This document shows positions 1-64,000 of a stretch of 64,000 bases of DNA, piece by piece; within the stretch, counting starts at the first letter, position 1, and the number at the start of each line of letters is the position of its first letter. The position numbers were made by a program, and so were the translations under genes. Source of the stretch: Leucoraja erinacea (lineage: Eukaryota); contig NC_073379.1 in the NCBI RefSeq assembly GCF_028641065.1, positions 21,948,001 to 22,012,000 on the forward strand. The letters run 5' to 3'. The notes beneath the pieces were generated by a model. The model was given only the letters and a program-made list of their open reading frames with translations, was not told the DNA's origin and made no database searches.

Positions 1-940
1 CCTGCATTGTCTTGTCTGTGTGCTTAGGGTCATTGTCCTGTTGGAAGGTGAACCTCCGCCCCAGTCTGAGGTCCAGAACGCTCTGGAGCAGGTTTTCATC
101 AAGGATCACTCTGTACTTTGCTCCGTTCATATTTCTCTCGATCCTGACTAGTCTGCCAGTTCCTGCCACTGAAAAACATCCCCACAGCATGATGCTGCCA
201 CCACGTTTCACCGCAGGTATGGTATTGGCCAGGTGATGAGCGGTGCCTGGTTTCCTCCAGACGTGGCACCTGGCATTCAGGCCAAAGAGTTCAATCTTGG
301 TTTCATCAGACCAGAGAATCTTGTTTCTCATGGTCTGAGAGTCCCTTAGGTGCCTTTTGACAAACTCCAAGTGGGCTGTCATGTGCCCTTTACTGAGGAG
401 TGGCTTCCATCTGGCCACTCTACGATAAAGGCCAGATTGGTACAGTGCTGCAGATATAGTTGTCCTTCTGGAAGGTTCTCCCATCTCCGCAGAGGAACTC
501 TGGAGCTCTGTCAGGGTGACCATCGGGTTCTCAGTCACCTCCCTGACCAAGGCCCTTCTCCCCCGATTGCTCAGTTTGGCCGAGCGGCCAGTTCTACGAA
601 GAGTCCTGGTGGTTCCAAAATTCTTCAATTGAAGAATGACAGAGGCCACTGTGCTCTTCGGTACCTGCAATGCTGCAGAAATTGTTTTATACCCTTCCCC
701 AGATCTGTGTCTCAACACAATCCAGTCTCGGAGGTCTACGGACAATTCCTTCGTCTTCAGGGCTTGGTTTTTGCTCTGACATGCACTGGCAACTGTGGGA
801 CCTTATATAGACAAGTGTGTGTACCTTTCTATATCATGTCCAATTTAATTTACCACTAGGGGACTCCAATCAAGTTGTAGAATCATCTCATGGATAATCA
901 TTGGAAACAGGATGAACCTAAACTCAATTTTGAGTGTCAT
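1..940 (-). mobile_element. Tc1/mariner DNA transposon fragment (transposase N-terminal two thirds, runs off the window edge)
   Basis: Minus-strand translation from ~760 reads KTKELSVDLRD..GEGYKTISAAL.VPKSTV..KILWSDETKIELFG..GGSIMLWGCF..FTFQQDNDPKHT, a typical Tc1 HTH plus DDE region; the start codon appears mutated to CTG. Confidence 0.9.
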
Positions 941-1084
941 AGGGGATGTCAGGGTTCTGTCAGAGCCGCTGAATTACTCCAGCACTTTGTGTGCTGCACA
1001 AGATCCCAGCATCTGCAATTTATTGTCTGAGAAGCTCTCAGAACTGTTTTTATATGTTTAATCCTTTGTTATATACTGCTTTTG

Positions 1085-1341
1085 TTATAAACAGGGAACC
1101 ATCTTGCTTGTTCCTTCCTGGTCTACTTTCTGAGAATTTTGCAAAATTAAAAAATGAAGATATCAGTGAAGTACGGTGTTGATTTGAAATGTTGCTGGTG
1201 TATTTTGCAATGCACCAGAAACAGCTCAGCACCCAGAGGAAACCACAACATTCAGAGAAGTGCAGGAAGCAGCAAGGAGTCTTGGTTCCACCGAGCCAAA
1301 GAGAACGCCAGTGGCATCTGAGAGCTCTATGAGAGAGGAGA
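1085..1341 (+). promoter_or_regulatory. Putative proximal promoter/5'UTR of gene A with ETS (CTTCCTGG 1114-1121), GAS/STAT (TTCTGAGAA 1128-1136) and overlapping GAGGAA/AACCACA (PU.1/RUNX-like) motifs
   Basis: The block is conserved with the region upstream of the gene B leader (45601-45720), and the ETS and GAS motifs are identical in both copies. Function is inferred. Confidence 0.5.
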
Positions 1342-1390
1342 ATGCTGTTCATTCTGCTTTGCACCATTGCCCTGCCTATCTCCGCTGATC
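1342..1390 (+). CDS. siglec15-like: Gene A exon 1: signal peptide MLFILLCTIALPISAD
   Basis: ATG followed by 16 hydrophobic codons, then a phase-1 donor C|GTAAGT; homologous to 45987-46035; joins V1 in frame. Confidence 0.8.
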
Positions 1391-1849
1391 GTAAGTTTGC
1401 TTGGGTATGGATATGGTTTAATTGTTGTTAATAAGAACATTTTATTGTTAGAGTTCAGAACGTTTGGGAAAGAGCAAATAAAATGGGCCAGAGGCAAATT
1501 GGAGGCTGGGAAGCAACGTGCAATTGTGGACTCTACAATGCAACACTGAGCAAATGGTCCTCGAGGGGCTGAGAGCAGGTTAATCCTCGGGCTGAAAGTT
1601 CTGTGGGATGGTTGAATAGACTGGGCTTGTGTATTCTTCAGGAGAGAAGGGGGTACTTCATCAAGCAGTTTAAATTGATTTTTACTTGAAAGGGTCAAAT
1701 GAGTGAAAGATTTCCTCTAGACGAGAGTTGAACCGAGGGAGCTGGGAGTACCAAGGAAAAGCGAGACTTGGTGTGCAAGTCTGAGCTATTCTGAAGGTTA
1801 CGGCACAGGTAGATAATATGGTTAGCTGGGGCACAGAATAGAAGAAAAA

Positions 1850-2070
1850 GGGCGGCACAGTGATGCAGCTGGTGGAGTTGCTGCCTCCCTGCCCCAGACC
1901 TAGGTTCAAATCTGATCTTATGGGGAAGTTTGCGTGGAATCTGCACAATCTACCTGTAACCGAGTGAGTTTCATCTGACATGCCACAGGTGTGTAGGTTT
2001 GCCTGTTAATTGGCCTCTGTAAAATTGGCGCTAGTATGTAGGAAGCAGATGCGAATGTGGGACATCATAG
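1850..2070 (+). mobile_element. tRNA-derived SINE (HE1/V-SINE-like)
   Basis: gggcggcacagtgatgcagctggtggagttgctgcctc..ggttcaaatc tRNA-like head with A/B boxes; family name is from recall. Confidence 0.6.
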
Positions 2071-2523
2071 ATCTATGTTATGAGCCGGAGAGACCATGTT
2101 ATGAGTAATAGCTGGTACTGGCATTAACTCTACAGGATTCATAGCTGGGTCCTCTGATTCATAGTGTCGTGGAACATAGAAACGGGCCCCACTTGTCCAT
2201 GCCAACCAAGATGCTCCATCTGTGCTAGTTCCACCTGCCCGCGCGTGTCCAATATCCCTCTGAACCTTTCCAACACATCCATCTGTCCAAATGTCTTTTA
2301 AATGCTGATATAGTACCTATCTCAACTCCCTCATCTGGCAGCTATTCCATATACCTTCTGCCCTCTGTGTGAAAAAGTTGCCCATTGGGTTCTATGAAAT
2401 CTCTCCCCCTCACCTTAAAGCTATGTCCAGTGGTTCTTGATTCCCCTACTCTGGGAAAAATAGTTTTATATTACTAACACAGGGGAAGAGACGGAGTGTA
2501 ACCTATCGAGTTTGCTGGTGACC

Positions 2524-2763
2524 ATGTCAGATGGAATTTTCGCACTGTAAACACTATATATTTATTACTTGGACAGGGGCCACAGAGTGGCACGGGTGGG
2601 GGACTGTTTGGTGAAATTTGAAAAATGTAAAAAATTGTACTGAAAAAACTTGTATAGTCTCCGAAAATGTCGGATGAATTTTGTTTGCTTGAATGGTTCA
2701 GGAATTGTATATATTTATCAATTGAATAAAGTCTATTTTGAAATTAAAAAACAAAAAAAAAAA
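2524..2763 (+). mobile_element. 5'-truncated L1/Tx1-type retro-insertion with poly(A) and 16-bp TSD
   Basis: GAGTTTGCTGGTGACC is duplicated at 2508-2523 and 2764-2779; AATAAA and an A-tail precede the second copy. Confidence 0.8.
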
Positions 2764-2989
2764 GAGTTTGCTGGTGACCTAAAACTGAGTGGGAATGTCA
2801 GCTGGGGGCAGGGCGTAGTGGGTCAACAAAGAGAGACGGGTTAGATATGAGGGAAAGAAAGTACAGATGGGGTAGAACGAGGGAAAATTAGGTCATGTAT
2901 GGAAGAACACGACAACCGAGAATAAACAAAGACACAAGAAATTGCAGGTGCAATTGCAAAATAATTATTATAACAGTTGGAGAGGGGAC

Positions 2990-4850
2990 AATTTATGTTG
3001 TATAAAATGTTGAATAAATCTTCCCTAGGTCCTATCAAATTTAACTAAGAGTTCAACAATATCACTCATCATTTTTTCTAAATTTAAACATGATATCGTT
3101 TCAGAATACCAATGGCGTGTGATCGGAGGATTAGAGTCTTTCCATTTAAATAAAATAGATCTTCTGGCAATTAATGTTGTAAACGCAATCAGCCGATGGG
3201 CGGATCGGGACAGATGAATAAAATCTAACATTGGTAGCCCAATGTTAGCCCAAATTTGGTAGCCCAAACATTACAGTAATATGATGAGGTTGTAAATCAA
3301 TACCTAAAACTACAGAAATAGTATCAAAAATGTATTTCCACTATTTTTCCAAAAGTGGGCAGGACCAAAACATATGAGTCAATGAGACCACGTCAGAATT
3401 ACATCTGTCACAGGTAGGATTTATATGACCATAAAAACGAGCTAACTTATCTTTTGACATATGAGCTCTGTGAACCACCTTGAATTGTATCAAAGCGTGT
3501 TTTGCAGACATTGACGAAATATTAACTAATTGAAGAATCCTCTCCCATTTCTCTATAGATAGAGAAACGTGTAACTTAGCGGGTCAGATAGAGAAATGTG
3601 TAGTTCTCTTTCCCAGTCATTCTTAATTTTATTAAATGTATCTTTTTTAGATTTCAAAATCAACTCATAAATAGTCATTATTAAGCCCTTCTGATAAGGG
3701 TTCAAATGTAAATTTTTTCCCCAAGATTTTGGTTTGATGTGGTAACGGAAAAAAGGGTAGATTAGCCCTCAAAAAATGGCTAATTTGTAAATATCTAAAG
3801 AAATGTGAATTTGGTAGATTATATTTATTGGAGAGTTGTTCAAAAGACATAAAACAACCATCCAAAAACAAATCATGAAAAGCTACTAATCCCTTCCTCT
3901 TCCCTAACAGAAACGCTTGATCAGTACTAGAAGGTTAGAAGTAAAAATTAGATATGATAGGACTCGATAAGATAAAATCATTTAATCCAAAAAACTTACG
4001 AAATTGAAACCATATTCGGGGTGTATGTCTTATTATTGGGTTAGTCGTATATTTATTCAATCTCGTAATTGTAAAAGGTAACGAGGCCCCTAGAATAGAA
4101 GCCAATGATAGCCCTTGCATAAGTCCCAGATTTATCCATCCTGGGCATTGGATATCTTCTAAATCTTTTGTCCACAACGTTAGATAGCGAGCATTAACTG
4201 CCCAACAGTAGAATCTAAGGTTTGATTTATGTAAGTATTTTTTACTTAGTCTGGAATTTTTATTCTGCTATATATATGAAGAAATTTTGGAGACAATAAT
4301 ATCAAAAAAAGATTTAGCAATAAAAATTGGTGTAATCTGAAATAAATACAAAAATGTAGGTAAGATAAACATTTTTAATAACATTGATTTGGCCTATTAA
4401 AGATAAGGTGACCATTTATTGAACTGTTGTTTGATATGGTCAATTAGAGGTGTAAAATTTGCTTGAAATAAATCCTTGTAATCTTAATGACTAATCACTT
4501 ACCAGTAATCAGAGATCCCTTTTTTTTGCAGGCTCTTTCGAGGTACGAGACAGGGCTGTCCTTTAAGTCCTTTATTGTTTGATATCGCTTTGGAACCTTT
4601 GGCCACCGCTATTAGGGATTCCCCTAATATTTTTGGTATTGTCCATGGGAATGAGACACATAAGCTATCTCTTTATGCAGATGATCTGTTATATGACCTG
4701 AGAAATCTATTCTGGCAATAGTAGCACTACTTAATCAATTTAGTAGTTTTTCTGGTTATAAACTAAATCTTAGTAAGAGTGAGCTTTTTCCATGAAACAA
4801 TCTAGTTTCGAATTATGGACAGTTTCCATTTAGATTGACTACCGAAGAGT
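2990..4850 (-). mobile_element. Degenerate L1-clade LINE with inverted 5' segment
   Basis: Minus strand ~2990-4490 encodes the L1 ORF2 C-terminus (ARRSILFKWK, FFRYLQI); plus strand ~4510-4850 encodes the RT core [19 protein letters not shown]. Confidence 0.8.
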
Positions 4851-6612
4851 TCATACTAACCATGGAGCACATTAACCCCACGTTAGCTCAACATCAGTGT
4901 CCCAGATCAATCGGTTATTTAGTTCAGTGTTTATTGAATCTTACTGTTCAAACTTTGTCTTCTTCATTTTCCACATTTGAATCAGAGCAATGATGCCACA
5001 GCAGGAAGCTATTTGGTCAATCAAATATGCCAGTGCTCTACATGGAAATTGACCAGATTAATGCATTAACTCTTTCCCCAAGGTCTACAAGTCCCCTTTT
5101 GCTGGCACCGGTAATAACAGTTTCTACATTAACTTCACATAACCGAGAGAAGGTGAAGAGAAGATTTATGAGGATGTTGCTAGAACCTGAGTGCCTGAGC
5201 TAGAGGGAAAGGTTTGGCAAGCTACAACTTTATTCCTTGGAGTGCAGAATAAAGTGATCTTATAGAGGTGTATAAGAGTGATCTTATAGAGGTGTATAAA
5301 ATCATGGGGAATATATAATGTGAATGTTTGGGCACACACGTGGTCACAGGGAGGATGTACAAACTCCGTACAGACAGCAGCCGTGGGGAGGATCGAACCA
5401 AGGTCTCTGGCATTGTAAGGCAGATCCCAAAGGAATTCTTGATAACCATTTTGACTGTCTATGTTATGACCAATTTTTAAGTCATTAGCAAACTTATTAA
5501 TCATTCAAATTGATATAGATGACACATAACAAATGGCCTATCAACAATCCCTGAGACACACCACTAGCTACAGGTCTAACTGGCTACTGGTGGATCATGT
5601 TAACCTGATCTGTTTAGATCTCGTGCAATCTAACCTACTATGCGGAACCTTGTCAAAGGCGTTTCTGAAGACCAAATAGATTATATCTACGACCCAGCCC
5701 TCATCAACCTTGATTACCGCTTCAAAAAACTCAATCACATTCATGAGACATGATCTCCCATGCACAAAACGATGTGACTGTCCCTAATCAACCCTTATCT
5801 TTCCAAGTGGGTGTTTGTCTAATTCCTCAGAATCTACACCAGTGACGATGTTAGGCACATTTCCAAGGTGTTTCTTTGCAGCCCTTCTTAAGTAGAGGCA
5901 CAAAATTAAGCAACCTCTAGTCTTCCTACCCTAACCCAATATTATTCTCCACATATTTCCCTCGATTCCCAGTTCAAACGACCCACATATACACGAGCGG
6001 CAACATACAATGGTCAATTAAATAAAAATGCATGTCTTTGGGATGTTGGAAACGGCATACGAAGGAGAAAGCCCATGCAATCATACATAAAATATGCAAA
6101 CCACACACAGTACCGAAGGTCAGGAGTAAACTCTGGTTCATAGAGTTGTGATTCAGCAGATTGACTAGCTGCTCCACTGTGCCAGCTGTGGAAACCAGTC
6201 ACTTGCGATCAGGTACTTCCTTGGTGGGATCTTTCTGTGCACTGCTTGCCTGTGGCATTCCCAACGCTATTTCACCGCCAACACTTCAAACCTGTGAAGC
6301 TCTGTGGACCACCCCCTGTCTGTGAGGGAAGTGATGTAAATGCAAGGTTTCTCCCGGATAGCAGCTTAGAGCTGTGAGAGATGTGGCTCCAGTGAAGAGC
6401 CGACACAGCCCGGAGGAAGGGAACCACTGTTAGTGTCACAGTCCCACCTCCCCATTTCTCACAGCTCACCACATAGTGACGGTGACAAACAGCACAGCAG
6501 CATCACAGTTCAACTGTCTTCCACAAGGGCAGGGACCCAGGGTAGGCGCAGCCTCCGACAGTGACTGTGGCCCTCAGTTCAGTCTTAACGTTACATCTCT
6601 GTGTCTTCACAG

Positions 6613-6996
6613 GCTGCAGTATCAATGGTTGGTCCATAGAGACATCGGACGAGGTGATGGGAAGGAAGGGGAAGCTCGTGGTTCTGTACTGCAAGTTCGC
6701 TCACCCTCACCGTGAATACAAAGGCAACATCAACATCATCTGGAACGAGAAGGAGCCCAAGAAGACCCTTTTCAAATACAAAAATTATCTATCGAGCGGC
6801 AAGTATAAAAATGAGATCGTGGCTAATGTAGGAGCTCGCTACAGACCAATGGGGGACCCTCGGAAGAACGATGCTTCCATAATCATTAATCAGCTGGGAA
6901 CGACGGATACAAACAAGACCCTCTACTGTCGTGTTGAGCTCACGGGGCAAGCAGGGGCAAAGTTTGACTGCCCACATGGGCGAATCACAGCATCAG
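6613..6996 (+). CDS. siglec15-like: Gene A exon V1: Siglec-15-like V-set domain with the essential Arg (YCRVE)
   Basis: Acceptor ttcacag| and donor G|GTGAGG, phase 1-1. WSIETSDEV..VVLYCKFAHPHREYKGNINIIW..RYRPMGDPRKNDASI..YCRVELTG..HG parallels Siglec-15 WSMQVPPEV..VLPCTFTHPHRHYDGPLTAIW..RFRLLGNPRRNDLSL..FCRVEFAG..HG (recalled sequence). Confidence 0.9.
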
Positions 6997-7569
6997 GTGA
7001 GGAATGATTGTGCTGCAAACAAACAATTTGTCTTCCTTCCTGCTTCCTGTGATTCTGATGTTACTGGCATGGCTGGCAATTGTTCAAGCTGCTGACTTGT
7101 TGGCTACATCACTGGGAGATCATGCCCTGGTTTGACTGCCTAAAATTCATCACGTTGCACTAAACTGAATTTAACTCTATTAACCAACCCTCAACCCACT
7201 TGCCCCGCTGATCACGATCCTGCTGTAGTTTTGATAACCATCTTCACTCAAACTCTTCATTTCTGCCTTGACCATGATGTCCAGTCACTGTGGAATGGGG
7301 GTGATGTCATTGCCACATCTGGCCTGCTGTTATAGTCAAATATTATATCTCCTCCAGTTAAGTTTCAGATATTGGTATTAGTTTATTATTGTCTGTTGCA
7401 CTGAGATACAGTGATATTTTTCTGAGTGCCAGCCAGACAAATCATCCCATTGAGGCACTAGAAACTGCAGATGCTGGAACCATGAGCAAAACACAAAGTG
7501 CTGAAGACACAGTGGGTCAAGCAGCATTGGTGGAGGAAATGGACAGGCAATTATCCGGGTCGGTTCCCT

Positions 7570-8190
7570 TCAAACTGATGTAGTAGTAGGGAGAAAGATG
7601 GGAACGGGGCAAAGCTTGCCCAATGAAAGGTGGATGGAGGTGGGGGAGGGGGGGGGGGGCACGGGGGAGGTGCTTATCAGATGGGTGGAGACAGTGATAA
7701 TGGCGAGTGGTGAAAAGTGGTAAAAGGTGTCAGACAAGGAAACAAAATGTAAAGGTGGAGGCAAATGGATGGAATGGGCCAGGGGAGATGGGCAGGTGAA
7801 AGACGTGATAGAAGGAACTATGGGATTCGAGGATGGGAGATGAATACGGGAGATGAAAGCAGCAGTGTGAAAGGGATAATGGGAGCAATGTGTGCACAGT
7901 GGGCTGGTGGGGGGCGGGAAGGGAGGTATTACTTGAACTTTGAGAGTTCAGTGTTCATACGGTTGGGTTATAAGTTACACAAGCTGACCATGAGGTGCTG
8001 TTCTTCCTGTTTGCGTGTGTTCTCACACTGATAATACACAAGGCCAGCGACAGTCAGGTCAGTGTGGGAACAGAAAGAGGAGTTAAAAAGCGTCGGAACC
8101 AGGAGCTCCAGCAGGCATTGGCAGACTGAACACAAGTATTCATGATATTGGGGACACAGAATGCAATAGATGAGGTTGGAAGAATCATAC
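7570..8190 (-). mobile_element. Penelope-like element 3' remnant (copy at ~51380-51990)
   Basis: Minus strand resembles the Penelope C-terminus RKQEEQHL..L.NL.PN.MNTELSKFK. Confidence 0.55.
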
Positions 8191-9407
8191 CTTAGATGTG
8201 TGCATCAGGCACTGTAAAAGAGAAAATAAGCAAAGTGAAGAATGTAGTATGACAGCTACAGTGAAAGTGCTACTAAAGAGTAGTGCAAGCGTTTAACGTG
8301 GTAGATTGGAAGATCGCGTAATTCAACCCTAGCATTTGTGAGGTCCATTCAAGAATCTAACAAAAGGTAAGAAGTTGTTCTTCCATCTGGTGGTACCTAC
8401 TTTCAAGCTTTTGTATCTTCTGGGTGTGAGAATGTCAGGGTATTAGTTGTCCTTGATAATGTGGTTGCTTTTTCGAGGCAGCATTAAGTGTAGAATGGTG
8501 TAACAGAGAATCAAAATTGACCCTGGCAGATTGGAGAGACAGCATTTGTTCAGGCAGTGTTAGTGAACAGGAAGGGGTAGTCCCTGGTTTTTAAAACAAT
8601 GCTTAGACTATTACGTGAAATGGGAGAAGGAGTCAGAACACAGATGCTCGAACCAACTCTCATCCATAAAATCATGGCTAATTCTGGACCTTGTTCATTG
8701 ACTGAGAGATCCCCCAGACAGTGATCTCCATGAGACCCAGACAAACTGTGGACCTTTGGTTTGAACTTACTCAACTACGTTTTACCCACAGCTTCTGCAT
8801 AATGTGGATTGTTGATTGTAATCATGTATAGTCTTTTCGTTGACTGGTTAGCATGCAATAAAAGCTTTTCACTGTACCTTGGTACAGGTGACAATAAACT
8901 AAACTAGTAAGATTAAACTAGAACTTACCAGTTTGAAGTTTGATCTGTATTTTATGAGGAGTTACGATGAGGGATTACGTGAAGAAGCCCGCTCAGGGCG
9001 CAGGCGTGGCATGCTTCCAAGCAGCGGTGTGGAATCACAGACAGACACACGTATTTGAAGTAACATAGTGAAGAATAAAGAGACATCAATTATCAGTTTG
9101 ATCCATGTAATGAGGGTGGGAGCGGAGGGCACGTAATCCCTCATTGTAACTCCTCATAAAATACAGATCAAACTTCAAACTGGTAAGTTCTCGTTTAATC
9201 TTACTATTTTACTTCGGAGTCACGTGAGTGACTTCGTGAAGATTTCAAAGCTCTGTGATTTCAAACCGTGTAACAGTTTTACTCACTCACTGCCGAAAGC
9301 TCTTGAGGAAGGAAGTGTTATTGTAATCAACCAATGAATCTGTTTTCAAAACAAAACGGTATTTATTAACAATAACAAAAAAACAAATAGCTCCCCCGGG
9401 CTTTAAA

Positions 9408-10178
9408 TTAAATATTTGCAGTTTCTAATATTCTTGCTGCAAATAAATCAGGCTTCACCAACGGCTTGTCATAGAACGTCCGGAATGTGGATTTCCTCGA
9501 CCATCCTGCTTTGTTTAGGATAAGGTCAATAGGCACATTCATTCTTGCTGCCGATGATGTGGATGCTGCCCTGGTGGAATGAGATTTATATACATTAATG
9601 TCTATCCCAGCAGCTTCCAATACCTGTTTTAACCATCTTGAAATGGTCTGGCTCGTTACCCTGCCATGTGGTTTTTTGTGGCTGACCCATAAGACTCTTT
9701 CACTTCCTCGGATATTATGGGTTGTGTCAATATAAATTTTTATGTGGGTCACCACACACAATCGTGGCTCTGGTGGGTAGGCCCGGAATACCACTAGCGT
9801 GTTGGATGTTCCTGGCCTGCTTTGTTTTATCAGACCTTGTATAGTGAAGGTTACCTGGTCTGACGTTGTTTCCATGCTGTCCAGTCGAAGTTTATGCAAT
9901 GACTGGACCCTCTGTGCAGATACTAGAGCCATAAGCATGAGCGTTTTTAATGTCAATTGCTCAAGGCTGAGGGATCTTGCTGGTGGTCTGTCCCGAAGGT
10001 ATGTGAGCACAATACTGATGTCCCAAATTTGAGTATATCTAGGCTTGGGGGGCTTAATGTTATATATGCCCCTCATCAGTTTGACCACCAGCGGATGGGA
10101 CCCCATGGGCTGATGTCCTGCAGGTTTGAGGTAGTTGGAGAGGGCACTACGTGCCATGTTGATGGCACTGTAGCTCAT
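9408..10178 (-). CDS. DIRS tyrosine recombinase (frame extends upstream to ~10290; N-terminus deleted)
   Basis: Catalytic motifs SAQRVQSL, HSTR, AGW, FRTFY. Confidence 0.9.
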   Translation of the reverse strand: MSYSAINMARSALSNYLKPAGHQPMGSHPLVVKLMRGIYNIKPPKPRYTQIWDISIVLTYLRDRPPARSLSLEQLTLKTLMLMALVSAQRVQSLHKLRLDSMETTSDQVTFTIQGLIKQSRPGTSNTLVVFRAYPPEPRLCVVTHIKIYIDTTHNIRGSERVLWVSHKKPHGRVTSQTISRWLKQVLEAAGIDINVYKSHSTRAASTSSAARMNVPIDLILNKAGWSRKSTFRTFYDKPLVKPDLFAARILETANI

Positions 10179-10222
10179 ATCCTCATGATGATGTAAGTAG
10201 GCCAGGAACTCGAGAACATTGG

Positions 10223-12043
10223 CTAATGTGGCTGTTTCGTAAGCAGTCCCCGTTTCTTGGCAGTACCTCTCCCATTTCTTGATGTTGGTGATTCCACCAC
10301 CATGTCATGGAGTACTGGGAACCATGGCTGTGTAGACCAGTCGGGCACCACCAAAATTCCAGATGCTGAATCCATCTGGATTTTGCGAAGTACCCGACTG
10401 ATGAGGCAGAAGGGAGGAAAGGCATAGAAAAAGAACTTTCCCCAATCCAGCGTGAATGCATCTACCGCTGCTGCCTCTGGATCTGGTTCCCACGCGACAT
10501 ACGTAGTTAATTGGTGATTCAGTCTTGATGCAAATAAATCGATATCTGGCTTCCCATATTGCTTTACAATTTTAGCAAATGCTTTAGGATTTAACATCCA
10601 TTCGATGTTGTCATTGAATTTGCGTGACCTGGTGTCCGCCACTGTATTTAGCTTACCTGGTAGATAGGTAGCTGAAAGCCAAATATGTCTTTCGACACAC
10701 CATTGCCAAATCGTATTGACCAATTTGTCGCATGATAAAGATTTTATGCCGCCCATATGGTTAATGTAAGCCACCACCGTAGTATTGTCTATTTGTAATC
10801 TAACATGCAAGTGATGCATATTGGATACATATGCTTTCAAACCATAAAAGGCGCCCAACATTTCCAAATAATTAATGCCCAGTGTAGATAGTAATGATGA
10901 TTCTAAGTTAGTCCATCTACCACCTGTGCTGGATATGGAGTTAGTTGCTCCCCAGCCTTTAGCACTGGCATCTGTTTGGAGTACTAAAGTAGCATTAGTA
11001 ATAACAATAGGACTACAATGATGCCAAATGTTTTGTATCCACCACTGTAGCTCTGATATTGCTTCAGGGGGTAAACGCATGACTCGGTCATAATGACCTT
11101 TATGTTGTTTTAGTGCCTTTACCTTTGCTCTTTGCAAATTTTGATAGTGCAAAGGTCCAAATTGGATAGCTGGAAATGCTGCTACCATTTTGCCAATTAC
11201 TGCTGCCACTTGTCGAATAGCTGGTGTTTTGTTAATCTTTAAGTTATTGCATGATTGTACTAATGCAATCATCTTTTCCCTTGGCAGGGTAATAGTCATT
11301 TGGACTGAGTTAATTGTGAAACCCAGGTAGTCCATTATCGTGGATGGATTTAACTTGGATTTATCTGGATGTAAAACGAACCCTAGAGCTTCTAGGAGCT
11401 GTTTAGTAGCTGATACTGCTGCTACAGCCAATTCCATAGTTTTCACAACTATGAGGATGTCGTCCAAATATGCCATGACTATATGATTAAGTTTCCTTAA
11501 CGTTGCCATGGCTGGTTTTAATATTTTAGTGAATAGTCTTGGGGCTGAAGTAAGCCCATTAGGCAGTGCTTTATACTGCCACAGCTCCCCCATCCAGATA
11601 AATTTAAGGTACCTGCTATAATCCTTATGTATAGGTACCAGAGAGTAAGCATCTTTGAGATCAATGCTTGCCATATAGTATCCTTCGGAAATCAGTTGTC
11701 TAGCAGTCACAAATGTTTCCATTTTGAAATGTATATACTTAACAAAATCATTCAAGGATGTTAAGTCAATGATGATGCGACATCCACCATCTTTTTTAGT
11801 TTTTGTAAATATGTTGGAAACAAATTCCAAGGGCTCATGTTTAGTTTTTTCTATGACCCCTTTGTTTATGAGTCTCACCAGTTCAGCTTGTCCCTCCTGT
11901 TGTTCTTTTTTGAAGAGAAAAAATACCCTTTCGGGCCGGTGTTGAACTGGCGGTATTTTTGAAATAAATTCAATTTTATACCCTCCAATGCTATTGAGTA
12001 TATATTTATCATTAGTGATCAATGCCCATGCTTCTTTAAACAA
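10223..12043 (-). CDS. DIRS pol: reverse transcriptase, RNase H and methyltransferase-like domain
   Basis: IDLKDAY, LPNGL, YLDD; TDAS..GWG, INYLE, IDN, ADTRSR; DLFAS and YAFPPF. Confidence 0.92.
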   Translation of the reverse strand: MFKEAWALITNDKYILNSIGGYKIEFISKIPPVQHRPERVFFLFKKEQQEGQAELVRLINKGVIEKTKHEPLEFVSNIFTKTKKDGGCRIIIDLTSLNDFVKYIHFKMETFVTARQLISEGYYMASIDLKDAYSLVPIHKDYSRYLKFIWMGELWQYKALPNGLTSAPRLFTKILKPAMATLRKLNHIVMAYLDDILIVVKTMELAVAAVSATKQLLEALGFVLHPDKSKLNPSTIMDYLGFTINSVQMTITLPREKMIALVQSCNNLKINKTPAIRQVAAVIGKMVAAFPAIQFGPLHYQNLQRAKVKALKQHKGHYDRVMRLPPEAISELQWWIQNIWHHCSPIVITNATLVLQTDASAKGWGATNSISSTGGRWTNLESSLLSTLGINYLEMLGAFYGLKAYVSNMHHLHVRLQIDNTTVVAYINHMGGIKSLSCDKLVNTIWQWCVERHIWLSATYLPGKLNTVADTRSRKFNDNIEWMLNPKAFAKIVKQYGKPDIDLFASRLNHQLTTYVAWEPDPEAAAVDAFTLDWGKFFFYAFPPFCLISRVLRKIQMDSASGILVVPDWSTQPWFPVLHDMVVESPTSRNGRGTAKKRGLLTKQPH

Positions 12044-12074
12044 GTGTAACCTTCCCCCTGTTAGTAAGGCACCC

Positions 12075-12782
12075 TTATTCTCTGTATGCTGGTAGGAACC
12101 AGATTTGACTGTTGAGACTCTTAACCTTAAGAGCCTCGCAGTTGTCTGGTGCTGTGTGCTCCTCCAGCACTTGGGCGAGCACCTTCTCCTGAAGAGGTTT
12201 GTTCGACAGGTGATTTATACTAGCCGCCATCCTCGGCTCCAAAGGTGCTCCAACCCGTGGGGTAGCGACAAAACGATCCACAACACCCAGCAGCTGTTCT
12301 TCCTGCACACCCTGCACACTCCCGATTCCTTCCACCTGCCCCTTTTCCAGACCAGCCCTGCCCTGGTCACCAATGCTAGCCTCCAGTTCTAGGTCTGAGG
12401 TTGCAAAGGGAAGTGCCGGACTCGACACTATGGAGGAGGCACCTGTCCTGTCTGCCCGAGAGCGCTGCTGTTCTCGGTAGACCATCCCCTCCAAGAGCTG
12501 CTGTATGCAACTCAGGCGGTTGTCTCTCCTCCGTTTTGGGGAGGACATTTCCCCCTCCGACGAGTTGGAGTCGACCGGCCGATTGGTTTTCCGGGTTGCT
12601 TTCCCAGCCCGCCGTGTAGGCTCTGGCGTGACTGGGACCGGCTCGGTCTCGGGAATTGTAAACCGCTCCTCGAGCGGTACTACCGCCGGTTGCTGTCCCA
12701 CTGGAATAGGCTCCTCCGGTGGAGTTAGAGCCCGGGCAGTTTTCTGAGAAAGTTTTCTGCGTTGGGACATTTTGCTCTGCAA
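12075..12782 (-). CDS. DIRS gag-like ORF1, C-terminally truncated
   Basis: First ORF inside the element; PDNCEALKVKSLNSQIW motif, then ends abruptly before pol. Confidence 0.7.
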   Translation of the reverse strand: MQSKMSQRRKLSQKTARALTPPEEPIPVGQQPAVVPLEERFTIPETEPVPVTPEPTRRAGKATRKTNRPVDSNSSEGEMSSPKRRRDNRLSCIQQLLEGMVYREQQRSRADRTGASSIVSSPALPFATSDLELEASIGDQGRAGLEKGQVEGIGSVQGVQEEQLLGVVDRFVATPRVGAPLEPRMAASINHLSNKPLQEKVLAQVLEEHTAPDNCEALKVKSLNSQIWFLPAYRE

Positions 12783-14171
12783 AAAAATTCTAACGCCAAC
12801 TCTCTCCGGTTTCCCAACGCACCGTCCACTTACCTGACGGTCCGTTTTAAAGTGCAGCTGGAGTGCCTGACTCCAGCTGCCGCCGCTGTTGCACTGCTGG
12901 GCGTAATGCCGCGCCTGCGCCCTGAGCGGGCTTCTTCACGAAGTCACTCACGTGACTCCGAAGTAAAATCTGGGATGGAAAATTCAGTAGGTTCACAAAC
13001 ATTATTGTAGGGAATTTCTTGACCTCAGTCCTGAATGTCTGACTTCTTTTTCCCTGACATGTGGTTTTTGAATCATAAGCAGGAGGAAATAAACTTTCCA
13101 CAAGTATTTGTGAAATCCATCTATTCCCCAGAGCCCTCTGTCCATTGACATCAGTCCCAGTCCCCCTATTCTTTCCACACAATCCCCCAAATTATTCCAG
13201 TCAGGTGTGTTTAATAGTCATATGCACTGGGATTAGAACAACACAATTTTTCATTGCTGCAACTTTGTAGGCACATTGATGCAACATAATAATACATTTA
13301 CAACAAACAATAATACAATATCAGTTATACATGGTAATAGCATTTGATTAACATTTGAAGTATTTAAAGCAACCTTATACAAAGTCCATAATAGTTTGGT
13401 GCAAGAGCCTGATGATGCCACAATGAACCTAAACACAACCAAACTTCAGCACTGATCTGTTATGGACAAATAACGGGATTGCTGAATCACAGTTCGGGAG
13501 GGAGATCTTCAGTGAAATCAAAACAACCTGTTAAATGGCAAGATTGTCTTCTTGAACCTGGAGGTAAAGGTTCACATTTCCTGAACCTTCTACCTGGCAG
13601 TAGCAACAAGAGGAGATCAAGCCGTGTGATACTGTTATATTGGCTGCCCTCAATATTTACTCTCATTCACTTACCAATCAAGTGACCACAACAGCCGATC
13701 ACCAGGGCAATCCTGTCCCCAACCGATCATAGATTCCTCCACATTCCCACTTCTCTGCAACATAAAAGACATTTGTTTTATTGTAACTTTTCCCAGTTCT
13801 GATCATCAACCTGACAAACATTTGTTTCTCTCCTGATTTTTTCAATGGCAATGTAGCTATCGTAATCTTGTACTTCATACTTTCATCATTGAGCCCAGCG
13901 TCTCGCACTTCACTAACCATTGCCTCAATGTGTCACATTTGTTTTAGTTAACTGTGTCTCAGAAGGAGTTTTCCACATGTTCCTTGGCATCCTTGAGCAT
14001 TGTTCTGTTTAACTATCTTATCTCTCATTTCTGTGTAGGTATTATCACTCGGTGCTTGTCTCTGTTAATCTCACACACCTTCTCCACCTCTTCATATTCC
14101 ATCTGCAATCTTCTTATAATTCGATGGAAAATGACCATGCAGTAGAACATGCAGTAGAAAATGTAGTAGAG

Positions 14172-14531
14172 GTACATCTATGGTGATCGGGAAGAGAGGA
14201 GGTGGTGCCACACTGAACTGCAACTTCAAACACTCGAGTGCAAATAGCAGGGTGATCACTATCCTCTGGATGATGGGGACTCCATGGGAAGAGTCCATTG
14301 TCTCTAATCATACCCGCTCCTACGCCACAAGTGGTCCCGGCACTGACAATGTAAATAGAGGAGGTCGATATGAGCTGGTGGGAAACCTAGACAAGGGAGA
14401 CGCCTCCATTAGAGTGAGGGGACTCATGTTGAATGACACCAACAACTATTTCTGTCATGTTTGGATCTTTGAATCCTCTAAGAAGAAAAATTATCAGGTG
14501 ACTCAGGATGAGACGAGACTACAGGTTTTGG
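14172..14531 (+). CDS. siglec15-like: Gene A exon V2: V-set domain without the Arg (FCHVW); native splice acceptor deleted, probably skipped or weakly used
   Basis: Open frame ATLNCNF..ILW..GDASIRVRGL.LNDTNNYFC and donor G|GTAAGG are intact. Comparison with B shows a 1015-bp deletion through the acceptor; only an in-frame GAG at 14169-14171 without a pyrimidine tract remains. Confidence 0.65.
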
Positions 14532-14721
14532 GTAAGGAAACAGTCAGTGTTGAGGAGTAAATGATAAAATCACATTGAACAACTGTGAGAAGAATGAGCT
14601 TTGATCTGTTTCCTCTTTGAGCATTTCACTCCATTCTCCCGCTGGGTCTCTTTCAAATCTTCACCCTTTCCTGGTTCTCCCCCTGCACCAATGAATAACA
14701 GTGACTTTTATCCATCTCTAG

Positions 14722-14950
14722 GCTTCAGCCACCATCTTGGAGCGATGGTGATAATGTATCTGGAGATACGTGTGTGTGCGGGAGTGAATAGACAGGTTGA
14801 TCATTTCAGCTGCCATTTGTTGAGTCTACTTTCTTGTGATTGGCTTCACTTTCTAGTGGTTAAACATAGATAAACATCATGTCTAATCTCCATTGCTGGT
14901 GTTGATGGGAGAATCATGGGACCTCCAGTGACATTGTTGTCAGCCTCTGG
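14722..14950 (+). pseudogene. Decayed C2+TM exon relic behind V2 (gene A intron)
   Basis: ctag|gcttcagccaccatcttggagc matches the C2 exon start. After an internal deletion it reads ISAAIC*VYFLVIGFTF*WLNI, colinear with the gene A TM; the donor GT is changed to AT. Confidence 0.8.
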
Positions 14951-16749
14951 TTCCGGTAATGGGGGAGGGGAGAAGAGAGAGTAACTCGGGTGTGAGTGAT
15001 CCTTCATTATGTTGGCTGCTTTCCCAAGGAATAAATGCAGTTGATGGGCGGGGGAACGAGGGAAAACCTTTTATTCATTCTACATGGTTAATCCTGAGCT
15101 TTCTGGTGCTTGTAATCTTAATCATCCATGCAATTCCCCCTCTGACTATTTTTTGTGACTTCCTTATAACCCGTCTAATGCAATTTGAAGAACAGGGCTC
15201 TCTGCATCATTGCAGACTCCATTGAATTCAAGAATTTTGGATGATACTTTTTCTCTCTTTTATCAGAACTAACCAGTTCTACTGAAGATAAGCAAAATGG
15301 AATATTAATCAGTTATTCTCTGAACAATTATTGCAACTTAAAATAAGTTAGCTGAAGTTGCAGAGGTTGTATAGAGGGGTGGATTGGAAATAGGAAATAT
15401 TTCTGAAAGGGTGAGTCTAGGTTTGCTGTTGATGAAATTATCTGGTTGATAAATTAAGGAAGGAAACTGGAGACAGAGAACACAAACAAAGATAGAAACA
15501 GAGCTGCAAAATGCACGTCAGCTGCAAGAAACACGCTGCAGATCAGGCAGTGTCAGTGGAGAGAGGAGAACTGAGTCAGTATTGCAGATGGATAACCTGC
15601 TGCAGAACTTCTGATACAAACAGCGAGAAAGTTACCAGAAATTGTTGCATTCAATGTTGACTCAATGGTTCAATGGGTCAACCGTGAATAGAACAATTTC
15701 TGGTGACTTGCTTGCTGTTTGTATCAGAACTGGCGAGTTCTACAGCATCTGCGATACTGACTCAGTTCTCCTGAAGAAGAATCACGACCCGAAAAGTCAC
15801 CGATTCATTCTATCCAGAGATGCTGCCAGCCCGCTGAATTACTCCAGCATTTTGTGTCTATTTTCGGTTCAATGGTTTCTTTATTATCACATGTAGCAAG
15901 TACAGTGAAATATTTTTTTGCATACAGATCAGTAAGAATATCACCGTACATAAATAGGCACAATCCCCCCGGTTAGTACATCATGTACAGAAGAACCCAC
16001 TGAGTCTGGGCAACAGTTGCCATTTTGCACCATTTTACAGTCCTCGATGCAGTGGCCACAGAGGCCCCATTGCAGCCGCCGCCTCCATTCCAGTTGTCCT
16101 GGAATGTTGACCCTCACCCTGCACAGCCCTATTCAGCCCTTCTGCCCCAGGGGTGGTGTGCGGTGGGGGGGGGGACTCCTCCCGCAGATGAGATTAGGGA
16201 GCGGAAGTTAAAAATACATTTCTTCTCATCTCCATTCTAAAGGTACGTCCTTTATCTCTGAGGCTGCACCTTGTTTTCCTAGACTCTCTCACTAGTAGAA
16301 ACATCCTCTCCACATACACTCTCTCCACGCCTTTCACTATCCGGTAAGTTTCAACGAGATTCCCCCCCATCCTTTTAAACTAAGTTGCTCCTATAACCAG
16401 CAAAACAACCTGAGCTGCTTCCTTCACAGCATGTAATGAGACCAACAAACTATTTACAGGGTTGTCAGTGCATGAGAGGCTGACCACTGAGGCAGGATTT
16501 AAAGGGAATAAAGTAGATTCAGATTATTTATATACACCAGGATACTATGGAATTGGAGAATGGAGATGGGGAAGAATTTCTTTAGCCAGAGGGCGGTGAA
16601 TCTGTGGAATTCATTGACACAGATGGTGGTGGAGGCCAAGTCATTGGGTATTTTTAAAGCGGTGATTGAGATGCTTGATTCGTAAGGACGTCAAAGATTG
16701 GTCACTATTCCAGTTGTCCTCCACCCCGCCTGATTCGGTTAACCAGGCA

Positions 16750-17670
16750 TTTTCTGGTTGGCTGCCAGTTACTAGCAGAGTTCCGCAGGGCTCGGTGCTG
16801 GGGCCGCTGCTCTTCACATTGTATATTAATGATTTGGATGAGGGGATTGAAGGCTTTGTGGCCAAGTTTGCGGATTATACAAAAATAGGTGGATGAGCAG
16901 GTAGTGCAGAGAAAGCAGGGTCTCTGCAGAAGAACTTGGATAGGTTGGGAGAGTGGGCAGAGAAGTGGCAGATGGAAAGGTGTGGAAAAGTGTGGAGTCA
17001 TGTATTTTGGTAATAGGATTAAAGGCGTTGGTTACTTTCTACATGGGGAGAGAATCCAGAAATCGGAGGTGCAAGGTGACTTGAGAATGCTGGTGCAGGA
17101 TTCACAAAAAGTTAATCTGCAAGTTGAATCAGTTGTAAAGAAAGCAAACGCAATGCTAGCATTTATTTCGAGAGGGTTTATATGCAAAAGTAGGGATGTA
17201 ATGCTGAGAATCTTTCAGGCGCTGGTCAGGCCACATTTGGAATATTGTGAGCAATTTTAGGCACCATATCTGAGGAAGGATGTGCTGGCTCTGGAGAGGG
17301 TCCAGAGGAGGTTCACAAGAATGATCCCAGGAATGAGTAGGATAACATCAGATGAATATTTGACGGCACTGGGCCTATGTTTGCTGCAGTTTAGAAGAAT
17401 GAGGGAGGACCTCATTGAAACAGACAGAATAGTGAAAGGTTTGGATGTGGAGAGGATGCTTCCACTAGTGGGAGAGTCGAAGACGAGAGGTTTTAGCCTC
17501 AGAATTAAAGGACGTTCTTTTAGGAAGGAGATGAGGATGATTTTTTTTGGTAGGAGGGTGGTGAATCTATGGAATTCATTGCCACAGATGGCTGTGGAGG
17601 CAAAGTCAGTGGATATATTTAAGGCAGAGATAAGTAGATTCCTGATTAGTGCAGATGTCAGAGGTAATGA
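16750..17670 (+). mobile_element. CR1 LINE RT fragment, degenerate (paralogous copy 57025-57940)
   Basis: VPQGSVLGPLLF..INDLD..KFAD.TKIGG; LVRPHLEYC; LERVQRRFTRMIPG; frameshifted. Confidence 0.9.
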
Positions 17671-17991
17671 GAAGTGCTTAGGGTGCAGAACCTAAGACCC
17701 GCCCCCCCCACCCACCTAATTCAGTTAACCGCGCCTTTAGTCACCCTCCATCCTCCTCTCCGGATCCTGGTCTTCAAGGTCAAGGTTCCATCTTGTCCAG
17801 ACTGAAGCTGAGATGTCTTTACTTGAGATTGGCCCTTATTAGAATAGTGCAGGTCAGGAACAGGTGGATCAGAGTGGAATGGGATGGAGAATCCAAGTCA
17901 CAAGTATGGATGAACTATTGATAAAGACTGTGTGGTTATTGTATTCAATTACTAAATCATATTCACACTTTAAAACTCTTCTCTCTGCAAG

Positions 17992-18354
17992 TTGATAATG
18001 ACAGAGCATCCATGGTGATTGGGAGGAAGGGTGCGACTGCCACACTGCCCTGCTCCTTCAGTCCCTCGAACAGGAATCCCAGCTCCATCACCATCAGCTG
18101 GATGAAGAGGAATCCACCAAAATGGTCTGTTGTCTTTCGTGACACTTCTCCCCGCCCAGCAGCAAATCACATTCCTGAAAATGTAAATAAAGGAAATCGA
18201 TTTGAGCTGGTGGGAAATCTGGAGCAGGGAGACGCCTCCATCAGAGTGAAGGGACTCAAACTGAATGACGCCAGTGATTACTCCTGTCACGTTTATGTCA
18301 GGAATTCAACGTTGACGACTGTGACTCAGGATGAGATGAAACTGCAGGTTGTGG
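17992..18354 (+). CDS. siglec15-like: Gene A exon V3a: V-set domain (YSCHV)
   Basis: Acceptor ctcttctctctgcAAG| and donor G|GTAAGG; 363 nt, phase 1-1; ATLPCSF..ISW..GDASIRVKGLKLNDASDYSC. Confidence 0.85.
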
Positions 18355-18994
18355 GTAAGGAAACGTATGTTATGCTGTAAACGATAATATCATATTGAAC
18401 AACCTTAGGAGGAATGAGCTCCCACTGACAGTGTAGACCAGCACAGGAACAGGCCCTTTGGCCCGCAATGTCTGTACCGGACATGATGCTACGTTAATCT
18501 CGTCTACCTGCAGGTGATACATTTCTTCCATTACCTGCATTTCAAAAAGTCTCTAAAACTCCACTATCGTAGCTGCCTCCACCACCCCTAACAGTATTTT
18601 CCTGGCACCCACCACCCTCTGTGTAAACAATAACTTCCCCCACATATCTCCTTTCATCTTTTCCCATCTGTCCTTGTCACAATGCTGTCTATTCGTTGAC
18701 ATTTCCGCCAGAGGCAAAAGGTTCTGACTCTCTCTCCTATCCATGTCTTTCATATTTTTATAAACTTTCAACAGTCCAGAGAAACAGTTCAAGTATGTCC
18801 GACCTTTTCTTATAACTAATGCCCGCTAATCCAGGCAGCAATCTGCTAAACCTCTTCTGAACCCTTTCCAAAGTCTCCTCATCCTTCCTGTAATGGGTGA
18901 AAACTGCACATAAAACTGAATGCAATAATCCCAGTGTCTTAACTAAAGTTGTATAGAGCTACAACATGACTTCCTGACTCTTGTATTCAGTAGA

Positions 18995-19170
18995 TAGACA
19001 CTAAAAGCTGGAGTAACTCACCGGGACATGTAGCATCTCTGGAGAGAAGGAATGGATGATGTTTTGGGTCGAGTATCATCTTCTCGACCTGAAACGTGAC
19101 CCATCCTTTCTCTCCAGAGATGCTGCCTGTCCCGCCGAGTTACTCCAGCTTTTTGTGTCCATCTTCGGTT
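18995..19170. repeat. Palindromic ~170-bp interspersed repeat (other copies near 20980, 35615, 36105, 54660, 59305)
   Basis: gacac..aaaagctggagtaactca..gcatctctggag is followed by its reverse complement ctccagagatgctg..gagttactccagctttttgtgtc. Confidence 0.75.
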
Positions 19171-19536
19171 TTAACCAGCATCTGCAGTTCCTTCCTACAC
19201 ATCTTGTATTCAGTACCTTGACCAATGAAAGCAAGAATACTGTACACGTTTTTAACGTGTTGCCATTTTCAGGGAGTTATGGAATTGGATCCCAATATTT
19301 TTCTGTACATCAGTGGTATTAAGGGTCTTGCCCTTGTATATTTTCCACTTGCATTCAATATCCCAAAGTCAACACTTCACACATGTTCGGATCAAATTCC
19401 ATCTGCCATTTCTCTGCCTATATCTGTATTAGATTAAAATTTGTAGTATCTTTCGACAGTTCTATGTTCATCTGTCTTCCTCATGATACTCTTGCATTTT
19501 CAATAAGCAACACTACAGCCCATGTGTGGGTTTGAT

Positions 19537-19656
19537 ATTTGAGCTGCCACTTATGTGGACTGCACTCTTACGATTGGCTTCACTTTCTCATGTTTGATCA
19601 GAGGTGAACGCCACTGTCTCATCTCCAATGTTGGTGTTGACGGGAGTCTTGTGGCA
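19537..19656 (+). pseudogene. Decayed TM exon relic behind V3a
   Basis: Reads I*AATYVDCTLTIGFTFSCLIR G|GTGAAC, codon-colinear with IRAAIYAVYFLIIGLTFCWLKR G|GTGAAC of the gene A TM. Confidence 0.8.
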
Positions 19657-19975
19657 AGCTATGTCAAGTTATTGCCCTAAGACCCCCCCCCCCCTTCCCA
19701 CCTAATTCAGTTAACCGCGCCTTTAGTCACGCTCCATCCTCCTCTCCGGTTCCTGGTCTTCAAGGTCAAGGTTCCATCTTGTCCAGACTGAAGCTGAGAT
19801 GTCTTTACTTGAGATTGGCCCTTATTAGAATAGTGCAGGTCAGGAACAGGTGGATCAGAGTGGAATGGGATGGAGAATCCAAGTCACATGTATGGATGAA
19901 CTATTGATAAAGACTGTGTGGTTATTGTATTCAATTACTAAATCATATTCACTTTAAAACTCTTCTCTCTGCAAG

Positions 19976-20338
19976 GTGATAATGACAGAGCATCCATGGT
20001 GATTGGGAGGAAGGGTGCGACTGCCACACTGCCCTGCTCCTTCAGTCCCTCGAACAGGAATCCCAGCTCCATCACCATCAGCTGGATGAAGGGGAATCCA
20101 CCAAAATGGTCTGTTGTCTTTCGTGACACTTCTCCCCGCCCAGCAGCAAATCACATTCCTGAAAATGTCAATATAGAAAATCGATATGAGCTGGTGGGAA
20201 ATCTGGAGCAGGGAGACGCCTCCATCAGAGTGAAGGGACTCAAACTGAATGACACCAGTGATTACTCCTGTCACGTTTATGTCAGGAATTCAACATTGAC
20301 GACTGTGACTCAAGATGAGATGAAACTGCAGGTTGTGG
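19976..20338 (+). CDS. siglec15-like: Gene A exon V3b: tandem duplicate of V3a
   Basis: Near-identical to V3a at an offset of 1984 bp; same splice sites; open frame. Confidence 0.85.
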
Positions 20339-22151
20339 GTAAGGAAACGTATGTTATGCTGTAAACGATAATATCATATTGAACAACCTTAGGAGGAATG
20401 AGCTCCCACTGACAGTGTAGACCAGCACAGGAACAGGCCCTTTGGCCCGCAATGTCTGTACCGAACATGATGCTACGTTAATCTCGTCTACCTGCAGGTG
20501 ATACATTTCTTCCATTACCTGCATTTCAAAAAGTCTCTAAAACTCCACTATCGTAGCTGCCTCCACCTCCCCTAACAGTATTTTCCTGGCACCCACCACC
20601 CTCTGTGTAAACAATAACTTTCCCCACATATCTCCTTTCATCTTTTCCCATGTGCCCTTGTCACAATGACGTCTATTCGTAGACATTTCCGCCGTAGGCA
20701 AAAGGTTCTGACTCTCTCTCCTATCCATGTCTTTCATATTTTTATAAACTTTCAACAGTCCAGAGAAACAGTTCAAGTATGTCCGACCTTTTCTTATAAC
20801 TATTACCCTCTAATCCAGGCAGCATTCTGCTAAACCTCTTCTGAACCCTTTCCAAAGTCTCCTCATCCTTCCTGTAATGGGTGAAAACTGCACATAAAAC
20901 TGAATGCAATAATCCCAGTGTCTTAACTAAAGTTGTATAGAGCTACAACATGACTTCCTGACTCTTGTATTCAGTAAATAGACACTAAAAGCTGGAGTAA
21001 CTCACCGGGACAGGTAGCATCTCTGGAGAGAAGGAATGGATGATGTTTCGGGTCAAGTATCTTCTTCTTGACCTGAAACATGACACATCCTTTCTCTCCA
21101 GAGATGCTGCCTGTCCCGCTGAGTTACTCCAGCTTTTTGTGTCCATCTTCGGTTTTAACCAGCATCTGCAGTTCCTTCCTACACATCTTGTATTCAGTAC
21201 CTTGACCAATGAAAGCAAGAAAACTGTAGACGTTTTTAATGTGTTGCCATTTTCAGGGAGTTATGGAATTGGATCCCAATATTTTTCTGTACATCAGTGG
21301 TATTAAGGGTCTTGCCCTTGTATATTTTCCACTTGCATTCAACCTCCCAAAGACAACACTTCACGTATGTTTGGATCAAACTCCATCTGCCATTTCTCTG
21401 CCTATATCTGTATTAGATTAATATTTGTAGTATCTTTCGACAGTTCTACGTTCATCTGCCTTCCTCATGATACTCTTGCATTTTCAAAGGCGCCCAAAAA
21501 TAAAATGTATTATTATTATTAGAACCATTATGTTCTGCACAGATATTGTGGATCTTTGTAACACAGACCATGTCACAGACACAGGGACTGGAGATCGGCC
21601 CAATGCATTGTAGGTTCCATTCCTTGCCCTGGGCTTCCCTTGCTCAGCACTGCCCCTAGTGGTTTGAAAACAGTGCTGATTCCAGCCAAGATACATGGAG
21701 CTCCCTGTGGCAGGATCAGAGATTCAGAACCACATTCACCAGCGGAACCTACAGTCACTGTGTCTGTGACATGGTCCGTGTTACAAAGATCCACAGTCGG
21801 CCCTGGGGGTATCATCCGTCTCTTTCATTCACATCGACTCCGGGATCCTGTATGTTCTCTCATTGAATATTACATAGAAATGTACAGCACAGGACCAGTC
21901 CGTTTGGCCCGCAATATCTGTGCAGAATATAATGGTTCTGTAAGTTAAACTAATATCATCTGCCGACACATGATCCATATCCCTCCATATCCCTGTAGAT
22001 CCATGTGCTTCTCAAAGGCACCGTCATATCTGCAAATATTTCACTGCAGTCTCCTAGATGTGTCCTTCCAATCCCCATTCAGATGGACTCTATCTGCACA
22101 CACCAACAGTGATTAATTCAATGAATTTAATACATTTCTTCATTCTCCTAG

Positions 22152-22523
22152 TCCCAGCCACCATCCTGGAGCTGTTCGTTGTGAGCGACAATGGAGCTGG
22201 AGAACGCACCCTCGTGTGCAGGGCTGAAGGGAAGCCCCCTGCAAACATCACATGGATCGGCCCAGGGAACAGTGCACTGCCCGTGAACATTAGTGAGATG
22301 ATAGTCACACATGATCCAGAGAAACTACTGACTGTAGGAGAGCTGCTTCACCCCAGGCTGCCAGGGAAATACACGTGTGTGGCTGTGAATGAACACCAGA
22401 TGGACACACGTGAGATTCGCCTTTTCGAGGATGGACGAAGTGATGAAGCGTTCGCCATTCGGGCTGCCATTTATGCCGTCTATTTTCTTATAATTGGCCT
22501 CACATTCTGCTGGTTGAAGAGAG
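22152..22523 (+). CDS. siglec15-like: Gene A exon C2-set + transmembrane (TM with Arg: AFAIRAAIYAVYFLIIGLTFCWLKR)
   Basis: Acceptor ttctccTAG|. LVCRAEGKPPANITWIGP..GKYTCVAVNEH resembles Siglec-15 C2 (LCTAEGEPPPALAWSGP..GRYTCTAANSL). Probable donor AG|GTGAAC; read-through would stop at 22624. Confidence 0.85.
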
Positions 22524-25500
22524 GTGAACGTCTCCATCTCAGTTCCATTGCCAGTGTCAACAGGAGGGATGCTGCACCTCCAGTGACAGTGTCAGGTTCT
22601 TTTGTTGTGAATCAGGCAGTGTAACTTCAGAGATAAACAATGCTACATTCCCGCAGCTATGACCGTGTGTCTGTGGGGTACATGCAGCCGTCCTCACATC
22701 AGTCTGACTCAGTGGCCCCTCCCTCAGTCGTGTATCCGATACTTTTGCTACTGCATTGCTGCTGATTCCTGCATCCACATAGAACTCAAATTTCACATGG
22801 CTCTTAGCTGTCTTCCTGCATCCTAATCCATGGCTTAATCTCTACATTATCTGACAGTGGCCTTAGCAGCTTTGAATCGTTTCATCAACTTCTTTGCTAA
22901 TTCTTTCCCCAAGGCAGAGCAAGAATAGCTTTTCCCTGATCCTCATTTCCCACCCACTAGTCTCTGCATTCAGTGGATCAACCTTTATAGCTTCTGTTAT
23001 CATCAGTGCTGGTACACCAACAGACACATCTTCCACCTGCCTACACTTTCAGCATCCTGAGGGGACCATTCCCTTTGCGACTCCATCATCTGCTCTTCCA
23101 TTCCATTCAACCATTTACTCGGAACAGTGCATGGTGTAGCTTTCCAGGCTAGACTGTGCAATCAACAATATCGGTGAGCTCACTTTCTCTGTCTGTGTCA
23201 AAGCTGGTCAGCTGTGTTGTAGATAATCCATCTGCATTATGAACTTGTTTTCCTCTCTCTACGGGCACGGCCTGATCTGTGGCCATCTCCTGTAGCTCTG
23301 GCTTGCTTTTGCAGTTTCTACATGCTCTCTTTCTAAATGCCCAGATAGCTTTGTCAATCATTTATTACTATGGAAACCAGGCCTTACCCTATGTCATTCC
23401 TTTTTCACTGTCCCTCTCTCATTATCTCACTCTTTCTGCGCCAACAATCTTTTTTATTTTCTCAGCTATTCAATCAGAAGCATGAACTCTTTCTTTCTGC
23501 ACAGATGCCGCCTGACCTGTTGAGTATCCTCTGCACTCTGGAGAAACATTCCCTTTTCCTTGCGGATCACAGGTGTCCCCTGCATTATGGAGTGTTACGT
23601 GTAAGCTGAAACAACATCATATTTTTTTGGCACTAATTCCAAGAGTGAACATTTTATTCTTCATCTCATATTTTTCACTGGTGATTTGTGAATTCTGCAA
23701 GGGAGAATTTCCATTACTGGAACAGCCGGAATATGGGCTTTACCCAAATTGGACTGGTGGTTGGGTTGAAGGATTGGGCACGTCTTGTAACATGAGATGA
23801 GATCTCCTGGTAAAGAGTAATGACTACATTGAAGAATCTGGAACCCAGTTCACTTGTGTCTGAAGCCCGTGTGCTAAACTTTAATTAAGGCATTTACAAT
23901 GGTGTGATGCAGTTGGTTAAAGTAGTTTCAAAATGATAGAAAAAATGCCTACAGTAATGTTGTGAAGTTTATTTAAAAGAGGATTGGGAGATTGTAAGAC
24001 TGAAGTAAACATCTTAAAAAATTATGAGGACAGGGTTGATGGAGAAAATTGGTAAATATAAAACAGATGAAAGGAGCTTCTGCAAGTAGATAAAAGGAAC
24101 AGTCTCCAAAGCAAACAATGGATGAAAGCACCAAAAGTACTGCAGAGACGCTGTCTGACGATGCAAAGATAGGTGGGTTAGCAAGTGATGAGGACACGAT
24201 GGGCCGGCACAGACATATAGATGGTTAAGGGAGTGGGGAAAAAATCAGCTGAATTAGTATGATGGGGGGGAATGTACCCCGTAATGTTTCTTGTGCAATA
24301 AAAACCAGCATTCCATTTGTCTTTACAACTGCTTACAATACCTGCACGCAAGTCTCGTGTTTCACGTGTACGTACCCAATGTTAGGGGAAAATGAAACGG
24401 CAAGTTATTATTTGATTGGTATGTGACTGCAATCCTTTTCTTAACTGTCTTCCACGTATCTTAACACCATCACCCTCATTCTACGGCCCACTGGTTCCTA
24501 TTAGATTTCATTCCCCCAATATCAGTGCTATTTTGCATACCTACCTAATTTTTGCAAACCTACCTGTGGTATTTGATTAAAGATCTTCTGAACATGCAGA
24601 TACACTGCACCCACTCACATTTTCCTACCAATTACATTCTTGGAAAAAAACTCCCAGCACAGCTGTCAACCATTGAATAAATAAAAATGCTTGCAGTTCT
24701 GATTTCCCCAGTACAGGAAGTGTGGGAAAGCTCTTTGGAGAGGGTGCAGAAAAGGTTTACCATGATTAGAAAGTATGAGCTATGAGGAGAGGCTGGACAT
24801 ACTTGGATTGTTTTCTCTGGAGAGTCGGAGATTGAGGGAAAATCTGATAGAAGTATAAAAAAACTATGAGGCAGAGATTAGGTAGACAGTCAAAACCTTT
24901 TCCCCAGGTAGAAATTACTAAGGCTAGAGGGTATAGTTTTGATACGAGGGGCAGGTTTTTTTTGACATGGGGTGATGGGGCCTGGAATGCCCTGACAGGT
25001 TTAGTGGAATCAGATACAATAGGGCATCTAAGAGGCAATTAGATAGACACATGGATATGCAGGGAAGGAGGGATGTGGATCACATGTAGGCAGAAGAGGT
25101 TAGTTTACCAGCCATCAAATTTGGTAGGGACATGATGGGCTGAAGGGCCTGTTCCTGTGCTGTACTGTTCTATGTTCAGAAAAATACAAATTGATTTTAT
25201 CTAATCCTTTGAAACTTTCAAAATGTGCTGTTATCACATGTATAGATTCCAGCAAAATAAATGCTAATTGTGTGAGGCTAACTGGTGTGTAGTTTGTTTA
25301 TTTCTCTCAAACATCATTTGTTGCATTTGACACTTGCCAACCTTCAGAAAACATTGCAGAAGATGTGAATTTGGGGCCATTACGTCCAGTGCATTTTGCG
25401 GTGACGGGAAAGTGGCAGTGGAAAGGGAGACGTGAGTGTGAAGGGGATGAGTGCACCTGGGTGCAGGGGCAAAGTGGTCTCTTGTCAAGGCAGAAATGGG

Positions 25501-25816
25501 AGGCGACATAAAGATAAGACCTGGGGTGGGCATCGTGTTGAAATTGGTGGAAATATCATAGAATGTTCTCGTGGATGTGGAGGCTGGTGGGGTAAAAGAT
25601 AAGGTCCAGGGGAACCCTAAACCTGTTCTGCCTGGGGGAAGGGTGGGGTGGTGGTGGGGGGGGCTGTACGAATGGAGGAGACACAGGTGAGGGCATCATC
25701 CACAACTGTAGGGTGTGTGGAGTGTGTGAGGCAACCACGTTTCCTCTAAAAGGAGGACATCCCAGATCTCCTAGAGTGGAAATCACCCATCTTGAAATCA
25801 TCTCAAGAAGAGGAGA

Positions 25817-26540
25817 TCACAATCACAATGATACTTTATTAGCCAAGTATGTTTTGCAACATACGAGGATTTTTAATTTGCCAAGTCAGTCATATAAATA
25901 AAAAGCAACGGAACACACAAAATACATTTTAACATAAACATCCACCACAGTGACTCCTCCACATTCCTCACTGTGATGGAAAGCGAAAAAAATTCCATCT
26001 CTTCCCTTTGTTTTCCCGCGGTCGGGGGCCTCGAGCCCTCCGCTGACGGGACGATCTTGACTCCCGTAGCCGGCGGCATTTGGGCCACCGCATCATCAGC
26101 TCCTGTGTCGGTGGGGGGTGTCAGATCGGACCCCCGAGTTGGGGCTGGTCGAACCTCTGCGTCTTTGGAGCTCCCAACCCGGCCTCTCTCGAGACTGCGA
26201 GCTCGATGGTAAAGTCCGCAGGCCACGATTGGAATGATCCCAGGCAAGGGATCTGCTTTGATCTTAAGTCCACGCCCCACAGAGGGGCTCCAAAGTGAGT
26301 CCGAGGAGGCCTCCAGCTCCACTGATGTTAGGCCGCAGAGCGACCGGAGATACGACCCGGAAAACATCGCATCTCCGGCAAGGTAAGAAACTGAAACAAA
26401 AAAGTTTCTCCCGACCCCCTCCCCCTCCCCCCACATAAAACAAACCGGAGAACATTTATACAATCTTTTAAAACACACAAATATTTGAAAAAGGCCGGAA
26501 AAGCAGACAAGACTGTTGGCGAGGCTGCCAATCGTGCACC
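25817..26540 (-). mobile_element. GC-rich non-autonomous interspersed repeat family (related copies ~29597-30140, 32415-33085 inverted, 43893-44790)
   Basis: Recurrent ends (short-repeat tail, catccaccacagtga..cactgtgatggaa) and a GC-rich core in both orientations; class uncertain. Confidence 0.55.
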
Positions 26541-26848
26541 GCCCCTGGTGGAACAGGCAATATGGGTTTGGGGAGTTGTCAGGTTGGTGGTTTTCATGGA
26601 AAGTGATGGGATGTGTTATGGGATGGGAGACAGAGGTCTGCTGGCTGTTCGTAGGTCACTATACGAGGAGGTGTTTAAAGAGCTGTCCTGTGGACACACT
26701 AAGGGTGTAAGGAAAAGATCTATCAGAACGAGGGTGGATCTGATCCACGGTAGTAATGTGTGAACAAGTACTGATGGAACTGTGAACAATTACCCCCACG
26801 CTGCTCAATAAAACTTTGTACCTTCACCTTTTCCCATTCCAACCCCAG

Positions 26849-26880
26849 CTTTTGCAGACTTTTACAGGATGATTTTATAG
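26849..26880 (+). CDS. Candidate terminal cytoplasmic exon of gene A (phase 1 gives AFADFYRMIL*)
   Basis: Strong pyrimidine tract ccttcaccttttcccattccaacccCAG in non-repetitive sequence; frame assignment unverified. Confidence 0.3.
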
Positions 26881-29800
26881 AATACGATTTACCAAGAGAA
26901 TCAGATGAAAAGGCAGCCCTTTTGTACCAGGACAGAAAAACAAAATGACTCCATGACAAATAACAAGAGCAACACAGTAGACTGTAAATCAAATGGCAGT
27001 AAAGTTGAGGAAGGGGAGAAGACCAGGGTGGGGACATTAAAAAAGGGAGCACTGTGAGCAGAGGTGCAAGGTTCAGCCACTGATTGATGTTTCTCTCTAG
27101 AAATTCAGGAAAGGGCTTAGACTGGAGTGGAGAAGATTGTACAAATATCAAGCTGCCAATAGAAATTGTTGAATAATTCATAGACATGGATCACACAGAG
27201 CACATGAACAGGCACTCGGCCCATTACGTCCATTCTGACCATCCAATGCCCTCCAGTACTGACCCTACTTACCTGCACTTAGTCCACGAAGATGAAGGGG
27301 AGGCGGTGGGTGGATTCACAAAACTTCCATGGATCACACCACATGGTCAGGCTAGCAGGCTATGTTTCCTCCAGATTTCTCCCTATCCCTCTGGATCTCT
27401 CCTTATCTCTCTGCATCTCTCCCTCTCCCTCAGGATCTCTGACTCAAGACCTCTCCATCTTCCTCAGGTTCCGTTTCCTCCATCAGGAGCACTCATTCTC
27501 CCTCAGGATCTCTCCTCTCCCTCTAGGTCTCCACCAACCACCCACAGCTGCAGCAGCAACCATGGTGCGCTTTCTCTCCATCCCCAGCAACCACCCGCAC
27601 TCCCTTCACAAACCCTCCCCCCCTCTCACAAACTTACCCATCCAGTCTTCTCTATTCACAAACCCTCCCGTCCCCTCCCCTCACAAACATATACCGTCCC
27701 CTCCCCTCACAGACACATCCCATCCCTGCCACTCTCCTCACAAACCCTCCCATCTCGTCCCGTTCCCTTACTAAGACACCCACGCTGTCCCATCACAAAC
27801 TCACACATCCCTTCCCAAATCCTTCCCCCCATCGCCTCCCCCCACAAACCCTCCTAACTCCTCACAAATCCACTCTGAGAGCGTGGAAACAGGCCCTTCG
27901 GCCCAACTTGCCTACACACCAGCCAACATGTCCCAGCTACACTAGTTTCACCTACCTGCGTTTGGACCATATGCCCCCAAACCTATCCTATCCATCTGCC
28001 TGTCTAACTGTTTCTTAAATGTTAGGACAGTCCCTGCCTCAACTACCTCCTCTGGCAGCTCGTGCCAAACTTTGTGTGAAAAAGTTACCCCTCAGATTCC
28101 TATTAAATCTTTTCCCCTTTACCTTAAACCCACGTCCTCTGGTCCTCGATTCCCCTACTCTGGGCAAGAGATTCTGTGTGTCTACCTGATCTATACCTCT
28201 CATGATTTTGTACACCTCTATAAGATCATCCCTCATCCTCCTGTGCTCCAAGGAATATCATTAACCTCTCCCTATAGCTCACAGGAGCTCTCTTCCCTCA
28301 CAAACCCTCATGTCCCCTCCCCTCACAAACCAAACCCATACCCTCCCATCATGCCACCAATACCATAGTGTCATCATAATACCACCCATCTCCTCCCATT
28401 ATAATACCACTCATCTCCTCTCCATAATCCTCACCCTCTCTGGCGCGGGGAAGGTTCTGGGCGCGAAGACGCCGGTGCCATTTTGTACCCGTGACCATTT
28501 GCGATGCGAGGGCGCAGCGGGGAGCGACGGGCCGAGTGGCGGCAGGGAGCGGCCACGCCGGACCACGGGGAAGCATCGGAGCAGGTGATGGAGACAATTG
28601 GCCTCGGCGGGAAGGAGGGAGGTTGGGAGACGGCCGCCTCTCAGGCCAGGGGACCTCGTGGTCGGGTGCCAGCCTCCTGCGCTGTCGGTGTGGAGCTCGC
28701 AATCTTCTCCTCGCCAACGATCTCCGCTTCCCTCCGACACACGCAAGTCGATGACTCATGGTTATCAATGATCTCCTTGATAATGCCTGGCAGAAACAGG
28801 CCCTTCGGCCCACCGAGTCTGTACTGACCATCAGGAAACCATGTACATTGTGTGTAGAAATTTCACAAACAAGGGAGCTGTCTTGACCTACCATCAACCT
28901 CCGTAGAGACTCTCGAACTATATTTAATTGGACATTACTGGAATTTACCTTGCACTAAAGGTTATAGGGGGTTGCACGTAAGGTCATTGGGTCAAAGGGC
29001 GTGACGCACGGAACAGCTCAATCTGTCTGGAGGACATGGCAGCTTCCGGTATACACTGCTAACACATGAAACACGTACTTTCTTACCTGTTAAAAACTGC
29101 CGAAATGGTCAATTTTTGTGCTGCAAATAATTGTGGAGGGTGACTGAGCGCTCTGAACCAAATGCTCCAGTATCTTTGCTCTAAACCCGAGCACCAAGGT
29201 GTAAGCGGCTGAAGGAGCGCATCCCTCGGGACAGCCCCCACTCTCCCCCCGGGGTCAACGTTGTCCGGCCACAGCCACCCTCCACCCACGCTCCACCTGT
29301 GCGGCCGCGCTGTCACGTGCTGTGGGTCGGCAGCGCCCACGCAGGGTGCCAGGTGGGGCGGGGCCGCGGATCCCGGCAGCGGACACATGAGGACGCAAAC
29401 CCGGCAATGTCCTGGCGCTGCGGCATCCCGCCCACTCCCCGCCCCCCCCCCCCAGACAATACCCCACCCCCACCCCACACATCACGATCACCCCCCTCCC
29501 TGACCAACCCCCAACTACGCCCCCCCTGGATCACCCGTCAAACCCCCCCCCCCCCATCACCGACCTCCTCCCCGGCGGTCCGCAAGCGTGGAACCAGTCA
29601 CTGTGATGGAAAGCGAAAAAAATTCCATCTCTGCCCTTTGTTTTCCCGCGGTCGGGGGTCTCGACCCCTCCGCGGACGGGATGATCTTGACACCCGTAGC
29701 CGGCGGCATTTGGGCCTCCGCATCATCAGCTCCTGTGTCGGTGGGGGATGTCAGATCGGACCCCCGAGTTGGGGCTGGTCGAACCTCTACGTCTTTGGAG

Positions 29801-31409
29801 CTCCCAACCCGGCCTCTCTCGAGACTGCGAGCTCGATGGTAAAGTCCGCAGGCCACGATTGGAATGATCCCAGGCAAGCGATCTGCTTTGAAGTGAGTTC
29901 GAGGAGGCCTCCAGCTCCACTGATGTTAGGCCGCAGAGCGACCGGAGATACGACCCGGAAAACATCGCATCTCCGGCAAGGTAAGAGACTGAAAAAAAAA
30001 GTTTCCCCCGACCCCCTCCCCCTCCCCCCACATAAAACAAACCGGAGAACATTTATACAAACTTTTAAAACACACTCAAAATTTTAAAAACGGATCGAAA
30101 AGCAGACAAGACTGTTGTCGAGGCTGCCAATCGTGCACCGCCCCTGGTGGAACAGGCAATATGGGTTTGGGGAATTGTCAGGTTGGTGGTTTTCGTGGAA
30201 AGTGATGTGATGTGTTATGGGATGAGAGACAGAGGTCTGCTGGCTGTTCGTAGGTCACCATACAAGGAGGTGTTCAAAGAGCTGTCCTGTGGACACCCCA
30301 AGGATGAATGGAATAGATCTATCTCCACCCCACCATTGCAACCTTCTTCACTGTGGCCCTGTGATGTCTCAGCTCTGACAATTCAAGGGACCTAACCAGT
30401 AACAACACTAAGAGCAGCCCCAGGCAGCTGCACTCCCGACTCAAATCTGAGCTTGAAAAATCTGGTGATGGGTCAGATGTCCCGCGGGTCATATTTTGGA
30501 GACTCCTGCCTTACAAGAACAAAAACAAAAATGTACAGAAGTACAAATATTGATGACTTTATCATTATGGTAAATATAGATCTATTTTTTAAAAATCTAA
30601 TAACTTTCTAATATACCGACAAACCTAGACAGAAAATAATAATATATCCTCACCTTTCTTTGTTATTGGGGAACCTGTAGAAAGACAGGTAGGGTCGTCT
30701 ACATTAACGATTAGAGCAATTTATAGCAGAACAGTGAGCTCTGGTTGTAGATGTGGACGCCATGACAATATCGAGTCAGCCCATTAAAATGGCATGAACA
30801 ATCACCCATGATGTACCACGCATTTTTCGATGAGTGGCGTATCTTGCTCCGCTCTATGATCTTTGGGCGGGAAGGAGGGAGGACGGGAGAGAGCCAGTGG
30901 GTTTCCAAGGGGCACGGGAGACGGCCGGTGAGGCGATCAGCGATGGCCTGAAGCACCGCGAGTGTAGCCGCCTCTCTGGCCCGGTGACACGGGGTCGGGC
31001 CTCGGCCTCCTGCGCTGTCGGTGTGGAGCTCGCAACCTTCTCCCCGCCAGCGATCTGCGCTTCCTTCCTTCCTTCCTACACACACGAGTCGATGGCTCAC
31101 TGTTATTAATGATCTCCGTGATAATGCCTGGCAGAAACAGGACCTTCGGCCCACCGTGTCCATACTGGCCATCAGGAAACCATGTACATTGTGTGTAGAA
31201 ATTTCACAAACAAAGGAGCGGTCTTGACCTACCATAAACCTCATTAGAGACTCTCGAACTATCTTTAATTGGACTTTACTGGAATTTACCTTGCACTAAA
31301 GGTTATTCCCTTTATCCTGCATGTGTACACTGTGGACAGCTTGAGTGGGATCATGATCATGTATAGTCTATTTTGCTGACTGCTTTTTTGCTTAACATAT
31401 GATAGGTTT

Positions 31410-32290
31410 ACAAGAATGATCCCAGTAATGAGTAGGTTAACACATGATGAGCATTTGATGCACTGGGCCTGTACTCGCTGGAGTTTAGAATAATGAGGAG
31501 GGGACCATCATTGAAACAAAAAGAATAATGAAAGGCTTGGATAGAGTGGATTTGGAGTAGATGTTTCCAATAGTGAGAGACTCCAGGACTAGATATCATA
31601 GCCTCAGAATTAAAGGCCATTCCTTTAGGAAAGAGATGAGGAGGAATTTATTTAGACAGAGGGTGGTGAATCTATTGAATTCTTTACCACATGAGGCTGT
31701 GGAGGTCAAGTCAATGGATATTTTTAAGGCTGAGATAGATAGATTCTTGATTAATACAGGTCTCAGAGGTTAGGAGAAGGCAGGAGAATGGGGTTAGCAG
31801 GGAGAGATAGAACAGCTGTTAGTTCTCTCCGCGCTATCAGACAACAAACCACATGAGTAACTTTCAGAATGTAACAATTCCTCTTTATAATGCATGCGGG
31901 AGTGGGAGAGCAACTATGAGTACGGTTAAATACTCGTTGCCTCTTGCAGTCCCACTCAATTGTTCTGTTCACAGGCAGTATATGTATAGATGAATATTCC
32001 CCGGTCCAGCTAATCTCACAGCTAACCACACAGTTAGCACATTCCTTATTGTATAGAACAGACTTGTGTTTCTCAAGACATTTTGCAATTCTGCAAAACC
32101 ACTAATTCATTAGCTAGCAATTCTAAGTAAATAAAACAGGCTCACCATGTGAAACATGTAATCTGTATGTGCACATTAACTCTTAAACCCCCATCCTCCT
32201 CTCCACAGCCATGATTGAATGGTGGAGTAGACTTGATGGGCTGAATGGCCTAATTCAGCTCCTATTCCTAAGGACCTTATGACCTTATGA
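31410..32290 (+). mobile_element. CR1 LINE 3' fragment
   Basis: SRTRYHSLRIKG..QRVVNL.NSLP; 3'UTR split by the solo LTR. Confidence 0.8.
31817..32205. mobile_element. Solo LTR inserted in a CR1 3'UTR
   Basis: TG...CA termini and 4-bp TSD CAGC (31813-31816, 32206-32209); splits the CR1 tail gatagaacagc|catgattgaat. Confidence 0.7.
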
Positions 32291-33569
32291 CTGGATAACA
32301 TACAACACCAAAAAATAACTTTATATTGGTTCACGTGGCAATAGCTGAGCTAGAGAAAGACATTGCAGATGCTGATTAATACAATTAATGCTGATTAATT
32401 AAGACACAAAGGACACAGTCTCGCCAACAGTCTGTCTGTCCTTTTGTCTTTGTTTGTGATATTTTTAGTGTGTTTTAAAGGCTTGTGTGAATGCTCTCTG
32501 GTGTGTTTTATGTGGGGGTGGGGGAGGGGGTTGGGGGAAACTTTCTTTCAATCTCTTACCTTGCAGGAGATTGTATCTCCGGTCACTCTACGGCCTAACA
32601 TTGTGGAGCTGGAGGCCTCGCTCAGGACTAATGAGCCCCACCGTGGGGCCGTGGACTTACCAACAGAGTCAATTCCTTGCCTGGGATCAATGATCCAACT
32701 GCAGTCTGCAGACTTTAACATCAAAGATATCACAGTCTCGGGAGAGACCGAGTCGGGAAGCTCTAATGAAGCAAGAAGGTTTGACCAGCCCCGACCCGGG
32801 GCCAGATCACCTGGCATGGGGAGCTGACATCCCCCCCGATGCAGGAGCTTGATCGCCCCAACGAGGAGGCTCGCCACCGGCTAATCGAGTCAAGATCGTC
32901 CCGTCAACGGAAGTTTCGAGGCCCCCTACTGTGGGAGAACAATGAAGGGAAGAGATTGAAATTTTTCTTCGCCTTCCATCACAGTGAGGAACTTGTGGTG
33001 GATGTTCATGTTAGACTATAGACAATAGACAATGTAATAAAATATATTTTGTGTGTTCTGTTGCTTTTTATTAGTATGACTAATTTTGGGTTAGGACCTT
33101 AACTCAGAAGAAGAAAGTGCAGTCTTCAGAAGAAGGGTTTTGACCTGAAACAACAGCTATCCATGTTCTTCAGAGATGCTGCCTGACCCGTTGAGTTATT
33201 CCAGCATTTTGTGACCCATGTTGACTGATCCTGTTCCCTGCGCATTCCCCTCAACTCTTCCCCAGATTCATCGCCTCACGGACAATTCAAGAGAATTAAG
33301 AATGTTTTATTGTCACATGTACTGAAAAGGAACAATTAAATTCTTACTTGGAGCATAGCAGGTTTGTAAACATTGCACCCAACAGAAAATATAACAAACA
33401 AAAAACATTCAATTAATAAAATAGACGAAGTAGAATAGCAAAAACTAAACAAAGCTCAAAGACCCTGGAACTCTGCTGAGTTTGGAGTTTAGTCGGCATT
33501 CCTAGTGTTCGGCACGGTCTAGAAGGGCCGAGATGGCCTGTTTCCGTACTGTAATTGTTATATGGTTAT

Positions 33570-33990
33570 ATGGTTATATAATAGCCTAATGGTTGTTGGG
33601 AAGAAGCTGTTCCTGAACCTTGACATTAGTTTTCAAGTTCCTGTACCTTGGTCCTGATGGCAGGAGTGAAAGGAGAGCATGGCCAGTCTGGTGTGGGCCC
33701 TTGACTTTGCTCGTTGCCTTTTTGAAGCAGCGCTTCTTATAGATCCCTTCGAAGGTGGGGAGGTCAGTACCTTTGATGGACCGGGCAGCGTTCACCACTT
33801 GATGTAATGTCCTTTGTTTCCGGGTGTGCGAGTTGCTGAACCAGGTCGTGATGCAACCAATCAATGTGCTCTCTACCATACACCTGCATTCGTCGACATA
33901 CCAAATCTCCCCAATCTTCTAAGGAAGTAGAGATGTTTATGGGCATTCTTTATGATTGCATTAATTTGCTGGGTCAAGGACAGAGATCTG
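33570..33990 (-). mobile_element. Rex1/Babar LINE 3' fragment
   Basis: VESTLIGCITTWF..LLPSG.RYR. Confidence 0.7.
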
Positions 33991-34559
33991 CACACCCAGC
34001 AACCCAGGAAATTTGTTGGATTTTTTTGAAGAAGATGGGTTTATGGATCCACGGATTTCCCAGGGTCCACACACAAACTCACCCAACAACCTGTGTATCT
34101 TTGGGTGCAGTTTGACCTGGTTTCTTCCCATATCCCAGGGTATCACAGGTTAGGATTGGACTCTGGTCTCTGGAGCTGTTCAAAGTTTGTTCTACTCATG
34201 CAACATTAATTTGTCCCTCTAATAGGTGAGTGGTAAAAATGTAGATGTGGAGGTGAGGTGTTGGAGTTGATGCAGATGTGGGCAGATTAAAATGAGTCCC
34301 ACAGTTTTTTGTCTCCATTTTACTGATCCACTGTGAAATCTATTCAAAATATCCCTCTGGGAGTTCTGTGAATTCTTGCACCTTTTAGCTCAGGGACTCC
34401 AGTCACCCACAGACAGGAGACAACTGGAAGACAGTTGACTGGACCTTGATGCTGTTATGTGAGCAGCTACACCTTCTGTGGGACTTCTGGGACCTGGTTC
34501 CAATCTACAGTTTGTTTGTTGGGTGTAAATTTTGCAGCATAGGTTGGAGATCTGAACCA

Positions 34560-34974
34560 GAGGGTGACACCCTCATTGCATCAGCCAGTTCCACTCAGAT
34601 TCAACAAGGATGGAGACTGGATGACTGAACTGCAGTGTGTCAAAATGGACTTTGCCGTTTGATGCTGGCTGACAATTCTTGCAAAGTCTCTGGAGCCCTT
34701 TTACACTCTGTGTTAACTGCACAACTCAGAAAACGGCAGGAAGCAGCAAGGAGTCTTGGTCCCACCGAACCTAAAGGATTTGAAGGCTCAATAAGAGAAG
34801 TGAAAGTTTTTGATTTGCCTTTGCACTGCCTGTCTCCACTGATCGTACAAATATTTTAATACAGAGCAGCAGTTGGTTTTCTGGCTGCTTCACTGTGAGT
34901 GAAACATATATCTATGAGATAGACTGGGCTGTCCACGGCAATGGAGCAAAATCAGTCTTTTGATGCTATACTTA
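34560..34974 (+). pseudogene. Orphan promoter + degenerate leader exon of a third family member
   Basis: Aligns with 45733-46165. ..GCC TTT GCA CTG CCT GTC TCC ACT GAT C|GTACAA (ends 34844) has no ATG and an upstream in-frame TGA. Homology resumes at 37441-37485 after a transposon. No V exon seen before the gene B leader. Confidence 0.75.
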
Positions 34975-35923
34975 AACCGCTTTTTCATGGGGCGACTTGA
35001 CGCAAGAGTTAACCAAAGTTGAACATCGTGGGAACCTCTTGCGATAACCGTATGGCATTCGTGGACCACCGTGGCGCTAACGGCAGGTATTCGTGTAACT
35101 TAGTGACTCGGGAGAAAATTCAAACAAGCTTGAATTTCTCCAAGAGTGACTTGTACACTTGTGGTTGAACATTGCAACATTATGCGGACGTAGTTTATAT
35201 TGCAACATTATGTGCATTATCCGTACTGACTCTTACATGTACCGTGGGAACTGCTGCGAACGGTGAACCCGGAAGCTGGACAGAGGGGACAGAAGGTGAG
35301 TAAAAATTGTCTTCTGTGGGATTGAATTAAAAAAATAAAGATTTGAATCCGCATATGGCCATCAACTTAGTCATGAGTTATGTTAATGTGATTCAAGAAA
35401 ATAACTATAATCTTTAAAAGGGACTTTACTGAAAGGTCCCGCATTTTTATGGTCCGTGAGAAATTTTCCACATGTACTTCTTTGAGAGATACAGCTCGGA
35501 GTCCTCGCCGACCAGCGATCGATGCCTTTCCGAAGCAGGGTCCGGAACGCTACCAATCAATGTTCTCCAGATACCCGTGTAAAGGAGTGAACTGCACATG
35601 CTGGTTTAAAACGAAGACAGACACAAAAAGCTGGAGTAACTCAGCGAGTCAAGCAGCATCTCTGGAGAAAAATAGGTGATGTTTCGGGACGAGACACATC
35701 TTCAGACTCAATTCCGATTAGGATGTCTGAAGAAGGGTTCCGATTCGAATCGCCACCTATTCTTTTTCTCCAGAGATGCTGCCTGACCCGCTAACTTACT
35801 CCAGCTTTTTATGTTTTTCTTCCCAGATCTGACTTACCTGCTGAGTTACACCAACATTTTGTGTCCGTGTTCACTATGAACATTGAATTATTTAATTTTA
35901 GGTAACTTACACTCTCTCTCTCT

Positions 35924-35932
35924 CCCCCCCCC

Positions 35933-35998
<66 letters not shown>

Positions 35999-36001
35999 CC
36001 C
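35924..36001. repeat. Poly-C tract
   Basis: About 75 nt of near-pure C. Confidence 0.95.
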
Positions 36002-36658
36002 ATGCAGTAATTGTCGGTTAACCAGTCCAAGGTTTGCAACGCTGGTTCCCTCTTGGGATCACACTATCCCTAGCCAACAATTGGCCTATCAGGGAACCAA
36101 ATATAGACATAAAGTGCTGGAGTGACTCAGTGGGTCAGGCAGCATCTCTGGAGGAAAGGGTTAGGCGACATTTCGGGTCGGGACCCCTCTTCAAAATACC
36201 CTGCTGAGGTCATCTGTTGTTGGCCCTGATTTGACCCGGTCTTTTCTTGCTTCCAGTTCCCCCCTACAATCATCCCGAAGAAGGGTCCGACCAAAAATGG
36301 AATCTATTCCTTTTCTCCAGAGATGCTGCTTGGCCCGCTGAGTTACTCCAGCATTTTGTGTCTAACTTGCTGATTCAGACAGTTTTTGATTTACTCTGAA
36401 ACACACGTTGGAAATTTAAACTTGGGCGCAACTAACATCGTCTTACTACCGTGGGAACTCTTTAACTCAGCGGGAAGGCAGCAGTTAATTGTTGCTCCCT
36501 TCAGTTTCCCAGGGGGTCGGGACGGGACTGGAGTTGGGAGGGAAAGGTGGGGGAGTCGAGGGAGAGGAGGGGGAGACAGATGGGGTGTCTTCATTTACTG
36601 GCGGCGGGTGTCTGTCACTGAAACAGGCAGGTGAGATTTCACTTCCACCTTGCGTGTG

Positions 36659-36659
<1 letters not shown>

Positions 36660-36707
<48 letters not shown>
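36660..36707. repeat. (CT)n microsatellite
   Basis: Seen directly in the sequence. Confidence 0.95.
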
Positions 36708-36709
<2 letters not shown>

Positions 36710-37604
36710 ACTCTCTCCTCCCTCCCTCCCTCTCACACAGGTATGACTGGAGGAACTCCGCGGGCCAGGCAGCATTTACGGAAGGAAATGGACAGGCGAC
36801 CCATTCTTCAGGCTGCCTTATGTCTCTCTCCCCCCCCAACTCCCACCCACACACGCGAATGCTGGAGTCTCCTCCTCTCCCCCTCCTCTCCCTCGACTCC
36901 CCCACTTTTCCCTCCCAACTCCAGTCCCGTCCCAAGTTCGGTCTGTGAAACGCAACACGCCAGCCCCGACAACCAGCCTGGTGGTCAGTGCCTCTCTCTC
37001 TCTCCCTCCCTCCCTCTCACACAGGCTGAGAGACTCTGCCTCTGTGAGTGTACGTCTATTTCTCCCCCTCTCCCACACACAGTAAAGACCGAGGTACTGT
37101 GCTCACTCCATCTGTGTCTCCCACATACACAGTAAAACTCTGCTTTGTGTGTGTATATACCAATTCAACCAAGGGAGGATATTTATAGTGTGTGAAAAAA
37201 AACGTGACATCATTTGTGCCACGTGATGATTTAATTACACTTGACAGTTACAATGTCATTCAAGATTTAACGGGAAAGCTCGGGAGACGGACAAGTCACT
37301 CGCACAAATAACAGAAATGCCGAGTACCGTGGGAACTCTTTGTCTACCCCCCCGTTATATCGTGTGATATCGTGCTAGACCACGACCACTTCACTCTGGC
37401 TACATCTTGCATCAAGTCGCCCCATGAAAAAGGCCTATTAGAATGAGAGGCAGAAGTTCGAAAAGGGAATATGTGTGTGAATATGTGAATCCCAACCTGA
37501 AACGTTGTATGTTTATTCCCTCCACAGTTGATGCCTGACCTGCTGAGTTCGCCAGCACTTGGATTTTGTTTGAAACTAAAATTAATGATGGGTTAGTGTA
37601 TGTC

Positions 37605-39590
37605 GTCAAGTCAAGTCAAGTCAAGTCTATTCGTCACATACACATACGAGATGTGCAATGAAATGAAAGTGGCAATGCCCACGGACTTTGTGCAAAAAGA
37701 CAAACAAACAAACAACCAAACAAACTATAAACACAATCATAACACACATATTCATTTACATATTAAATATTGGAAGGAAAAACGTTCAGTAAAGTTAGTC
37801 CCTGGTGAGATAGGAGTTTACAGTCCGAATGGCCTCTGGGAAGAAACTCCTTCTCAACCTCTCCATTCTCACAGCATGGTAGCGGATGCATTTGCCTGAC
37901 CGTATCAGCTGAAACAGTCCGTTGCATGGGTGGAAGGGGTCTCCCATGATTTTATTGGCTCTGGAGTTGCACCTCCTGATGTATAGTTCATGCAGGGAGG
38001 CGAGTGAAGTTCGGCCGAACGCACTACTCTCTGCAGAGCCTTCTTGTCCTGGGCAGAGCAATTCCCAAACCAGATGGTAATGTTCCTCGACAAGATGCTT
38101 TCCACAGTCGCTGCGTAGAAGCACTGGAGGATCCTCGGAGACACTCTGAATTTCCTCAATTGCCTGAGGTGGTAAAGGTGCTGCCTTGCCTTACTCACGA
38201 GTGCTGAGGCGTGTGATGTCCATGTCATATCCTCGGAGATGTGGACTCCCAGATATTTAAAACAACTCACCCTATCCACAGGATCCCCATTTATCCTCAA
38301 TGGAGTGTACGTCCTCGGATGATGTGCCCTCCTAAAGTCCACGATCAGCTCCTTCATTTTTTTGATGTTCAAGAGGAGGCTGTTATCCTGGCACCAGAGT
38401 ACTAGACCAGCCACCTCCTCCCGGTAGGCCTTCTCATCATTGTCTGAGATCAGGCCCACCACCACAGTGTCATCAGCAAACTTAATTATTGAATTGGAGC
38501 TGAACCTAGCCACACAGTCATGTGTGTACAGGTAGTACAATAGGGGGCTGAGGACGCAACCCTGGGGCGATCCTGTGCTCAGGGTGAGGGACTTCGATGT
38601 ATTCCCTCCCATCTTGACTACCTGGGGACTGGCGGTGAGAAAGTCCAGGACCCAGGCACACAGGGAGGTGTTGAGCCCCAATTCCATTAGCTTCCCGGCC
38701 AGTCTGGTGGGGACTATCGTGTTGAAGGCTGAACTGAAGTCTATGAACAGCATCCTCACGTAGCCCCCCTTCTGGCTGTCAAGATGAGAGAGAGCGGTGT
38801 GTAAAACCTGGGAGACCGCATCGCCCGTGGATCTGTTCGGACGGTATGCGAACTGCAACGGGTCCATGTTGCGAGGGAGGAAGGCGCAGATGTGATTCTT
38901 CACCAGCCGCTCAAAGCATTTCATGACTACCGAGGTAAGGGCCACCGGACGGTAGTCATTCAGACAGGCTGGGGAGGCATTTTTTGGTAGCGGTACAATG
39001 ATGGTTTTTTTGAAGCAGGCAGGGACCACGGACTTGGCCAGGGAGAGGTTGAATATTGTAGTGAGCACTGGAGCTAGCTGCATCGCACAGGACTTGAGTA
39101 CTCGCCCCGAGATGCCATCGGGGCCTGCAGCTTTCCTCGTGTTCACCCGTGTCAGAGCCCTCCTCACGTCGTGCTCGGACAGCGAGAATGTGTGCACATT
39201 CCTCCCTTCAGCTTCGGTAGCCAGCCCGCTGGTGGTATTGTCGATAGTCGGCAGACCTGGAGTGGTGTTGCCCCTCTCGAAACGAGCGTAAAAGGAGTTC
39301 AGGTCATCAGCTAGGGAGGTGCCGGCACTTACGGATGAGGGTGGGTTGCTCCGGTAGTTGGTTACAGTCCGTAGCCCCTGCCACAGGCGTCTGGTGGCCT
39401 GCTGCTCCATCTGTGACTCCATCTTGTCCCTGTACCTCCTTTTAGCGTCCTTCACCGCCCTTCGCAGTCGGTAGGACTCTGCCTTGTAGACGTCCATGTT
39501 TCCTGATGCCAGGCCCGATTTGTAGGCAGCGGTGCGAGCATTCAAGGCCACACGAACGGACCTATCTACCCAGGGTTTTTGGTTTGGTTT
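37605..39590 (-). mobile_element. Rex1/Babar LINE, 5'-truncated, long open RT frame (37905-39590)
   Basis: [64 protein letters not shown]; (CTTGA)n tail at 37605-37625. Confidence 0.9.
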
Positions 39591-40790
39591 GGTTTGGACT
39601 TTCAGAAAGCATTTGATAAGGTCCCACATAGGAGATTATTGGGCAAAATTAGGGCACATGGTATTGGGGATAGAGTGCTGACATGGATAGAGAAGTGGTT
39701 GGCAGACAGGAAACAAAGAGTAGGGATTAACGGGTCCCTTTCAGAATGCAAGGCAGTGACTAATGGGGTACCGCAAGGCTCGTTGCTGGGACCGCAGCTA
39801 TTTACAATATACAGCAATGATTTGGATGAAGGGAATCAAAGTAACATTAGCAAATTTGCAGGTGACACAAAGCTGGGTGGCTGTATGAACTGTGAGGAGG
39901 ATGCTATGAGAATGCAGGGTGACTTGGACAGGTTGGGGGAGTGGGGAGATGCATGGCAGAAGAAGTTTAATGCGGATGCATGTGAGGTTATCCACTTTGG
40001 TAGCAAAAACAGGAAGGCAGATTACTATCTAAATGGCATCAAGTTGGGAAAAGGGGCAGTACAACGGGATCTGGGGGTCCATGAACATCAGTCTATGAAA
40101 GTAAGAATGCAGGTACAGCAGGCAGTGAAGAAAGCGAATGGCATGTTGGCCTTTATAACAAGAGGAATCGAATATAGGAGCAAAGAGGTCCTTCTGCAGT
40201 TGTACAGAGCCCTAGTGAGACCATACCTGGAGTATTATGTGCAGTTTTGGTCCCCTAATCTGAGGAATTACATTCTTGCTATTGAGGGAGTGCAACGTAG
40301 GTTGACAAGGTTAATTCCCGGTCTGGCGGGACTGTCATATGCTGAGAGAATGGAGCGGCTGGGCTTGTACACTCTGGAGTTTAGAAGGATGAGAGTGGAT
40401 CTCATTGAAACATATAAGATTGTTAAGGGTTTGGACACGCTAGAGGCAGGAAACATGGTCCCGATGTTGGGGGAGTCCAGAACCAGTGGCCACAGTTTAA
40501 GATTAAGGAGTAAGCCATTTAGAACGGAGACGAGGAAACACTTTTTCTCACAGGGAGTGGTGACTCTGTGGAATTCTCTGCCTCAGGGGGCGGTGGAGGT
40601 AGGTTCTCTGGATGCTTTCAAGAGAGAGCTAGATAGGGTTTAAAAATAGTGGAGTCAGGGGATATGGGGAGAAGGCAGGAACGGGGTACTGATTGGGGTT
40701 GATCAGCCATGATCACATTGAATGGCGGTGATGGCTCGAAGGGCCGAATGGCCTACTCCTGCACCTATTGTCTATTGTCTATTGTCTACC
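39591..40790 (+). mobile_element. CR1 LINE, 5'-truncated, abutting the Rex1 element head-to-head
   Basis: LDFQKAFDKVPH, GVPQGS.LGP, LVRP.LEY.VQFWSP; (CTATTGT)n tail. Confidence 0.92.
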
Positions 40791-41195
40791 CCCTGACCAT
40801 CGACCACCCACCACCCCCCCCACCAGACACCGCCTCGGCCTCAGTCCACTCACCTGCCTTCCTCCGGCCCCAACCCCCATTCCTGCCGTGTGTTCACCAT
40901 CCCCCCTGACCTCCCCCTCTCAGATACTGAACGGTCTGTCCTCAGCAGAGGCCTCACCTTTGTCCCCTTCCATCCCCACCTCAATGAGTTCCGCGCCCGC
41001 CGTGATTTGGAGCGCTTCTTCCGTCGCCTCCGCCTCACACCCTTCTTCCATGGGAATGAGTCCTCGCCCCCATTGATGATCCCTTTTCCCATCACCAACG
41101 GACCCCCTCCTCTTGGAACCCCTCCTCATGGCCATCTTCCGGCTTTAGACCATTTTATTATAAACTGCCGACGGGACATCAACCGCCTCAACAGT
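40791..41195 (+). mobile_element. Penelope-like element ORF N-terminal fragment
   Basis: VFTIPPDLPLSDTERSVLSRGLTFVP..DLERFFRRLRL. Confidence 0.7.
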
Positions 41196-41439
41196 ATATA
41201 ATACCATGTAATCCTGTGTTCAGGGAAGTGGAGAGAGGACAGCCAAGTGTCCGTGTTGCTGACTTGGCTGGGGCTTGTTTTCCTTGCCATCTCCGTCGGA
41301 CGATAATTGGTAAAGTTTTGAATTGGTCTACCAAACTGCTTTGTGATTTGTCTGTTTATTAAGACGTGAACCTGTTTGTTTAGTTATAAGTTAGCCTTTT
41401 TCAAGCAGATTTGATTCAGATTTGAATCAGGTTTTGCAA

Positions 41440-42325
41440 TATAATTGTCAATAAGGAACAATTCTTTAAGAAATAGTTCCCAACGGGAGGCACATGCGAA
41501 AGCCGCAGAAGCTATTTTGGAAAGTTACAGCGCTATCACTGATGCCCTCAATCATTTGTACTCCGATGTTAATGTGAAGGGTGATACCAGGCTTCAAGCT
41601 AACAATCTTTTGCAGAAAATGGAAGAACTGGAATTTGTGTTTATGCTGCATTTTTGGACAAGTCTGCTAAGTCATTTCCACAAGGTCAACAAAGCCATTC
41701 AGAAATCCAAAAAGTTATTGAGTACTTGTGCAAGTTTGTACAGTTCAGGATTTTGTACGCAAAATTAGAGAAGATTTTGATGAGCTTGAGCAACAAGCAA
41801 AGGCCACCTTGCAAGATGTTAATTCCACAACTGTCACAGGGAGACAAAGAGTAAGGAAGTGGCAAGGAAATGATGGAAGTGCACCTGGTTCTGATGCTTT
41901 AGATAACTCTCTTCAAGAGATAAGTTTAGGAAAAAATCCTTTATCCCTATGCGAGATGCACTTGAAACCAATTTAAAAAGAAGAGATATTGTGTACAGTG
42001 AAGTTGCACAACAGTTTGCTTTCTTGCTAATCTGACCACATTTAAGCAAGAAATTCAGCAAGGTGTTGAACATTTGGTGGAAGCATACCCAGAAGATGTT
42101 GACCTGAAACTTACTGATGAACTTTTGCACTTTCACTCATACGTGAGACAAAGCCATAGGCATACAGAAGAGCACTCTCTCTCATGCAGACCTTTATCAA
42201 ATAATATACAAGGAAACAATTCAGATGGTCTTCCCTAATGTGGAAGCAATCTTGCGGCTGTTTCTTAGCTCAATAGTCACCAACTGCTCGGGAGAGAGGT
42301 CTTTTTCAAGACTCAAAAGAATGTG
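41440..42325 (+). mobile_element. Degenerate hAT transposase fragment
   Basis: ANNLLQKMEELEFVFMLHFW and the C-terminal dimerisation motif VFPNVEAILRLFL..VTNCSGERSFSRLK; frameshifted. Confidence 0.8.
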
Positions 42326-42869
42326 CAGAATCCTGTCCCACCGGCGGTGTATTCCAAAGCGCTTTGCAAACAATGAAGCTCGGTGAAGCACTGTGATTGT
42401 GATGTTGGGGAAAGCAGAAACTGGTGCACAAATAACTTTCCACAAACAGCAATGACCAGGCTAGGAAGAACCGTACCATCCAATCAGTGTTCTTGGTAAG
42501 CAGCAACCTGGCACATGTCACCAGAGGATTTATCCCATACCTCAGTAAAATTCACTGGACAAACTAATCCCACCTAGACACCAGAAATCATGGATTTGTT
42601 TTTGTTTCTAGTTGTGTTTTGCTCTAATGTATCGATTTTGCTTTACAATATTTTGATTGTCTTGCAGAATTTATGTGATTTATGTATCATTTGTTTATGT
42701 GTCTGAGTCTATGTACCTCTCATGCTGCTGCAAGCAAGATTTTCATTGTACCCGTACCTCACTATACCGACGCATATGTGACAATAAACCGCGAGAATAA
42801 AATGTGAAATTCAGACATTTCTAGTGGTGGGGTGACTGTGAAAATCCCTGCAAAGGGAATATTGATCTG

Positions 42870-45240
42870 ATGTGAATGTGTCCTTTAGGACCGGACAATG
42901 TTTCCCCCTCTACTCTCAAGCTCTGTGCCGAACAACTGGCACAGACATTTTTAACCAGTCCCTGCAAACCTGTATTGACCCTGCCTGTTTCAAAGTCTCC
43001 GCTATTGGCCCTGTACCCAAAAAGGCAAGGATTACTGGTCTTAATGACTACAGGCTTGTCGCAGTGACCTCTGTAGTCATGAAGACCCTTGAAAGGGTTG
43101 TGCTGGCCAAGCTGAAAAATATCACAAACCCCCTGCTGGACCCTCTGCAGTTTGCATATCGGGCCAATAGAACAGTGGGTAACACAGTCAGCCTAGGCCT
43201 GCACTTCATCCTCCAGCACCTAGACAGCCTAGATTAATTGTGCCAGAGCTACTACACTCCAAACTTTCCGAGTTGTCTGTGACCTGAACCCCTCTGTCGG
43301 TGGATCACCAGCTTTCTAACAGACAGGAAGCAGCATGTGAGTCTGGGAAAGCACATCTCGGACCCTCAGCAGAGGAGCACGGCAAGGCTGCACATTCTCC
43401 CCTCTCCTCTACTCTCTCTACACCAATAACTGCACCTCCACAGACACCTCTGTCAAGCTTCTCAAGTTTGCGGACAATGTAACCCTGATTGGACTGATCC
43501 AGGATGGGGAGGAATCTGCCTACAGACAGGAAGTGTCACAGCTGGCGTGCTGGTGCCAACGCAACAACGTGGAGCTCAATGCTCTTAAGGCAGTGGAATT
43601 GATTGTAGTCTTTAGGAGAGTTCCCCCTCCCCTCACCCCACTCACCATCAACAATACCACAGTCACATCTGTAGAGTCTTTTAAGTTCCTGGGAACCATC
43701 ATCTCCAACGACCTTAAGTGGGGGGCTACCATCGACTCCACAGTCAAAAAAGCACAACAGAGGATGTATTTCCAACGGCAGCTGAGGAAACACAATGTGC
43801 CACAGGCAATGATGGTCCAATTCTATACGGTGATCGTAGAGTCTGTCCTCACCTTCTCCATCATTGTCTGGTTTGGCTCAGCTACCAAGCACGACAATAC
43901 AATACAATACAATACAATACAATACGGTTTTATACGTCACATTGCTCATAAAGTGCAAGTGAAATGAATTTGCCAGCAGCGGTACAATGATAAAGAACAC
44001 ACAAATACACAATAAAAATGTAACAGAGACATCTACCACAGCATTCATCACTGTGGTGGAAGGCACAAAGATTGTCCAGTCCTCCTCCATTTTCCCATGT
44101 GGTCGGGTCCTCAACCCTCCGCAGCCGTCGCTGTGGGCGTCCAGATGTACAGACAAGATAAAAAGTCCAGGTAAGTCGTGAATCGGTGCAACCCTACCGG
44201 AGACCGCGGCTTCAAGATGGTGTAGACCGCAGGCCGGCGGTCGAAGATTTAAAGTTCCCACCACGCCGCAGCCAGAAGCACCACAGACCGCAGGGCCGGC
44301 GGTCTGGAGTTCCCCTACAGGGTTCCCCGGCTTGGGACCCCGCTCCTGATGGTAAGTAAGTCCACGCTGCGCCCGCGGTAGTAGTTGGCCGCGGGCCCAT
44401 AGTTGGAGCTCTTCTACCCCCGGGTCCCCCACGAGGGATCCCGGGCTGCAGACGCCGCGCCAGCTGGAACTCTGCAGACCGGGGCTTCAGGCTGCTGGCT
44501 GCCACGGACCAGTGAAACGGAGCGCTCCCCCTCAGGCGAGCCCCTGCTCCACTCCGAGCGCCCACGCAGCGCCCACCGCTGAGCCCCGGGCGCGTCTCTG
44601 GGAAAAGCCGCCCGACCTGCGCTGTTTGACCACGGGGGAGGTGACCTGGAAAAAGTCGCCTCTCTGTGGAGGAGGTGACCGAAGCGGTTTCCCCCTTACC
44701 CCTCCGCCCCACACCCCCACGCACCCCAGGAACATTAAAAACATACATTAAAAGATACTAAAAAAACATAAAAAGTTGAAAAAAATCCAGAGGTTGCAGA
44801 GAATCATCCGATCAGTTAAGAAGGTTATTGGCTGCAACCTTCCCTCCATTGACAAACTGTACACTGCAGAGGCTAAGAAGCGAGCGGATAAGATCATCTC
44901 TGACCCCTCTCACCCTGGCCACAAACTCTTTGAATCATGTCCCTCTGCAAGGTGACTCCAGACTGACAAAGCTGCCACAGCCAAACATAAAAACAGCTTT
45001 TTTCCATGACTATTAGCTCTACTCAACAGCCAACAATCGGTAGCCTCCTTCTGCTCTGGTATTTTATTTAATTCACATGTTTGATCAATGAGTTTTATTA
45101 TTAATGTTTAGTATTTTATGTATCATTCATAACTGTCACTGTATGTCATGTTGTCACATGTGGGCGGAGCACAAATTCCTTGTTTGTGAATACTTGTCCA
45201 ATAAACTTATTCAGGCATGCATTCATTCATTCATTCATTA
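42870..45240 (+). mobile_element. Degenerate Rex1/Babar LINE interrupted by a repeat at ~43893-44790
   Basis: [36 protein letters not shown]; (CATT)n tail. Confidence 0.8.
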
Positions 45241-45600
45241 TTCAATCATTCATTCGTTAAGAATTATGCACGGTATCACATATCAAATATTTGGTGATGC
45301 ATTGAGGGATGATGCAGGGTCTTGACCTGAAACGTCAACCATTACTCTGCCTCCACAGATGCAACCTAATGCATTGAGGACCTCCTGCAATTTGTTTTTC
45401 TGCATGTCAAATATATGGTTAAATGAGGTACAACTGTAATTAACAAGAACTTGATTACTATCAGGTATGGTTTCTTACATTTGTGACAAATTTATCCATG
45501 GCATAATCAAAGCTATAAAATTATTAAAAACTTGATAACATATAATTTCATCATCACCCAGCACAAATACATTTTGCAATCCTTTTCATATTTTGCTTCA

Positions 45601-45986
45601 GGTTATAAACAAGGAACAATCTTGCTTCTTACTTCCTGGTCAACTTTCTGAGAATTCTGCAAGCTCTTTCTAATCAAGATAAAAGTGCGGTGTGGACTTG
45701 AAATATTGCTGGCGTACCACCGACAGCAGCCAGAGGGTGAAGCCCTTGTTGCTGCTGTCAGTTCCACTCAGATTCTGCTGGACAAGGACTGTTTGATTGA
45801 AATGCAAAGTGTCAAAATTGACTGCTCCATTTGAAGCTGTATGACAATTCTTGCAAAGTCTCTTGCGCCCTTTTACACTCTATGTTAAATGTAAAATTCA
45901 GAAAACTACAGAAAACTGCAGGAGTCTCGGTTCTACTCGTCCAGTGGATAGACTTACGGCATTTGAAAGCTCAACGAGAGAAGAAA
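45601..45986 (+). promoter_or_regulatory. Putative proximal promoter/5'UTR of gene B with ETS (ACTTCCTGG 45631-45639) and GAS (TTCTGAGAA 45646-45654)
   Basis: Conserved with the gene A upstream block and, more distally, with the orphan at 34560. Confidence 0.5.
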
Positions 45987-46035
45987 ATGCTGTTCATTTT
46001 GATTTGTGCCTTTGCACTGCCTGTCACCGCTAATC
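45987..46035 (+). CDS. siglec15-like: Gene B exon 1: signal peptide MLFILICAFALPVTAN
   Basis: ATG, hydrophobic core, phase-1 donor C|GTAAGT; paralogous to 1342-1390. Confidence 0.8.
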
Positions 46036-47609
46036 GTAAGTATCCTTTAATAAGGAGCAGAAGATGCTTTTCTGGCTGTTTCACTGTGAGTGAAATGATT
46101 AACTGTATGAGATAGACGTGTGTCCGTGGAAACAGAGCAGGATCAGTCTTTTGATGCTGTACTTAAGGTGACAGGCAGTCTTCCAGAAAGGGAATATGTA
46201 TGTGTGTGAAGACCTTTAATACAAACATTTTACAATACAGTAAATGATCAGTTTGAGATTATAAGGCTGGAGTCAGAGCAGCTGGGGAGATTGTGTTTAG
46301 TTGTCGACCCCACACTTCTGGATGAAGATATTAGCCCTTGAGAGGGGGTGAAGGGCGTTGTGTCCTTGGCATAGTTTAAAAGTGAAGATGATGAGAAATA
46401 TCTTCACTGAGAGTAATGCACCTATAGAATTATCGAATTGAAAGTAGTTCAAGCCAAGCCACCTCTTGTCTTCAGCAAGGAGCTGAATATATTCCCAGGC
46501 TAAAGAAATCAAGGGGAATGGGGACAAAGTTCAATTCTGTATTGATTAGCAATTAAGAGCCATAATCATATTGACTGTTGACCAGGCTTGAACAGCCGAA
46601 TGGCTTCCTGTGTTGCTCTGAATGTCTTTGCGCTCATTGTTGATTCTGATCCTAATCAAATTGGTTTTGGTTTATTATTGTCACATGTACTGAGGTACAG
46701 TGAACACCTGCACCTGGGATAATACCTTTCTCAAAATAACATCTCATATGCGAAGAATGAATCCCCAATCTTCCAATATACCTTGTTGTGGCCACAAACA
46801 TTTTTAATAAACGACACTTCCTCTGTAGGTGCAATGCTATATTCTTTACTCTATTTGTTTTCTCTAATGCACTAAGTGATGTAATCATGAATGGTACGAT
46901 TTAGCCGGATAACACACAAAATAATTTTTCGCCTATCTCAGTATACATGAAAATAATAAACCAATACTAATTTTCCTCAATCAGTATTACCGGCCCATCT
47001 AAAATGTCCCTTCCCTCTCCATTATCAACACCTTGTAGCCAGAACCATTAAATGTCTGGTTCTGCCCCAACTCTGCATCATTTTTCCATATAGATATTTC
47101 TACCTATCAATAACCAGGCTCACTCACATATTTACTATTTTCGTACTATCTGCCACTCCCAATCTTGGTGCACCTTTTTTCTCTTTTCTCTTGCCACACA
47201 CTAGTAATAGATACTGATCCATTACTTTGTCTGTTCGGCTCAAACTCTTCTTCGTGCACCAATAAATCTCCCTACTACGACACTGTCCCAGTGTGGCTGA
47301 GGTGCAACCCATTGATCTTGGAGAGGTCTTTCCTGCTGCAGAACTGGTCCAATGCCCCTAGAATTTAGAGCAGAAACGAGAAAGTCACGAAAATTAGTGC
47401 AGTAATTAAAATGTCCTGAGCATTGGAGCAGTAACCAGAATTCTCGTGGATTAGCACAGCAACTAGAATATCACAAGAATTGAGCAGTAATTCAGCTCAA
47501 AAATTAATCCATGGCTCCCCAGCCCCAGTTTCTACCACTGACCGAAAAACACTGAGGGCAACTTAGAGTAGTCTGTTAATTAACGATGCGCATCAATTTG
47601 AGAAGGAGA

Positions 47610-49890
47610 AGGTTAAAGTGTCAGTGATGCAGTTGAACAAAGGGGACTATGAAGGCATGGGAGAGGAGCAGGCCAAGGTAGACTGTAAAGGGATCCTAGC
47701 AGAAATGACGATGGAACAGGAATGGCAGGAATTTCTGGGCATAATCCGGAAGATGCAGGATCATTTCATTCCAAAAAGGAAGAAAGATTCTAAGGGGAGT
47801 AGGAGGCAACCGTGGGTGACAAGAGAAGTTAGGGATAGAATAAAACTAAACAAAAAGATGTATAACACAGCAAAGCGTAGTCGGAAGCCAGAGGATTGGG
47901 AAACCTTCATAGGACAACAGAAGGAAACAAAATGGGCAATACGGGCTGAAAAGATGAAGTACAAGGGGCAGCTGGCCAGGAATATAAGGAAGGACAGTAA
48001 AAGCTTCTTTAGATATGTTATGGGAAAAAGAGTAGCAAAGTCAAATGTGGGTCCCTTGAATGCAGACATGGGTAAAATTATAATGGGGACAAGGAAATGG
48101 CAGAAAGGTTGGTACTTCGGATCTGTCTTCACTAAGGAAGACACAAACAATCTCCCAGATGTACTGGAGGACAGAGGATCTAAGGGGGTAAAGGAACTGA
48201 AAGAACATTTTATTAGGTTAGAAATAGTATTGGGTAGGCTAATGGGACTGAAGGATGATAAATCCCCTGGGCCTGATGGTCTGCATCCCAGGGTCCTCAG
48301 GGAGGTGGCTCTAAAAATAGTGGACGCATTGGTGATCATTTTCCAATGTTCAATAGATTCAGGATCAGTTCCTGTGGATTGGAGGATTGCTAATGTTATC
48401 CCGTTTTTCAAGAAATGAGCGAGAGAGAAAACGGGGATTGCAGACCAGTTAGCCTGACTTCGGTGGTGGGAAAGATGCTGGAGTCAATTGTTAAAGAGGT
48501 AATAATAGGGCATTTGGATGGCAGTAAAAGGATTAATCCAAGTCAACATGGATTTATGAAAGGGAAATATTGCTTGACTAATCTTCTGGAATTTTTTGAG
48601 GATGTGACAAGTAAAATGGATAAAGGGGAGCCAGTAGATGCAGTGTATCTAGACTTTTAGATAGCCTTAGATAAGGTCCCGCATGGGAGACTGGTGACTA
48701 AAATTAGAGCACATGGTATTGGGGGTAGGGTGTTGATATGAATAGAAAATTGGTTGGCAAACAGGAAGCAAAGAGTATGAGTGAACGGGACCTTTTCAGA
48801 ATGGCAGGCAATGGTGAGTGGAGTGCCGCAAGGCTTGGTGTTGGGGCCGCAACTATTTACCACATATATTAATGATTGGGAAGAGGGAATTAGGAGCTAC
48901 ACTAGCAGGTTTGCGGATGACACAAAGCTGGGGGGCAGTGTGAACTGTGAAGAGGATGTTAGGAGGTTGCAGGGTGACCTGGACAGGTTGAGTGATTGGG
49001 CAGATGAGTGGCAGATGCAGCGTAATATAGATAAATGTGAGGTTATCCACTTTGGCGGCAAAAACAAGGGGGCAGATTATTATCTCAATGGGGTTAGGTT
49101 ATGTAAGGGGGAGGTGCAGCAAGACCTGGACGGCCTTGTACACCAGTCACTGAAAGTTGGCTTACAGGTACAGCAGGCAGTGAAGAAAGCTAATGGAATG
49201 TTAGGCTTCATAACAAGAGGATTTCAGTATCGGAGTAAAGAGGTTCTTCTGCAGTTGTATAGGGCCCTGGTAAGACCACATCTGCAGTATTGTGTACAGT
49301 TTTGGTCTCCTAATTTGAGGAAGGACGTTCTTGTGATTGAGGCAGTGCAGCGTAGGTTCACGAGATTGATCCCTGGGATGGTGGGACTGTCATATGAGGA
49401 TAGATTGAAAAGACTAGGCTGGAGTTTAGAAGGATGAGGGGGATCTTATAGAAACATATAAAATTATAAAAGGACTGAACAAGCTAGATGCAGGAAAATT
49501 GTTCCCAATGTTGGGCGAGTCCAGAACCAGGGGCCACAGTCTTAGAATAAAGGGGAGGCCATTTAAGGTCTGAGGTGAGAAAAAATCTTTTCACCCAAAG
49601 AGTTGTGAATTTGTGGAATTCCCTGCCACAGAGGGCAGTGGAGGCCAAATTACTGGATGGATTTAAGAGAGAATTAGATAGAGCTCAAGAGAGTCAAGAG
49701 TCAATTTAATTGTCATTTGGACCCCTAGAGGTCTCCAGGGGCTAGTGGAGTGAAGGGATATGGGGAGAAGGCTGGCACGGGTTATTGATTGGGGACGATC
49801 AGCCACGATCACAATGAATGGCGGTGCTGGCTTGAAGGGCCAAATGGCCTCCTCCTGCACCAATTTTCTATGTCTCTATGTTTCTATATT
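47610..49890 (+). mobile_element. CR1 LINE ORF2 fragment in gene B intron 1
   Basis: KSPGPDGLHPRVLREVA, RPVSLTSVVGKMLE, QHGFMKGK, FADDTKL; stops and frameshifts; short-repeat tail. Confidence 0.92.
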
Positions 49891-50426
49891 TGAGATGTGG
49901 GAAACAAACTAAGAAAGAGAAACCCATGCAGTAATAGATGGAAAGTGCAAACTGTACACAGCATCTGAGGTCAGGATTAAACTCTGAGTCCCTAGAGTTG
50001 TGAGTTAGCAGCTCCACTAGCTGCTCCACTGTGCCAGCTGTGTATATCCTCGATTAGTGGTCAGGTACTGCCTTAGTGGGTTCTTGCTGTGCCAACACTT
50101 CAAACCTGTGAAGCTCTGTGGACCACCCCCTGTCTGTGAGGGAAGTGATGTAAATGCAAGGTCTCTCCCGGACAGCAGCTTATAACTGTGAGAGATGTGG
50201 CTCCTGTGAAGAGCCAGCACAGCCCGGAGGAGGGGAACCACTGTTAGTGTCACAGTCCCACCTCCCCATTTCTCACAGCTCACCACATGGTGACGGTGAC
50301 AAACAGCACAGCAGCATCACAGTTCAACTGTCTTCCACAAGGGCAGGGACCCAGGGTGGGCGCAGCCTCCTACAGTGACTGTGGCCCTCAGCTCAGTCTT
50401 AACGTTACATCTCTGTGTCTTCACAG

Positions 50427-50807
50427 GCTTCAGTATCAATGGTTGGACCATGGAGATACCGGACAAGGTGATGGGGAGGGAGGGGAAGCTCGTGGTTCTG
50501 TACTGCAAGTTTGCTCACCCTAACCATCAATACAAAGACAACATCACCATCATCTGGAGAGAGGAGAAGACCCAGAATATCTTTTTCAAATACACAAATT
50601 ATCCATCAAGCAACAATTATAAAAATGAGATTGTGGATAATGTAGGAGCTCGCTACAGACCAATGGGGGACCCTCGGAAGAACGATGCTTCCATAATCAT
50701 TAATCAGCTGGGAACGACGGATACAAACAAGATCCTCAACTGTCGTGTTGAGCTCACGGGAGAAGCAGGAAAGTTTGGAAGGTCACATGGGCGAATCACA
50801 ATATCAG
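50427..50807 (+). CDS. siglec15-like: Gene B exon V1: Siglec-15-like V-set with the essential Arg (NCRVE)
   Basis: Same splice sites as gene A V1; 381 nt open frame WTMEIPDKV..YCKFAHP..GDPRKNDAS..CRVELTG. Confidence 0.9.
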
Positions 50808-53800
50808 GTGAGGAATGATTGTGCTGCAAACAAACAATTTGTCTTCCTTCCTGCTTCCTGTGATTCCAATGTTACTGGCATGGCTGGCAATTGTTCAAGC
50901 TGCTGACTTGTTGGCTACATCACTGGGAGATCATGCCCTGGTTTGACTGTCTAAAATACATCACGTTGCACTAAACTGAATTTAAATCTATTAACCAACC
51001 CTCAACCCACTTGCCCCGCTGATCACGATCCTGCTGTGGTTTTGATAACCATCTTCACTCATAATCCTCATTTCTGCCTTGACCATGATGTCCCGTCACT
51101 GTGGAATGGGGTGATGTCATTGCCACATCTGGCCTGCTGTTATAGTCACATATTATATCTCCTCCAGTTAAGTTTCAGATATTGGTATTGGTTTATTATT
51201 GTCTATTGCACTGAGATATAGTGATATTTTTCCGAGTGCCATCCAGACAAATCATCCCATTGAGGCACTAGAAACTGGAGATGCTGGAACCATGAGCAAT
51301 ACACAAAGTGCTGAAGACACAGTGGGTCAAGCAGCATTGGTGGAGGAAATGGACAGGCAATTATCCGGGTCGGTTCCCTTCAAACTGATGGAGTAGTAGG
51401 GAGAAAGATGGGAACGGGGCAAAGCTTGCCCAATGAGAGGTGGATGGAGGTGGGAGAGGGGGGGGGGGGCACGGGGGAGATGCTTATCAGATGGGTGGAG
51501 ACAGTGATAATGGCGAGTGGTGAAAAGTGGTAAAAGGTGTCAGACAAGGAAACAAAATGTAAAGGCGGAGGCAAATGGATGGAATGGGCCAGGGGAGATG
51601 GGCAGGTGAAAGACGTGATAGAAGGAACTATGGGATTCGAGGATGGGAGATGAATACGGGAGATGAAAGGAGCAGTGTGAAAGGGATAATGGGAGCAATG
51701 TGTGCACAGTGGGCTGGTGGAGGGGGGGGGAGGGGAGGTATTACTTGAACTTTGAGAGTTCAGTGTTCATACGGTTGGGTTATAAGTTACACAAGCTGAC
51801 CATGAGGTGCTGTTCTTCCTGTTTGAGTGTGTTCTCACACTGATAATACACAAGGCCAGTGACAGTCAGGTCAGTGTGGGAACAGAAAGAGGAGTTAAAA
51901 TGCGTCGGAACCAGGAGCTCCAGCAGGCCTTGGCAGACTGAACACAAGTATTCATCATATTGGGGACACAGAATGCAATAGATGAGGTTGGAAGAATCAT
52001 ACCTTAGATGTGTGCATCAGGCACTGTAAAAGAGAAAATAAGCAAAGTGAAGAATGTAGTATGACAGCTACAGTGAAAGTGCTACTAAAGAGTAGTGCAA
52101 TCGTTTAACGTGGTAGATTGGAAGATCGCGTAATTCAACCCTAGCATTTGTGAGGTCCATTCAAGACTCTAACAATAGGTAAGAAGTTGTTCTTCCATCT
52201 GGTGGTACCTACTTTCAAGTTTTTGTATCTTCTGGGTGTGAGAATGTCAGGGTATTAGTTGTCCTTGATAATGTGGTTGCTTTTTCGAGGCAGCATTAAG
52301 TGTAGAATGGTGAAACAGAGAATCAAAATTGACCCTGGCAGATTGAAGAGACAGCATTTGTTCAGGCAGTGTTAGTGAACAGGAAGGGGTAGTCCCTGGT
52401 TTTTAAAACAATGCTTAGACTATTACGTGAAATGGGAGAAGGGGTCAGAACACAGATGCTCGAACCCATTCTCATCCATAAAATCATGGCTAATTCTGGA
52501 CCTTGTTCATTCGCTGAGAGATCCCCCAGAGTGATCTCCATGAGACCCAGATAAACTGTGGACCTTTGGTTTGAACTTACTCAGCTACGTTTTACCCACA
52601 GCTTCTGCATAATGTGGATTGTTGATTGTAATCATGTATAGTCTTTTCGTTGACTGGTTAGCATGCAATAAAAGCTTTTCACTGTACCTTGGTGCAGGTG
52701 ACAATAAACTAAACTCTGGGATGGAAAATTCAGTAGGTTCACAAACATTATTGCAGGGAATTTCTTGACCTCAGTCCTGAATGTCTGACTTCTTTTTCCT
52801 TGACATGTGGTTTTTGAATCATAAGCAGGAAGAAATAAACTTTCCACAAGTATTTGTGAAATCCATCTATTTCCCAGAGCCCTCTGTCCATTGACATCCA
52901 TCAGTCCCAGTCCCCCTATTCTTTCCACACAATCCCCCAAATTATTCCAATCAGGTGTGTTTAATAGTCATATGCACTGGGATTAGAACAACACAATTTT
53001 TCATTGCTGCAACTTTGCAGGCACATTGATGCAACATAATAATACATTTACAACAAACAGTAATACAATATCAGTTATACATGGTAATAGCATTTGATTA
53101 ACATTTGAAGTATTTAAAGCAACCTTATACAAAGGGCATAATAGTTTGGTGCAAGAGCCTGATGATGCCACAATGAACCTAAACACAACCAAACTTCAGC
53201 ACTGATCTGTTATGGACAAATAACGGGATTGCTGTATCACAGTTCGGGAGGGAGATCTTTAGTGAAATCAAAACAACCTGTTAAATGGCAAGATTGTCTT
53301 CTTGAACCTGGAGGTAAAGGTTCACATTTCCTGAACCTTCTACCTGGCAGTAGCAACAAGAGGAGATCAAGCCGTGTGATACTGTTATATTGGCTGCCCT
53401 CTATATTTACTCTCATTCACTTACCAATCAAGTGACCACAACAGCCAATCACCAGGGCAATCCTGTCCCCAACCGATCATAGATTCCTCCACATTCCCAC
53501 TTCTCTGCAACATAAAAGACATTTGTTTTATTGTAACTTTTCCCAGTTCTGATCATCAACCTGACAATCATTTGTTTCTCTCCTGATTTTTTCTATGTCA
53601 ATGTAGCTATCGTAATCTTGTACTTCATACTTTCATCATTGAGCCCAGCGTCTCGCACTTCACTAACCATTGCCTCAATGTGTCACATTTGTTTTAGTTA
53701 ACTGTGTCTCAGAAGGAGTTTCCACATGTTCCTTGGCATCCTTGAGCATTGTTCTGTTTAACTATCTTATCTCTCATTTCTGTGTAGGTATTATCACTCG

Positions 53801-54932
53801 GTGCGTGTCTCTGTTAATTTTTATCTCACACACCTTCTCCACCTCTTCATATTCCATCTGCAATCTTCTTATAATTCGATGGAAAATGGCCATGTAGTAG
53901 AACATGCAGTAGAAAATGTAGTAGAGGTATACTACATCGACTGGATCCTTCCTTATCAATTCTGTTAGATATATTGTCCACCCTAACCCTAAACTCCACT
54001 TAAATTGTCAACAGAACTTCCCCTTCATCAAGAATTAAAACATAAATTGCTGTAAAATTAATCAGGTCTGAATGCAAGTCAACTGGAGGGGCGACAATAT
54101 CCATGTAGGACGTTGTGTTGCTGCTACTCAGGAGGGTTTAATCTAGTTTGTCAGAAGGTTGGGAACTGGAGCAGGTGGAGGAATTGAATGGGATGTAGAC
54201 ATCAGTTTAAGGCTGATCAGAAGGGCTGGCGGGGCCAGGTTAATGAACGCAGTGGAACTGATGGGCTGAAGTGTGTTTATTTCAATTCTATGTTTATTAT
54301 GTGTAAGGCAGATGAATATAGAGTTTGGATTAATGCATGGAACTATGATGTTGTGGCCATTAGAGTTTTGGTTGAGCGAGGGGCGAGACTGACACCATAA
54401 TGTTCCAGGGTTTTAGACATGATTTAGTAGCATTGTAGGTTATGTAAAAAAACAACCAGGCCACCTGCAATTACTCTATTCAATTTGATTTGAGAATTCT
54501 GCATATTATTTATAAAGTAGATGAATTACAATTACAGTTACATTTCACCGCTCTAGAGCAGCGCAGGAAGGTCAGGGACAGATGGGTCAGAGTGGGAGTG
54601 GGATGGAGAAACATGGTCACAGATGTGTAGGAAGGAACTGCAGATGCTGATTTATACCGAAGATAGACACAAAATGCTGGAGTAACACAACGTGCCAGGC
54701 AGCATCTATGGAGAAATGGAATAGATTCTACTTCAGGTCTGAAGAAGGCTTCCATTCACAAACATTACCTACTACTTTTCTCCAGAGATGCCGCATGATC
54801 TGCTGAGTTACTCCAGCATTTTGTGTCTATCAACATGGTCACAGACACAGGTAAAGTATTGATAAAAATAAATGTGGTTAATGCATCCGACCAATGAATA
54901 ATGTCCATATTTTAAATCTTTCTCTATCCGAG

Positions 54933-55301
54933 GTGATGTCAACGCATCTATGGTGATCGGGAAGAGAGGACGTGGTGCCACACTGAACTGCAACTTCAAA
55001 CACTCGAGAGCAAATAGCAGGGTGATCACTATCCTCTGGATGAAGGGGACTCCATGGGAAGAGTCCGTTGTCTTTAATCATACCCGCTCCTACGGCACAA
55101 GCGGTCCCGGCACTGACAATGTAAATAGAGGAGGTCGATATGAGCTGGTGGGAAACGTAGACAAGGGAGACGCCTCCATCAGAGTGAGGGGACTCATGTT
55201 GAATGACACCAACAACTATTTCTGTCATGTTTGGATCTTTAAATCCTCTAAGAAGGAAAATATTCAGGTGACTCAGGATGAAACGGGACTACAGGTTTTG
55301 G
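54933..55301 (+). CDS. siglec15-like: Gene B exon V2 (FCHVW)
   Basis: Acceptor tctttctctatccGAG| and donor G|GTAAGG; 369 nt, phase 1-1, open. Confidence 0.8.
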
Positions 55302-55489
55302 GTAAGGAAACAGTCAGTGTTGAGAAGTAAATGATAAAATCACATTGAACAACTGTGAGAAGAATGAGCTTTGTTCTGTTTCCTCTCTGAATATTTCACT
55401 CCATTCTCCCGCTGGGTCTCTTTCAAATCTTCACCCTTCCTGGTTCTCCCCTGCACCAATGAATAACAGTGACTTTTATCCCTCTCTAG

Positions 55490-55718
55490 GCTTCAGCCAC
55501 CATCTTGGAGCGATGGTGATAATGTATCTGGAGATACGTGTGTGTGCGGGAGAGAATGGACAGGTTGATCATTTCAGCTGCCATTTGTTGAGTCTACTTT
55601 CTTGTGATTGGCTTCACTTTCTAGTGATTAAACATAGATAAACATCATGTCTAATCTCCATTGCTGGTGTTGATGGGATAATCATGGGACCTCCAGTGAC
55701 ATTGTTGTCAGCCTCTGG
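55490..55718 (+). pseudogene. Decayed C2+TM exon relic behind V2 (gene B intron)
   Basis: Near-identical to 14722-14950; A-type TM sequence with stops. Confidence 0.8.
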
Positions 55719-57969
55719 TTCCGGTAATGGGGGAGGGGAGAAGAGAGAGTAACTCGGGTGTGAGTGATCCTTCATTATGTTGGCTGCTTTCCCAAGGAAT
55801 AAATGCAGTTGATGGGCGGGGGAACGAGGGAAAACCTTTTATTCATTCTACATGGTTAATCCTGAGCTTTCTGGTGCTTGTAATCTTAATCATCCATGCA
55901 ATTCCCCCTCTGACTATTTTTTGTGACTTCCTTATAACCCGTCTAATGCAATTTGAAGAACAGGGCTCTCTGCATCATTGCAGACTCCATTGAATTCAAG
56001 AATTTTGGATGATACTTTTTCTCTCTTTTATCAGAACTAACCAGTTCTACTGAAGATAAGCAAAATGGAATATTAATCAGTTATTCTCTGAACAATTATT
56101 GTAACTTAAAATAAGTTAGCTGAAGTTGCAGAGGTTGTATAGAGGGGTGGATTGGAAATAGGAAATATTTCTGAAAGGGTGAGTCTAGGTTTGCTGTTGA
56201 TGAAATTATCTGGTTGATAAATTAAGGAAGGAAACTGGAGACAGAGAACACAAACAAAGATAGAAACAGAGCTGCAAAACGTACGTCAGCTGCAAGAAAC
56301 ACGCTGCAGATCAGGCAGTGTCAGTGGACAGAGGAGAACTGAGTCAGTATTGCAGATGGATAACCTACTGCAAAACTTCTGATACAAACAGTGAGAAAGT
56401 TACCAGAAATTATTGTATTCAATGTTGACTCAATGGTTCAATGGGTCAACCGTGAATAGAACAATTTCTGGTGACTTGCTCGCTGTTTGTATCAGAACTG
56501 GCGAGTTCTACAGCATCTGCGATACTGACTCAGTTCTCCTGAAGAAGAATCACGACCCGAAACGTCACCGATTCATTCTATCCAGAGATGCTGCCAGCCC
56601 GCTGAATTACTCCAGCATTTTGTGTCTATTTTCGGTTCAATGGTTTCTTTATTATCACCTGTAGCAAGTACAGTGAAATACTTTTTTGCATACAGATCAG
56701 TAAGAATATCACCGTACATAAATAAGCACAATCCCCCCGGTTAGTACATCATGTACAGAAGAACCCACCGAGTCTGGGCAACAGTTGCCATTTTGCACCA
56801 TTTTACAGACCTCGATGCAGTGGCCACAGAGGCCCCATTGCAGCCGCCGCCTCCATTCCAGTTGTCCTGGAATGTTGACCCTCACCCTGCACAGCCCTAT
56901 TCAGCCCTTCTTCCCCAGGGGTGGTGTGCGGTGGGTGGGGGGGGCTCCTCCCGCAGATGAGATTAGGGAGCGGAAGTTAAAAACTCCTCCACCCCGCCTG
57001 ATTCCGTTAACCAGGCATTTTCAGGATGGCTGCCAGTTACTAGCAGAGTTCCGCAGGGCTCGGTGCTGGGGCCGCTGCTCTTCACGTTGTATATTAATGA
57101 TTTGGATGAGGGGATCGAAGACTTTGTGGCCAAGTTTGCGAATTATACGAAAATAGGTGGATGGGCAGGTAGTGCAGAGAAAGCAGGGTCTCTGCAGAAG
57201 AACTTGGATAGGTTGGGAGAGTGGGCAGAGAAGTGGCAGATGGAAAGGTGTGGAAAAGTGTGGAGTCATGTATTTTGGTAATAGGATTAAAGGCGTTGGT
57301 TACTTTTTAAATGTCGAGAGAATCCAGAAATCGGAGGTGCAAGGTGACTTGAGAATGCTGGTGCAGGATTCACAAAAAGTTAATCTGCAAGTCAAATCAG
57401 TTATAAAGAAAGCAAACGCAATGCTAGCATTTATTTTGAGAGGGTTTATATGCAAAAGTAGGGATGTAAAGCTGAGAATCTTTCAGGCGCTGGTCAGGCC
57501 ACATTTGGAATATTGTGAGCAATTTTAGGCACCATATCTGAGGAAGGATGTGCTGGCTCTGGAGAGGGTCCAAAGGAGGTTCACAAGAATGATCCCAGGA
57601 ATGAGTAGGATAACATCAGATGAATATTTGACGGCACTGGGCCTATGTTTGCTGCAGTTTAGAAGAATGAGGGAGGACGACATTGAAACAGACAGAATAG
57701 TGAAAGGCTTGGATGTGGAGAGGATGCTTCCACTAGTGGGAGAGTTGAAGACGAGAGGTTTTAGCCTCAGAATTAAAGGGACGTTCTTTTAGGAAGGAGA
57801 TGAGGATGAATTTCTTTGGCAGGAGGGTGATGAATCTATGGAATTCATTGCCACAGATGGCTGTGGAGGCAAAGTCAGTGGATATATTTAAGGCAGAGGT
57901 AAGTTGATTCCTGATTAGTGCAGATGTCAGAGGTAATGAGAAGTGCTTCGGGTGCAGAACCTAAGACCG

Positions 57970-58019
<50 letters not shown>
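57970..58019. repeat. Poly-C tract (shorter in the gene A copies)
   Basis: About 50 C; the homologous site marks the V3 duplication boundary in A. Confidence 0.95.
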
Positions 58020-58021
<2 letters not shown>

Positions 58022-58302
58022 CCCCACCTAATCAGTTAACCGCGCCTTTAGTCACCCTCCATCCTCCTCTCCGGTTCCTGGTCTTCAAGGTCAAGGCTCC
58101 ATCCTGGCCAGACTGAAGCTGAGATGTCATTACTTGAGATTGGCCCTTATTAGAATAGTGCAGGTCAGGAACAGGTGGATCAGAGTGGAATGGGATGGAG
58201 AATCCAAGTCACAAGTATGGATGAACTATTGATAAAGACTGTGTGGTTATTGTATTCAATTACTAAATCATATTCACACTTTAAAACTCTTCTCTCTGCA
58301 AG

Positions 58303-58665
58303 TTGATAATGACAGAGCATCCATGGTGATTGGGAGGAAGGGTGCGACTGCCACACTGCCCTGCTCCTTCAGTCCCTCGAACAGGAATCCCAGCTCCATC
58401 ACCATCAGCTGGATGAAGGGGAATCCACCAAAATGGTCTGTTGTCTTTCGTGACACTTCTCCCCCCCCAGCAGCAAATAACATTCCGAAAAATGTAAATA
58501 AAGGAGATCGATATGATCTGGTGGGAAATGTGGAGCAGGGAGACGCCTCCATCAGAGTGAAGGGACTCAAACTGGACGACGCCAGTGATTACACCTGTCA
58601 CGTTTATGTCAGGTATTCAGCGTTGACGACTGTGACTCAAGATGAGATGAAACTGCAGGTTGTGG
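58303..58665 (+). CDS. siglec15-like: Gene B exon V3 (YTCHV)
   Basis: Paralogue of V3a/V3b; AAG acceptor and G|GTAAGG donor; 363 nt. Confidence 0.85.
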
Positions 58666-59847
58666 GTAAGGAAACGTATGTTATGCTGTAAACGATAATA
58701 TCATATTGCACAACCTTAAGAGGAATGAGCTCCCAGTGACAGTGTAGACCAGCACAGGAACAGGCCCTTTGGCCCGCAATGTCTGTACCGAACATGATGC
58801 TACGTTAATCTCGTCTACCTGCAGGTGATACATTTCTTCCATTACCTGCATTTCAAAAAGTCTCTAAAACTCCACTATCGTAGCTGCCTCCACCACCCCT
58901 AACAGTATTTTCCTGGCACCCACCACCCTCTGTGTAAACAATAACTTTCCCCACATATCTCCTTTCATCTTTTCCCATCTGTCCTTGTCACAATACCGTC
59001 TATTCGTTGACATTTCCGCCGTAGGCAAAAGGTTCTGACTCTCTCTCCTATCCATGTCTTTCATATTTTTATAAACTTTCAACAGTCCAGAGAAACAGTT
59101 CAAGTATGTCCGACCTTTTCTTATAACTATTACCCTCTAATCCAGGCAGCATTCTGCTAAACCTCTTCTGAACCCTTTCCAAAGTCTCCTCATCCTTCCT
59201 GTAATGGGTGAAAACTGCACATAAAACTGAATGCAATAATCCCAGTGTCGTAACTAAAGTTGTATAGAGCTACAACATGACTTCCTGACTCTTGTATTCA
59301 GTAGATAGACACTAAAAGCTGGAGTAACTCACCGGGACAGGTAGCATCTCTGGAGAGAAGGAATGGATGATGTTTCGGGTCAAGTATCTTCTTCTTGACC
59401 TGAAACGTGACACATCCTTTCTCTCCAGAGATGCTGCCTGTCCCGCTGAGTTACTCCAGCTTTTTGTGTCCATCTTCGGTTTTAACCAGCATCTGCAGTT
59501 CCTTCCTACACATCTTGTATTCAGTACCTTGACCAATGAAAGCAAGAATACTGTACACGTTTTTAACGTGTTGCCATTTTCAAGGAGTTATGGAATTGGA
59601 TCCCAATATTTTTCTGTACATCAGTGGTATTAAGGGACTTGCCCTTGTATATTTTCCACTTGCATTCAACCTCCCAAAGACAACACTTCACATATGTTTG
59701 GATCAAACTCCATCTGCCATTTCTCTGCCTATATCTGTATTAGATCAACATTTGTAGTATCTTTCGACAGTTCTACGTTCATCTGCCTTCCTCATGATAC
59801 TCTTGCATTGTCAATAAGCAACACTACAGCCCATGTGTGGGTTTGAT

Positions 59848-59995
59848 ATTTGAGCTGCCACTTATGTGGACTGCACTCTTACGATTGGCTTCACTTTCTC
59901 ATGTTTGAACAGAGGTGAACGCCACTGTCTCATCTCCAATGTTAGTGTTGACGGGAGACTTGTGGCATCTCCAGTGATATTGTCATCAGCCTCTA
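59848..59995 (+). pseudogene. Decayed TM exon relic behind V3 (gene B intron)
   Basis: I*AATYVDCTLTIGFTFSCLNRGERH..VSVDGR..ASPVILS aligns to gene A IRAAIYAVYFLIIGLTFCWLKRGERL..ASVNRR..APPVTVS. Confidence 0.8.
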
Positions 59996-60066
59996 GCTAT
60001 GGTGGTTTGTGTCAGGTAATATTGACTTTTGAGGCAGTTCTGGCCAGTTCTTATACTTAACAGTAA

Positions 60067-60729
60067 AGGGCTTGTCCCACTTAGGTGATTTTTTAGGCGA
60101 CTGCCGGTGACTGTCATGGTCGTAGCAGGTTGCCGAAAAACCGGTGACTGGACCCCCCCCACGACAATGTCTACAACAACCTACCACCTAGTCGACGTTA
60201 AGCCATGACAACCGGCGACTCAATCGTCACGACTTAGGACGTCCACCTACGACCACACCTAGACAACCCTACGACCACACAGGTGACAACCTACGATAAC
60301 CAGTCAACCGACCTCCACCCGCGACAAGCTACGACAAGCTACCACCCTGTCGGTGACAATTGAAGACTTCTCTTGACACGGTAGCTGTCGCCGGTTGACG
60401 CAGGTTGACGTAGGTAGTCCCCAAATGAATTCATCGAAGTCAGCACCAGCGACAACATACATCATCCTGGCAACAACCTATGTTATCCTGGCGACAACTT
60501 ACGACAGCACCTACGTCAGGAGAAGACAAGCTACGACAAGCCCAAGATCGCTGAGTGTCGTCAAAAAGATTTGAACATTTCAAAATCCTGCGGCGACCAG
60601 AAAAACACTACGGATCTTTGGGCGACTTAAGGAGACGACTCACGACCCTACATGTGACACCCGGCAACCGTGTGGTGACCGCCTAGTCGCCCGTTGTCCC
60701 CTAATAATCGCGTAAGTTGGACAGGCCCT
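60067..60729. mobile_element. PIF/Harbinger-type MITE
   Basis: TIR agggcttgtcccactta / taagttggacaggccct, TAA TSD (60064-60066, 60730-60732), internal ctacgac-like repeats. Confidence 0.85.
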
Positions 60730-60957
60730 TAAGCAAGTTATTGAAATTGTTGTATTAAATGTTAACACAAAAGCTTCATGCTGCCCAGACAGAAGATGAG
60801 GTTGCTTGAGATTGGGCCTCGTTAGAACAATGCAGGAGGTCTGAGACAGACAGATCAGAGCGGGAGTGGGATGGGGAATCAATGTCACAGGCATGGATGA
60901 TGTATTTTTATAAACCATGTGGAATAGATTGTTAAATACAACTTTTCTCTATACAAG

Positions 60958-61320
60958 ATGGAAAGAAGAACACATCCATGGTGATTGGGAAGAGAAGAGA
61001 TTCAGCCACACTGCCCTGCTCCTTCAGCCCCTTGAACAAGAATCCCAGCCCCATCACTGTCCGCTGGATGAAGGGGAATCCACGGGAAGAGTCCACAGTC
61101 TTTAATCACACCCACCCCCACTCTGTGAACCCTCCCTCCACTGTCACTGTAAAGGGAGGAGGTCGATATGAGCTGGTGGGAAAACTAGACCAGGGAGACG
61201 CCTCTATCAGAGTGAAGGAACTCAGACTGGACGACAGCAGTGACTATTTCTGTTACGTTTGGGTCAGGAATTCCACACAGGAGACGGTGACTCAGGATGA
61301 GACTAAACTGGAGGTTGTGG
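60958..61320 (+). CDS. siglec15-like: Gene B exon V4 (YFCYV); no counterpart in gene A
   Basis: Acceptor cttttctctatacAAG| and donor G|GTAAGG; 363 nt; SATLPCSF..VRW..GDASIRVKELRLDDSSDYFC. Confidence 0.85.
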
Positions 61321-61970
61321 GTAAGGAAATATCTGTCTGTGTTGTGCTGTGAACGATAAAATCACATTAACAACTGTAAGAGGACATGAGATCCACTGAC
61401 AGCTGGAGCCGAGATCGGCCCAATCCATTGTAGGTTCCATTCCTTGCACTGGGCTTCCCTTGCTCAGCACTGCCCCTAGTGGTTGGAAAACAGTGCTGAT
61501 TCCAGCCAGGTTGCACGGAGCTCCCTGCAGCAGGATCAGAGATTCAGAACCACATTCACCAGCTGAACCTCCAGTCCCTGTGTCTGTGACATGGTCTGTG
61601 TTACAAAGATCCACAGACGGCCCTGGGGGTATCATCCGTCTCTTTCATTCACATCGACTCCGGTAACCTGTATGTTCTCTCACTGAATATTACATAGAAC
61701 AGCACAGCACAGGACCAGGCCCTTTGGCCCGCAATATCTGTGCAGAATATAATGGTTCTGTAAGTTAAACTAATATCATCTGCTGACACATGATCCATAT
61801 CCCTCCATTCCCTGTAGATCCATGTGCTTCTCAAAGACACCGTCATATCTGCAAATATTTCACTGCAGTCTCCTAGATGTGTCCTTCCAATCCCCATTCA
61901 GATGGAGTTTATCCGCACACACCAACAGTGATTAATTCAATTAATTTAATACATTTCTTCCTTCTCCAAG

Positions 61971-62339
61971 TCCCAGCCACCATCCTGGAGCTGTCCGTTG
62001 TGAGTGACAATGTAACTGGAGAACGCACCCTTGTGTGCAGGGCTGAAGGGAAGCCCCCTGCAAACATCACATGGATCGGCCCAGGGAACAGCTCACTGCC
62101 CGTGAACATTAGTGAGATGACAGTCACACATGATCCAGAGAAACTACTGACTGTGGGAGAGCTGCTTCACCTCACGCTGCCAGGGAAATACACGTGTGTG
62201 GCTGAGAATGAACACCAGATGGACACGCGTGAGATCCGCCTATTCGAGGTTGGGGGAGTGTTGCACCCAGGCGTCTACATTGGATTACCCATATTGGCTA
62301 TTGGCCTGATGGTATTTGCTCTCATCTCTTTGAAAAAAT
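61971..62339 (+). CDS. siglec15-like: Gene B exon C2-set + neutral TM (GVYIGLPILAIGLMVFALISLKK); cytoplasmic exons not found in the window
   Basis: C2 is near-identical to gene A up to 62249, then the stalk/TM is unrelated; strong donor T|GTGAGT. Confidence 0.85.
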
Positions 62340-62419
62340 GTGAGTTTGCCAATAACAACTACATTGTGGTCTGTTGTGGGTGTTCTTGGGACTGGTGGCT
62401 TTTTCAAATATTATAGGCC

Positions 62420-63740
62420 GGAAATGTGAACAGGAGGCCAGTCATCCCTGGTTAGGCCACATTTGGAGTATTTTGTCCAGTTCTGGTCACCACATTTCAG
62501 GAAGGATTTGGACACTTTGGAGAGGGTGCAGAGGGTTACAGAATAATGCCTGGATTAGAAGATTTTAGCAATAAGGAGAGGTTGGATTGTTTTTCTCTGG
62601 AACACCTGATGCTGAGGGGCGAACAGAATGTCAAATTCTGAGACATATAGAAAGAGTAGTTAGTCTTTTTTCCCCAGGGTTGAGATGTCAAAAACTAGAG
62701 AGCATGGGTTAAGGTGAGAGTAGGAATGTTTTAACGGAGATTTAAGAAGTGCCAATTGTTCAGAATGGTTGGTGCCTGGAACATGCAACCAGGGGAGGTG
62801 TGGAAGCTGACACGCTAGCAATGTTTAAAGAGCATTTATACATGTAAATATACATGGAATGGAAAGAGATCAACCATGTGCAGAGAGATACGATTAGTTT
62901 AATTTGGCATTATGGTCGGCACAGACATCGTGTGCCAAGTTCTAGTGGACTGGGGCTGTACCCCTTGAAGGGTCAAGTCTGCCCTCACCATTGCTACCCT
63001 GACAGACCTTGTCCATAAATGGGTATAACAGGGTCAGAATTTCCTGTTCATAATAATACAGTCCTGAGATAAGGTATTCATTGCCCTTGCCCTCCGATGA
63101 ATTTGTGGGAAGGTCCGGCTGTGATTCTGTCCTTAGATCCTCGCTGTTCTTCAAATGCTTGGGTATCATTTGAAAAAGGTTCTGAGCTTTCCAATTCAAT
63201 CATGGACCAGTTTGCAGATGATGTGAAACTGAGTGGGAATGTGATGGCTCAAGGTTTGAAGAGAATATATCGACCAGCCAAGTGCGTTGGGAAACAACAT
63301 GGGAATGTGAGAAAATGTGAGATAATACACTTCAGGAAAAAAAGCTGTCAAACTTCAATGCTCTTCCAGCGGTTACGGATTGGGGAATACCAATGTTCAC
63401 AGATAACTCACTTTATGTATCAAACGTGTGGATTTCAGAAAACAAATGTAATGTTGGCCTTTAATGCAAGAAGATATGAACTCGGGTATAAATGTCCTTG
63501 GTCACTATGCTATCAAAAGGACATGTGGGCATGGAGAGAATGTTACCAGCAGTGAGAGAGTCCAGAACCAGAGGGCACAGCCTCAGAATAAAAGGATGAA
63601 CCTTTAGAATCGAGATGAGGAAGATTGTTTTTTTTTTAGCCAGTGAATGATGAATCAGTGGAATTCAATGCCACAGGCAAAAGTGGAGGTCTAGTCAGTG
63701 GAAAATTTAAAGCGTAGATTGATAGGTTCTTGATTAGGTC
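62420..63740 (+). mobile_element. Old CR1 fragments
   Basis: [30 protein letters not shown] remnants. Confidence 0.7.
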
Positions 63741-64000
63741 CTTAGCAACAGCAACAAATGCTTGCATTCATGTATTAATTTATTATTATAGTCACTTCTA
63801 CTGTGATACAGTGAAAATCTTTGTTTGTATGTTATTTCGCCAAATCTAATCATATCATACATGAGTACAATCAATCCATATACAAGTACAACAGGCAGTG
63901 TAAAGAGAAAAATACCAGAGTACATAATATTGTGTTTTAGACTTTAGTAGAGATACAGCGTGGAAACAGGTCCTTTGGCCCACCATGTCTGTGCCGACCA

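Follow-up and report, generated by a model that had tools for sequence, protein, structure and literature searches.

Two tandem genes in the window (the whole 64,000-nucleotide stretch of Leucoraja erinacea DNA analysed here) are best read as members of a skate multigene receptor family derived from Siglec-15, in which they would form an activating-type/inhibitory-type pair, a reading to which we assign a probability of roughly 0.55. Each is a six-exon gene consisting of a leader exon, four V-set exons and a final exon that combines a C2 domain with a transmembrane (TM) segment (Table 1). Gene A spans 1342–22624; gene B occupies 45987–62339 and extends beyond the window end. The two lie 40 kb apart and share 96–97% DNA identity over a common block, as judged by self-BLAST.

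Table 1. Positions of the exons, shared blocks and relics of genes A and B in the window
Feature	Position	Strand	Evidence
Gene A exon 1, leader, 16 codons + 1 nt, donor ATC/GTAAGT, phase 1	1342..1390	+	leader scan
Gene A exon 2, V1, Siglec-15-like V-set, CRVE arginine present	6613..6996	+	Pfam V-set, PDB, splice sites
Gene A exon 3, V2, V-set without Arg	14172..14531	+	Pfam, splice sites
Gene A exon 4, V3a	17992..18354	+	Pfam V-set E 1.6e-14; 90% aa identity to B V3
Gene A exon 5, V3b, tandem copy of V3a, 95.8% aa identity	19976..20338	+	self-BLAST, Pfam
Gene A exon 6, C2, stalk, Arg-TM, read-through tail, stop TAA 22622–22624	22152..22624	+	
Gene A probable 3′ UTR; poly(A) signals 24297, 24576, 24676	22625..24700	+	weak RNA evidence
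Shared ectodomain block, A copy, exons and introns	6277..22434	+	self-BLAST
Decayed A-type TM/tail relic, in-frame stops, A intron after V2	14803..14936	+	tblastn, alignment
Decayed A-type TM/tail relic, Arg codon is TGA, A intron after V3a	19531..19641	+	tblastn, alignment
Gene B exon 1, leader	45987..46035	+	leader scan
Gene B exon 2, V1, Siglec-15-like, Arg present	50427..50807	+	identical to XP_055488229 N-terminus
Gene B exon 3, V2	54933..55301	+	Pfam, RefSeq model, splice sites
Gene B exon 4, V3	58303..58665	+	Pfam, RefSeq model, splice sites
Gene B exon 5, V4, counterpart in A absent	60958..61320	+	self-BLAST, Pfam, RefSeq model
Gene B exon 6, C2, uncharged TM (about 62273–62332), KK, donor AAT/GTGAGT	61971..62339	+	
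Shared ectodomain block, B copy	50091..62253	+	self-BLAST
A-type TM relic, B intron after V2	55571..55704	+	tblastn, alignment
A-type TM/tail relic, B intron after V3, E 1e-6 against A TM/tail	59842..59991	+	tblastn, alignment

Domain, structure and protein searches were made exon by exon. The leader ATG of gene A, at 1342, belongs to an exon with homologues in the leader of B and in those of Amblyraja and Rhinoraja models. The B leader exon is absent from the RefSeq protein models of this gene (XP_055488229 and its isoform X1, XP_055488227), which match B exons 2–6; the last visible B exon ends at a splice donor, with GTGAGT following 62339. The A copy of the shared block is broken by an A-specific DIRS-like insertion at about 8906–12960. 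The C-terminus of isoform X1 matches only reverse-transcriptase-like repeats in the window, and this extension looks like an annotation artefact. A scan of the window against Rfam returned 0 matches, and Pfam searches of the intergenic ORFs returned transposon domains only.

With respect to the relationship between the two genes, self-BLAST of the window aligned the two copies of the ectodomain block in segments of 94–98% identity. The last of these ends at 22434 in A and at 62253 in B, inside the C2/TM exon and 1–2 codons past the motif IRLFE, and beyond this breakpoint the genes show no relationship, a forced alignment giving 28% identity. This bears out the claim of a first-pass annotation that one and the same exon switches after C2 to unrelated sequence. 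Rhinoraja R-type and N-type models part at about the same point. The first-pass annotation had also described the ectodomains as near-identical, a description that goes too far: in protein, V1 is 74.6% identical between A and B (32 of 126 aligned positions differ), compared with about 90% for V2, V3 and C2; exons diverge more than introns; and the fourth domain is non-orthologous, being a second V3 copy (V3b) in A and a distinct V4, 61% identical to V3b, in B.

In terms of lineage, the best solved-structure match of V1 is human Siglec-15 (7zoz, E 5.6e-17; the next match has E 5e-5). The sialic-acid arginine is kept in V1 of both genes, where CRVE aligns to the FCRVE of Siglec-15 (human R143), a residue required for sialic-acid binding (PMC7226832); the three other V-set domains of each gene are without it. 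Further likenesses to Siglec-15 are a related C2 domain and the placement of C2 and TM on one exon (PMC7226832). Siglec-15 itself uses a mid-TM Lys for DAP12/DAP10 and has a V–C2 ectodomain in human and a V-V-C2 one in its chondrichthyan orthologues, whereas A is arranged as V1-V2-V3a-V3b-C2 and B as V1-V2-V3-V4-C2, each with four V domains, and the mid-TM lysine is absent from both, A having an Arg at TM position 4–5 and B being uncharged. The Lys-type TM sits in a separate little-skate gene, XP_055488168 (V-V-C2), and a C2 tree unites the three Lys-type genes of skates in a separate starred clade (100/98), with A, B and the paralogues from Rhinoraja and Amblyraja falling in another. Descent from the Siglec-15 lineage is thus supported by the V1 match and the retained CRVE, but A and B are paralogues rather than one-to-one orthologues of Siglec-15.

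Adaptor-dependent receptors are generally marked by a charged TM residue and a short tail free of tyrosine. The Arg of gene A lies where it had been placed at first, at the outer end of the TM and within the hydrophobic span: its codon (CGG, 22460–22462) is position 4 of the best hydrophobic 19-mer and position 5 of the 23 residues flanked by DE and KR (TM 22448–22516). The tail that follows has 33 residues, none of them tyrosine, and is encoded by read-through past a vestigial, weakened donor (GAG/GTGAAC after 22523). Splicing at this donor is the less likely reading, as four Rhinoraja models read through the site and reads of RNA run X12 cross 22523; two Rhinoraja models do splice at the equivalent site, into transposon-like sequence. 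Rhinoraja (75% identity) and the sawfish Pristis (54%) share the A-type Arg-TM and short tail, the Arg-TM being unchanged in five Rhinoraja models and the Arg adjoining a Pro in a sixth. By analogy, this Arg may pair with the aspartate of an ITAM adaptor, for which FcR-gamma would be the likeliest candidate because the Arg sits at TM position 4–5. No inhibitory-tail relics were found by tblastn downstream of A, over 22625–45900.

The TM of gene B is uncharged, as claimed, and a donor follows it. A motif scan and tblastn with the RefSeq B and Rhinoraja tails found no tail exons or ITIM-like ORF in 62340–64000, in agreement with the initial remark that an ITIM for B is not visible within the window. 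Tyrosine motifs are nonetheless present in the automatic RefSeq models of B, whose tail exons lie past 64000: both models contain a canonical ITIM, LIYSIV (LxYxxV), as well as DPIYSVV, each of them conserved in Rhinoraja XP_078286854, and isoform X1 alone contains TLYSNL. Through such a tail, B would be expected to recruit SHP-type phosphatases. The B TM is recognisable in sawfish and manta, and the TM/tail is 69% identical to the N-type of Rhinoraja and 44% to that of Pristis. The possibility that the B TM is randomly recruited new sequence is ruled out by the identity to the Rhinoraja gene, which includes the tail.

A and B are part of a family that extends across chondrichthyans and includes Lys, Arg and ITIM members. 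Both the Arg-type and the ITIM-type module are ancient, with orthologues throughout the batoids; the pair is no innovation of this locus alone, and ITIM-type partners of Lys-type Siglec-15 are found in sharks and a chimaera too. The TM/tail groups by signalling type whereas C2 groups by lineage, and AU tests reject type-wise C2 clades (p 0.027 and 0.0035, for groups named after the tree had been seen). This pattern argues that the ectodomain was copied or recombined between pre-existing signalling modules, and on the sequence comparisons its exchange between old modules appears well established. An Amblyraja model combines the V3-V3-C2 layout with an A-type stalk, as A does, and the layout therefore predates the split between the two.

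A direction for this exchange is suggested by four intronic relics of the A-type TM/tail (Table 1), all of which carry stops, whereas the TM/tail of A itself is intact. Only the TM/tail part of such relics was detectable, tblastn having found no C2 relics in the introns. Their presence in introns of both genes points to a multi-V block that expanded within an Arg-type gene, leaving A-type TM relics behind, and was later joined to an ITIM-type end to give B. The short tail of A is produced by read-through of its weakened splice donor, and in the RefSeq models the neutral TM of B is spliced to tail exons outside the window that carry an ITIM and two more tyrosine motifs.

We consider it unlikely that gene A is instead a decaying or already silent duplicate whose Arg-TM end was inherited from functional relatives and serves no working receptor. 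Such a history would account for the loss of its native V2 acceptor via a 1016-bp deletion relative to B and for the substitute AG acceptor amid purine-rich sequence, for the loss of V4 and duplication of V3, for an A versus B dN/dS of about 1–1.25 in V2 and V3, which is also in keeping with relaxed constraint, and for an exon indel test compatible with neutrality (2.0 events expected, 1 seen, p 0.40). Consistent with it too, the databases searched, at 86–1043 aa, yielded no protein model for gene A. However, all six A exons are open across 663 codons, AG/GT is found at every splice site, the sole exon indel is in frame and skipping of V2 would preserve the frame; the TM/tail is intact, as opposed to the stops in its relics, and the layout shared with Amblyraja is older than the split between them. 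Read mapping, which covered the 3′ region of A, showed strand-consistent depth in run X12 over the TM/tail specific to A, continuing past 22523, and over some 2 kb of 3′ UTR (depth 0.4–2.8), with zero depth in the upstream A intron bins. Transcription of A is thereby supported on the sense strand of its 3′ part, but the support is thin, with a depth of about 2× (≤3) in one of four runs (tissue unnamed) and no splice joint of A listed among the mapped reads of the four.

It is likewise improbable, in our estimation, that A and B, rather than sensing one ligand as a matched pair, are separate members of a diversifying multigene family with different ligands, their similarity stemming from recent duplication and patchy gene conversion. 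Exons differ by 6.3% between the genes and introns by 2.7%, a 2.3-fold faster rate (Fisher p 1e-10), and the V1 changes (dN/dS 1.56) are clustered at 6637–6816 and 6937–6996, concentrated in presumed loop regions. On our preferred reading too, this focus of exon divergence in the V1 loops may reflect diversifying selection on the ligand-binding face, or else conversion there that is confined to exons and has other paralogues as its source, and since V1 is diversifying between A and B, a shared ligand cannot be taken as given. The unlike domain make-up (V3b versus V4) and the presence in Rhinoraja of at least six Arg-type against two to three neutral-TM models, a ratio that is not 1:1, also speak for independence. 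Nonetheless, A and B have an identical 40-residue V1 core, which takes in the sialic-acid Arg region, the homology block stops exactly at the ectodomain/TM boundary, with the Rhinoraja types parting similarly, C2 is homogenised between Arg-type and ITIM-type genes within lineages, and divergent binding loops occur in known paired receptors also. A still more doubtful alternative is that A is expressed but its Arg engages no ITAM adaptor, the protein acting as a tail-less decoy, as a co-receptor or with some other membrane partner. In keeping with this, Trp replaces the Arg in one Rhinoraja model, a catshark relative with the same read-through tail is without it, and neutral-type genes of stingray and manta combine an Arg near the outer TM end with inhibitory-type tails; yet within the TM the stretch LAIRAAIY, which includes the Arg, shows the strongest conservation between skates and sawfish, A matches the general signature of adaptor-dependent receptors, and in KIR2DL4 and macaque KIR3DS it is an Arg at TM position 4 that selects for FcR-gamma (PMC8102735). 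Our preferred reading accordingly remains that of a paired activating-type A and inhibitory-type B.

The mammalian Siglec pairs 5/14 and 11/16 fall within the CD33-related group, and DAP12 is the signalling adaptor of their activating members. Like the skate genes, they comprise one ITIM-tailed partner and another with a charged TM residue and a short tail. They are linked genes whose 5′ ectodomain parts are kept alike by gene conversion (PMC4042635, PMC5701461), and Siglec-14 and Siglec-16 interact with DAP10/DAP12 (PMC7226832). The skate pair differs in deriving from the Siglec-15 lineage and having four V-set domains, in the outer-TM Arg and read-through tail of its activating-type partner, and in a V1 that diverges between A and B rather than being held identical. 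The NITR and LITR of fish are clustered, fast-evolving V-set receptors with ITIM and charged-TM members and concerted evolution. The same features are described for Xenopus CEACAM pairs (PMC5112662). In contrast to the skate genes, the V domains of all three groups are unrelated and without the Siglec arginine, and none is derived from Siglec-15. In macaques, activating KIRs acquired the TM of KIR2DL4 through recombination; they have an Arg at TM position 4, associate with FcR-gamma but not with DAP12, and owe their short tail to a splice-site mutation after the TM exon (PMC8102735). Gene A resembles macaque KIR3DS (KIR3D × KIR2DL4) in its TM-region recombination, position 4 Arg and short tail from a splice change. 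The Ig receptor family and the host are different, however, and the skate relics suggest the reverse exchange, from an Arg-type ectodomain block to an ITIM-type end.

To our knowledge, paired Siglecs have so far been described solely from the mammalian CD33-related group, and the usual view of Siglec-15 is that of a conserved activating Siglec standing alone. Only four conserved Siglecs are ascribed to fish, among which Siglec-15 is purely activating and Lys/DAP12-coupled (PMC7226832). Our literature search for Siglec paralogues or paired Siglecs in cartilaginous fish found no paper describing them, and the proteins of this skate Siglec-15-like family are known only as automatic RefSeq predictions. 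On balance, we believe that the Siglec-15 lineage in cartilaginous fish also gave rise to the paired-receptor design known from mammalian Siglecs, having expanded in skates into a cluster of ITIM and Arg-TM members that share and exchange ectodomains. More tentatively, and at rather less than even odds, cartilaginous fish may possess a three-way Siglec-15-derived system of Lys-TM (DAP12-type), Arg-TM (FcR-gamma-type) and ITIM-tailed receptors, with ectodomains repeatedly swapped and V1 loops diversifying. If true, it would predate every other known paired Siglec system, and Siglec-15 would have sat in a paired activating/inhibitory set early in jawed-vertebrate history. The skate locus would represent an independent, about 400-million-year-distant case of paired-receptor origin, one in which exon-level recombination, splice-donor decay and diversifying selection on a sugar-binding domain can be studied. 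It also raises the questions of which ITAM adaptors told Lys from Arg already in cartilaginous fish, and of which sialoglycan or pathogen pressure drives the divergence of V1.

Self-comparison of the window, whose DNA is gap-free, revealed a tandemly repeated segment (period ~40 kb), in which 6277-22434 of gene A corresponds to 50091-62253 of gene B in blocks that are 94-98% identical. Each gene comprises a leader exon, located by scanning for a start codon (ATG) with a hydrophobic run and a donor in phase 1, and a series of Ig exons that are all phase 1-1 with AG/GT borders. The two leaders resemble each other as well as the leaders of related skate models. With exons searched singly, Pfam matched V-set domains in all eight V exons of A and B, and Ig, I-set or C2-set domains in the last exon. 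Gene A totals 663 open codons. Gene B is annotated, as XP_055488229 (isoform X3) and XP_055488227 (isoform X1) of LOC129695366 from Leucoraja erinacea agree with all B exons at every residue.

Features of the two Siglec-15-like genes and of repeats in the window (TM, transmembrane segment; relics, decayed A-type TM/tail copies)
Feature	Position	Strand	Remark
A leader	1342-1390
A V1	6613-6996
A V2	14172-14531
A V3a	17992-18354
A V3b	19976-20338
A C2/TM/tail	22152-22624
B leader	45987-46035
B V1	50427-50807
B V2	54933-55301
B V3	58303-58665
B V4	60958-61320
B C2/TM	61971-62339		B then exits the window
A-type TM/tail relic	14803-14936		A intron after V2
A-type TM/tail relic	19531-19641		A intron after V3
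A-type TM/tail relic	55571-55704		B intron after V2
A-type TM/tail relic	59842-59991		B intron after V3
Reverse-transcriptase ORF	10226-12214	-	within A-specific insertion
Tyrosine-recombinase ORF	9411-10304	-	within A-specific insertion
Third long ORF	12078-12935	-	within A-specific insertion
Direct/inverted repeats	25968-26724 ~ 29598-30323; 28633-28965 ~ 30967-31306		in 25888-33081
Inverted repeat	25888-26527 vs 32416-33081

The terminal exons of both genes encode a C2-type Ig domain ending in ...REIRLFE, and from one to two codons past this motif the A and B sequences are unrelated. The final block of the self-comparison stops at 22434/62253, in agreement with the translations and with the first-pass annotation, which had described a shared C2 switching to unrelated sequence after IRLFE and had assigned an Arg to the TM of A and an uncharged TM to B; both kinds of TM are seen in the translated exons. 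Specifically, A continues into a DE-flanked hydrophobic stretch containing an Arg (CGG, 22460-22462), followed by KR, 33 further codons and a TAA at 22622. This Arg occupies position 4 of the best 19-residue hydropathy window; within the 23-residue stretch bounded by DE and KR it is the fifth residue. Gene B instead encodes an uncharged hydrophobic stretch and KK, with a strong donor (AAT/GTGAGT) after 62339.

An A-like Arg-bearing TM with a read-through tail is also present in four Rhinoraja models and in the sawfish Pristis pectinata. The Arg is also retained in another two Rhinoraja models, which splice at another site or have a Pro beside it, and in one further model Trp replaces the Arg. 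Over the TM and tail, Rhinoraja is 75% and Pristis 54% identical to A, compared with a noise-level 28% for B, and the best-conserved part is LAIRAAIY.VYFL around the Arg. In a catshark relative, which lacks the Arg, the second half of the TM is homologous and the tail is of a similar read-through form. The GAG/GTGAAC following KR in A lies at the same place and in the same phase as the splice of B and of shark ITIM-type genes, on which basis we attribute the short tail of A to weakening of the donor, with read-through.

No coding sequence for the B tail was found within the window, consistent with the earlier remark that no B ITIM was visible there. Beyond ...SLKK, the RefSeq models supply the tyrosine-motif tail that had been looked for, with DPIYSVV and LIYSIV (a canonical LxYxxV ITIM) in both isoforms and TLYSNL in X1 only. 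The C-terminal ~50 residues of XP_055488227 match the antisense of reverse-transcriptase-like repeats (39716-39790, 48771-48845 and 16737-16808 in the window), and this extension is probably an annotation artefact. The B tail is 69% identical to that of Rhinoraja longicauda XP_078286854, in which DPIYSVV and LIYSIV are kept, and B-type tails are still recognisable in sawfish and manta genes. In the stingray Hemitrygon and the manta Mobula, neutral-type genes combine an Arg near the outer TM end (LARYIV) with the start of an inhibitory-type tail, a mixed state that could be intermediate between the two module types.

With respect to family, the best structure match for A V1 was human Siglec-15 (PDB 7zoz, E 5.6e-17), the next being myelin P0 and CD33 at 5e-5 or weaker, and the skate CRVE aligned to human Siglec-15 FCRVE, the site of the sialic-acid arginine. 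The proposed placement of V1 in the Siglec-15 lineage is thus supported, with the arginine conserved; the roles of this residue and of the Siglec-15 TM lysine are summarised in PMC7226832. The Ig domain encoded by the C2 exon is generic, and its matches include Siglec-15. In a full-library HMMER search using the terminal A exon, and in subsequent word-index searches, the family was confined to cartilaginous fishes. A and B are not the Siglec-15 orthologue but paralogues, and little skate carries a Lys-TM gene (XP_055488168) distinct from both.

The description of the A and B ectodomains as near-identical was overstated. Protein identity is 74.6% in V1, 89.9% in V2, 90.0% in V3 and 90.3% in C2, and A is without V4, its second V3 being 95.8% identical to its first and 61% identical to B V4. 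Between 6277-22434 and 50091-62253, exons diverge more than aligned introns (6.3% versus 2.7%, Fisher p 1e-10), an excess that persists without V1 (p 0.003). In V1, dN is 0.134 and dS 0.086, and mismatches cluster at 6637-6816 and 6937-6996, either side of a 40-residue identical core. This pattern is compatible with diversifying selection or with conversion from other paralogues confined to exons, and a common ligand for A and B cannot be assumed from the sequences.

In a maximum-likelihood tree built from the 93-residue C2 domain of 39 family members, the sequences cluster according to lineage rather than signalling type. The C2 domains of neutral/ITIM-type and Lys-type genes fall together in Heptranchias (99/94) and in Heterodontus (100/98), the chimaera genes form one group (100/100), and the skate Arg-type and neutral-type domains form a single clade (100/97) that divides into a Leucoraja plus Amblyraja group and a Rhinoraja group, with both types in each. 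Separate clades of skate Arg-type C2 (AU p 0.027) and skate neutral-type C2 (AU p 0.0035) were rejected, the groups in these tests having been named after the tree was seen. As the TMs and tails are type-specific across genera while C2 follows lineage, these phylogenetic patterns require copying or recombination of ectodomains between signalling modules that are themselves old. The exchange boundary in Leucoraja lies just past the C2 domain, and the Rhinoraja Arg-type and neutral-type models part at about the same point. In two sharks (Heterodontus and Heptranchias) and a chimaera (Callorhinchus), an ITIM-tailed paralogue and the Lys-TM Siglec-15 of the same species have almost identical C2 domains, so that a Lys/ITIM paired arrangement seems general in cartilaginous fishes.

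The relics in the introns of A and B bear on the direction of exchange. All four carry stops, one of them a TGA at the Arg codon, and they resemble the A-type end rather than the B-type end; no C2 part was found in them. This resemblance suggests that the multi-V block grew inside an Arg-type gene by duplication of V-plus-TM units, and was joined only later to the ITIM-type end of B. One Amblyraja model has a V3-V3-C2 layout with an A-type stalk and a second has V1-V2-V3-V4-C2, so both layouts are older than the Leucoraja/Amblyraja split.

In terms of integrity, the A frame is open, all splice dinucleotides are present, the sole exon indel is in frame, and the TM and tail are intact, unlike the relics. 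An indel test was uninformative (p 0.40), and database searches spanning 86-1043 residues found no protein model of A. A 1016-bp deletion in A relative to B (14100-14180 versus 53929-54945) has removed the native V2 acceptor and the first V2 codons. The AG that is left, in phase by chance, lies within purine-rich sequence, so that A transcripts may omit V2, which would preserve the frame. Four raw-read RNA runs of little skate, tissue not stated, were mapped to 19700-25600 at 90% likeness, with dispersed repeats (20.3-21.3 and 25.0-25.2 kb) accounting for most reads. In one run only (X12), first-mate-minus-strand reads cover 22064-24624 at a depth of 0.4-2.8, a span that takes in the A-specific TM and tail and about 2 kb further; depth is zero in the intron bins 19700-19896 and 21670-21866, and poly(A) signals occur at 24297, 24576 and 24676. 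These reads fit an A mRNA that is spliced, continues through 22523 and has a 3′ UTR of about 2 kb; their depth is too low for splice joints, and some may come from other Arg-type paralogues.

In each of the four runs, the short dispersed repeats at 20880-21280 and 25019-25215 attract thousands of reads from both strands, with many backward and opposite-strand joints, and 98% continue into unlike sequence; Rfam at gathering thresholds gave no match in the whole window. The V1-V2 intron of A holds an insertion of ~4 kb (8906-12960, minus strand), absent from B, which from its ORFs looks like a DIRS-type retroelement. The region 25888-33081 is GC-rich (52-57%) with internal direct and inverted repeats, and its long ORFs have no Pfam match. 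A Tc1/mariner-type transposase fragment (Sleeping Beauty HTH) and LINE-type reverse transcriptase, at 2-802 and 37908-39635 (both minus strand), adjoin or separate the two genes.

The A Arg is predicted to pair with the TM aspartate of an ITAM adaptor, and B to recruit SHP phosphatases through its ITIM. The closest worked example for the former is macaque KIR3DS, in which a KIR3D ectodomain is recombined with the KIR2DL4 TM, with an Arg at TM position 4; a splice-site mutation yields a short tail, and FcR-gamma is bound while DAP12 is not (PMC8102735). A review of fish Siglecs recognises just four conserved members and regards Siglec-15 as activating (PMC7226832). In the literature searched, no account of paired Siglecs or of Siglec paralogues from cartilaginous fish was found, and the family proteins exist solely as automatic predictions, many named "uncharacterized". 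The first-pass annotation had proposed an independently evolved activating/inhibitory pair from the Siglec-15 lineage; the two signalling ends support such a pair, but the neutral/ITIM and Arg modules are shared across genera and not local. A and B are predicted to act in the manner of the paired Siglecs 5/14 and 11/16 (PMC4042635, PMC5701461), from which they differ in their origin from the Siglec-15 lineage, their four V domains, the Arg at the outer TM end and their multigene setting.

Follow-up and report, generated by a model that had tools for sequence, protein, structure and literature searches.

Vestigial C2/TM exons in the introns of skate Siglec-15-like genes probably record tandem duplication of a V-C2-TM block

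Results

The introns of two Siglec-15-like genes of Leucoraja erinacea contain fossil C2/TM exons, and this observation was confirmed in the window analysed here (the whole stretch of DNA, 64 kb in length). The relics represent vestiges of the C2+TM(+short tail) exon that the gene itself carries. They very probably go back to triplication of a V-C2-TM module, after which the inner C2/TM exons were skipped and decayed.

Genes A and B are tandem Siglec-15-like paralogues that lie adjacent in the skate genome, with four V-set exons and one C2 in the gene architecture. The exon order of gene A is leader (1342), V1, V2 (14172-14531, counterpart of gene B V2), V3a (17992-18354), V3b (19976-20338) and C2+TM (22152-22523), and that of gene B is leader (45987), V1 to V4 and C2+TM (Table 1). 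V3a and V3b both correspond to gene B V3 and represent a tandem duplication of V3 within gene A. Every V exon is symmetrical, in phase 1. A possible donor lies after 22523 in the gene A C2+TM exon; reading past it would add a tail of 34 codons, with its stop at TAA 22622-22624. The A-type exon may extend to this stop and may be terminal. Past 62263, gene B encodes an uncharged TM that is unrelated to that of gene A and has no match to the relics.

Exons were searched one at a time. The best PDB match of V1 was the Siglec-15 structure 7zoz_A (E 5.8e-17 for gene A and 3e-12 for gene B), the skate C2 also matched the Siglec-15 C2, and several relatives are named 'sialic acid-binding Ig-like lectin 15' by RefSeq. 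The CRVE motif of V1 aligned with CRVE of 7zoz, so that its Arg, a putative sialic-acid-binding residue, matches the conserved Arg of Siglec-15 (R143 in PMC7226832); V2-V4 have His or Tyr at that position. A search of the ESM Atlas with V3 returned generic V-set clusters only. No further Ig exons were detected by tblastn between genes A and B (22.6-50.4 kb), and Rfam gave no match over the whole window. The leaders of gene A, gene B and an orphan third copy were readily found.

Table 1. Features of genes A and B in the window
Feature	Position	Strand	Remarks
Gene A V2 relic of C2+TM exon	14722..14950	+	acceptor-like AG, ~70 nt C2 start, TM, tail
Gene A V3 relic, TM + tail	19530..19656	+	behind V3a; stop 19540; GTGAAC kept
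Gene A functional C2+TM exon, template for relics	22152..22624	+	C2, then Arg-bearing TM
Unit 2 upstream intron segment	54554..54633	+	homologous to 58162-58225 and 60823-60890
Gene B V2 exon	54933..55301	+	369 nt, AG/GT flanks, phase 1-1
End of gene B V2-to-relic intron	55381..55489	+	homologous to true V4-to-C2 intron end (61843-61970)
Gene B V2 relic	55490..55718	+	98.3% identical to gene A V2 relic
Unit 3 upstream intron segment	58093..58302	+	contiguous with V3; homologous to 60770-60957
Gene B V3 exon	58303..58665	+	363 nt
Piece of gene B V3-to-relic intron	58750..58887	+	homologous to V4-to-C2 intron (61705-61852)
Gene B V3 relic, TM + tail	59841..60003	+	stop 59851; GTGAAC kept
Unit 4 upstream intron segment	60770..60957	+	
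Gene B V4 exon	60958..61320	+	363 nt; no gene A counterpart
Gene B functional C2+TM exon	61971..62339	+	93% identical to gene A as far as 62263

When positions 22100-22700 were compared with the 64-kb window by BLASTN at word size 7, matches were obtained at 59841-59985 (71.7%, E 5e-21), 14802-14937 (71%, E 3e-16), 55570-55705 (69.6%, E 1e-14) and 19530-19646 (70%, E 4e-14). The self-comparison proposed in the earlier note recovered the relic alignments, with E 5e-21 to 4e-14 for the TM part. The 5' end of the gene A C2+TM exon matched 14689-14788 (E 0.006) and 55457-55560, and in a restricted search the intron end plus C2 start at 55381-55560 aligned with 61843-62051 (E 1.5e-8). The significance of the alignments was evaluated with 500 dinucleotide shuffles, none of which reached the observed scores (overall z = 10-37); z was 9.7 in gene A and 16.1 in gene B for the C2-5' block, and 30-37 for the TM block. 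Gene B's own TM was unrelated to the relics (z about 0), and no C2/TM relic was found behind V1 in either gene (z = 1.5). At the protein level, P0006 of Rhinoraja longicauda matched the relics by tblastn (E 2e-4 to 3e-6), and the relics carry IGFTF, the conserved TM end of the family. As expected of pseudoexons, they are homologous beyond chance to a functional exon of their own gene and keep its order and strand. They are disabled by stops, by a frameshifting deletion of the C2 core and by GT>AT, and the acceptor is lost behind V3.

Behind V2, the intron end, the acceptor and ~70 nt of C2 are kept and ~220 nt of C2 core are deleted, after which the alignment runs ungapped through the TM codons and ~100 nt further. 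The donor reads ATAAAC (GT>AT at 14870 in gene A), compared with GTGAAC in the functional exon. This bears out the earlier description of a C2-deleted C2+TM relic with a dead donor. The two in-frame stops given there hold for gene A (14821 and 14854), but gene B has three (55589, 55622 and 55625). In gene B, homology with the V3 relic extends to 55725. The dead donor may be less important than first thought because the A-type exon may read through to the stop at 22622-22624.

Behind V3, only the TM and tail part is left, and a C2 remnant was undetectable by shuffle-scored alignment (z about 0). As had been proposed, the TM relic is codon-colinear with the gene A TM: the TM part aligns ungapped, and its single stop (19540/59851) falls precisely at gene A's Arg codon. 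The donor letters GTGAAC are intact. The gene A copy is shortened by the junction of that gene's V3 tandem duplication. In gene B, the 953 nt between the homologous intron piece (58750..58887) and the relic are repeat-derived.

The relics form part of larger colinear units on the same strand: U2 (54554-55725), U3 (58093-60003) and U4 (60770-62339+), each composed of an upstream intron, a V exon, a V-to-C2 intron and a C2/TM exon or relic. The upstream intron segment said to be common to V2, V3 and V4 proved real: 54554-54622 matched 60823-60890 (79.7%), 54569-54633 matched 58162-58225 (78.5%), and 58093-58752 matched 60770-61413. Such colinearity, which includes the non-coding flanks, is what tandem duplication of several exons together leaves behind at the DNA level. 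The spacing between units 3 and 4 consists of repeats only. Between units 2 and 3 there are ~970 nt outside repeats that a simple head-to-tail junction does not explain. No relic of a leader exon or promoter was found near units 2-4.

Relatives were compared at the protein level, for both outgroup architecture and V clades. Proteins of chimaera, shark and manta ray (P0005, P0003, P0008, P0013, P0020 and P0022) have the one-unit form leader-V1-V-C2-TM. The Amblyraja radiata (thorny skate) RefSeq protein P0002 has the order V1-V2-V3-V4-C2; in this RefSeq model the V-exon junctions equal the AG/GT borders found in L. erinacea and the relics are skipped. In the domain tree, skate V2, V3 and V4 formed one clade within the batoid stalk-V clade, with moderate support (83/80) and internal order unresolved, and each had a thorny-skate orthologue. 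Read runs X3 and X10, which bear other species labels, contain the relics at ~99% identity and are too close to inform. The colinear units, the one-unit outgroups and the V2/V3/V4 clade support the triplication of a [V-C2-TM] module with inactivation of the inner exons that the earlier note had put forward.

Read depth was also evaluated. In record 9 of X20, a probable RNA contig whose RNA status is a guess and which derives from a paralogue or a related species, a V-exon end (=55302) abuts the V3 start (=58304). X20 depth was zero over 55400-55599 and 59800-59999, where DNA depth equalled that of neighbouring single-copy exons. A few reads of X20 and of X24, the sole certain RNA run, with almost no reads on the gene, fell in 55600-55799 and none just past it; DNA depth in this bin was 15-30x single-copy. 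With mapping at 90% likeness the introns were swamped by transposon reads, and the junction table held repeat joints only.

Discussion

We propose leader-V1-V-[C2-TM] as the form of the ancestral cartilaginous-fish gene. A block of ~1.6-2 kb, starting ~190 nt ahead of the second V exon and ending ~100 nt after the TM codons, near the stop of the A-type tail, would have been tandemly duplicated within the gene in the skate lineage, probably in two rounds. The product would be V1-[V2-C2TM]-[V3-C2TM]-[V4-C2TM]. Given the symmetrical phase-1 borders of every V exon, skipping of the two inner C2/TM exons would yield an in-frame V1-V2-V3-V4-C2-TM receptor. The skipped copies would then have decayed independently. 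The copy behind V2 would have lost its C2 core and acquired a frameshift, stops and GT>AT, while the one behind V3 would have lost the acceptor and all of C2 and gained a stop at the Arg codon. Transposons would have enlarged the introns. We infer this order of events. The inner exons were presumably skipped from the outset, possibly because the copied block had no poly(A) site. It is possible, if rather doubtful, that they were born silent: if an exon of the A type (C2-TM-short tail-stop) ends the gene and the block broke on its right side near that exon's stop codon, the inner copies would have had neither a poly(A) site nor a used donor and could not have been defined as exons.

It is unlikely that only one intact inner exon ever existed, the first duplication having given V-relic-V-C2TM and the second having copied V together with the dead relic. 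The relics are indeed more alike mutually (75-77%) than to the live exon (70-72%), and they have in common a small insertion and a tail motif that are absent from gene A, but faster evolution of the live exon, or its conversion, may be enough to explain this. No stop, deletion or splice-site lesion is common to both relics, which fits independent decay; the acceptor and C2 start are present in the V2 relic and absent from the V3 relic, and V2 and V3 are not paired with each other among the V exons.

The V2 relic could also still serve as an alternative last exon, giving a truncated V1-V2 product with 50 further residues that is possibly secreted or a decoy. It retains an acceptor and pyrimidine tract at 14722/55490, the frame set by this acceptor is open for 50 codons in both genes, to TAA 14871/55639, and AATAAA follows at 15030/55798. 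A few X24/X20 reads fall in 55600-55799 and none just past it, and the relic with the following 500 nt is 98-99.8% identical between A and B. We nevertheless consider such use distinctly unlikely: RNA depth was zero on 55400-55599, which contains the acceptor, and no junction read was listed. The bin with RNA reads also has excess DNA depth, so those reads may originate elsewhere, and the high A/B identity is patchy over the entire tract.

Fusion of three tandem one-V genes, each with a leader and 3' end of its own, by read-through transcription with loss of the inner gene ends is very unlikely. Siglec-15-like genes do form a tandem cluster at this locus, and relic homology extends roughly as far as the stop codon of an exon that may be terminal. 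However, no leader or promoter relic lies near units 2-4 even though the A, B and orphan leaders are easily found, the gap between units 3 and 4 holds repeats only, and V1 and one stalk V are already within a single gene in the outgroups. Chance similarity, or an interspersed repeat resembling a TM exon, is hardly credible, since the raised DNA depth in one 200-nt bin (55600-55799) stands against z = 30-37 over shuffles, five copies that all follow V exons, agree in strand and order and are flanked by homologous introns, the lack of any additional copy within 64 kb, single-copy depth on 55400-55599 and 59800-59999, and protein-level matches with the TM and tail of another species.

Among known systems, Siglec-12 (Siglec-XII) has two V-set domains, the extra one gained through duplication of a single V exon, and we know of no TM-exon relics reported for it. 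The skate genes likewise gained V-set domains by exon duplication, but copied a V plus C2/TM block twice. In teleost IgD genes the C-delta 2-3-4 exons are tandemly repeated as a block. There too, an Ig-superfamily protein grows longer through tandem copying of several exons at once, but none of the copied exons is known to be left out of the mRNA, whereas part of each inner skate block must be skipped and has decayed.

Siglec-15 consists of a V-set and a C2-set domain and a TM Lys that pairs with DAP10/12, and it is conserved from fish to mammals (PMC7226832). The skate V-C2-TM block resembles the body of Siglec-15. In contrast to its one V and one C2, extra Arg-less V domains lie between the lectin V and C2, one in the outgroups (two V + C2) and three in skates. 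Some relatives (P0005 and P0013) have the TM Lys, but the gene A TM carries Arg and the gene B TM is uncharged; also unlike Siglec-15, C2 and TM share one exon. In KIR2DL1-type genes a pseudoexon for an Ig domain is retained in the gene and excluded from the mRNA (bioRxiv 10.1101/135426). Like the skate relics, it is a vestigial exon that lies in an intron, stems from the domains of the immune receptor itself and records gene history. The KIR pseudoexon is Ig-only and marks domain loss, whereas the skate relics are membrane-anchor, possibly terminal, exons and mark domain gain.

A literature search on skate or shark Siglec-15-like multi-V genes and TM-exon relics found nothing. The genes belong to an undescribed family of cartilaginous-fish Siglec-15-like paired receptors. 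The process is textbook and vestigial exons are known, e.g. in KIR; the locus is a good illustration and a previously undescribed case, with no new principle.

Exon duplication is the assumed route by which multi-domain immune receptors gain length, and intermediates are rarely preserved. At the skate locus the duplicated unit is directly legible as a V exon plus a C2/membrane-anchor exon, and each added V domain brought an exon that splicing had to ignore. The lengthening of the stalk is lineage-specific and dated, to skates after the split from manta-type rays. The locus also gives evidence that the ancestral anchor was probably Arg-bearing, of the activating type, in which case the neutral anchor of gene B would be secondary. 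The locus further offers a testable idea of how such duplications escape a harmful intermediate: if the inner exons were born silent, a single DNA duplication would immediately yield an in-frame receptor with one extra V domain and no deleterious multi-TM intermediate.

Organization of the two paralogues

Self-comparison of the window revealed two tandem paralogues on the plus strand, genes A and B. Their exon borders were placed using open frames, AG/GT flanks and matches to known proteins. Every V exon and both C2+TM exons (C2 domain plus membrane anchor, TM) have a length divisible by 3 nt and AG and GT flanks, so each can be skipped in frame. Pfam searches identified V-set domains in four V exons and Ig_2, Ig_3 or C2-set in the last exon. 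The genes are 94-98% identical from V1 through 22445/62263, and past this point their membrane anchors are unrelated, that of A bearing Arg and that of B being uncharged.

Exons, relics of the C2+TM exon and colinear units in the window
Feature	Position	Strand	Match to gene A C2+TM exon	Stops	Donor
Gene A leader	1342-1392	+
Gene A V1	6613-6996	+
Gene A V2	14172-14531	+
Gene A V3a	17992-18354	+
Gene A V3b	19976-20338	+
Gene A C2+TM exon	from 22152	+
Gene B leader	45987-46037	+
Gene B V1	50427-50807	+
Gene B V2	54933-55301	+
Gene B V3	58303-58665	+
Gene B V4	60958-61320	+
Gene B C2+TM	61971-62339	+
V2 relic, gene A	14722-14950	+	14802-14937	14821, 14854	AT instead of GT
V2 relic, gene B	55490-55718	+	55570-55705	55589, 55622, 55625	AT instead of GT
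V3 relic, gene A	19530-19656	+	19530-19646	19540	GTGAAC kept
V3 relic, gene B	59841-60003	+	59841-59985	59851	GTGAAC kept
Unit 2	54554-55725	+
Unit 3	58093-60003	+
Unit 4	60770-62339+	+

Relics of the C2+TM exon

When the gene A C2+TM exon was used as query (word size 7), exactly four further sites were found in the 64 kb (70-72% identity, E 5e-21 to 4e-14), all on the strand of the query and each directly behind a V exon. The V2 and V3 relics, dead copies of this exon, are 75-77% identical to each other, and the TM stretch is free of gaps in all four. Upstream of its TM part the V2 relic also keeps ~70 nt of C2, preceded by the acceptor and the final stretch of the V-to-C2 intron; 55381-55560 aligns with 61843-62051 over this intron end and C2 start (E 1.5e-8; z = 16.1 in gene B and 9.7 in gene A against 500 shuffles). 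Between the C2-start and TM blocks ~9 nt replace ~223 nt of C2 core, the internal deletion reported in the earlier note, and the frame was thereby shifted too.

Stops were counted in the frame of the live exon. The two stops and dead donor previously described for the V2 relic were found in gene A, and the donor change is common to both genes, but gene B carries three stops. The V3 relic had been called codon-colinear with the gene A TM, in agreement with its ungapped alignment, and its stop lies exactly at gene A's Arg codon. Alignment against shuffles detected neither a C2 remnant behind V3 nor a C2/TM relic behind V1. Apart from such small corrections, the relic observation was borne out.

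Relatives and phylogeny of the V domains

Relatives were searched with single exons as queries, one by one, and their proteins were taken from a full HMMER scan with V3. Protein identities to those of two other skates were 75-92%. In Amblyraja radiata, a single RefSeq protein (P0002) has the order V1-V2-V3-V4-C2 with junctions exactly at the exon borders set in the window, and P0001 is V3-V3-C2, like gene A. P0006 and P0153 of Rhinoraja longicauda are V4-C2-TM with an Arg-type anchor, and in tblastn the P0006 protein matches the relics (E 2e-4 to 3e-6). The order leader-V1-V-C2-TM was found in Mobula (P0005, P0003), Heptranchias (P0008) and Callorhinchus (P0013); P0020 and P0022 (Rhincodon, Scyliorhinus) are partial models with stalk V, C2 and TM. 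At 63099-63170, a 24-residue stretch matches the C-terminus of P0002 with 100% identity; the P0002 model splices from mid-C2 into the matching piece, which is either a downstream exon common to B-type genes or a common mis-prediction.

Maximum-likelihood analysis of 34 V domains split V1-type from stalk-type domains at 100/100 and grouped batoid stalk-type domains at 90/96. Skate V2, V3 and V4 fell into a single clade (83/80), within which three sub-clades were well supported and each included an A. radiata orthologue, indicating that the copying took place in the skate lineage, later than its separation from manta-type rays but earlier than the divergence of these skates. P0155 of Callorhinchus milii carries a run of three V1-type domains and then a single stalk-type V, so another lineage gained V domains independently, in this case via V1 copying.

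Probable duplication of the exon block

Units 2, 3 and 4, the blocks around V2, V3 and V4 of gene B, share in colinear order the upstream intron (homologous as the earlier note had stated), the V exon, the intron between V and C2, and a C2/TM exon in live or relic form; the gaps between them are largely occupied by transposons. No leader relic was found near these units, though three leaders were readily found elsewhere in the window. This absence and the colinearity fit intragenic tandem duplication, in which a block would have been copied in tandem inside the gene twice, one edge lying ~190 nt before V and the other ~100 nt beyond the TM codons. As the V2 and V3 relics have no lesion in common, they decayed separately, and such decay after tandem block copying is well supported; that the second relic was copied when already dead, not while intact, is unlikely. 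With the three units, the lesions and the V-domain tree, we hold with high confidence that the relics are confirmed and that the proposed tandem triplication of a V-C2-TM module with inactivated inner C2/TM exons is supported.

Relic homology ends at about the gene A stop codon (22622-22624). In the RefSeq models P0006 and P0022, from two species, the A-type exon (gene A's kind, with Arg-bearing TM) is read through GTGAAC into a short tail; the inhibitory relatives P0008 and P0053 splice exactly at the GTGAAC spot. It is conceivable, if rather doubtful, that the inner C2/TM exons were skipped from the outset, because the A-type exon was terminal and its copies, having no poly(A) site, could not be defined as exons. 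Were it terminal, every duplication would have been in frame at once.

Sequencing depth and transcripts

DNA depth was compared bin by bin in two runs (X10 and X3), with read mapping dominated by repeats. Depth at 55400-55599 and 59800-59999 equalled that of the adjacent V exons, and depth in true transposon bins of the same introns exceeded this 100- to 10,000-fold. In bin 55600-55799, which spans the V2 relic's 3' half plus the GA-rich stretch behind it, depth reached 15-30 times single-copy. The segment 55600-55830 (= 14832-15062) may represent either a small repeat or an alternative 3' end that is still in use.

X24 (oligo-dT), the sole certain RNA run, had almost no reads on the gene. X20, labelled as another species and RNA by guess only, had reads on exons and none on unique intron bins. 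Its record 9 (a 1145-nt contig) joins a V-exon end (= 55302) straight to the V3 start (= 58304), which, with X20 taken as RNA, is a V-to-V splice skipping the relic. The V2 relic retains a 50-codon frame open from its acceptor in both genes (in B up to TAA at 55639-55641), AATAAA lies downstream at 15030/55798, and a few X24 and X20 reads fall within 55600-55799, leaving a slim chance that it still serves as an alternative last exon.

Other differences between genes A and B

Gene A is without ~1015 nt that gene B has (13929-14175 versus 53930-54944). The absent piece takes in the upstream segment of unit 2, the acceptor and pyrimidine tract of V2, and the first V2 codons. An in-frame AG is present at 14170-14171 in purine-rich surroundings, so gene A mRNA may include V2 poorly. 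Gene A has two V3 units (17691-19503 and 19676-21487; 97% identical) and no V4. Within its junction piece (21488-21590), 47 nt of the V4-to-C2 intron recur in inverted orientation (21547-21593 = 61615-61569, minus strand), a hint that V4 was swapped for a V3 copy in a complex event.

Only the V1-V2 intron of gene A harbours a DIRS-like retroelement (9408-12782, minus strand). Its reverse-transcriptase domain (E 3e-20) lies in an ORF of 606 aa; it also encodes a tyrosine recombinase of 256 aa (E 1e-8) and has a further ORF of 235 aa upstream. An inverted repeat adjoins the element (8900-8981/9130-9211, 96%). A/B identity is uneven across the entire duplicated tract, with ~600 nt at 99.7% (55643-56242 and 14875-15474) and nearby introns and the V2 exon at 92-97%, which suggests repeated short gene conversions. 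Between the genes, 34557-34975 (leader-like 34817-34846) is 76% identical to the gene B leader region (45730-46166), and a 1-kb stretch (39597-40788) is 77% like the region upstream in gene B (48652-49886). No Ig exons follow this orphan leader-like piece between genes A and B; it is probably the leftover 5' end of a third paralogue.

Discussion

The closest solved structure to V1 is Siglec-15 (7zoz, E 6e-17), with the binding Arg aligned, and C2 also matches the Siglec-15 C2; judged by sequence, the genes are putative Siglec-15-type lectin receptors. Defining features of Siglec-15 proper include a V+C2 architecture, from which the skate genes differ, and a TM Lys (PMC7226832), which is absent from genes A and B. 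The skate genes are best called cartilaginous-fish Siglec-15-like family members. Our literature search returned no paper on such a cartilaginous-fish family or on membrane-anchor exon relics. Vestigial exons occur in immune receptors, for example the KIR2DL1 pseudoexon, but that one marks domain loss (10.1101/135426). Rather than a new principle, the skate genes provide a neat, well-documented example of how domains accrete, with a twist that can be tested.

Follow-up and report, generated by a model that had tools for sequence, protein, structure and literature searches.

The analysed window is a stretch of 64,000 nt of Leucoraja erinacea (contig NC_073379.1) and it carries two receptor genes of the same plan on the plus strand, which we call gene A (1342-22523) and gene B (five exons at 50427-62339, with a leader exon upstream). 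The five exons of gene B, all of phase 1/1, encode in order V1, V2, V3, V4 and a C2 domain together with the transmembrane segment (C2+TM). Their borders can be read from the sequence, with AG as the acceptor and GTAAGG/GTGAG as the donor of each. The V1 exon (50427-50807, 381 nt; Pfam V-set E 7.5e-6) contains NGW in the A strand, the B-F cysteines, CRVEL in the F strand and KF in the G strand. It is followed by three V-set exons without the arginine, namely V2 (54933-55301, 369 nt, CHVWI, Pfam V-set 2.2e-13, three N-X-S/T sites), V3 (58303-58665, 363 nt, CHVYV, Pfam V-set 8.7e-15), in which inspection of the sequence found no N-glycosylation site, and V4 (60958-61320, 363 nt, CYVWV, Pfam V-set 1.1e-14). 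The C2+TM exon (61971-62339, 369 nt) matches Pfam Ig_2/Ig_3/C2-set_2, encodes an uncharged transmembrane segment and ends at a GTGAGT donor, the exons for an ITIM-bearing tail lying outside the window.

A leader (signal peptide) exon was located at 45987-46035 on the plus strand by tblastn with residues 1-52 of the Amblyraja protein P0124 (92% identity); it reads MLFILICAFALPVTAN with a phase-1 GTAAGT donor and is absent from the RefSeq models, which begin at MEIPDK. Joined together the leader and the five exons make 1894 nt or 631 stop-free codons, in agreement with the roughly 631 aa to the end of the TM given in a preliminary description of the locus. From MEIPDK to the TM end a local identity count found 607 of 607 residues identical to RefSeq XP_055488229.1 (P0123), a Leucoraja erinacea prediction from gene LOC129695366 that has no name other than "uncharacterized protein" and runs on beyond the window into a tail with the ITIM LIYSIV. 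This RefSeq protein was used for the searches and for folding of the whole chain, the exon join serving for the length and identity count only. Pfam assigns it four V-set stretches and one C2, five Ig domains in all, and at the exon level returned V-set for V1-V4 (2e-13 to 9e-15 for V2-V4) and C2 types for the last exon, as had been read earlier from the letters. The four-V plus C2 plan is far beyond chance and recurs in gene A and in Amblyraja radiata XP_032874704.1. The earlier claim that four V-sets and one C2 belong to a single gene model is thus borne out by Pfam, the exon phases, the RefSeq match and the Amblyraja protein, which has the domain order of gene B with all four V-sets (in its V4 model Arg replaces the F-strand Cys). 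Model fragments from Rhinoraja hold the same order as V1-V2-V3 and V3-V4-C2, so that the joining of V1-V2-V3-V4 has its basis in gene models from three skate species.

RNA reads and contigs were mapped to 56400-62399, which spans V3 to the TM. Record 6 of the X1 contigs (2306 nt) matches 60957-61320 and then 61973-62338, joining 61320 to ~61971 (V4 to C2+TM) and covering V4 from its first base. With an identity to the window of 97.8% in V4 and ~90% in C2+TM it must derive from a relative or a paralogue; that it represents RNA is the tool's guess. The X14 raw reads reach depths of about 2 on V3, 4 on V4 and 1.8 on C2. In the bins of unique intron sequence at 58000-58199 (just upstream of V3) and 61400-61599 their depth is 0. 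The first mates of these reads map to the minus strand, which is what most stranded libraries give for a gene on the plus strand. All three raw-read runs show very low expression. Transposon noise, for example at 59200-59600, makes up most of the read signal in 56400-62399. The preliminary description had allowed for transcripts that take V1 straight to C2 or that carry V2-V4 separately; the join seen within 56400-62399 is that of V4 to C2+TM, so that RNA answers this in part.

Gene A was traced by tblastn, exon borders and open frames and comprises a leader (1342-1390), V1a (6613-6996), V2a (14172-14531), V3a (17992-18354), V3a' (19976-20338) and C2+TM (22152-22523), all on the plus strand. 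Its introns are 97-98% identical to those of gene B and the DNA from intron 1 to V3 is 95-98% identical, while the V1 exons are 88.6% identical and the V1 domains 75% identical at the amino-acid level. The TM of gene A (AFAIRAAIY...) has one Arg inside it. Two copies of a TM exon of the gene A type were found by blastn on the plus strand in the introns of gene B: relic 1 (55565-55716), in the intron after V2, is dead with stop codons and matches gene A 22463-22592 as well as the second relic, and relic 2 (59843-59994), in the intron after V3, matches 55565-55716 and gene A 22457-22594.

The best match of V1 of gene B by sequence in the PDB is human Siglec-15 (7zoz, E 2.6e-12). In Siglec-15 W44, R143 and Y154 have been assigned roles in binding, the aromatic residues of the A and G strands packing on the sialic acid (PMC10264397). 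When aligned to Siglec-15, V1 keeps W44, C64, C142 and R143 and has Phe at Y154 (KF for R153-Y154), with Gln at the position of Y87. CRVEL aligns with human C142-R143 and so places the essential strand-F Arg in V1, where V2, V3 and V4 have His, His and Tyr. Across the V exons of the window NGW and CRVE are confined to V1 of gene B and of its neighbouring paralogue, V2, V3 and V4 having CHVW, CHVY and CYVW and neither of the two aromatics, just as previously described (CRVE and an A-strand Trp in V1, CHV or CYV and no Trp in V2-V4). The alignment shows that V1 alone keeps the Siglec-15 residue set for sialic acid (Trp, Arg, G-strand aromatic). Bird, mammal and lungfish have the two cysteines of the C95-C104 disulfide; every chondrichthyan V1 domain lacks both and has KYTNY there. 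In the tree the chondrichthyan V1 domains form a clade (99/98*) whose sister group is the Siglec-15 V domains of bony vertebrates, with support of only 94/70. Gene B belongs to a shark-and-ray branch of the Siglec-15 family that is old and has not been described, and our literature search found no paper on this skate receptor. Zebrafish Siglec-15 binds the glycans tested on it poorly (PMC7226832).

An Arg-less V-set of the same kind (V2-type) lies between V1 and C2 in the Siglec-15-like proteins of chimaera, sharks and rays. Its conserved motifs are WMKGNP, NHT, CHV(W/H)V and VTQD, and V2-type domains form one clade with Callorhinchus included (97/89*). Most chondrichthyan relatives have a single V2-type domain. 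V4 has Siglec-15 7zoz as its best PDB match both by sequence and by fold (TM 0.80). The domain is probably more than 400 million years old by our own estimate; an AU test of an origin inside Chondrichthyes against an earlier one favoured neither (p 0.49), and a word-based search started from the P0130 copy of the domain retrieved chondrichthyan proteins only (41 candidates), being too insensitive to prove absence elsewhere. The tree makes the V2-type domain an old module which all chondrichthyan Siglec-15-like receptors have kept and which skates multiplied to three. The suggestion that gene B had improvised by re-using V-sets does not hold, the module being old and merely multiplied in skates. 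V domains have been multiplied separately in lungfish, gar, salamanders and a characiform.

The TM of gene B (GVYIGLPILAIGLMVFALISL) is uncharged and has no lysine. A motif of the ITIM form [SIVL]xYxx[ILV], LIYSIV, occurs in the tails of P0123 and P0145, the latter having TLYSNL too; the exons for the tail are beyond the window and are taken from RefSeq. Other skate genes do have a lysine in the TM, P0130 (PLIKFLLLL) among them, and genes of this type also have the V2-type domain, with Leu at the Arg site in elasmobranchs. By their Siglec-15-like TM such skate genes are better candidates for the Siglec-15 orthologue than gene B.

The best explanation of these features as a whole, and one that we consider probable, is that gene B encodes a type-I membrane receptor of a chondrichthyan Siglec-15-like family, with V1-V2-V3-V4-C2-TM followed by an ITIM tail. 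V1 would bind a sialylated ligand, and the ITIM would recruit SHP-type phosphatases and thereby make the receptor inhibitory. The three V2-type domains and the C2 would serve chiefly as an extended stalk with flexible links, holding V1 at a height of about five Ig domains over the membrane. Such a stalk may favour ligands on other cells over those on the same cell, as has been argued for the stalk of sialoadhesin. In the AF2 model of the complete chain the linkers have pLDDT <50, in line with a flexible stalk; with a pTM of 0.43 the model offers no confident inter-domain geometry or interface and says nothing firm about stalk rigidity. Gene A, with its near-identical V2-V3 stalk, divergent V1 and TM Arg, may be an activating partner in the manner of Siglec-5/-14 and Siglec-11/-16. 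The stalk would have arisen by tandem copying of a block of V exon plus TM exon, the internal TM exons having died later and left relics in two introns. Points that count against this explanation are the imperfect identity of the X1 contig to the window, the very low expression, the dN/dS and long branches of V2 and V3, the damaged V2a acceptor of gene A, the Arg at the F-strand Cys in the Amblyraja V4 model, the missing C95-C104 disulfide and the Gln at Y87 in V1, and the poor glycan binding of zebrafish Siglec-15.

A different role for the V2-type domains, as modules for ligand binding or self-association through an F/G-strand face (His-x-Trp/His, VTQD) and not mere spacers, is conceivable and in our view rather unlikely. 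The surface F/G motifs and an N-glycan site are kept from chimaera to skate along with the fold core, and V2, V3 and V4 differ from one another chiefly in the BC, C'-C'' and FG loops with dN/dS near 1, a pattern expected of recognition loops. Loop variation of this kind is however common to any Ig domain, the canonical residues for sialic acid are absent, no partner is known and the AF2 models contain no confident interface. An extended form of this idea, which we find distinctly doubtful, holds that the V2-type domain, through its conserved and exposed face with His-x-Trp/His and VTQD, acts as a second module for recognition or self-association in its own right and dates to the jawed-vertebrate ancestor, so that the original Siglec-15 was V-V-C2 and lost its second V in bony vertebrates; if that were true skates would have tripled a functional module and not a spacer.

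It is unlikely that the V2 and V3 exons are used only facultatively or are in decay, with a two-V V1-V4-C2 protein as the main product and the four-V chain as a minor isoform or an artefact of the gene model. This reading draws on the family standard, as most chondrichthyan relatives are ~400 aa long with the order V1-V2type-C2, and on the tree, where V4 is the copy of gene B nearest to the single V2-type domain of two-V genes and V2 and V3 sit on long branches. The dN/dS of V2 and V3 is 0.7-1.2 (the values between gene A and gene B rest on 15-43 changes per exon and are not significant alone), and together with the long branches this would also suit exons that are facultative or under weak constraint. 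Skipping would preserve the frame, all V exons being of phase 1/1, the V2a acceptor of gene A is degraded through loss of its pyrimidine tract, and Rhinoraja has models with V2(part)-V4-C2 (P0126) and V1-V4type-C2 (P0128). Against it, each of the window's seven V2-type exons keeps an open frame, both cysteines and AG/GT borders, the RefSeq isoforms X1 and X3 of gene B differ in the tail only and both retain four V-sets, as does the Amblyraja model, and the X14 depth on V3 is similar to that on C2. That V2, V3 and V4 are separate head-to-tail genes or transcripts can be set aside as highly improbable: the relics do indicate that the duplication unit once had a TM exon and that the ancestral blocks may have been V-TM units, but tblastn with full relatives' proteins, leaders included, matched a leader upstream of V1 alone (~45.9-46.0 kb), with no such match ahead of V2, V3 or V4, the TM relic that follows V2 is interrupted by stops, splicing joins V4 to C2+TM and the exons are all joined in models of two species.

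The Siglec-15 lineage of cartilaginous fish is thus a multigene family with a second Arg-less V, predicted inhibitory and activating ends, branches that have lost the essential Arg, and putative V-set stalks in skates. This bears on the form of the ancestral Siglec-15, and the series offers a natural test of how stalk length and domain type affect same-cell versus other-cell binding. The database names "uncharacterized", "Siglec-12", "CD276 homolog" and "CXADR-like" all label this one family and call for correction. The value is comparative and no new principle is involved, because domain multiplication is common among immunoglobulin-superfamily receptors.

The usual description of a Siglec is a single V-set with C2-sets after it, and Siglec-15 is described as an invariant V-C2-TM(Lys) protein "conserved throughout vertebrates". 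With three V-sets between V1 and a single C2 gene B departs from this rule, as the preliminary description had recognised. The closest comparison is with Siglec-15 itself (human Q6ZMC9, 7ZOZ; kept in bony vertebrates), which is the best solved relative of both V1 and V4 and likewise has one membrane-adjacent C2, V1 sharing the B-F disulfide C64-C142, R143, W44 and an aromatic residue, Phe, at Y154. The Siglec-15 ectodomain is V-C2 whereas gene B adds three Arg-less V-sets, gene B is without the C95-C104 disulfide, and in place of a TM lysine used with DAP12/DAP10 and a short tail with no ITIM it has an uncharged TM and an ITIM tail. Siglec-12, in which the V domains are CD33-type with a B-E intrasheet disulfide, differs in that several C2 domains follow its V domains, the skate protein having four V-sets and a single C2, and kinship is at the level of Siglecs only. 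More than one V-set and inhibitory signalling are common to gene B and Siglec-12/Siglec-XII (PMC6288428). Sevengill-shark relatives are labelled 'Siglec-12' by NCBI; we rejected this name for the skate family, whose kinship is with Siglec-15. As in the paired Siglecs (Siglec-5/-14, Siglec-11/-16), genes A and B are neighbours with near-identical ectodomain DNA (97-98% from intron 1 to V3) and putatively opposed signalling ends, a TM Arg in A and a neutral TM with ITIM in B (for the concept of paired receptors see PMC6288428). The tip, V1, is the most diverged part of the gene A/B pair. In the mammalian pairs it is the tip that is kept alike through gene conversion. Finally, sialoadhesin (Siglec-1) resembles gene B in raising a lone sialic-acid-binding V domain, predicted as such in gene B, far above the membrane on a chain of Ig domains, but its stalk is made of 16 C2-set domains and that of the skate of three V-sets and one C2.

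Gene B is on the forward strand, with its Ig exons at 50427-62339, and encodes four V-set domains followed by a single C2-set domain. Its Ig exons V1 (50427-50807, Pfam V-set E 7.5e-6), V2 (54933-55301, 2.2e-13), V3 (58303-58665, 8.7e-15), V4 (60958-61320, 1.1e-14) and C2+TM (61971-62339, Ig_2/Ig_3/C2-set_2) are all open, with an AG and pyrimidine tract at the 5' border, GTAAGG or GTGAG at the 3' border and phase 1 at both ends. Together with an upstream leader exon (45987-46035, forward strand, MLFILICAFALPVTAN) ending in a phase-1 donor they join into 1894 nt, equal to 631 codons with zero stops. Alignment of the eight V exons in the window shows the NGW start and the strand-F motif CRVEL only in V1 and in V1a, its counterpart in the upstream tandem paralogue gene A, with V2, V3 and V4 starting six residues later without the Trp and carrying CHVWI, CHVYV and CYVWV respectively. 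The preliminary description had proposed four V-sets and one C2, an Arg and A-strand Trp confined to V1 with CHV or CYV in V2-V4, and a length of about 631 aa to the end of the TM, and as exon borders, Pfam, alignment and codon count agree this is upheld in all details. The architecture is a genuine feature of the gene and had been predicted before in RefSeq without a name.

When the V1 exon was used as a phmmer query on a set of 1.84 billion representative proteins and the clusters were then looked up, gene B proved to be the Leucoraja erinacea (little skate) locus LOC129695366, represented by isoforms X3 (XP_055488229.1, here P0123, 694 aa) and X1 (XP_055488227.1, here P0145, 790 aa), each annotated as "uncharacterized protein". 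Over the stretch that begins at MEIPDK and closes with the TM, P0123 agrees with the window exons at 607/607 positions, and it served as a stand-in for full-chain analyses, the exon join being used for the length and identity count only. Both isoforms contain all four V-sets and differ only in the tail, and the leader exon is absent from both models. The TM (GVYIGLPILAIGLMVFALISL) has no charged residues and the tail exons, which lie beyond the window, encode a canonical ITIM (LIYSIV) with TLYSNL additionally present in isoform X1.

All exons are joined in the gene models of both Leucoraja and Amblyraja (XP_032874704.1, V1-V2-V3-V4-C2). Among the fragmentary Rhinoraja models the domain order V1-V2-V3 is seen as well as V3-V4-C2, with type-specific identities, and two others read V2-V4-C2 and V1-V4type-C2. 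RNA reads were mapped over 56400-62399, where a 2306 nt contig (record 6) from sequencing run X1, whose RNA nature is the tool's guess, aligned to 60957-61320 and then to 61973-62338, omitting the V4-C2 intron at exactly the predicted borders and continuing for a further 1.6 kb or so. Its identity to the window is 97.8% in V4 and roughly 90% in C2+TM with in-frame 12- and 6-base indels, so the contig comes from a relative or paralogue. In the raw RNA run X14 depth was about 2 over V3, about 4 over V4 and about 1.8 over C2+TM, and it fell to 0 in the bins of unique intron sequence at 58000-58199 and 61400-61599. That V2-V4 belong to separate transcripts is unlikely, because tblastn with the full proteins of relatives including their leaders found a leader match only upstream of V1 and not ahead of any of V2-V4, and because a TM-like relic 3' of V2 is interrupted by stops. 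The read table was dominated by a short, partly palindromic repeat family (59200-59600, also 54621-54834 and 56332-56640) which attracted RNA reads and chimeric joints by the thousand in each of the four runs. In the Amblyraja model XP_032874704.1 (P0003) the F-strand Cys of V4 is replaced by Arg (FRYVWV), and the last 24 residues of the model are a 100% match to window 63099-63170, apparently repeat-derived; the 3' end of this model is probably spurious.

The best solved relative of V1 is human Siglec-15 (7zoz, E 2.6e-12), with CD33 and myelin P0 behind. In Siglec-15 the B-F disulfide is C64-C142, R143 pairs with the carboxylate of sialic acid in a salt bridge, CH-pi contacts come from W44 and Y154 and a hydrogen bond from Y87, and C95-C104 form a second disulfide (PMC10264397). 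In the alignment V1 retains W44, C64, C142 and R143 and has Phe in the Y154 column and Gln in the Y87 column; C95 and C104 are both missing, and this second disulfide is absent from all chondrichthyan V1 domains, which have KYTNY at that place. As key residues are kept and Y87 and C95-C104 are not, V1 reads as an atypical Siglec-15 domain in which the core of the binding site is present. V1a (6613-6996) has two extra Cys, the first immediately ahead of SINGW and the second in the G strand (FDCPHG), and gene B has neither; among Amblyraja paralogues P0004 has both and P0124 neither, which looks like the paired gain or loss of an additional disulfide.

Siglec-15 is also the best solved relative of V4 by sequence (E 1.6e-7), and an AF2 model of V4 (pLDDT 79.5) has 7zoz as its top fold match (TM 0.80), narrowly above CAR D1, Nav beta4 and TIM-3. 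Database matches place an Arg-less domain of this V2-type between V1 and C2 in proteins of about 400 aa from many cartilaginous fishes, including a chimaera (Callorhinchus milii), sharks (Heptranchias, Heterodontus, Mustelus, Cetorhinus, Chiloscyllium, Rhincodon), rays (Pristis, Hypanus, Mobula, Narcine) and skates (Leucoraja, Amblyraja, Rhinoraja), labelled by NCBI variously as Siglec-15, Siglec-12, CD276 homolog, CXADR-like or uncharacterized. Across 17 V2-type domains the fold core is kept, the strand-F motif CHV(W/H)V is conserved (His in 13/17) and WMKGNP, an N-x-T site in C' and VTQD in strand G are further conserved motifs.

In a tree built by maximum likelihood from 77 V domains the V2-type domains form a clade (97/89) with the chimaera domain inside, and chondrichthyan V1 domains form a separate clade (99/98) whose sister is the bony-vertebrate Siglec-15 V domains (94/70). 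A single origin for all the chondrichthyan domains was not rejected by the AU test (p 0.49). Among the V2-type domains, skate V2, V3 and V4 form one group (84/83) with the lone V2-type domain found in skate genes that have two V domains, and because V4 is placed nearest to the single V2-type domains, with long stems under V2 and V3, the tree indicates that V4 is the original membrane-proximal domain and that V2 and V3 were added in the skate lineage. A second chondrichthyan subfamily, found in Leucoraja, Narcine and Mustelus (P0024, which is Leucoraja LOC129695285, P0014, P0032 and P0045), has the order V1(CRVEL/CRVDL)-V2'(YLCLVE)-TM with ITIM-like tails and is without C2; its V2' is sister of the V2-type clade (99/94).

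Gene A (1342-22523, forward strand) reads V1a-V2a-V3a-V3a'-C2-TM, with V3 in duplicate (copies 97.8% alike) and V4 absent, and no RefSeq protein for it was found among the database matches. Its TM contains an Arg (AFAIRAAIYAVYFLIIGLTFCW) whereas that of gene B is neutral. Intron identity between the two genes is 97-98% over the stretch that starts 3' of V1 and ends 3' of V3, compared with 88.6% in the V1 exon and 90% in its upstream flank (exon and flank together 50000-50807 vs 6148-6996), a sharp change at the V1/next intron boundary which we interpret as the edge of a tract that was recently converted or duplicated. Between the genes dN/dS is 1.56 in V1, 1.14 in V2, 1.0-1.2 in V3 and 0.40 in C2, and it is 0.68-1.24 for V2/V3/V4 pairs within gene B; by this measure, with small substitution counts, the V domains clearly outpace C2 with V1 the fastest. 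Identity to other skate models is 66-78% for V1 and 83-93% for V4. This pattern fits a fast-evolving immune receptor, diversifying selection and weak constraint fitting alike. About 1015 bp just upstream of V2 are missing in gene A (14090-14177 vs 53930-54944 in gene B); V2a may be poorly spliced because this gap includes the acceptor pyrimidine tract, a purine-rich in-phase AG remaining (exon start 14172). A DIRS-like retroelement with reverse transcriptase and tyrosine-recombinase ORFs (9408-12782, reverse strand) in intron 1 of gene A explains a 4-kb stretch missing in gene B.

A possible mechanism can be built on the observed domain order, residues, ITIM, charged TM of the neighbouring gene and relic TM exons. 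V1 would bind sialylated ligands and gene B would be inhibitory via its ITIM, with V2-V4 and C2 forming a putative flexible stalk that may lift V1 clear of the glycan coat of its own cell; in the AF2 model of the full chain the linkers have pLDDT <50 and pTM is 0.43. Gene A could be the activating partner of gene B, by analogy with the paired Siglecs Siglec-5/-14 and Siglec-11/-16 (PMC6288428). The stalk may have grown by tandem copying of a block consisting of a V exon and a TM exon, after which the inner TM exons would have died.

V-domain multiplication is recurrent in the Siglec-15 lineage. The lungfish Protopterus annectens (XP_043935463.1, P0001) has seven tandem Arg-bearing Siglec-15-type V-sets with one C2 and a TM, an independent and extreme case; Callorhinchus has three V domains, Heptranchias two V2-type domains, and gar, salamanders and a characiform two V-sets each. 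A full-text search of the open-access literature found no paper on cartilaginous-fish Siglecs or multi-V Siglec-15 relatives. Relatives with a Siglec-15-like TM lysine also have the V2-type domain, and in those of sharks and rays (P0130, P0131, P0134, P0010, P0137, P0138, P0142 and P0144) the site of the essential Arg in V1 is Leu in all, a loss common to both groups; the chimaera counterpart P0007 retains the Arg.

Described Siglecs have one V-set and then C2-sets, with Siglec-12 the exception in having two V-sets (PMC6288428), and Siglec-15 itself combines a V-C2 ectodomain with a lysine in its TM (PMC7226832, PMC10264397). Gene B has neither the C95-C104 disulfide nor the TM lysine of Siglec-15, nor an ectodomain of two domains, and because of these three differences we file it as Siglec-15-like and not as a Siglec-15 orthologue, for which TM-lysine genes such as P0130 (TM ...PLIKFLLLLITG...) are better candidates.

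Follow-up and report, generated by a model that had tools for sequence, protein, structure and literature searches.

Intronic relics of arginine-type transmembrane exons point to a probable chimeric Siglec-15-related receptor gene in a skate

Two tandem Siglec-15-related receptor genes, here called A and B, lie within the window, the whole 64-kb stretch of DNA that was analysed, and all features described below are on the + strand. Gene B begins with a leader exon (45987..46035, from the ATG to a GT donor), followed by the exon of an N-terminal Siglec-15-like V-set domain, V0 (50427..50807), identified from its splice sites, the CRVE arginine and a match to PDB 7zoz. Behind it come V1 (54933..55301) and V2 (58303..58665), both without the Siglec arginine, and V3 (60958..61320), a conserved V type in common with paralogue C, a gene 5.9 Mb distant that has a transmembrane (TM) lysine and whose V domain is 89% identical to V3 in DNA. 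The next exon encodes C2 and a neutral TM (61971..62339; helix about 62270-62326), in which a Gly codon (GGA, 62282-62284) occupies the position aligned with the TM arginine of gene A, and the tyrosine-tail exons follow 3' of the window (G000:C3, about 22015190-22029275). The introns of gene B hold two relics of Arg-type exons: relic 1, from a C2-TM-tail exon, behind V1 (55490 to about 55750), and relic 2, from a TM and tail, behind V2 (59833..60018).

Gene A comprises a leader exon (1342..1390), an intact V0 exon that keeps CRVE (6613..6996), and a V1 (14174..14531) whose frame is open and whose acceptor has been lost through a deletion of ~1016 bp relative to B. A copy of relic 1 (14722..14980) is followed by a block (17992..20338) containing V2 (17992-18354), a truncated copy of relic 2 (about 19522-19656) and a duplicate V2' (19976-20338), behind which V3 has been deleted. 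The last exon carries C2 and a TM with arginine (22152..22624; CGG at 22460-22462, stop at 22622) and reads through into a short tail without tyrosine; this TM region is also conserved in two relatives, as their DNA contigs show. Searches of the skate's own genome found no family members beyond A, B, C and a gene U, the DNA search being insensitive in that it recovered one of the four relic copies.

Siglec-15 is the best solved-structure match for both V0 and V3, with gene B V0 matching PDB 7zoz at an E value of 2.6e-12 and the CRVE aligned. The CRVE arginine, the sialic-acid-binding residue of Siglec-15, is kept in V0 of both genes and is absent from V1-V3. Skates also have modular domain immune-type receptors (MDIR), with CD300/TREM/pIgR-like V domains; these were compared by description only, and in our PDB searches, in which Siglec-15 was the best match, 0 of 34 and 0 of 6 matches were named CD300, TREM or pIgR. 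Among 42 V rows the V1 and V2 classes were found only in the three skates, and B-type models of sawfish, Hemitrygon and Mobula have a single V behind V0. Positive selection on V0 was not significant (dN 0.134 vs dS 0.086, p 0.17).

The initial annotation of this DNA had matched the relics in gene B to the TM of gene A, and this was borne out by scores of z 12.3 for relic 1 and 13.5 for relic 2, which none of 300 dinucleotide shuffles reached; against gene B's own TM the relics scored z -0.9 and -0.4, values reached by 257 and 192 of the 300 shuffles. Similarity extends into the sequence behind the gene A GT donor (z 4.8 and 6.8; 0 of 300 shuffles), and a control TM from gene U gave z 3.7 with relic 1 from composition, well under the gene A value. 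Relic 1 has had most of its C2 deleted, contains stops and a frameshift, and retains its AG acceptor with the GT donor gone; an AATAAA lies ~50 nt downstream, with a weak colinear match to the gene A 3' flank. The C2 part of relic 2 is absent. Read in the gene A frame, relic 2 has TGA (59851-59853) opposite the gene A CGG, as had been annotated, and the proposed CpG decay from CGA is favoured, since, by a rough estimate for the introns of the two genes, C>T at CpG outpaces G>T ~13-fold. Two features that the annotation had omitted are the TCA at the Arg codon of relic 1 (55574-55576) and the presence of both relics in gene A as well, where they differ from the gene B copies at 2/139 and 7/133 positions. 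In the DNA separating each relic from the following V, none of eight tests for remnants of a leader or V0 was significant, so intragenic duplication fits better than whole-gene fusion, and an in-situ origin would also be compatible. A literature search outside subscription journals found no paper on this receptor family or on such intronic TM relics.

Outgroup comparisons used predicted protein models, with gene order and relic presence seen in this genome alone, and the TM trees had 25-45 columns. Sawfish protein P0046 matches relic 2 at E 1.3e-9 (residues 124-186 of 187), and its intact TM has the same arginine as gene A, so the arginine is ancestral to the relics, as the initial annotation had supposed. 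The same protein overturned the idea of a skate-specific Arg TM, and because it shows that many of the 21 sites common to both relics relative to A are intact-gene states, we dropped these sites as a sign of shared decay. The relics are identical to the sawfish TM and tail at 25/41 and 27/44 residues, compared with 20/41 and 22/44 for skate A. Where both skate A rows are unlike sawfish (13 sites), relic 2 agrees with sawfish at eight and with the skate rows at two, and relic 1 at five and three, respectively. The best tree places the relics with the sawfish gene (81.5/74), a tree with the relics sister to skate A was not rejected (p-AU 0.117), and grouping of the relics with B-type TMs was rejected (p-AU 0.0024; 0.0067 in a second tree test). 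With the relics nearer to sawfish than to skate A, the lineage of gene A itself is not established as their donor.

Orthologues of the gene B neutral TM and tyrosine tail occur in sawfish, stingrays, manta and sharks; its TM matches the neutral TMs of sawfish and Rhinoraja (core-shuffle z 4.5 and 5.1), and the tail exons likewise correspond to the tails of these two. The gene B TM is therefore not derived from gene A. No similarity was seen between the functional TMs of A and B in DNA (z 0.3), and a harsher direct test of the skate A and B TMs also gave none (z -0.2), as did A against stingray rows; their homology is inferred by way of shark and sawfish rows, with the Rhinoraja A TM matching Heterodontus (z 5.1) and Heptranchias (z 3.5) and the arginine aligned with W/G of shark inhibitory TMs. 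On these alignments the Arg TM likely arose from the ancestral inhibitory TM, the deep direction being inhibitory to activating. The two TMs are thus different, as annotated, insofar as that of B is not A-derived, but they are not unrelated, the Arg TM being homologous to the ancestral inhibitory TM. In gene A the arginine stands at the N-terminal TM end, as residue four of the best 19-residue helix; sawfish also has it, as do six of seven Rhinoraja Arg-class models, the remaining one having Trp. Asn is absent three residues before it, where gene A has Phe and Rhinoraja and sawfish have Leu. A further Arg TM, distinct from this one and of B type, is seen in models of stingray and manta. In the sawfish and Rhinoraja annotations Arg-TM units are genes in their own right, and many Rhinoraja Arg-type models begin at V without V0, an annotation that may be truncated. 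No B-type tail relics were found behind gene A.

A tract of ~12-16 kb is shared by the two genes (B 50085..62253, A 6270-22434), within which introns diverge by 1.4-5.3% and exons by 4-11% (V0 by 11%); divergence 5' of the tract is older, at 18-23%, and the leaders, which differ at 9 of 49 positions, fall outside the homogenised DNA. At the 3' end identity switches at the C2/TM junction, in the same place as in a relative's contig. One such contig, from a run guessed to be RNA, has V3 joined to a B-type C2-TM, i.e., spliced, and in a further contig V2 runs into another V with relic sequence absent; in another relative, a DNA contig extends from C2 through the Arg TM into the 3' flank (22387-23374). 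The contigs guessed to be RNA did not extend over the TM of gene A and speak neither for nor against its expression. In the V1 tree skate A and B come together against Amblyraja V1 (92/88), and exchange between A and B was repeated after the Amblyraja split. The 95-99% identity of the two genes reflects this later, repeated homogenisation, the direction of which cannot be given by the relics. Amblyraja was unusable for the direction of the latest exchange, as its V0 tree lacks resolution and its models P0007 and P0004, labelled A- and B-type from domain layout only, are without a TM.

Gene A combines a charged (Arg) TM with a short tail lacking Tyr, and gene B a neutral TM with a tyrosine/ITIM tail. 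Eight tyrosine-motif pieces of gene B lie 3' of the window, three of which fit the ITIM consensus as quoted in PMC7226832, and two of these three lack the AG of the first copy. Judging from motifs, gene B is likely inhibitory and gene A likely activating, and the gene A TM is predicted to couple to an FcRgamma/CD3zeta-type adaptor. The genes are adjacent, their ectodomain DNA is near-identical, and the ectodomain (C2) tree follows species while the TM tree follows signalling type; the C2 trees group by lineage, with both TM-type clades rejected (p 6e-10 and 5e-7). This is paired-receptor concerted evolution of the SIGLEC16P-to-SIGLEC11 kind, set apart by the unusual fossil record in its introns, and the class of mechanism (SIGLEC16P to SIGLEC11, KIR recombination) is already known.

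We suggest that gene B is probably a chimera that kept its old neutral TM and tail and captured V1 and V2 from Arg-TM units of the same tandem cluster. Because the relics match the Arg TM and the gene B TM is not A-derived, V1 and V2 likely came from such units. The donor would belong to the Arg-TM class, possibly to a sister lineage represented today by the sawfish gene and not necessarily to gene A. The ancestral shark and ray gene may have had the form leader-V0-V-C2-neutral TM-tyrosine tail, and before the skate/sawfish split a duplicate would have acquired arginine in place of a Gly/Trp towards the outer TM end and dispensed with its spliced tail, with FcRgamma/CD3zeta-type coupling predicted. 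Along the skate stem, [V-C2-TM(Arg)] units would then have been tandemly stacked and joined to the C2-TM of B by unequal crossover or long-tract conversion, and death of the internal C2-TM exons would have left V-to-V splicing. Subsequently A and B would have exchanged DNA repeatedly from intron 1 to the C2/TM junction, which may keep ligand binding matched and signalling opposite. The annotation had moved a whole multi-V ectodomain from an activating-type donor onto a gene with a different TM. That transfer holds in part, as V1 and V2 likely derive from the Arg-TM class, but the relics mark only these two domains, V0, V3 and C2 carrying no direction signal, and do not single out gene A as donor; the single direction given also needs revision, the deep TM change likely running from inhibitory to activating and the later A/B exchange being unreadable from the relics. 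V gain without such capture is possible, as shown by Heptranchias B, which has its own near-identical V duplicate.

As a sub-case of this capture, V-C2-TM may have been triplicated within the gene A lineage and the whole multi-V ectodomain copied once from A to B. Both genes carry both relics within a single colinear tract that runs from intron 1 to the C2/TM junction, the modules have no intervening leader or V0 remnants, and placing the relics as sisters of skate A was not rejected, but we consider this somewhat doubtful because the relics carry mostly sawfish states at the 13 diagnostic sites (8:2 and 5:3), group with sawfish in the best tree, and belong to genes whose exchange was repeated after the Amblyraja split. 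Moreover, A in its current form, without V3 or an acceptor for V1, cannot have supplied the ectodomain that B has today. It is unlikely, given that the sawfish and Rhinoraja annotations list Arg-TM units as genes of their own, that these modules instead originated in situ as alternative last exons of the B locus that later died, with A a 5' partial duplicate receiving the relics from B. Such an origin would suit a B-type TM ancestral to the Arg TM, the acceptor, AATAAA and 3'-flank match of relic 1, and the structurally intact state of gene B; it requires extra steps to place the gene A Arg TM behind a V3-type intron, and the Rhinoraja Arg-type models without V0, which would also fit, may reflect truncated annotation.

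Two other explanations would make chimerism unnecessary or artefactual. Rapid divergence of the gene B TM from an A-type TM, the case named in the initial annotation as one that would refute it, is largely refuted and very improbable: the gene B TM and tail have orthologues across rays and sharks, a skate A+B TM clade was rejected (AU p 0.013), and the DNA behind the two TM-exon donors is dissimilar (z -0.9), while the likeness of the TMs in length, LK[KR] end and phase-1 donor fits a distant common ancestor. More than 10 kb at high identity might suggest mis-joined haplotypes or an assembly chimera, a reading that is scarcely credible when large indels and an 11% difference in V0 separate A from B, a relative's contig reads V3-C2-neutral TM and switches at the same base, and another relative's DNA covers C2, the Arg TM and the 3' flank.

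Paired-receptor exchange erases its own history and its direction is seldom readable; under the capture reading, dead TM exons travel with the captured V exons and are datable against a living outgroup. Activating copies, commonly viewed as short-lived derivatives, would here likely have fed domains back to a long-lived inhibitory gene. We tentatively entertain, as somewhat short of probable, an undescribed paired family of cartilaginous fish in which the B ectodomain grew through two Arg-TM-lineage units, dead in skates and alive in sawfish, whose TMs are datable fossils, and in which the homogenising partner of the ITIM receptor changed from a Lys-TM gene, as in sharks and sawfish, to Arg-TM genes, one in skates and another, of separate evolution, in stingrays and manta.

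In PMC5701461 and PMC4042635, SIGLEC11/SIGLEC16 and SIGLEC5/SIGLEC14 are described as adjacent inhibitory and activating genes whose ectodomains cluster by species and whose exchange ends before the TM, features that the skate genes share; SIGLEC16P to SIGLEC11 is a documented conversion from the activating side to the inhibitory gene, and the SIGLEC14/5 fusion allele is 5' activating and 3' inhibitory. Compared with the accounts given there, the skate tract is longer (~12-16 kb against ~2 kb), its exchange likely altered domain number by adding two V domains, the introns of the inhibitory gene hold dead activating TM exons, and the family is Siglec-15-related, not CD33-related. The skate genes resemble Siglec-15 (PDB 7zoz; PMC7226832) in the structure match of V0 and V3, the V0 CRVE arginine and the V-set plus C2 layout, but A and B lack the TM lysine for DAP12/DAP10, which paralogue C has, reach up to four V domains, and in B include a tyrosine tail. 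By sequence, A and B are Siglec-15 relatives, not Siglec-15 proper.

Activating KIR and Ly49 receptors, according to PMC2213150, derived recurrently from inhibitory ancestors by gaining TM charge and losing the tail. The skate genes are similar in their inhibitory ancestry, with a second, separate B-type Arg TM in stingray and manta models; they differ from that description in that the skate Arg-TM class is old (skate and sawfish) and domains likely flowed back to the inhibitory gene. FcRgamma-coupled receptors whose TM has an N-terminal arginine, listed in PMC2413239 as LILRA2, PIR-A, NKp46, GPVI and Xenopus XFL TM1, are like gene A in their outer-end TM arginine and the short tail predicted in the TM exon. 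Gene A lacks the Asn of their NxxR motif, and because its TM derives from the family's own inhibitory TM, the likeness is likely convergent. The locus also provides, within cartilaginous fish, a natural series in which a single ectodomain is combined with predicted adaptor switches of Lys and Arg type.

Genes A and B, tandem Siglec-15-related receptors, share a colinear block in the window (G000:C3:21948001-22012000). Gene B is arranged as leader, V0, V1, relic 1, V2, relic 2, V3, C2-TM (neutral) and tail exons past the window, and gene A as leader, V0, V1 (acceptor deleted), relic 1, V2, relic 2, V2' and C2-TM (Arg), where C2-TM is the last ectodomain plus transmembrane (TM) exon and the relics are dead Arg-type C2-TM exons in the introns after V1 and V2. 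The C2-TM exon of gene B shows 100% identity with database protein P0002, which carries the name Leucoraja erinacea LOC129695366. Siglec-15 was the best solved-structure match for V0 and V3, and the CRVE arginine is kept in V0 only; as described in PMC7226832, Siglec-15 has a TM lysine that A and B lack, so neither is Siglec-15 proper.

The initial annotation had stated that the relics in B match the TM of gene A, and they do (z 12.3 and 13.5; 0/300 shuffles each), with further matches to the DNA after the A donor (z 4.8 and 6.8; 0/300 shuffles each) and no match to B's own TM in a shuffle test. Both relics are also present in gene A. The TGA it reported at the Arg codon of a "V3 relic" was confirmed in what is here relic 2, and relic 1 has TCA at that position, a codon it did not mention. 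Relic 1 keeps its AG acceptor (window 55490-55642), and if V1 were spliced to it, translation would continue in another frame for 50 codons before terminating; with an AATAAA at 55798, this acceptor may permit a secreted V0-V1 form.

That B's real TM is not A-type also holds: sawfish and Rhinoraja have neutral TMs that match it (z 4.5 and 5.1, core-only shuffle), and in both the tail exons behind the TM correspond to those of B. Trees constrained to unite the TMs of skate A and skate B, or to place the relics among B-type TMs, were rejected (p-AU 0.013, 0.0067, 0.0024). This rejection, together with the orthologous neutral TMs and tails in sawfish and Rhinoraja, excludes a B TM that diverged from an A-type TM. 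For the relics, TGA is one step from CGA but also from GGA, B's codon at the aligned position, leaving the window alone ambiguous. In sawfish model P0046, the TM is intact, carries the same Arg and is followed by a read-through tail, and the relics nest within the clade of skate A and sawfish Arg TMs in two trees (support 99/97 and 97/91), making Arg the parsimonious ancestor. In the A/B introns, the rate of CpG C>T is about 13-fold that of G>T (rough correction for gains), with transition differences in 27/140 CpG pairs. This rate and the intact sawfish Arg favor the earlier suggestion that Arg is ancestral and TGA arose from CGA by CpG decay.

Gene B is likely a chimera. The V1 and V2 classes are confined to skates among 42 V rows, B-type models of sawfish, Hemitrygon, and Mobula have a single V after V0, and V1 and V2 in B are each followed by a dead Arg-type exon. 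In the simplest reading, V-C2-TM(Arg) units would have been placed in front of B's V3-C2-TM, and the internal TM exons then decayed. In X1, a relative whose run is guessed to be RNA and whose contigs show neither strand nor level, one contig joins V3 to C2 and a B-type TM, and a second runs from V2 to another V and leaves no space for relic 2 in between. The proposed direction, from an activating donor to B, stands insofar as the V1 and V2 modules likely came from Arg-TM units, but gene A is not clearly the donor. Identity of the relics is higher with the sawfish TM and tail (25/41, 27/44) than with skate A (20/41, 22/44), the match of relic 2 extends to the end of the sawfish tail, and the best tree places the relics with sawfish (support 81.5/74); a position sister to skate A was not rejected (p-AU 0.117), and 5/7 topologies stay in the set. 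The source of the modules would be either a sister Arg lineage or a very early offshoot of A's line. An origin in situ, in which the Arg exons were alternative terminal exons within a single locus, is also possible because no leader or V0 remnant was found between the modules in the intervening DNA examined.

The high identity between A and B is a later layer. Introns inside the homogenized tract (A 6270-22434, B 50085-62253) are 1.4-5.3% apart, and divergence is 18-23% immediately beyond it, in the leader, the leader's flank, and an old SINE. C2 groups by lineage, B falling with the Lys-type gene C in two sharks and sawfish and with Arg-type genes in skates; the V1 exons of skate A and B fall together, apart from Amblyraja V1, and a relative has the 3' switch at the same base. 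Since then, gene A has undergone a duplication of V2 and the loss of V3 and of the V1 acceptor. Two inserts at the V3-deletion junction of A (window 21488-21592) are inverted copies templated by the downstream intron; one matches B's present intron at 46/46 and A's own at 42/44. Since the relics are common to both genes, they cannot orient recent A/B exchanges. Overall, what the initial annotation observed holds, and its interpretation has partial support, with Arg ancestry and B's separate TM retained. The V0 exons (6613-6996 and 50427-50807) differ at 42/380 sites versus 61/2247 in flanking introns (Fisher p 2e-11), and a dN/dS test of V0 was not significant. This exon, which likely binds the ligand, either escapes homogenization or is diversifying.

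An alignment of the Arg TM with shark inhibitory-type TMs needs no internal gaps (z 5.1 Heterodontus, 3.5 Heptranchias, 2.9 sawfish) and sets the Arg opposite Trp or Gly; against the two stingray rows and skate B, z was about 0 in the shuffle test. Judged from these alignments, the two TM classes do share a common ancestor, and this homology suggests that the deep direction was likely inhibitory to activating, which is the rule that PMC2213150 gives for KIR and Ly49. Another Arg TM, displaced by two positions, occurs in stingray and manta models P0021 and P0036; it groups with those species' B-type TMs and is likely an independent inhibitory-to-activating switch.

By its motifs, B likely inhibits through ITIM/ITSM-like sequences; its tail exons (L005-L006, G000:C3 about 22015190-22029275) are tandem duplicates with 8 tyrosine-motif pieces, and two copies of the tail pieces lack the first copy's acceptor. 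Gene A, whose Arg lies close to the outer end of the TM and whose tail is short (read-through is predicted in 5/7 Rhinoraja models and sawfish), would likely activate through an FcRgamma/CD3zeta-type adaptor. Xenopus TM1 receptors, as presented in PMC2413239, offer a comparison for the Arg and short tail but have an Asn that A lacks. In how it works, the arrangement resembles SIGLEC11/16 and SIGLEC5/14, for which PMC5701461, PMC4042635, and PMC13358205 describe a fusion allele and a conversion from the activating side to the inhibitory gene. Among the papers that our literature searches listed, none treats this receptor family or uses TM relics as direction markers.

Two relatives lie on the same contig. 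Gene U, 25 kb upstream (L011, G000:C3 about 21920970-21923900), has a V with FCRVE, C2, and a neutral TM, at 38% to the C2-TM exon of gene B, and is a more canonical Siglec-like member. Gene C, 5.9 Mb away (L002-L003, G000:C3 about 16006770-16013540), has V0-V-C2, with no Siglec Arg in its V0, and a Lys TM conserved across sharks and rays; its C2 is B's homogenizing partner outside skates. Between A and B, a decayed third leader region (window 34557-34975; 75% to B's leader, no ATG or GT donor seen) is a trace of a lost array member, and models from Amblyraja and Rhinoraja point to larger arrays. At 41227-41305, a short leader-like hydrophobic stretch ends in a GT donor, contains a stop, and had no match elsewhere in the DNA searched. 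A 4-kb insertion in A's V0 intron (window 8905-12961), not in B, has a terminal 97-nt inverted repeat and is probably a mobile element.
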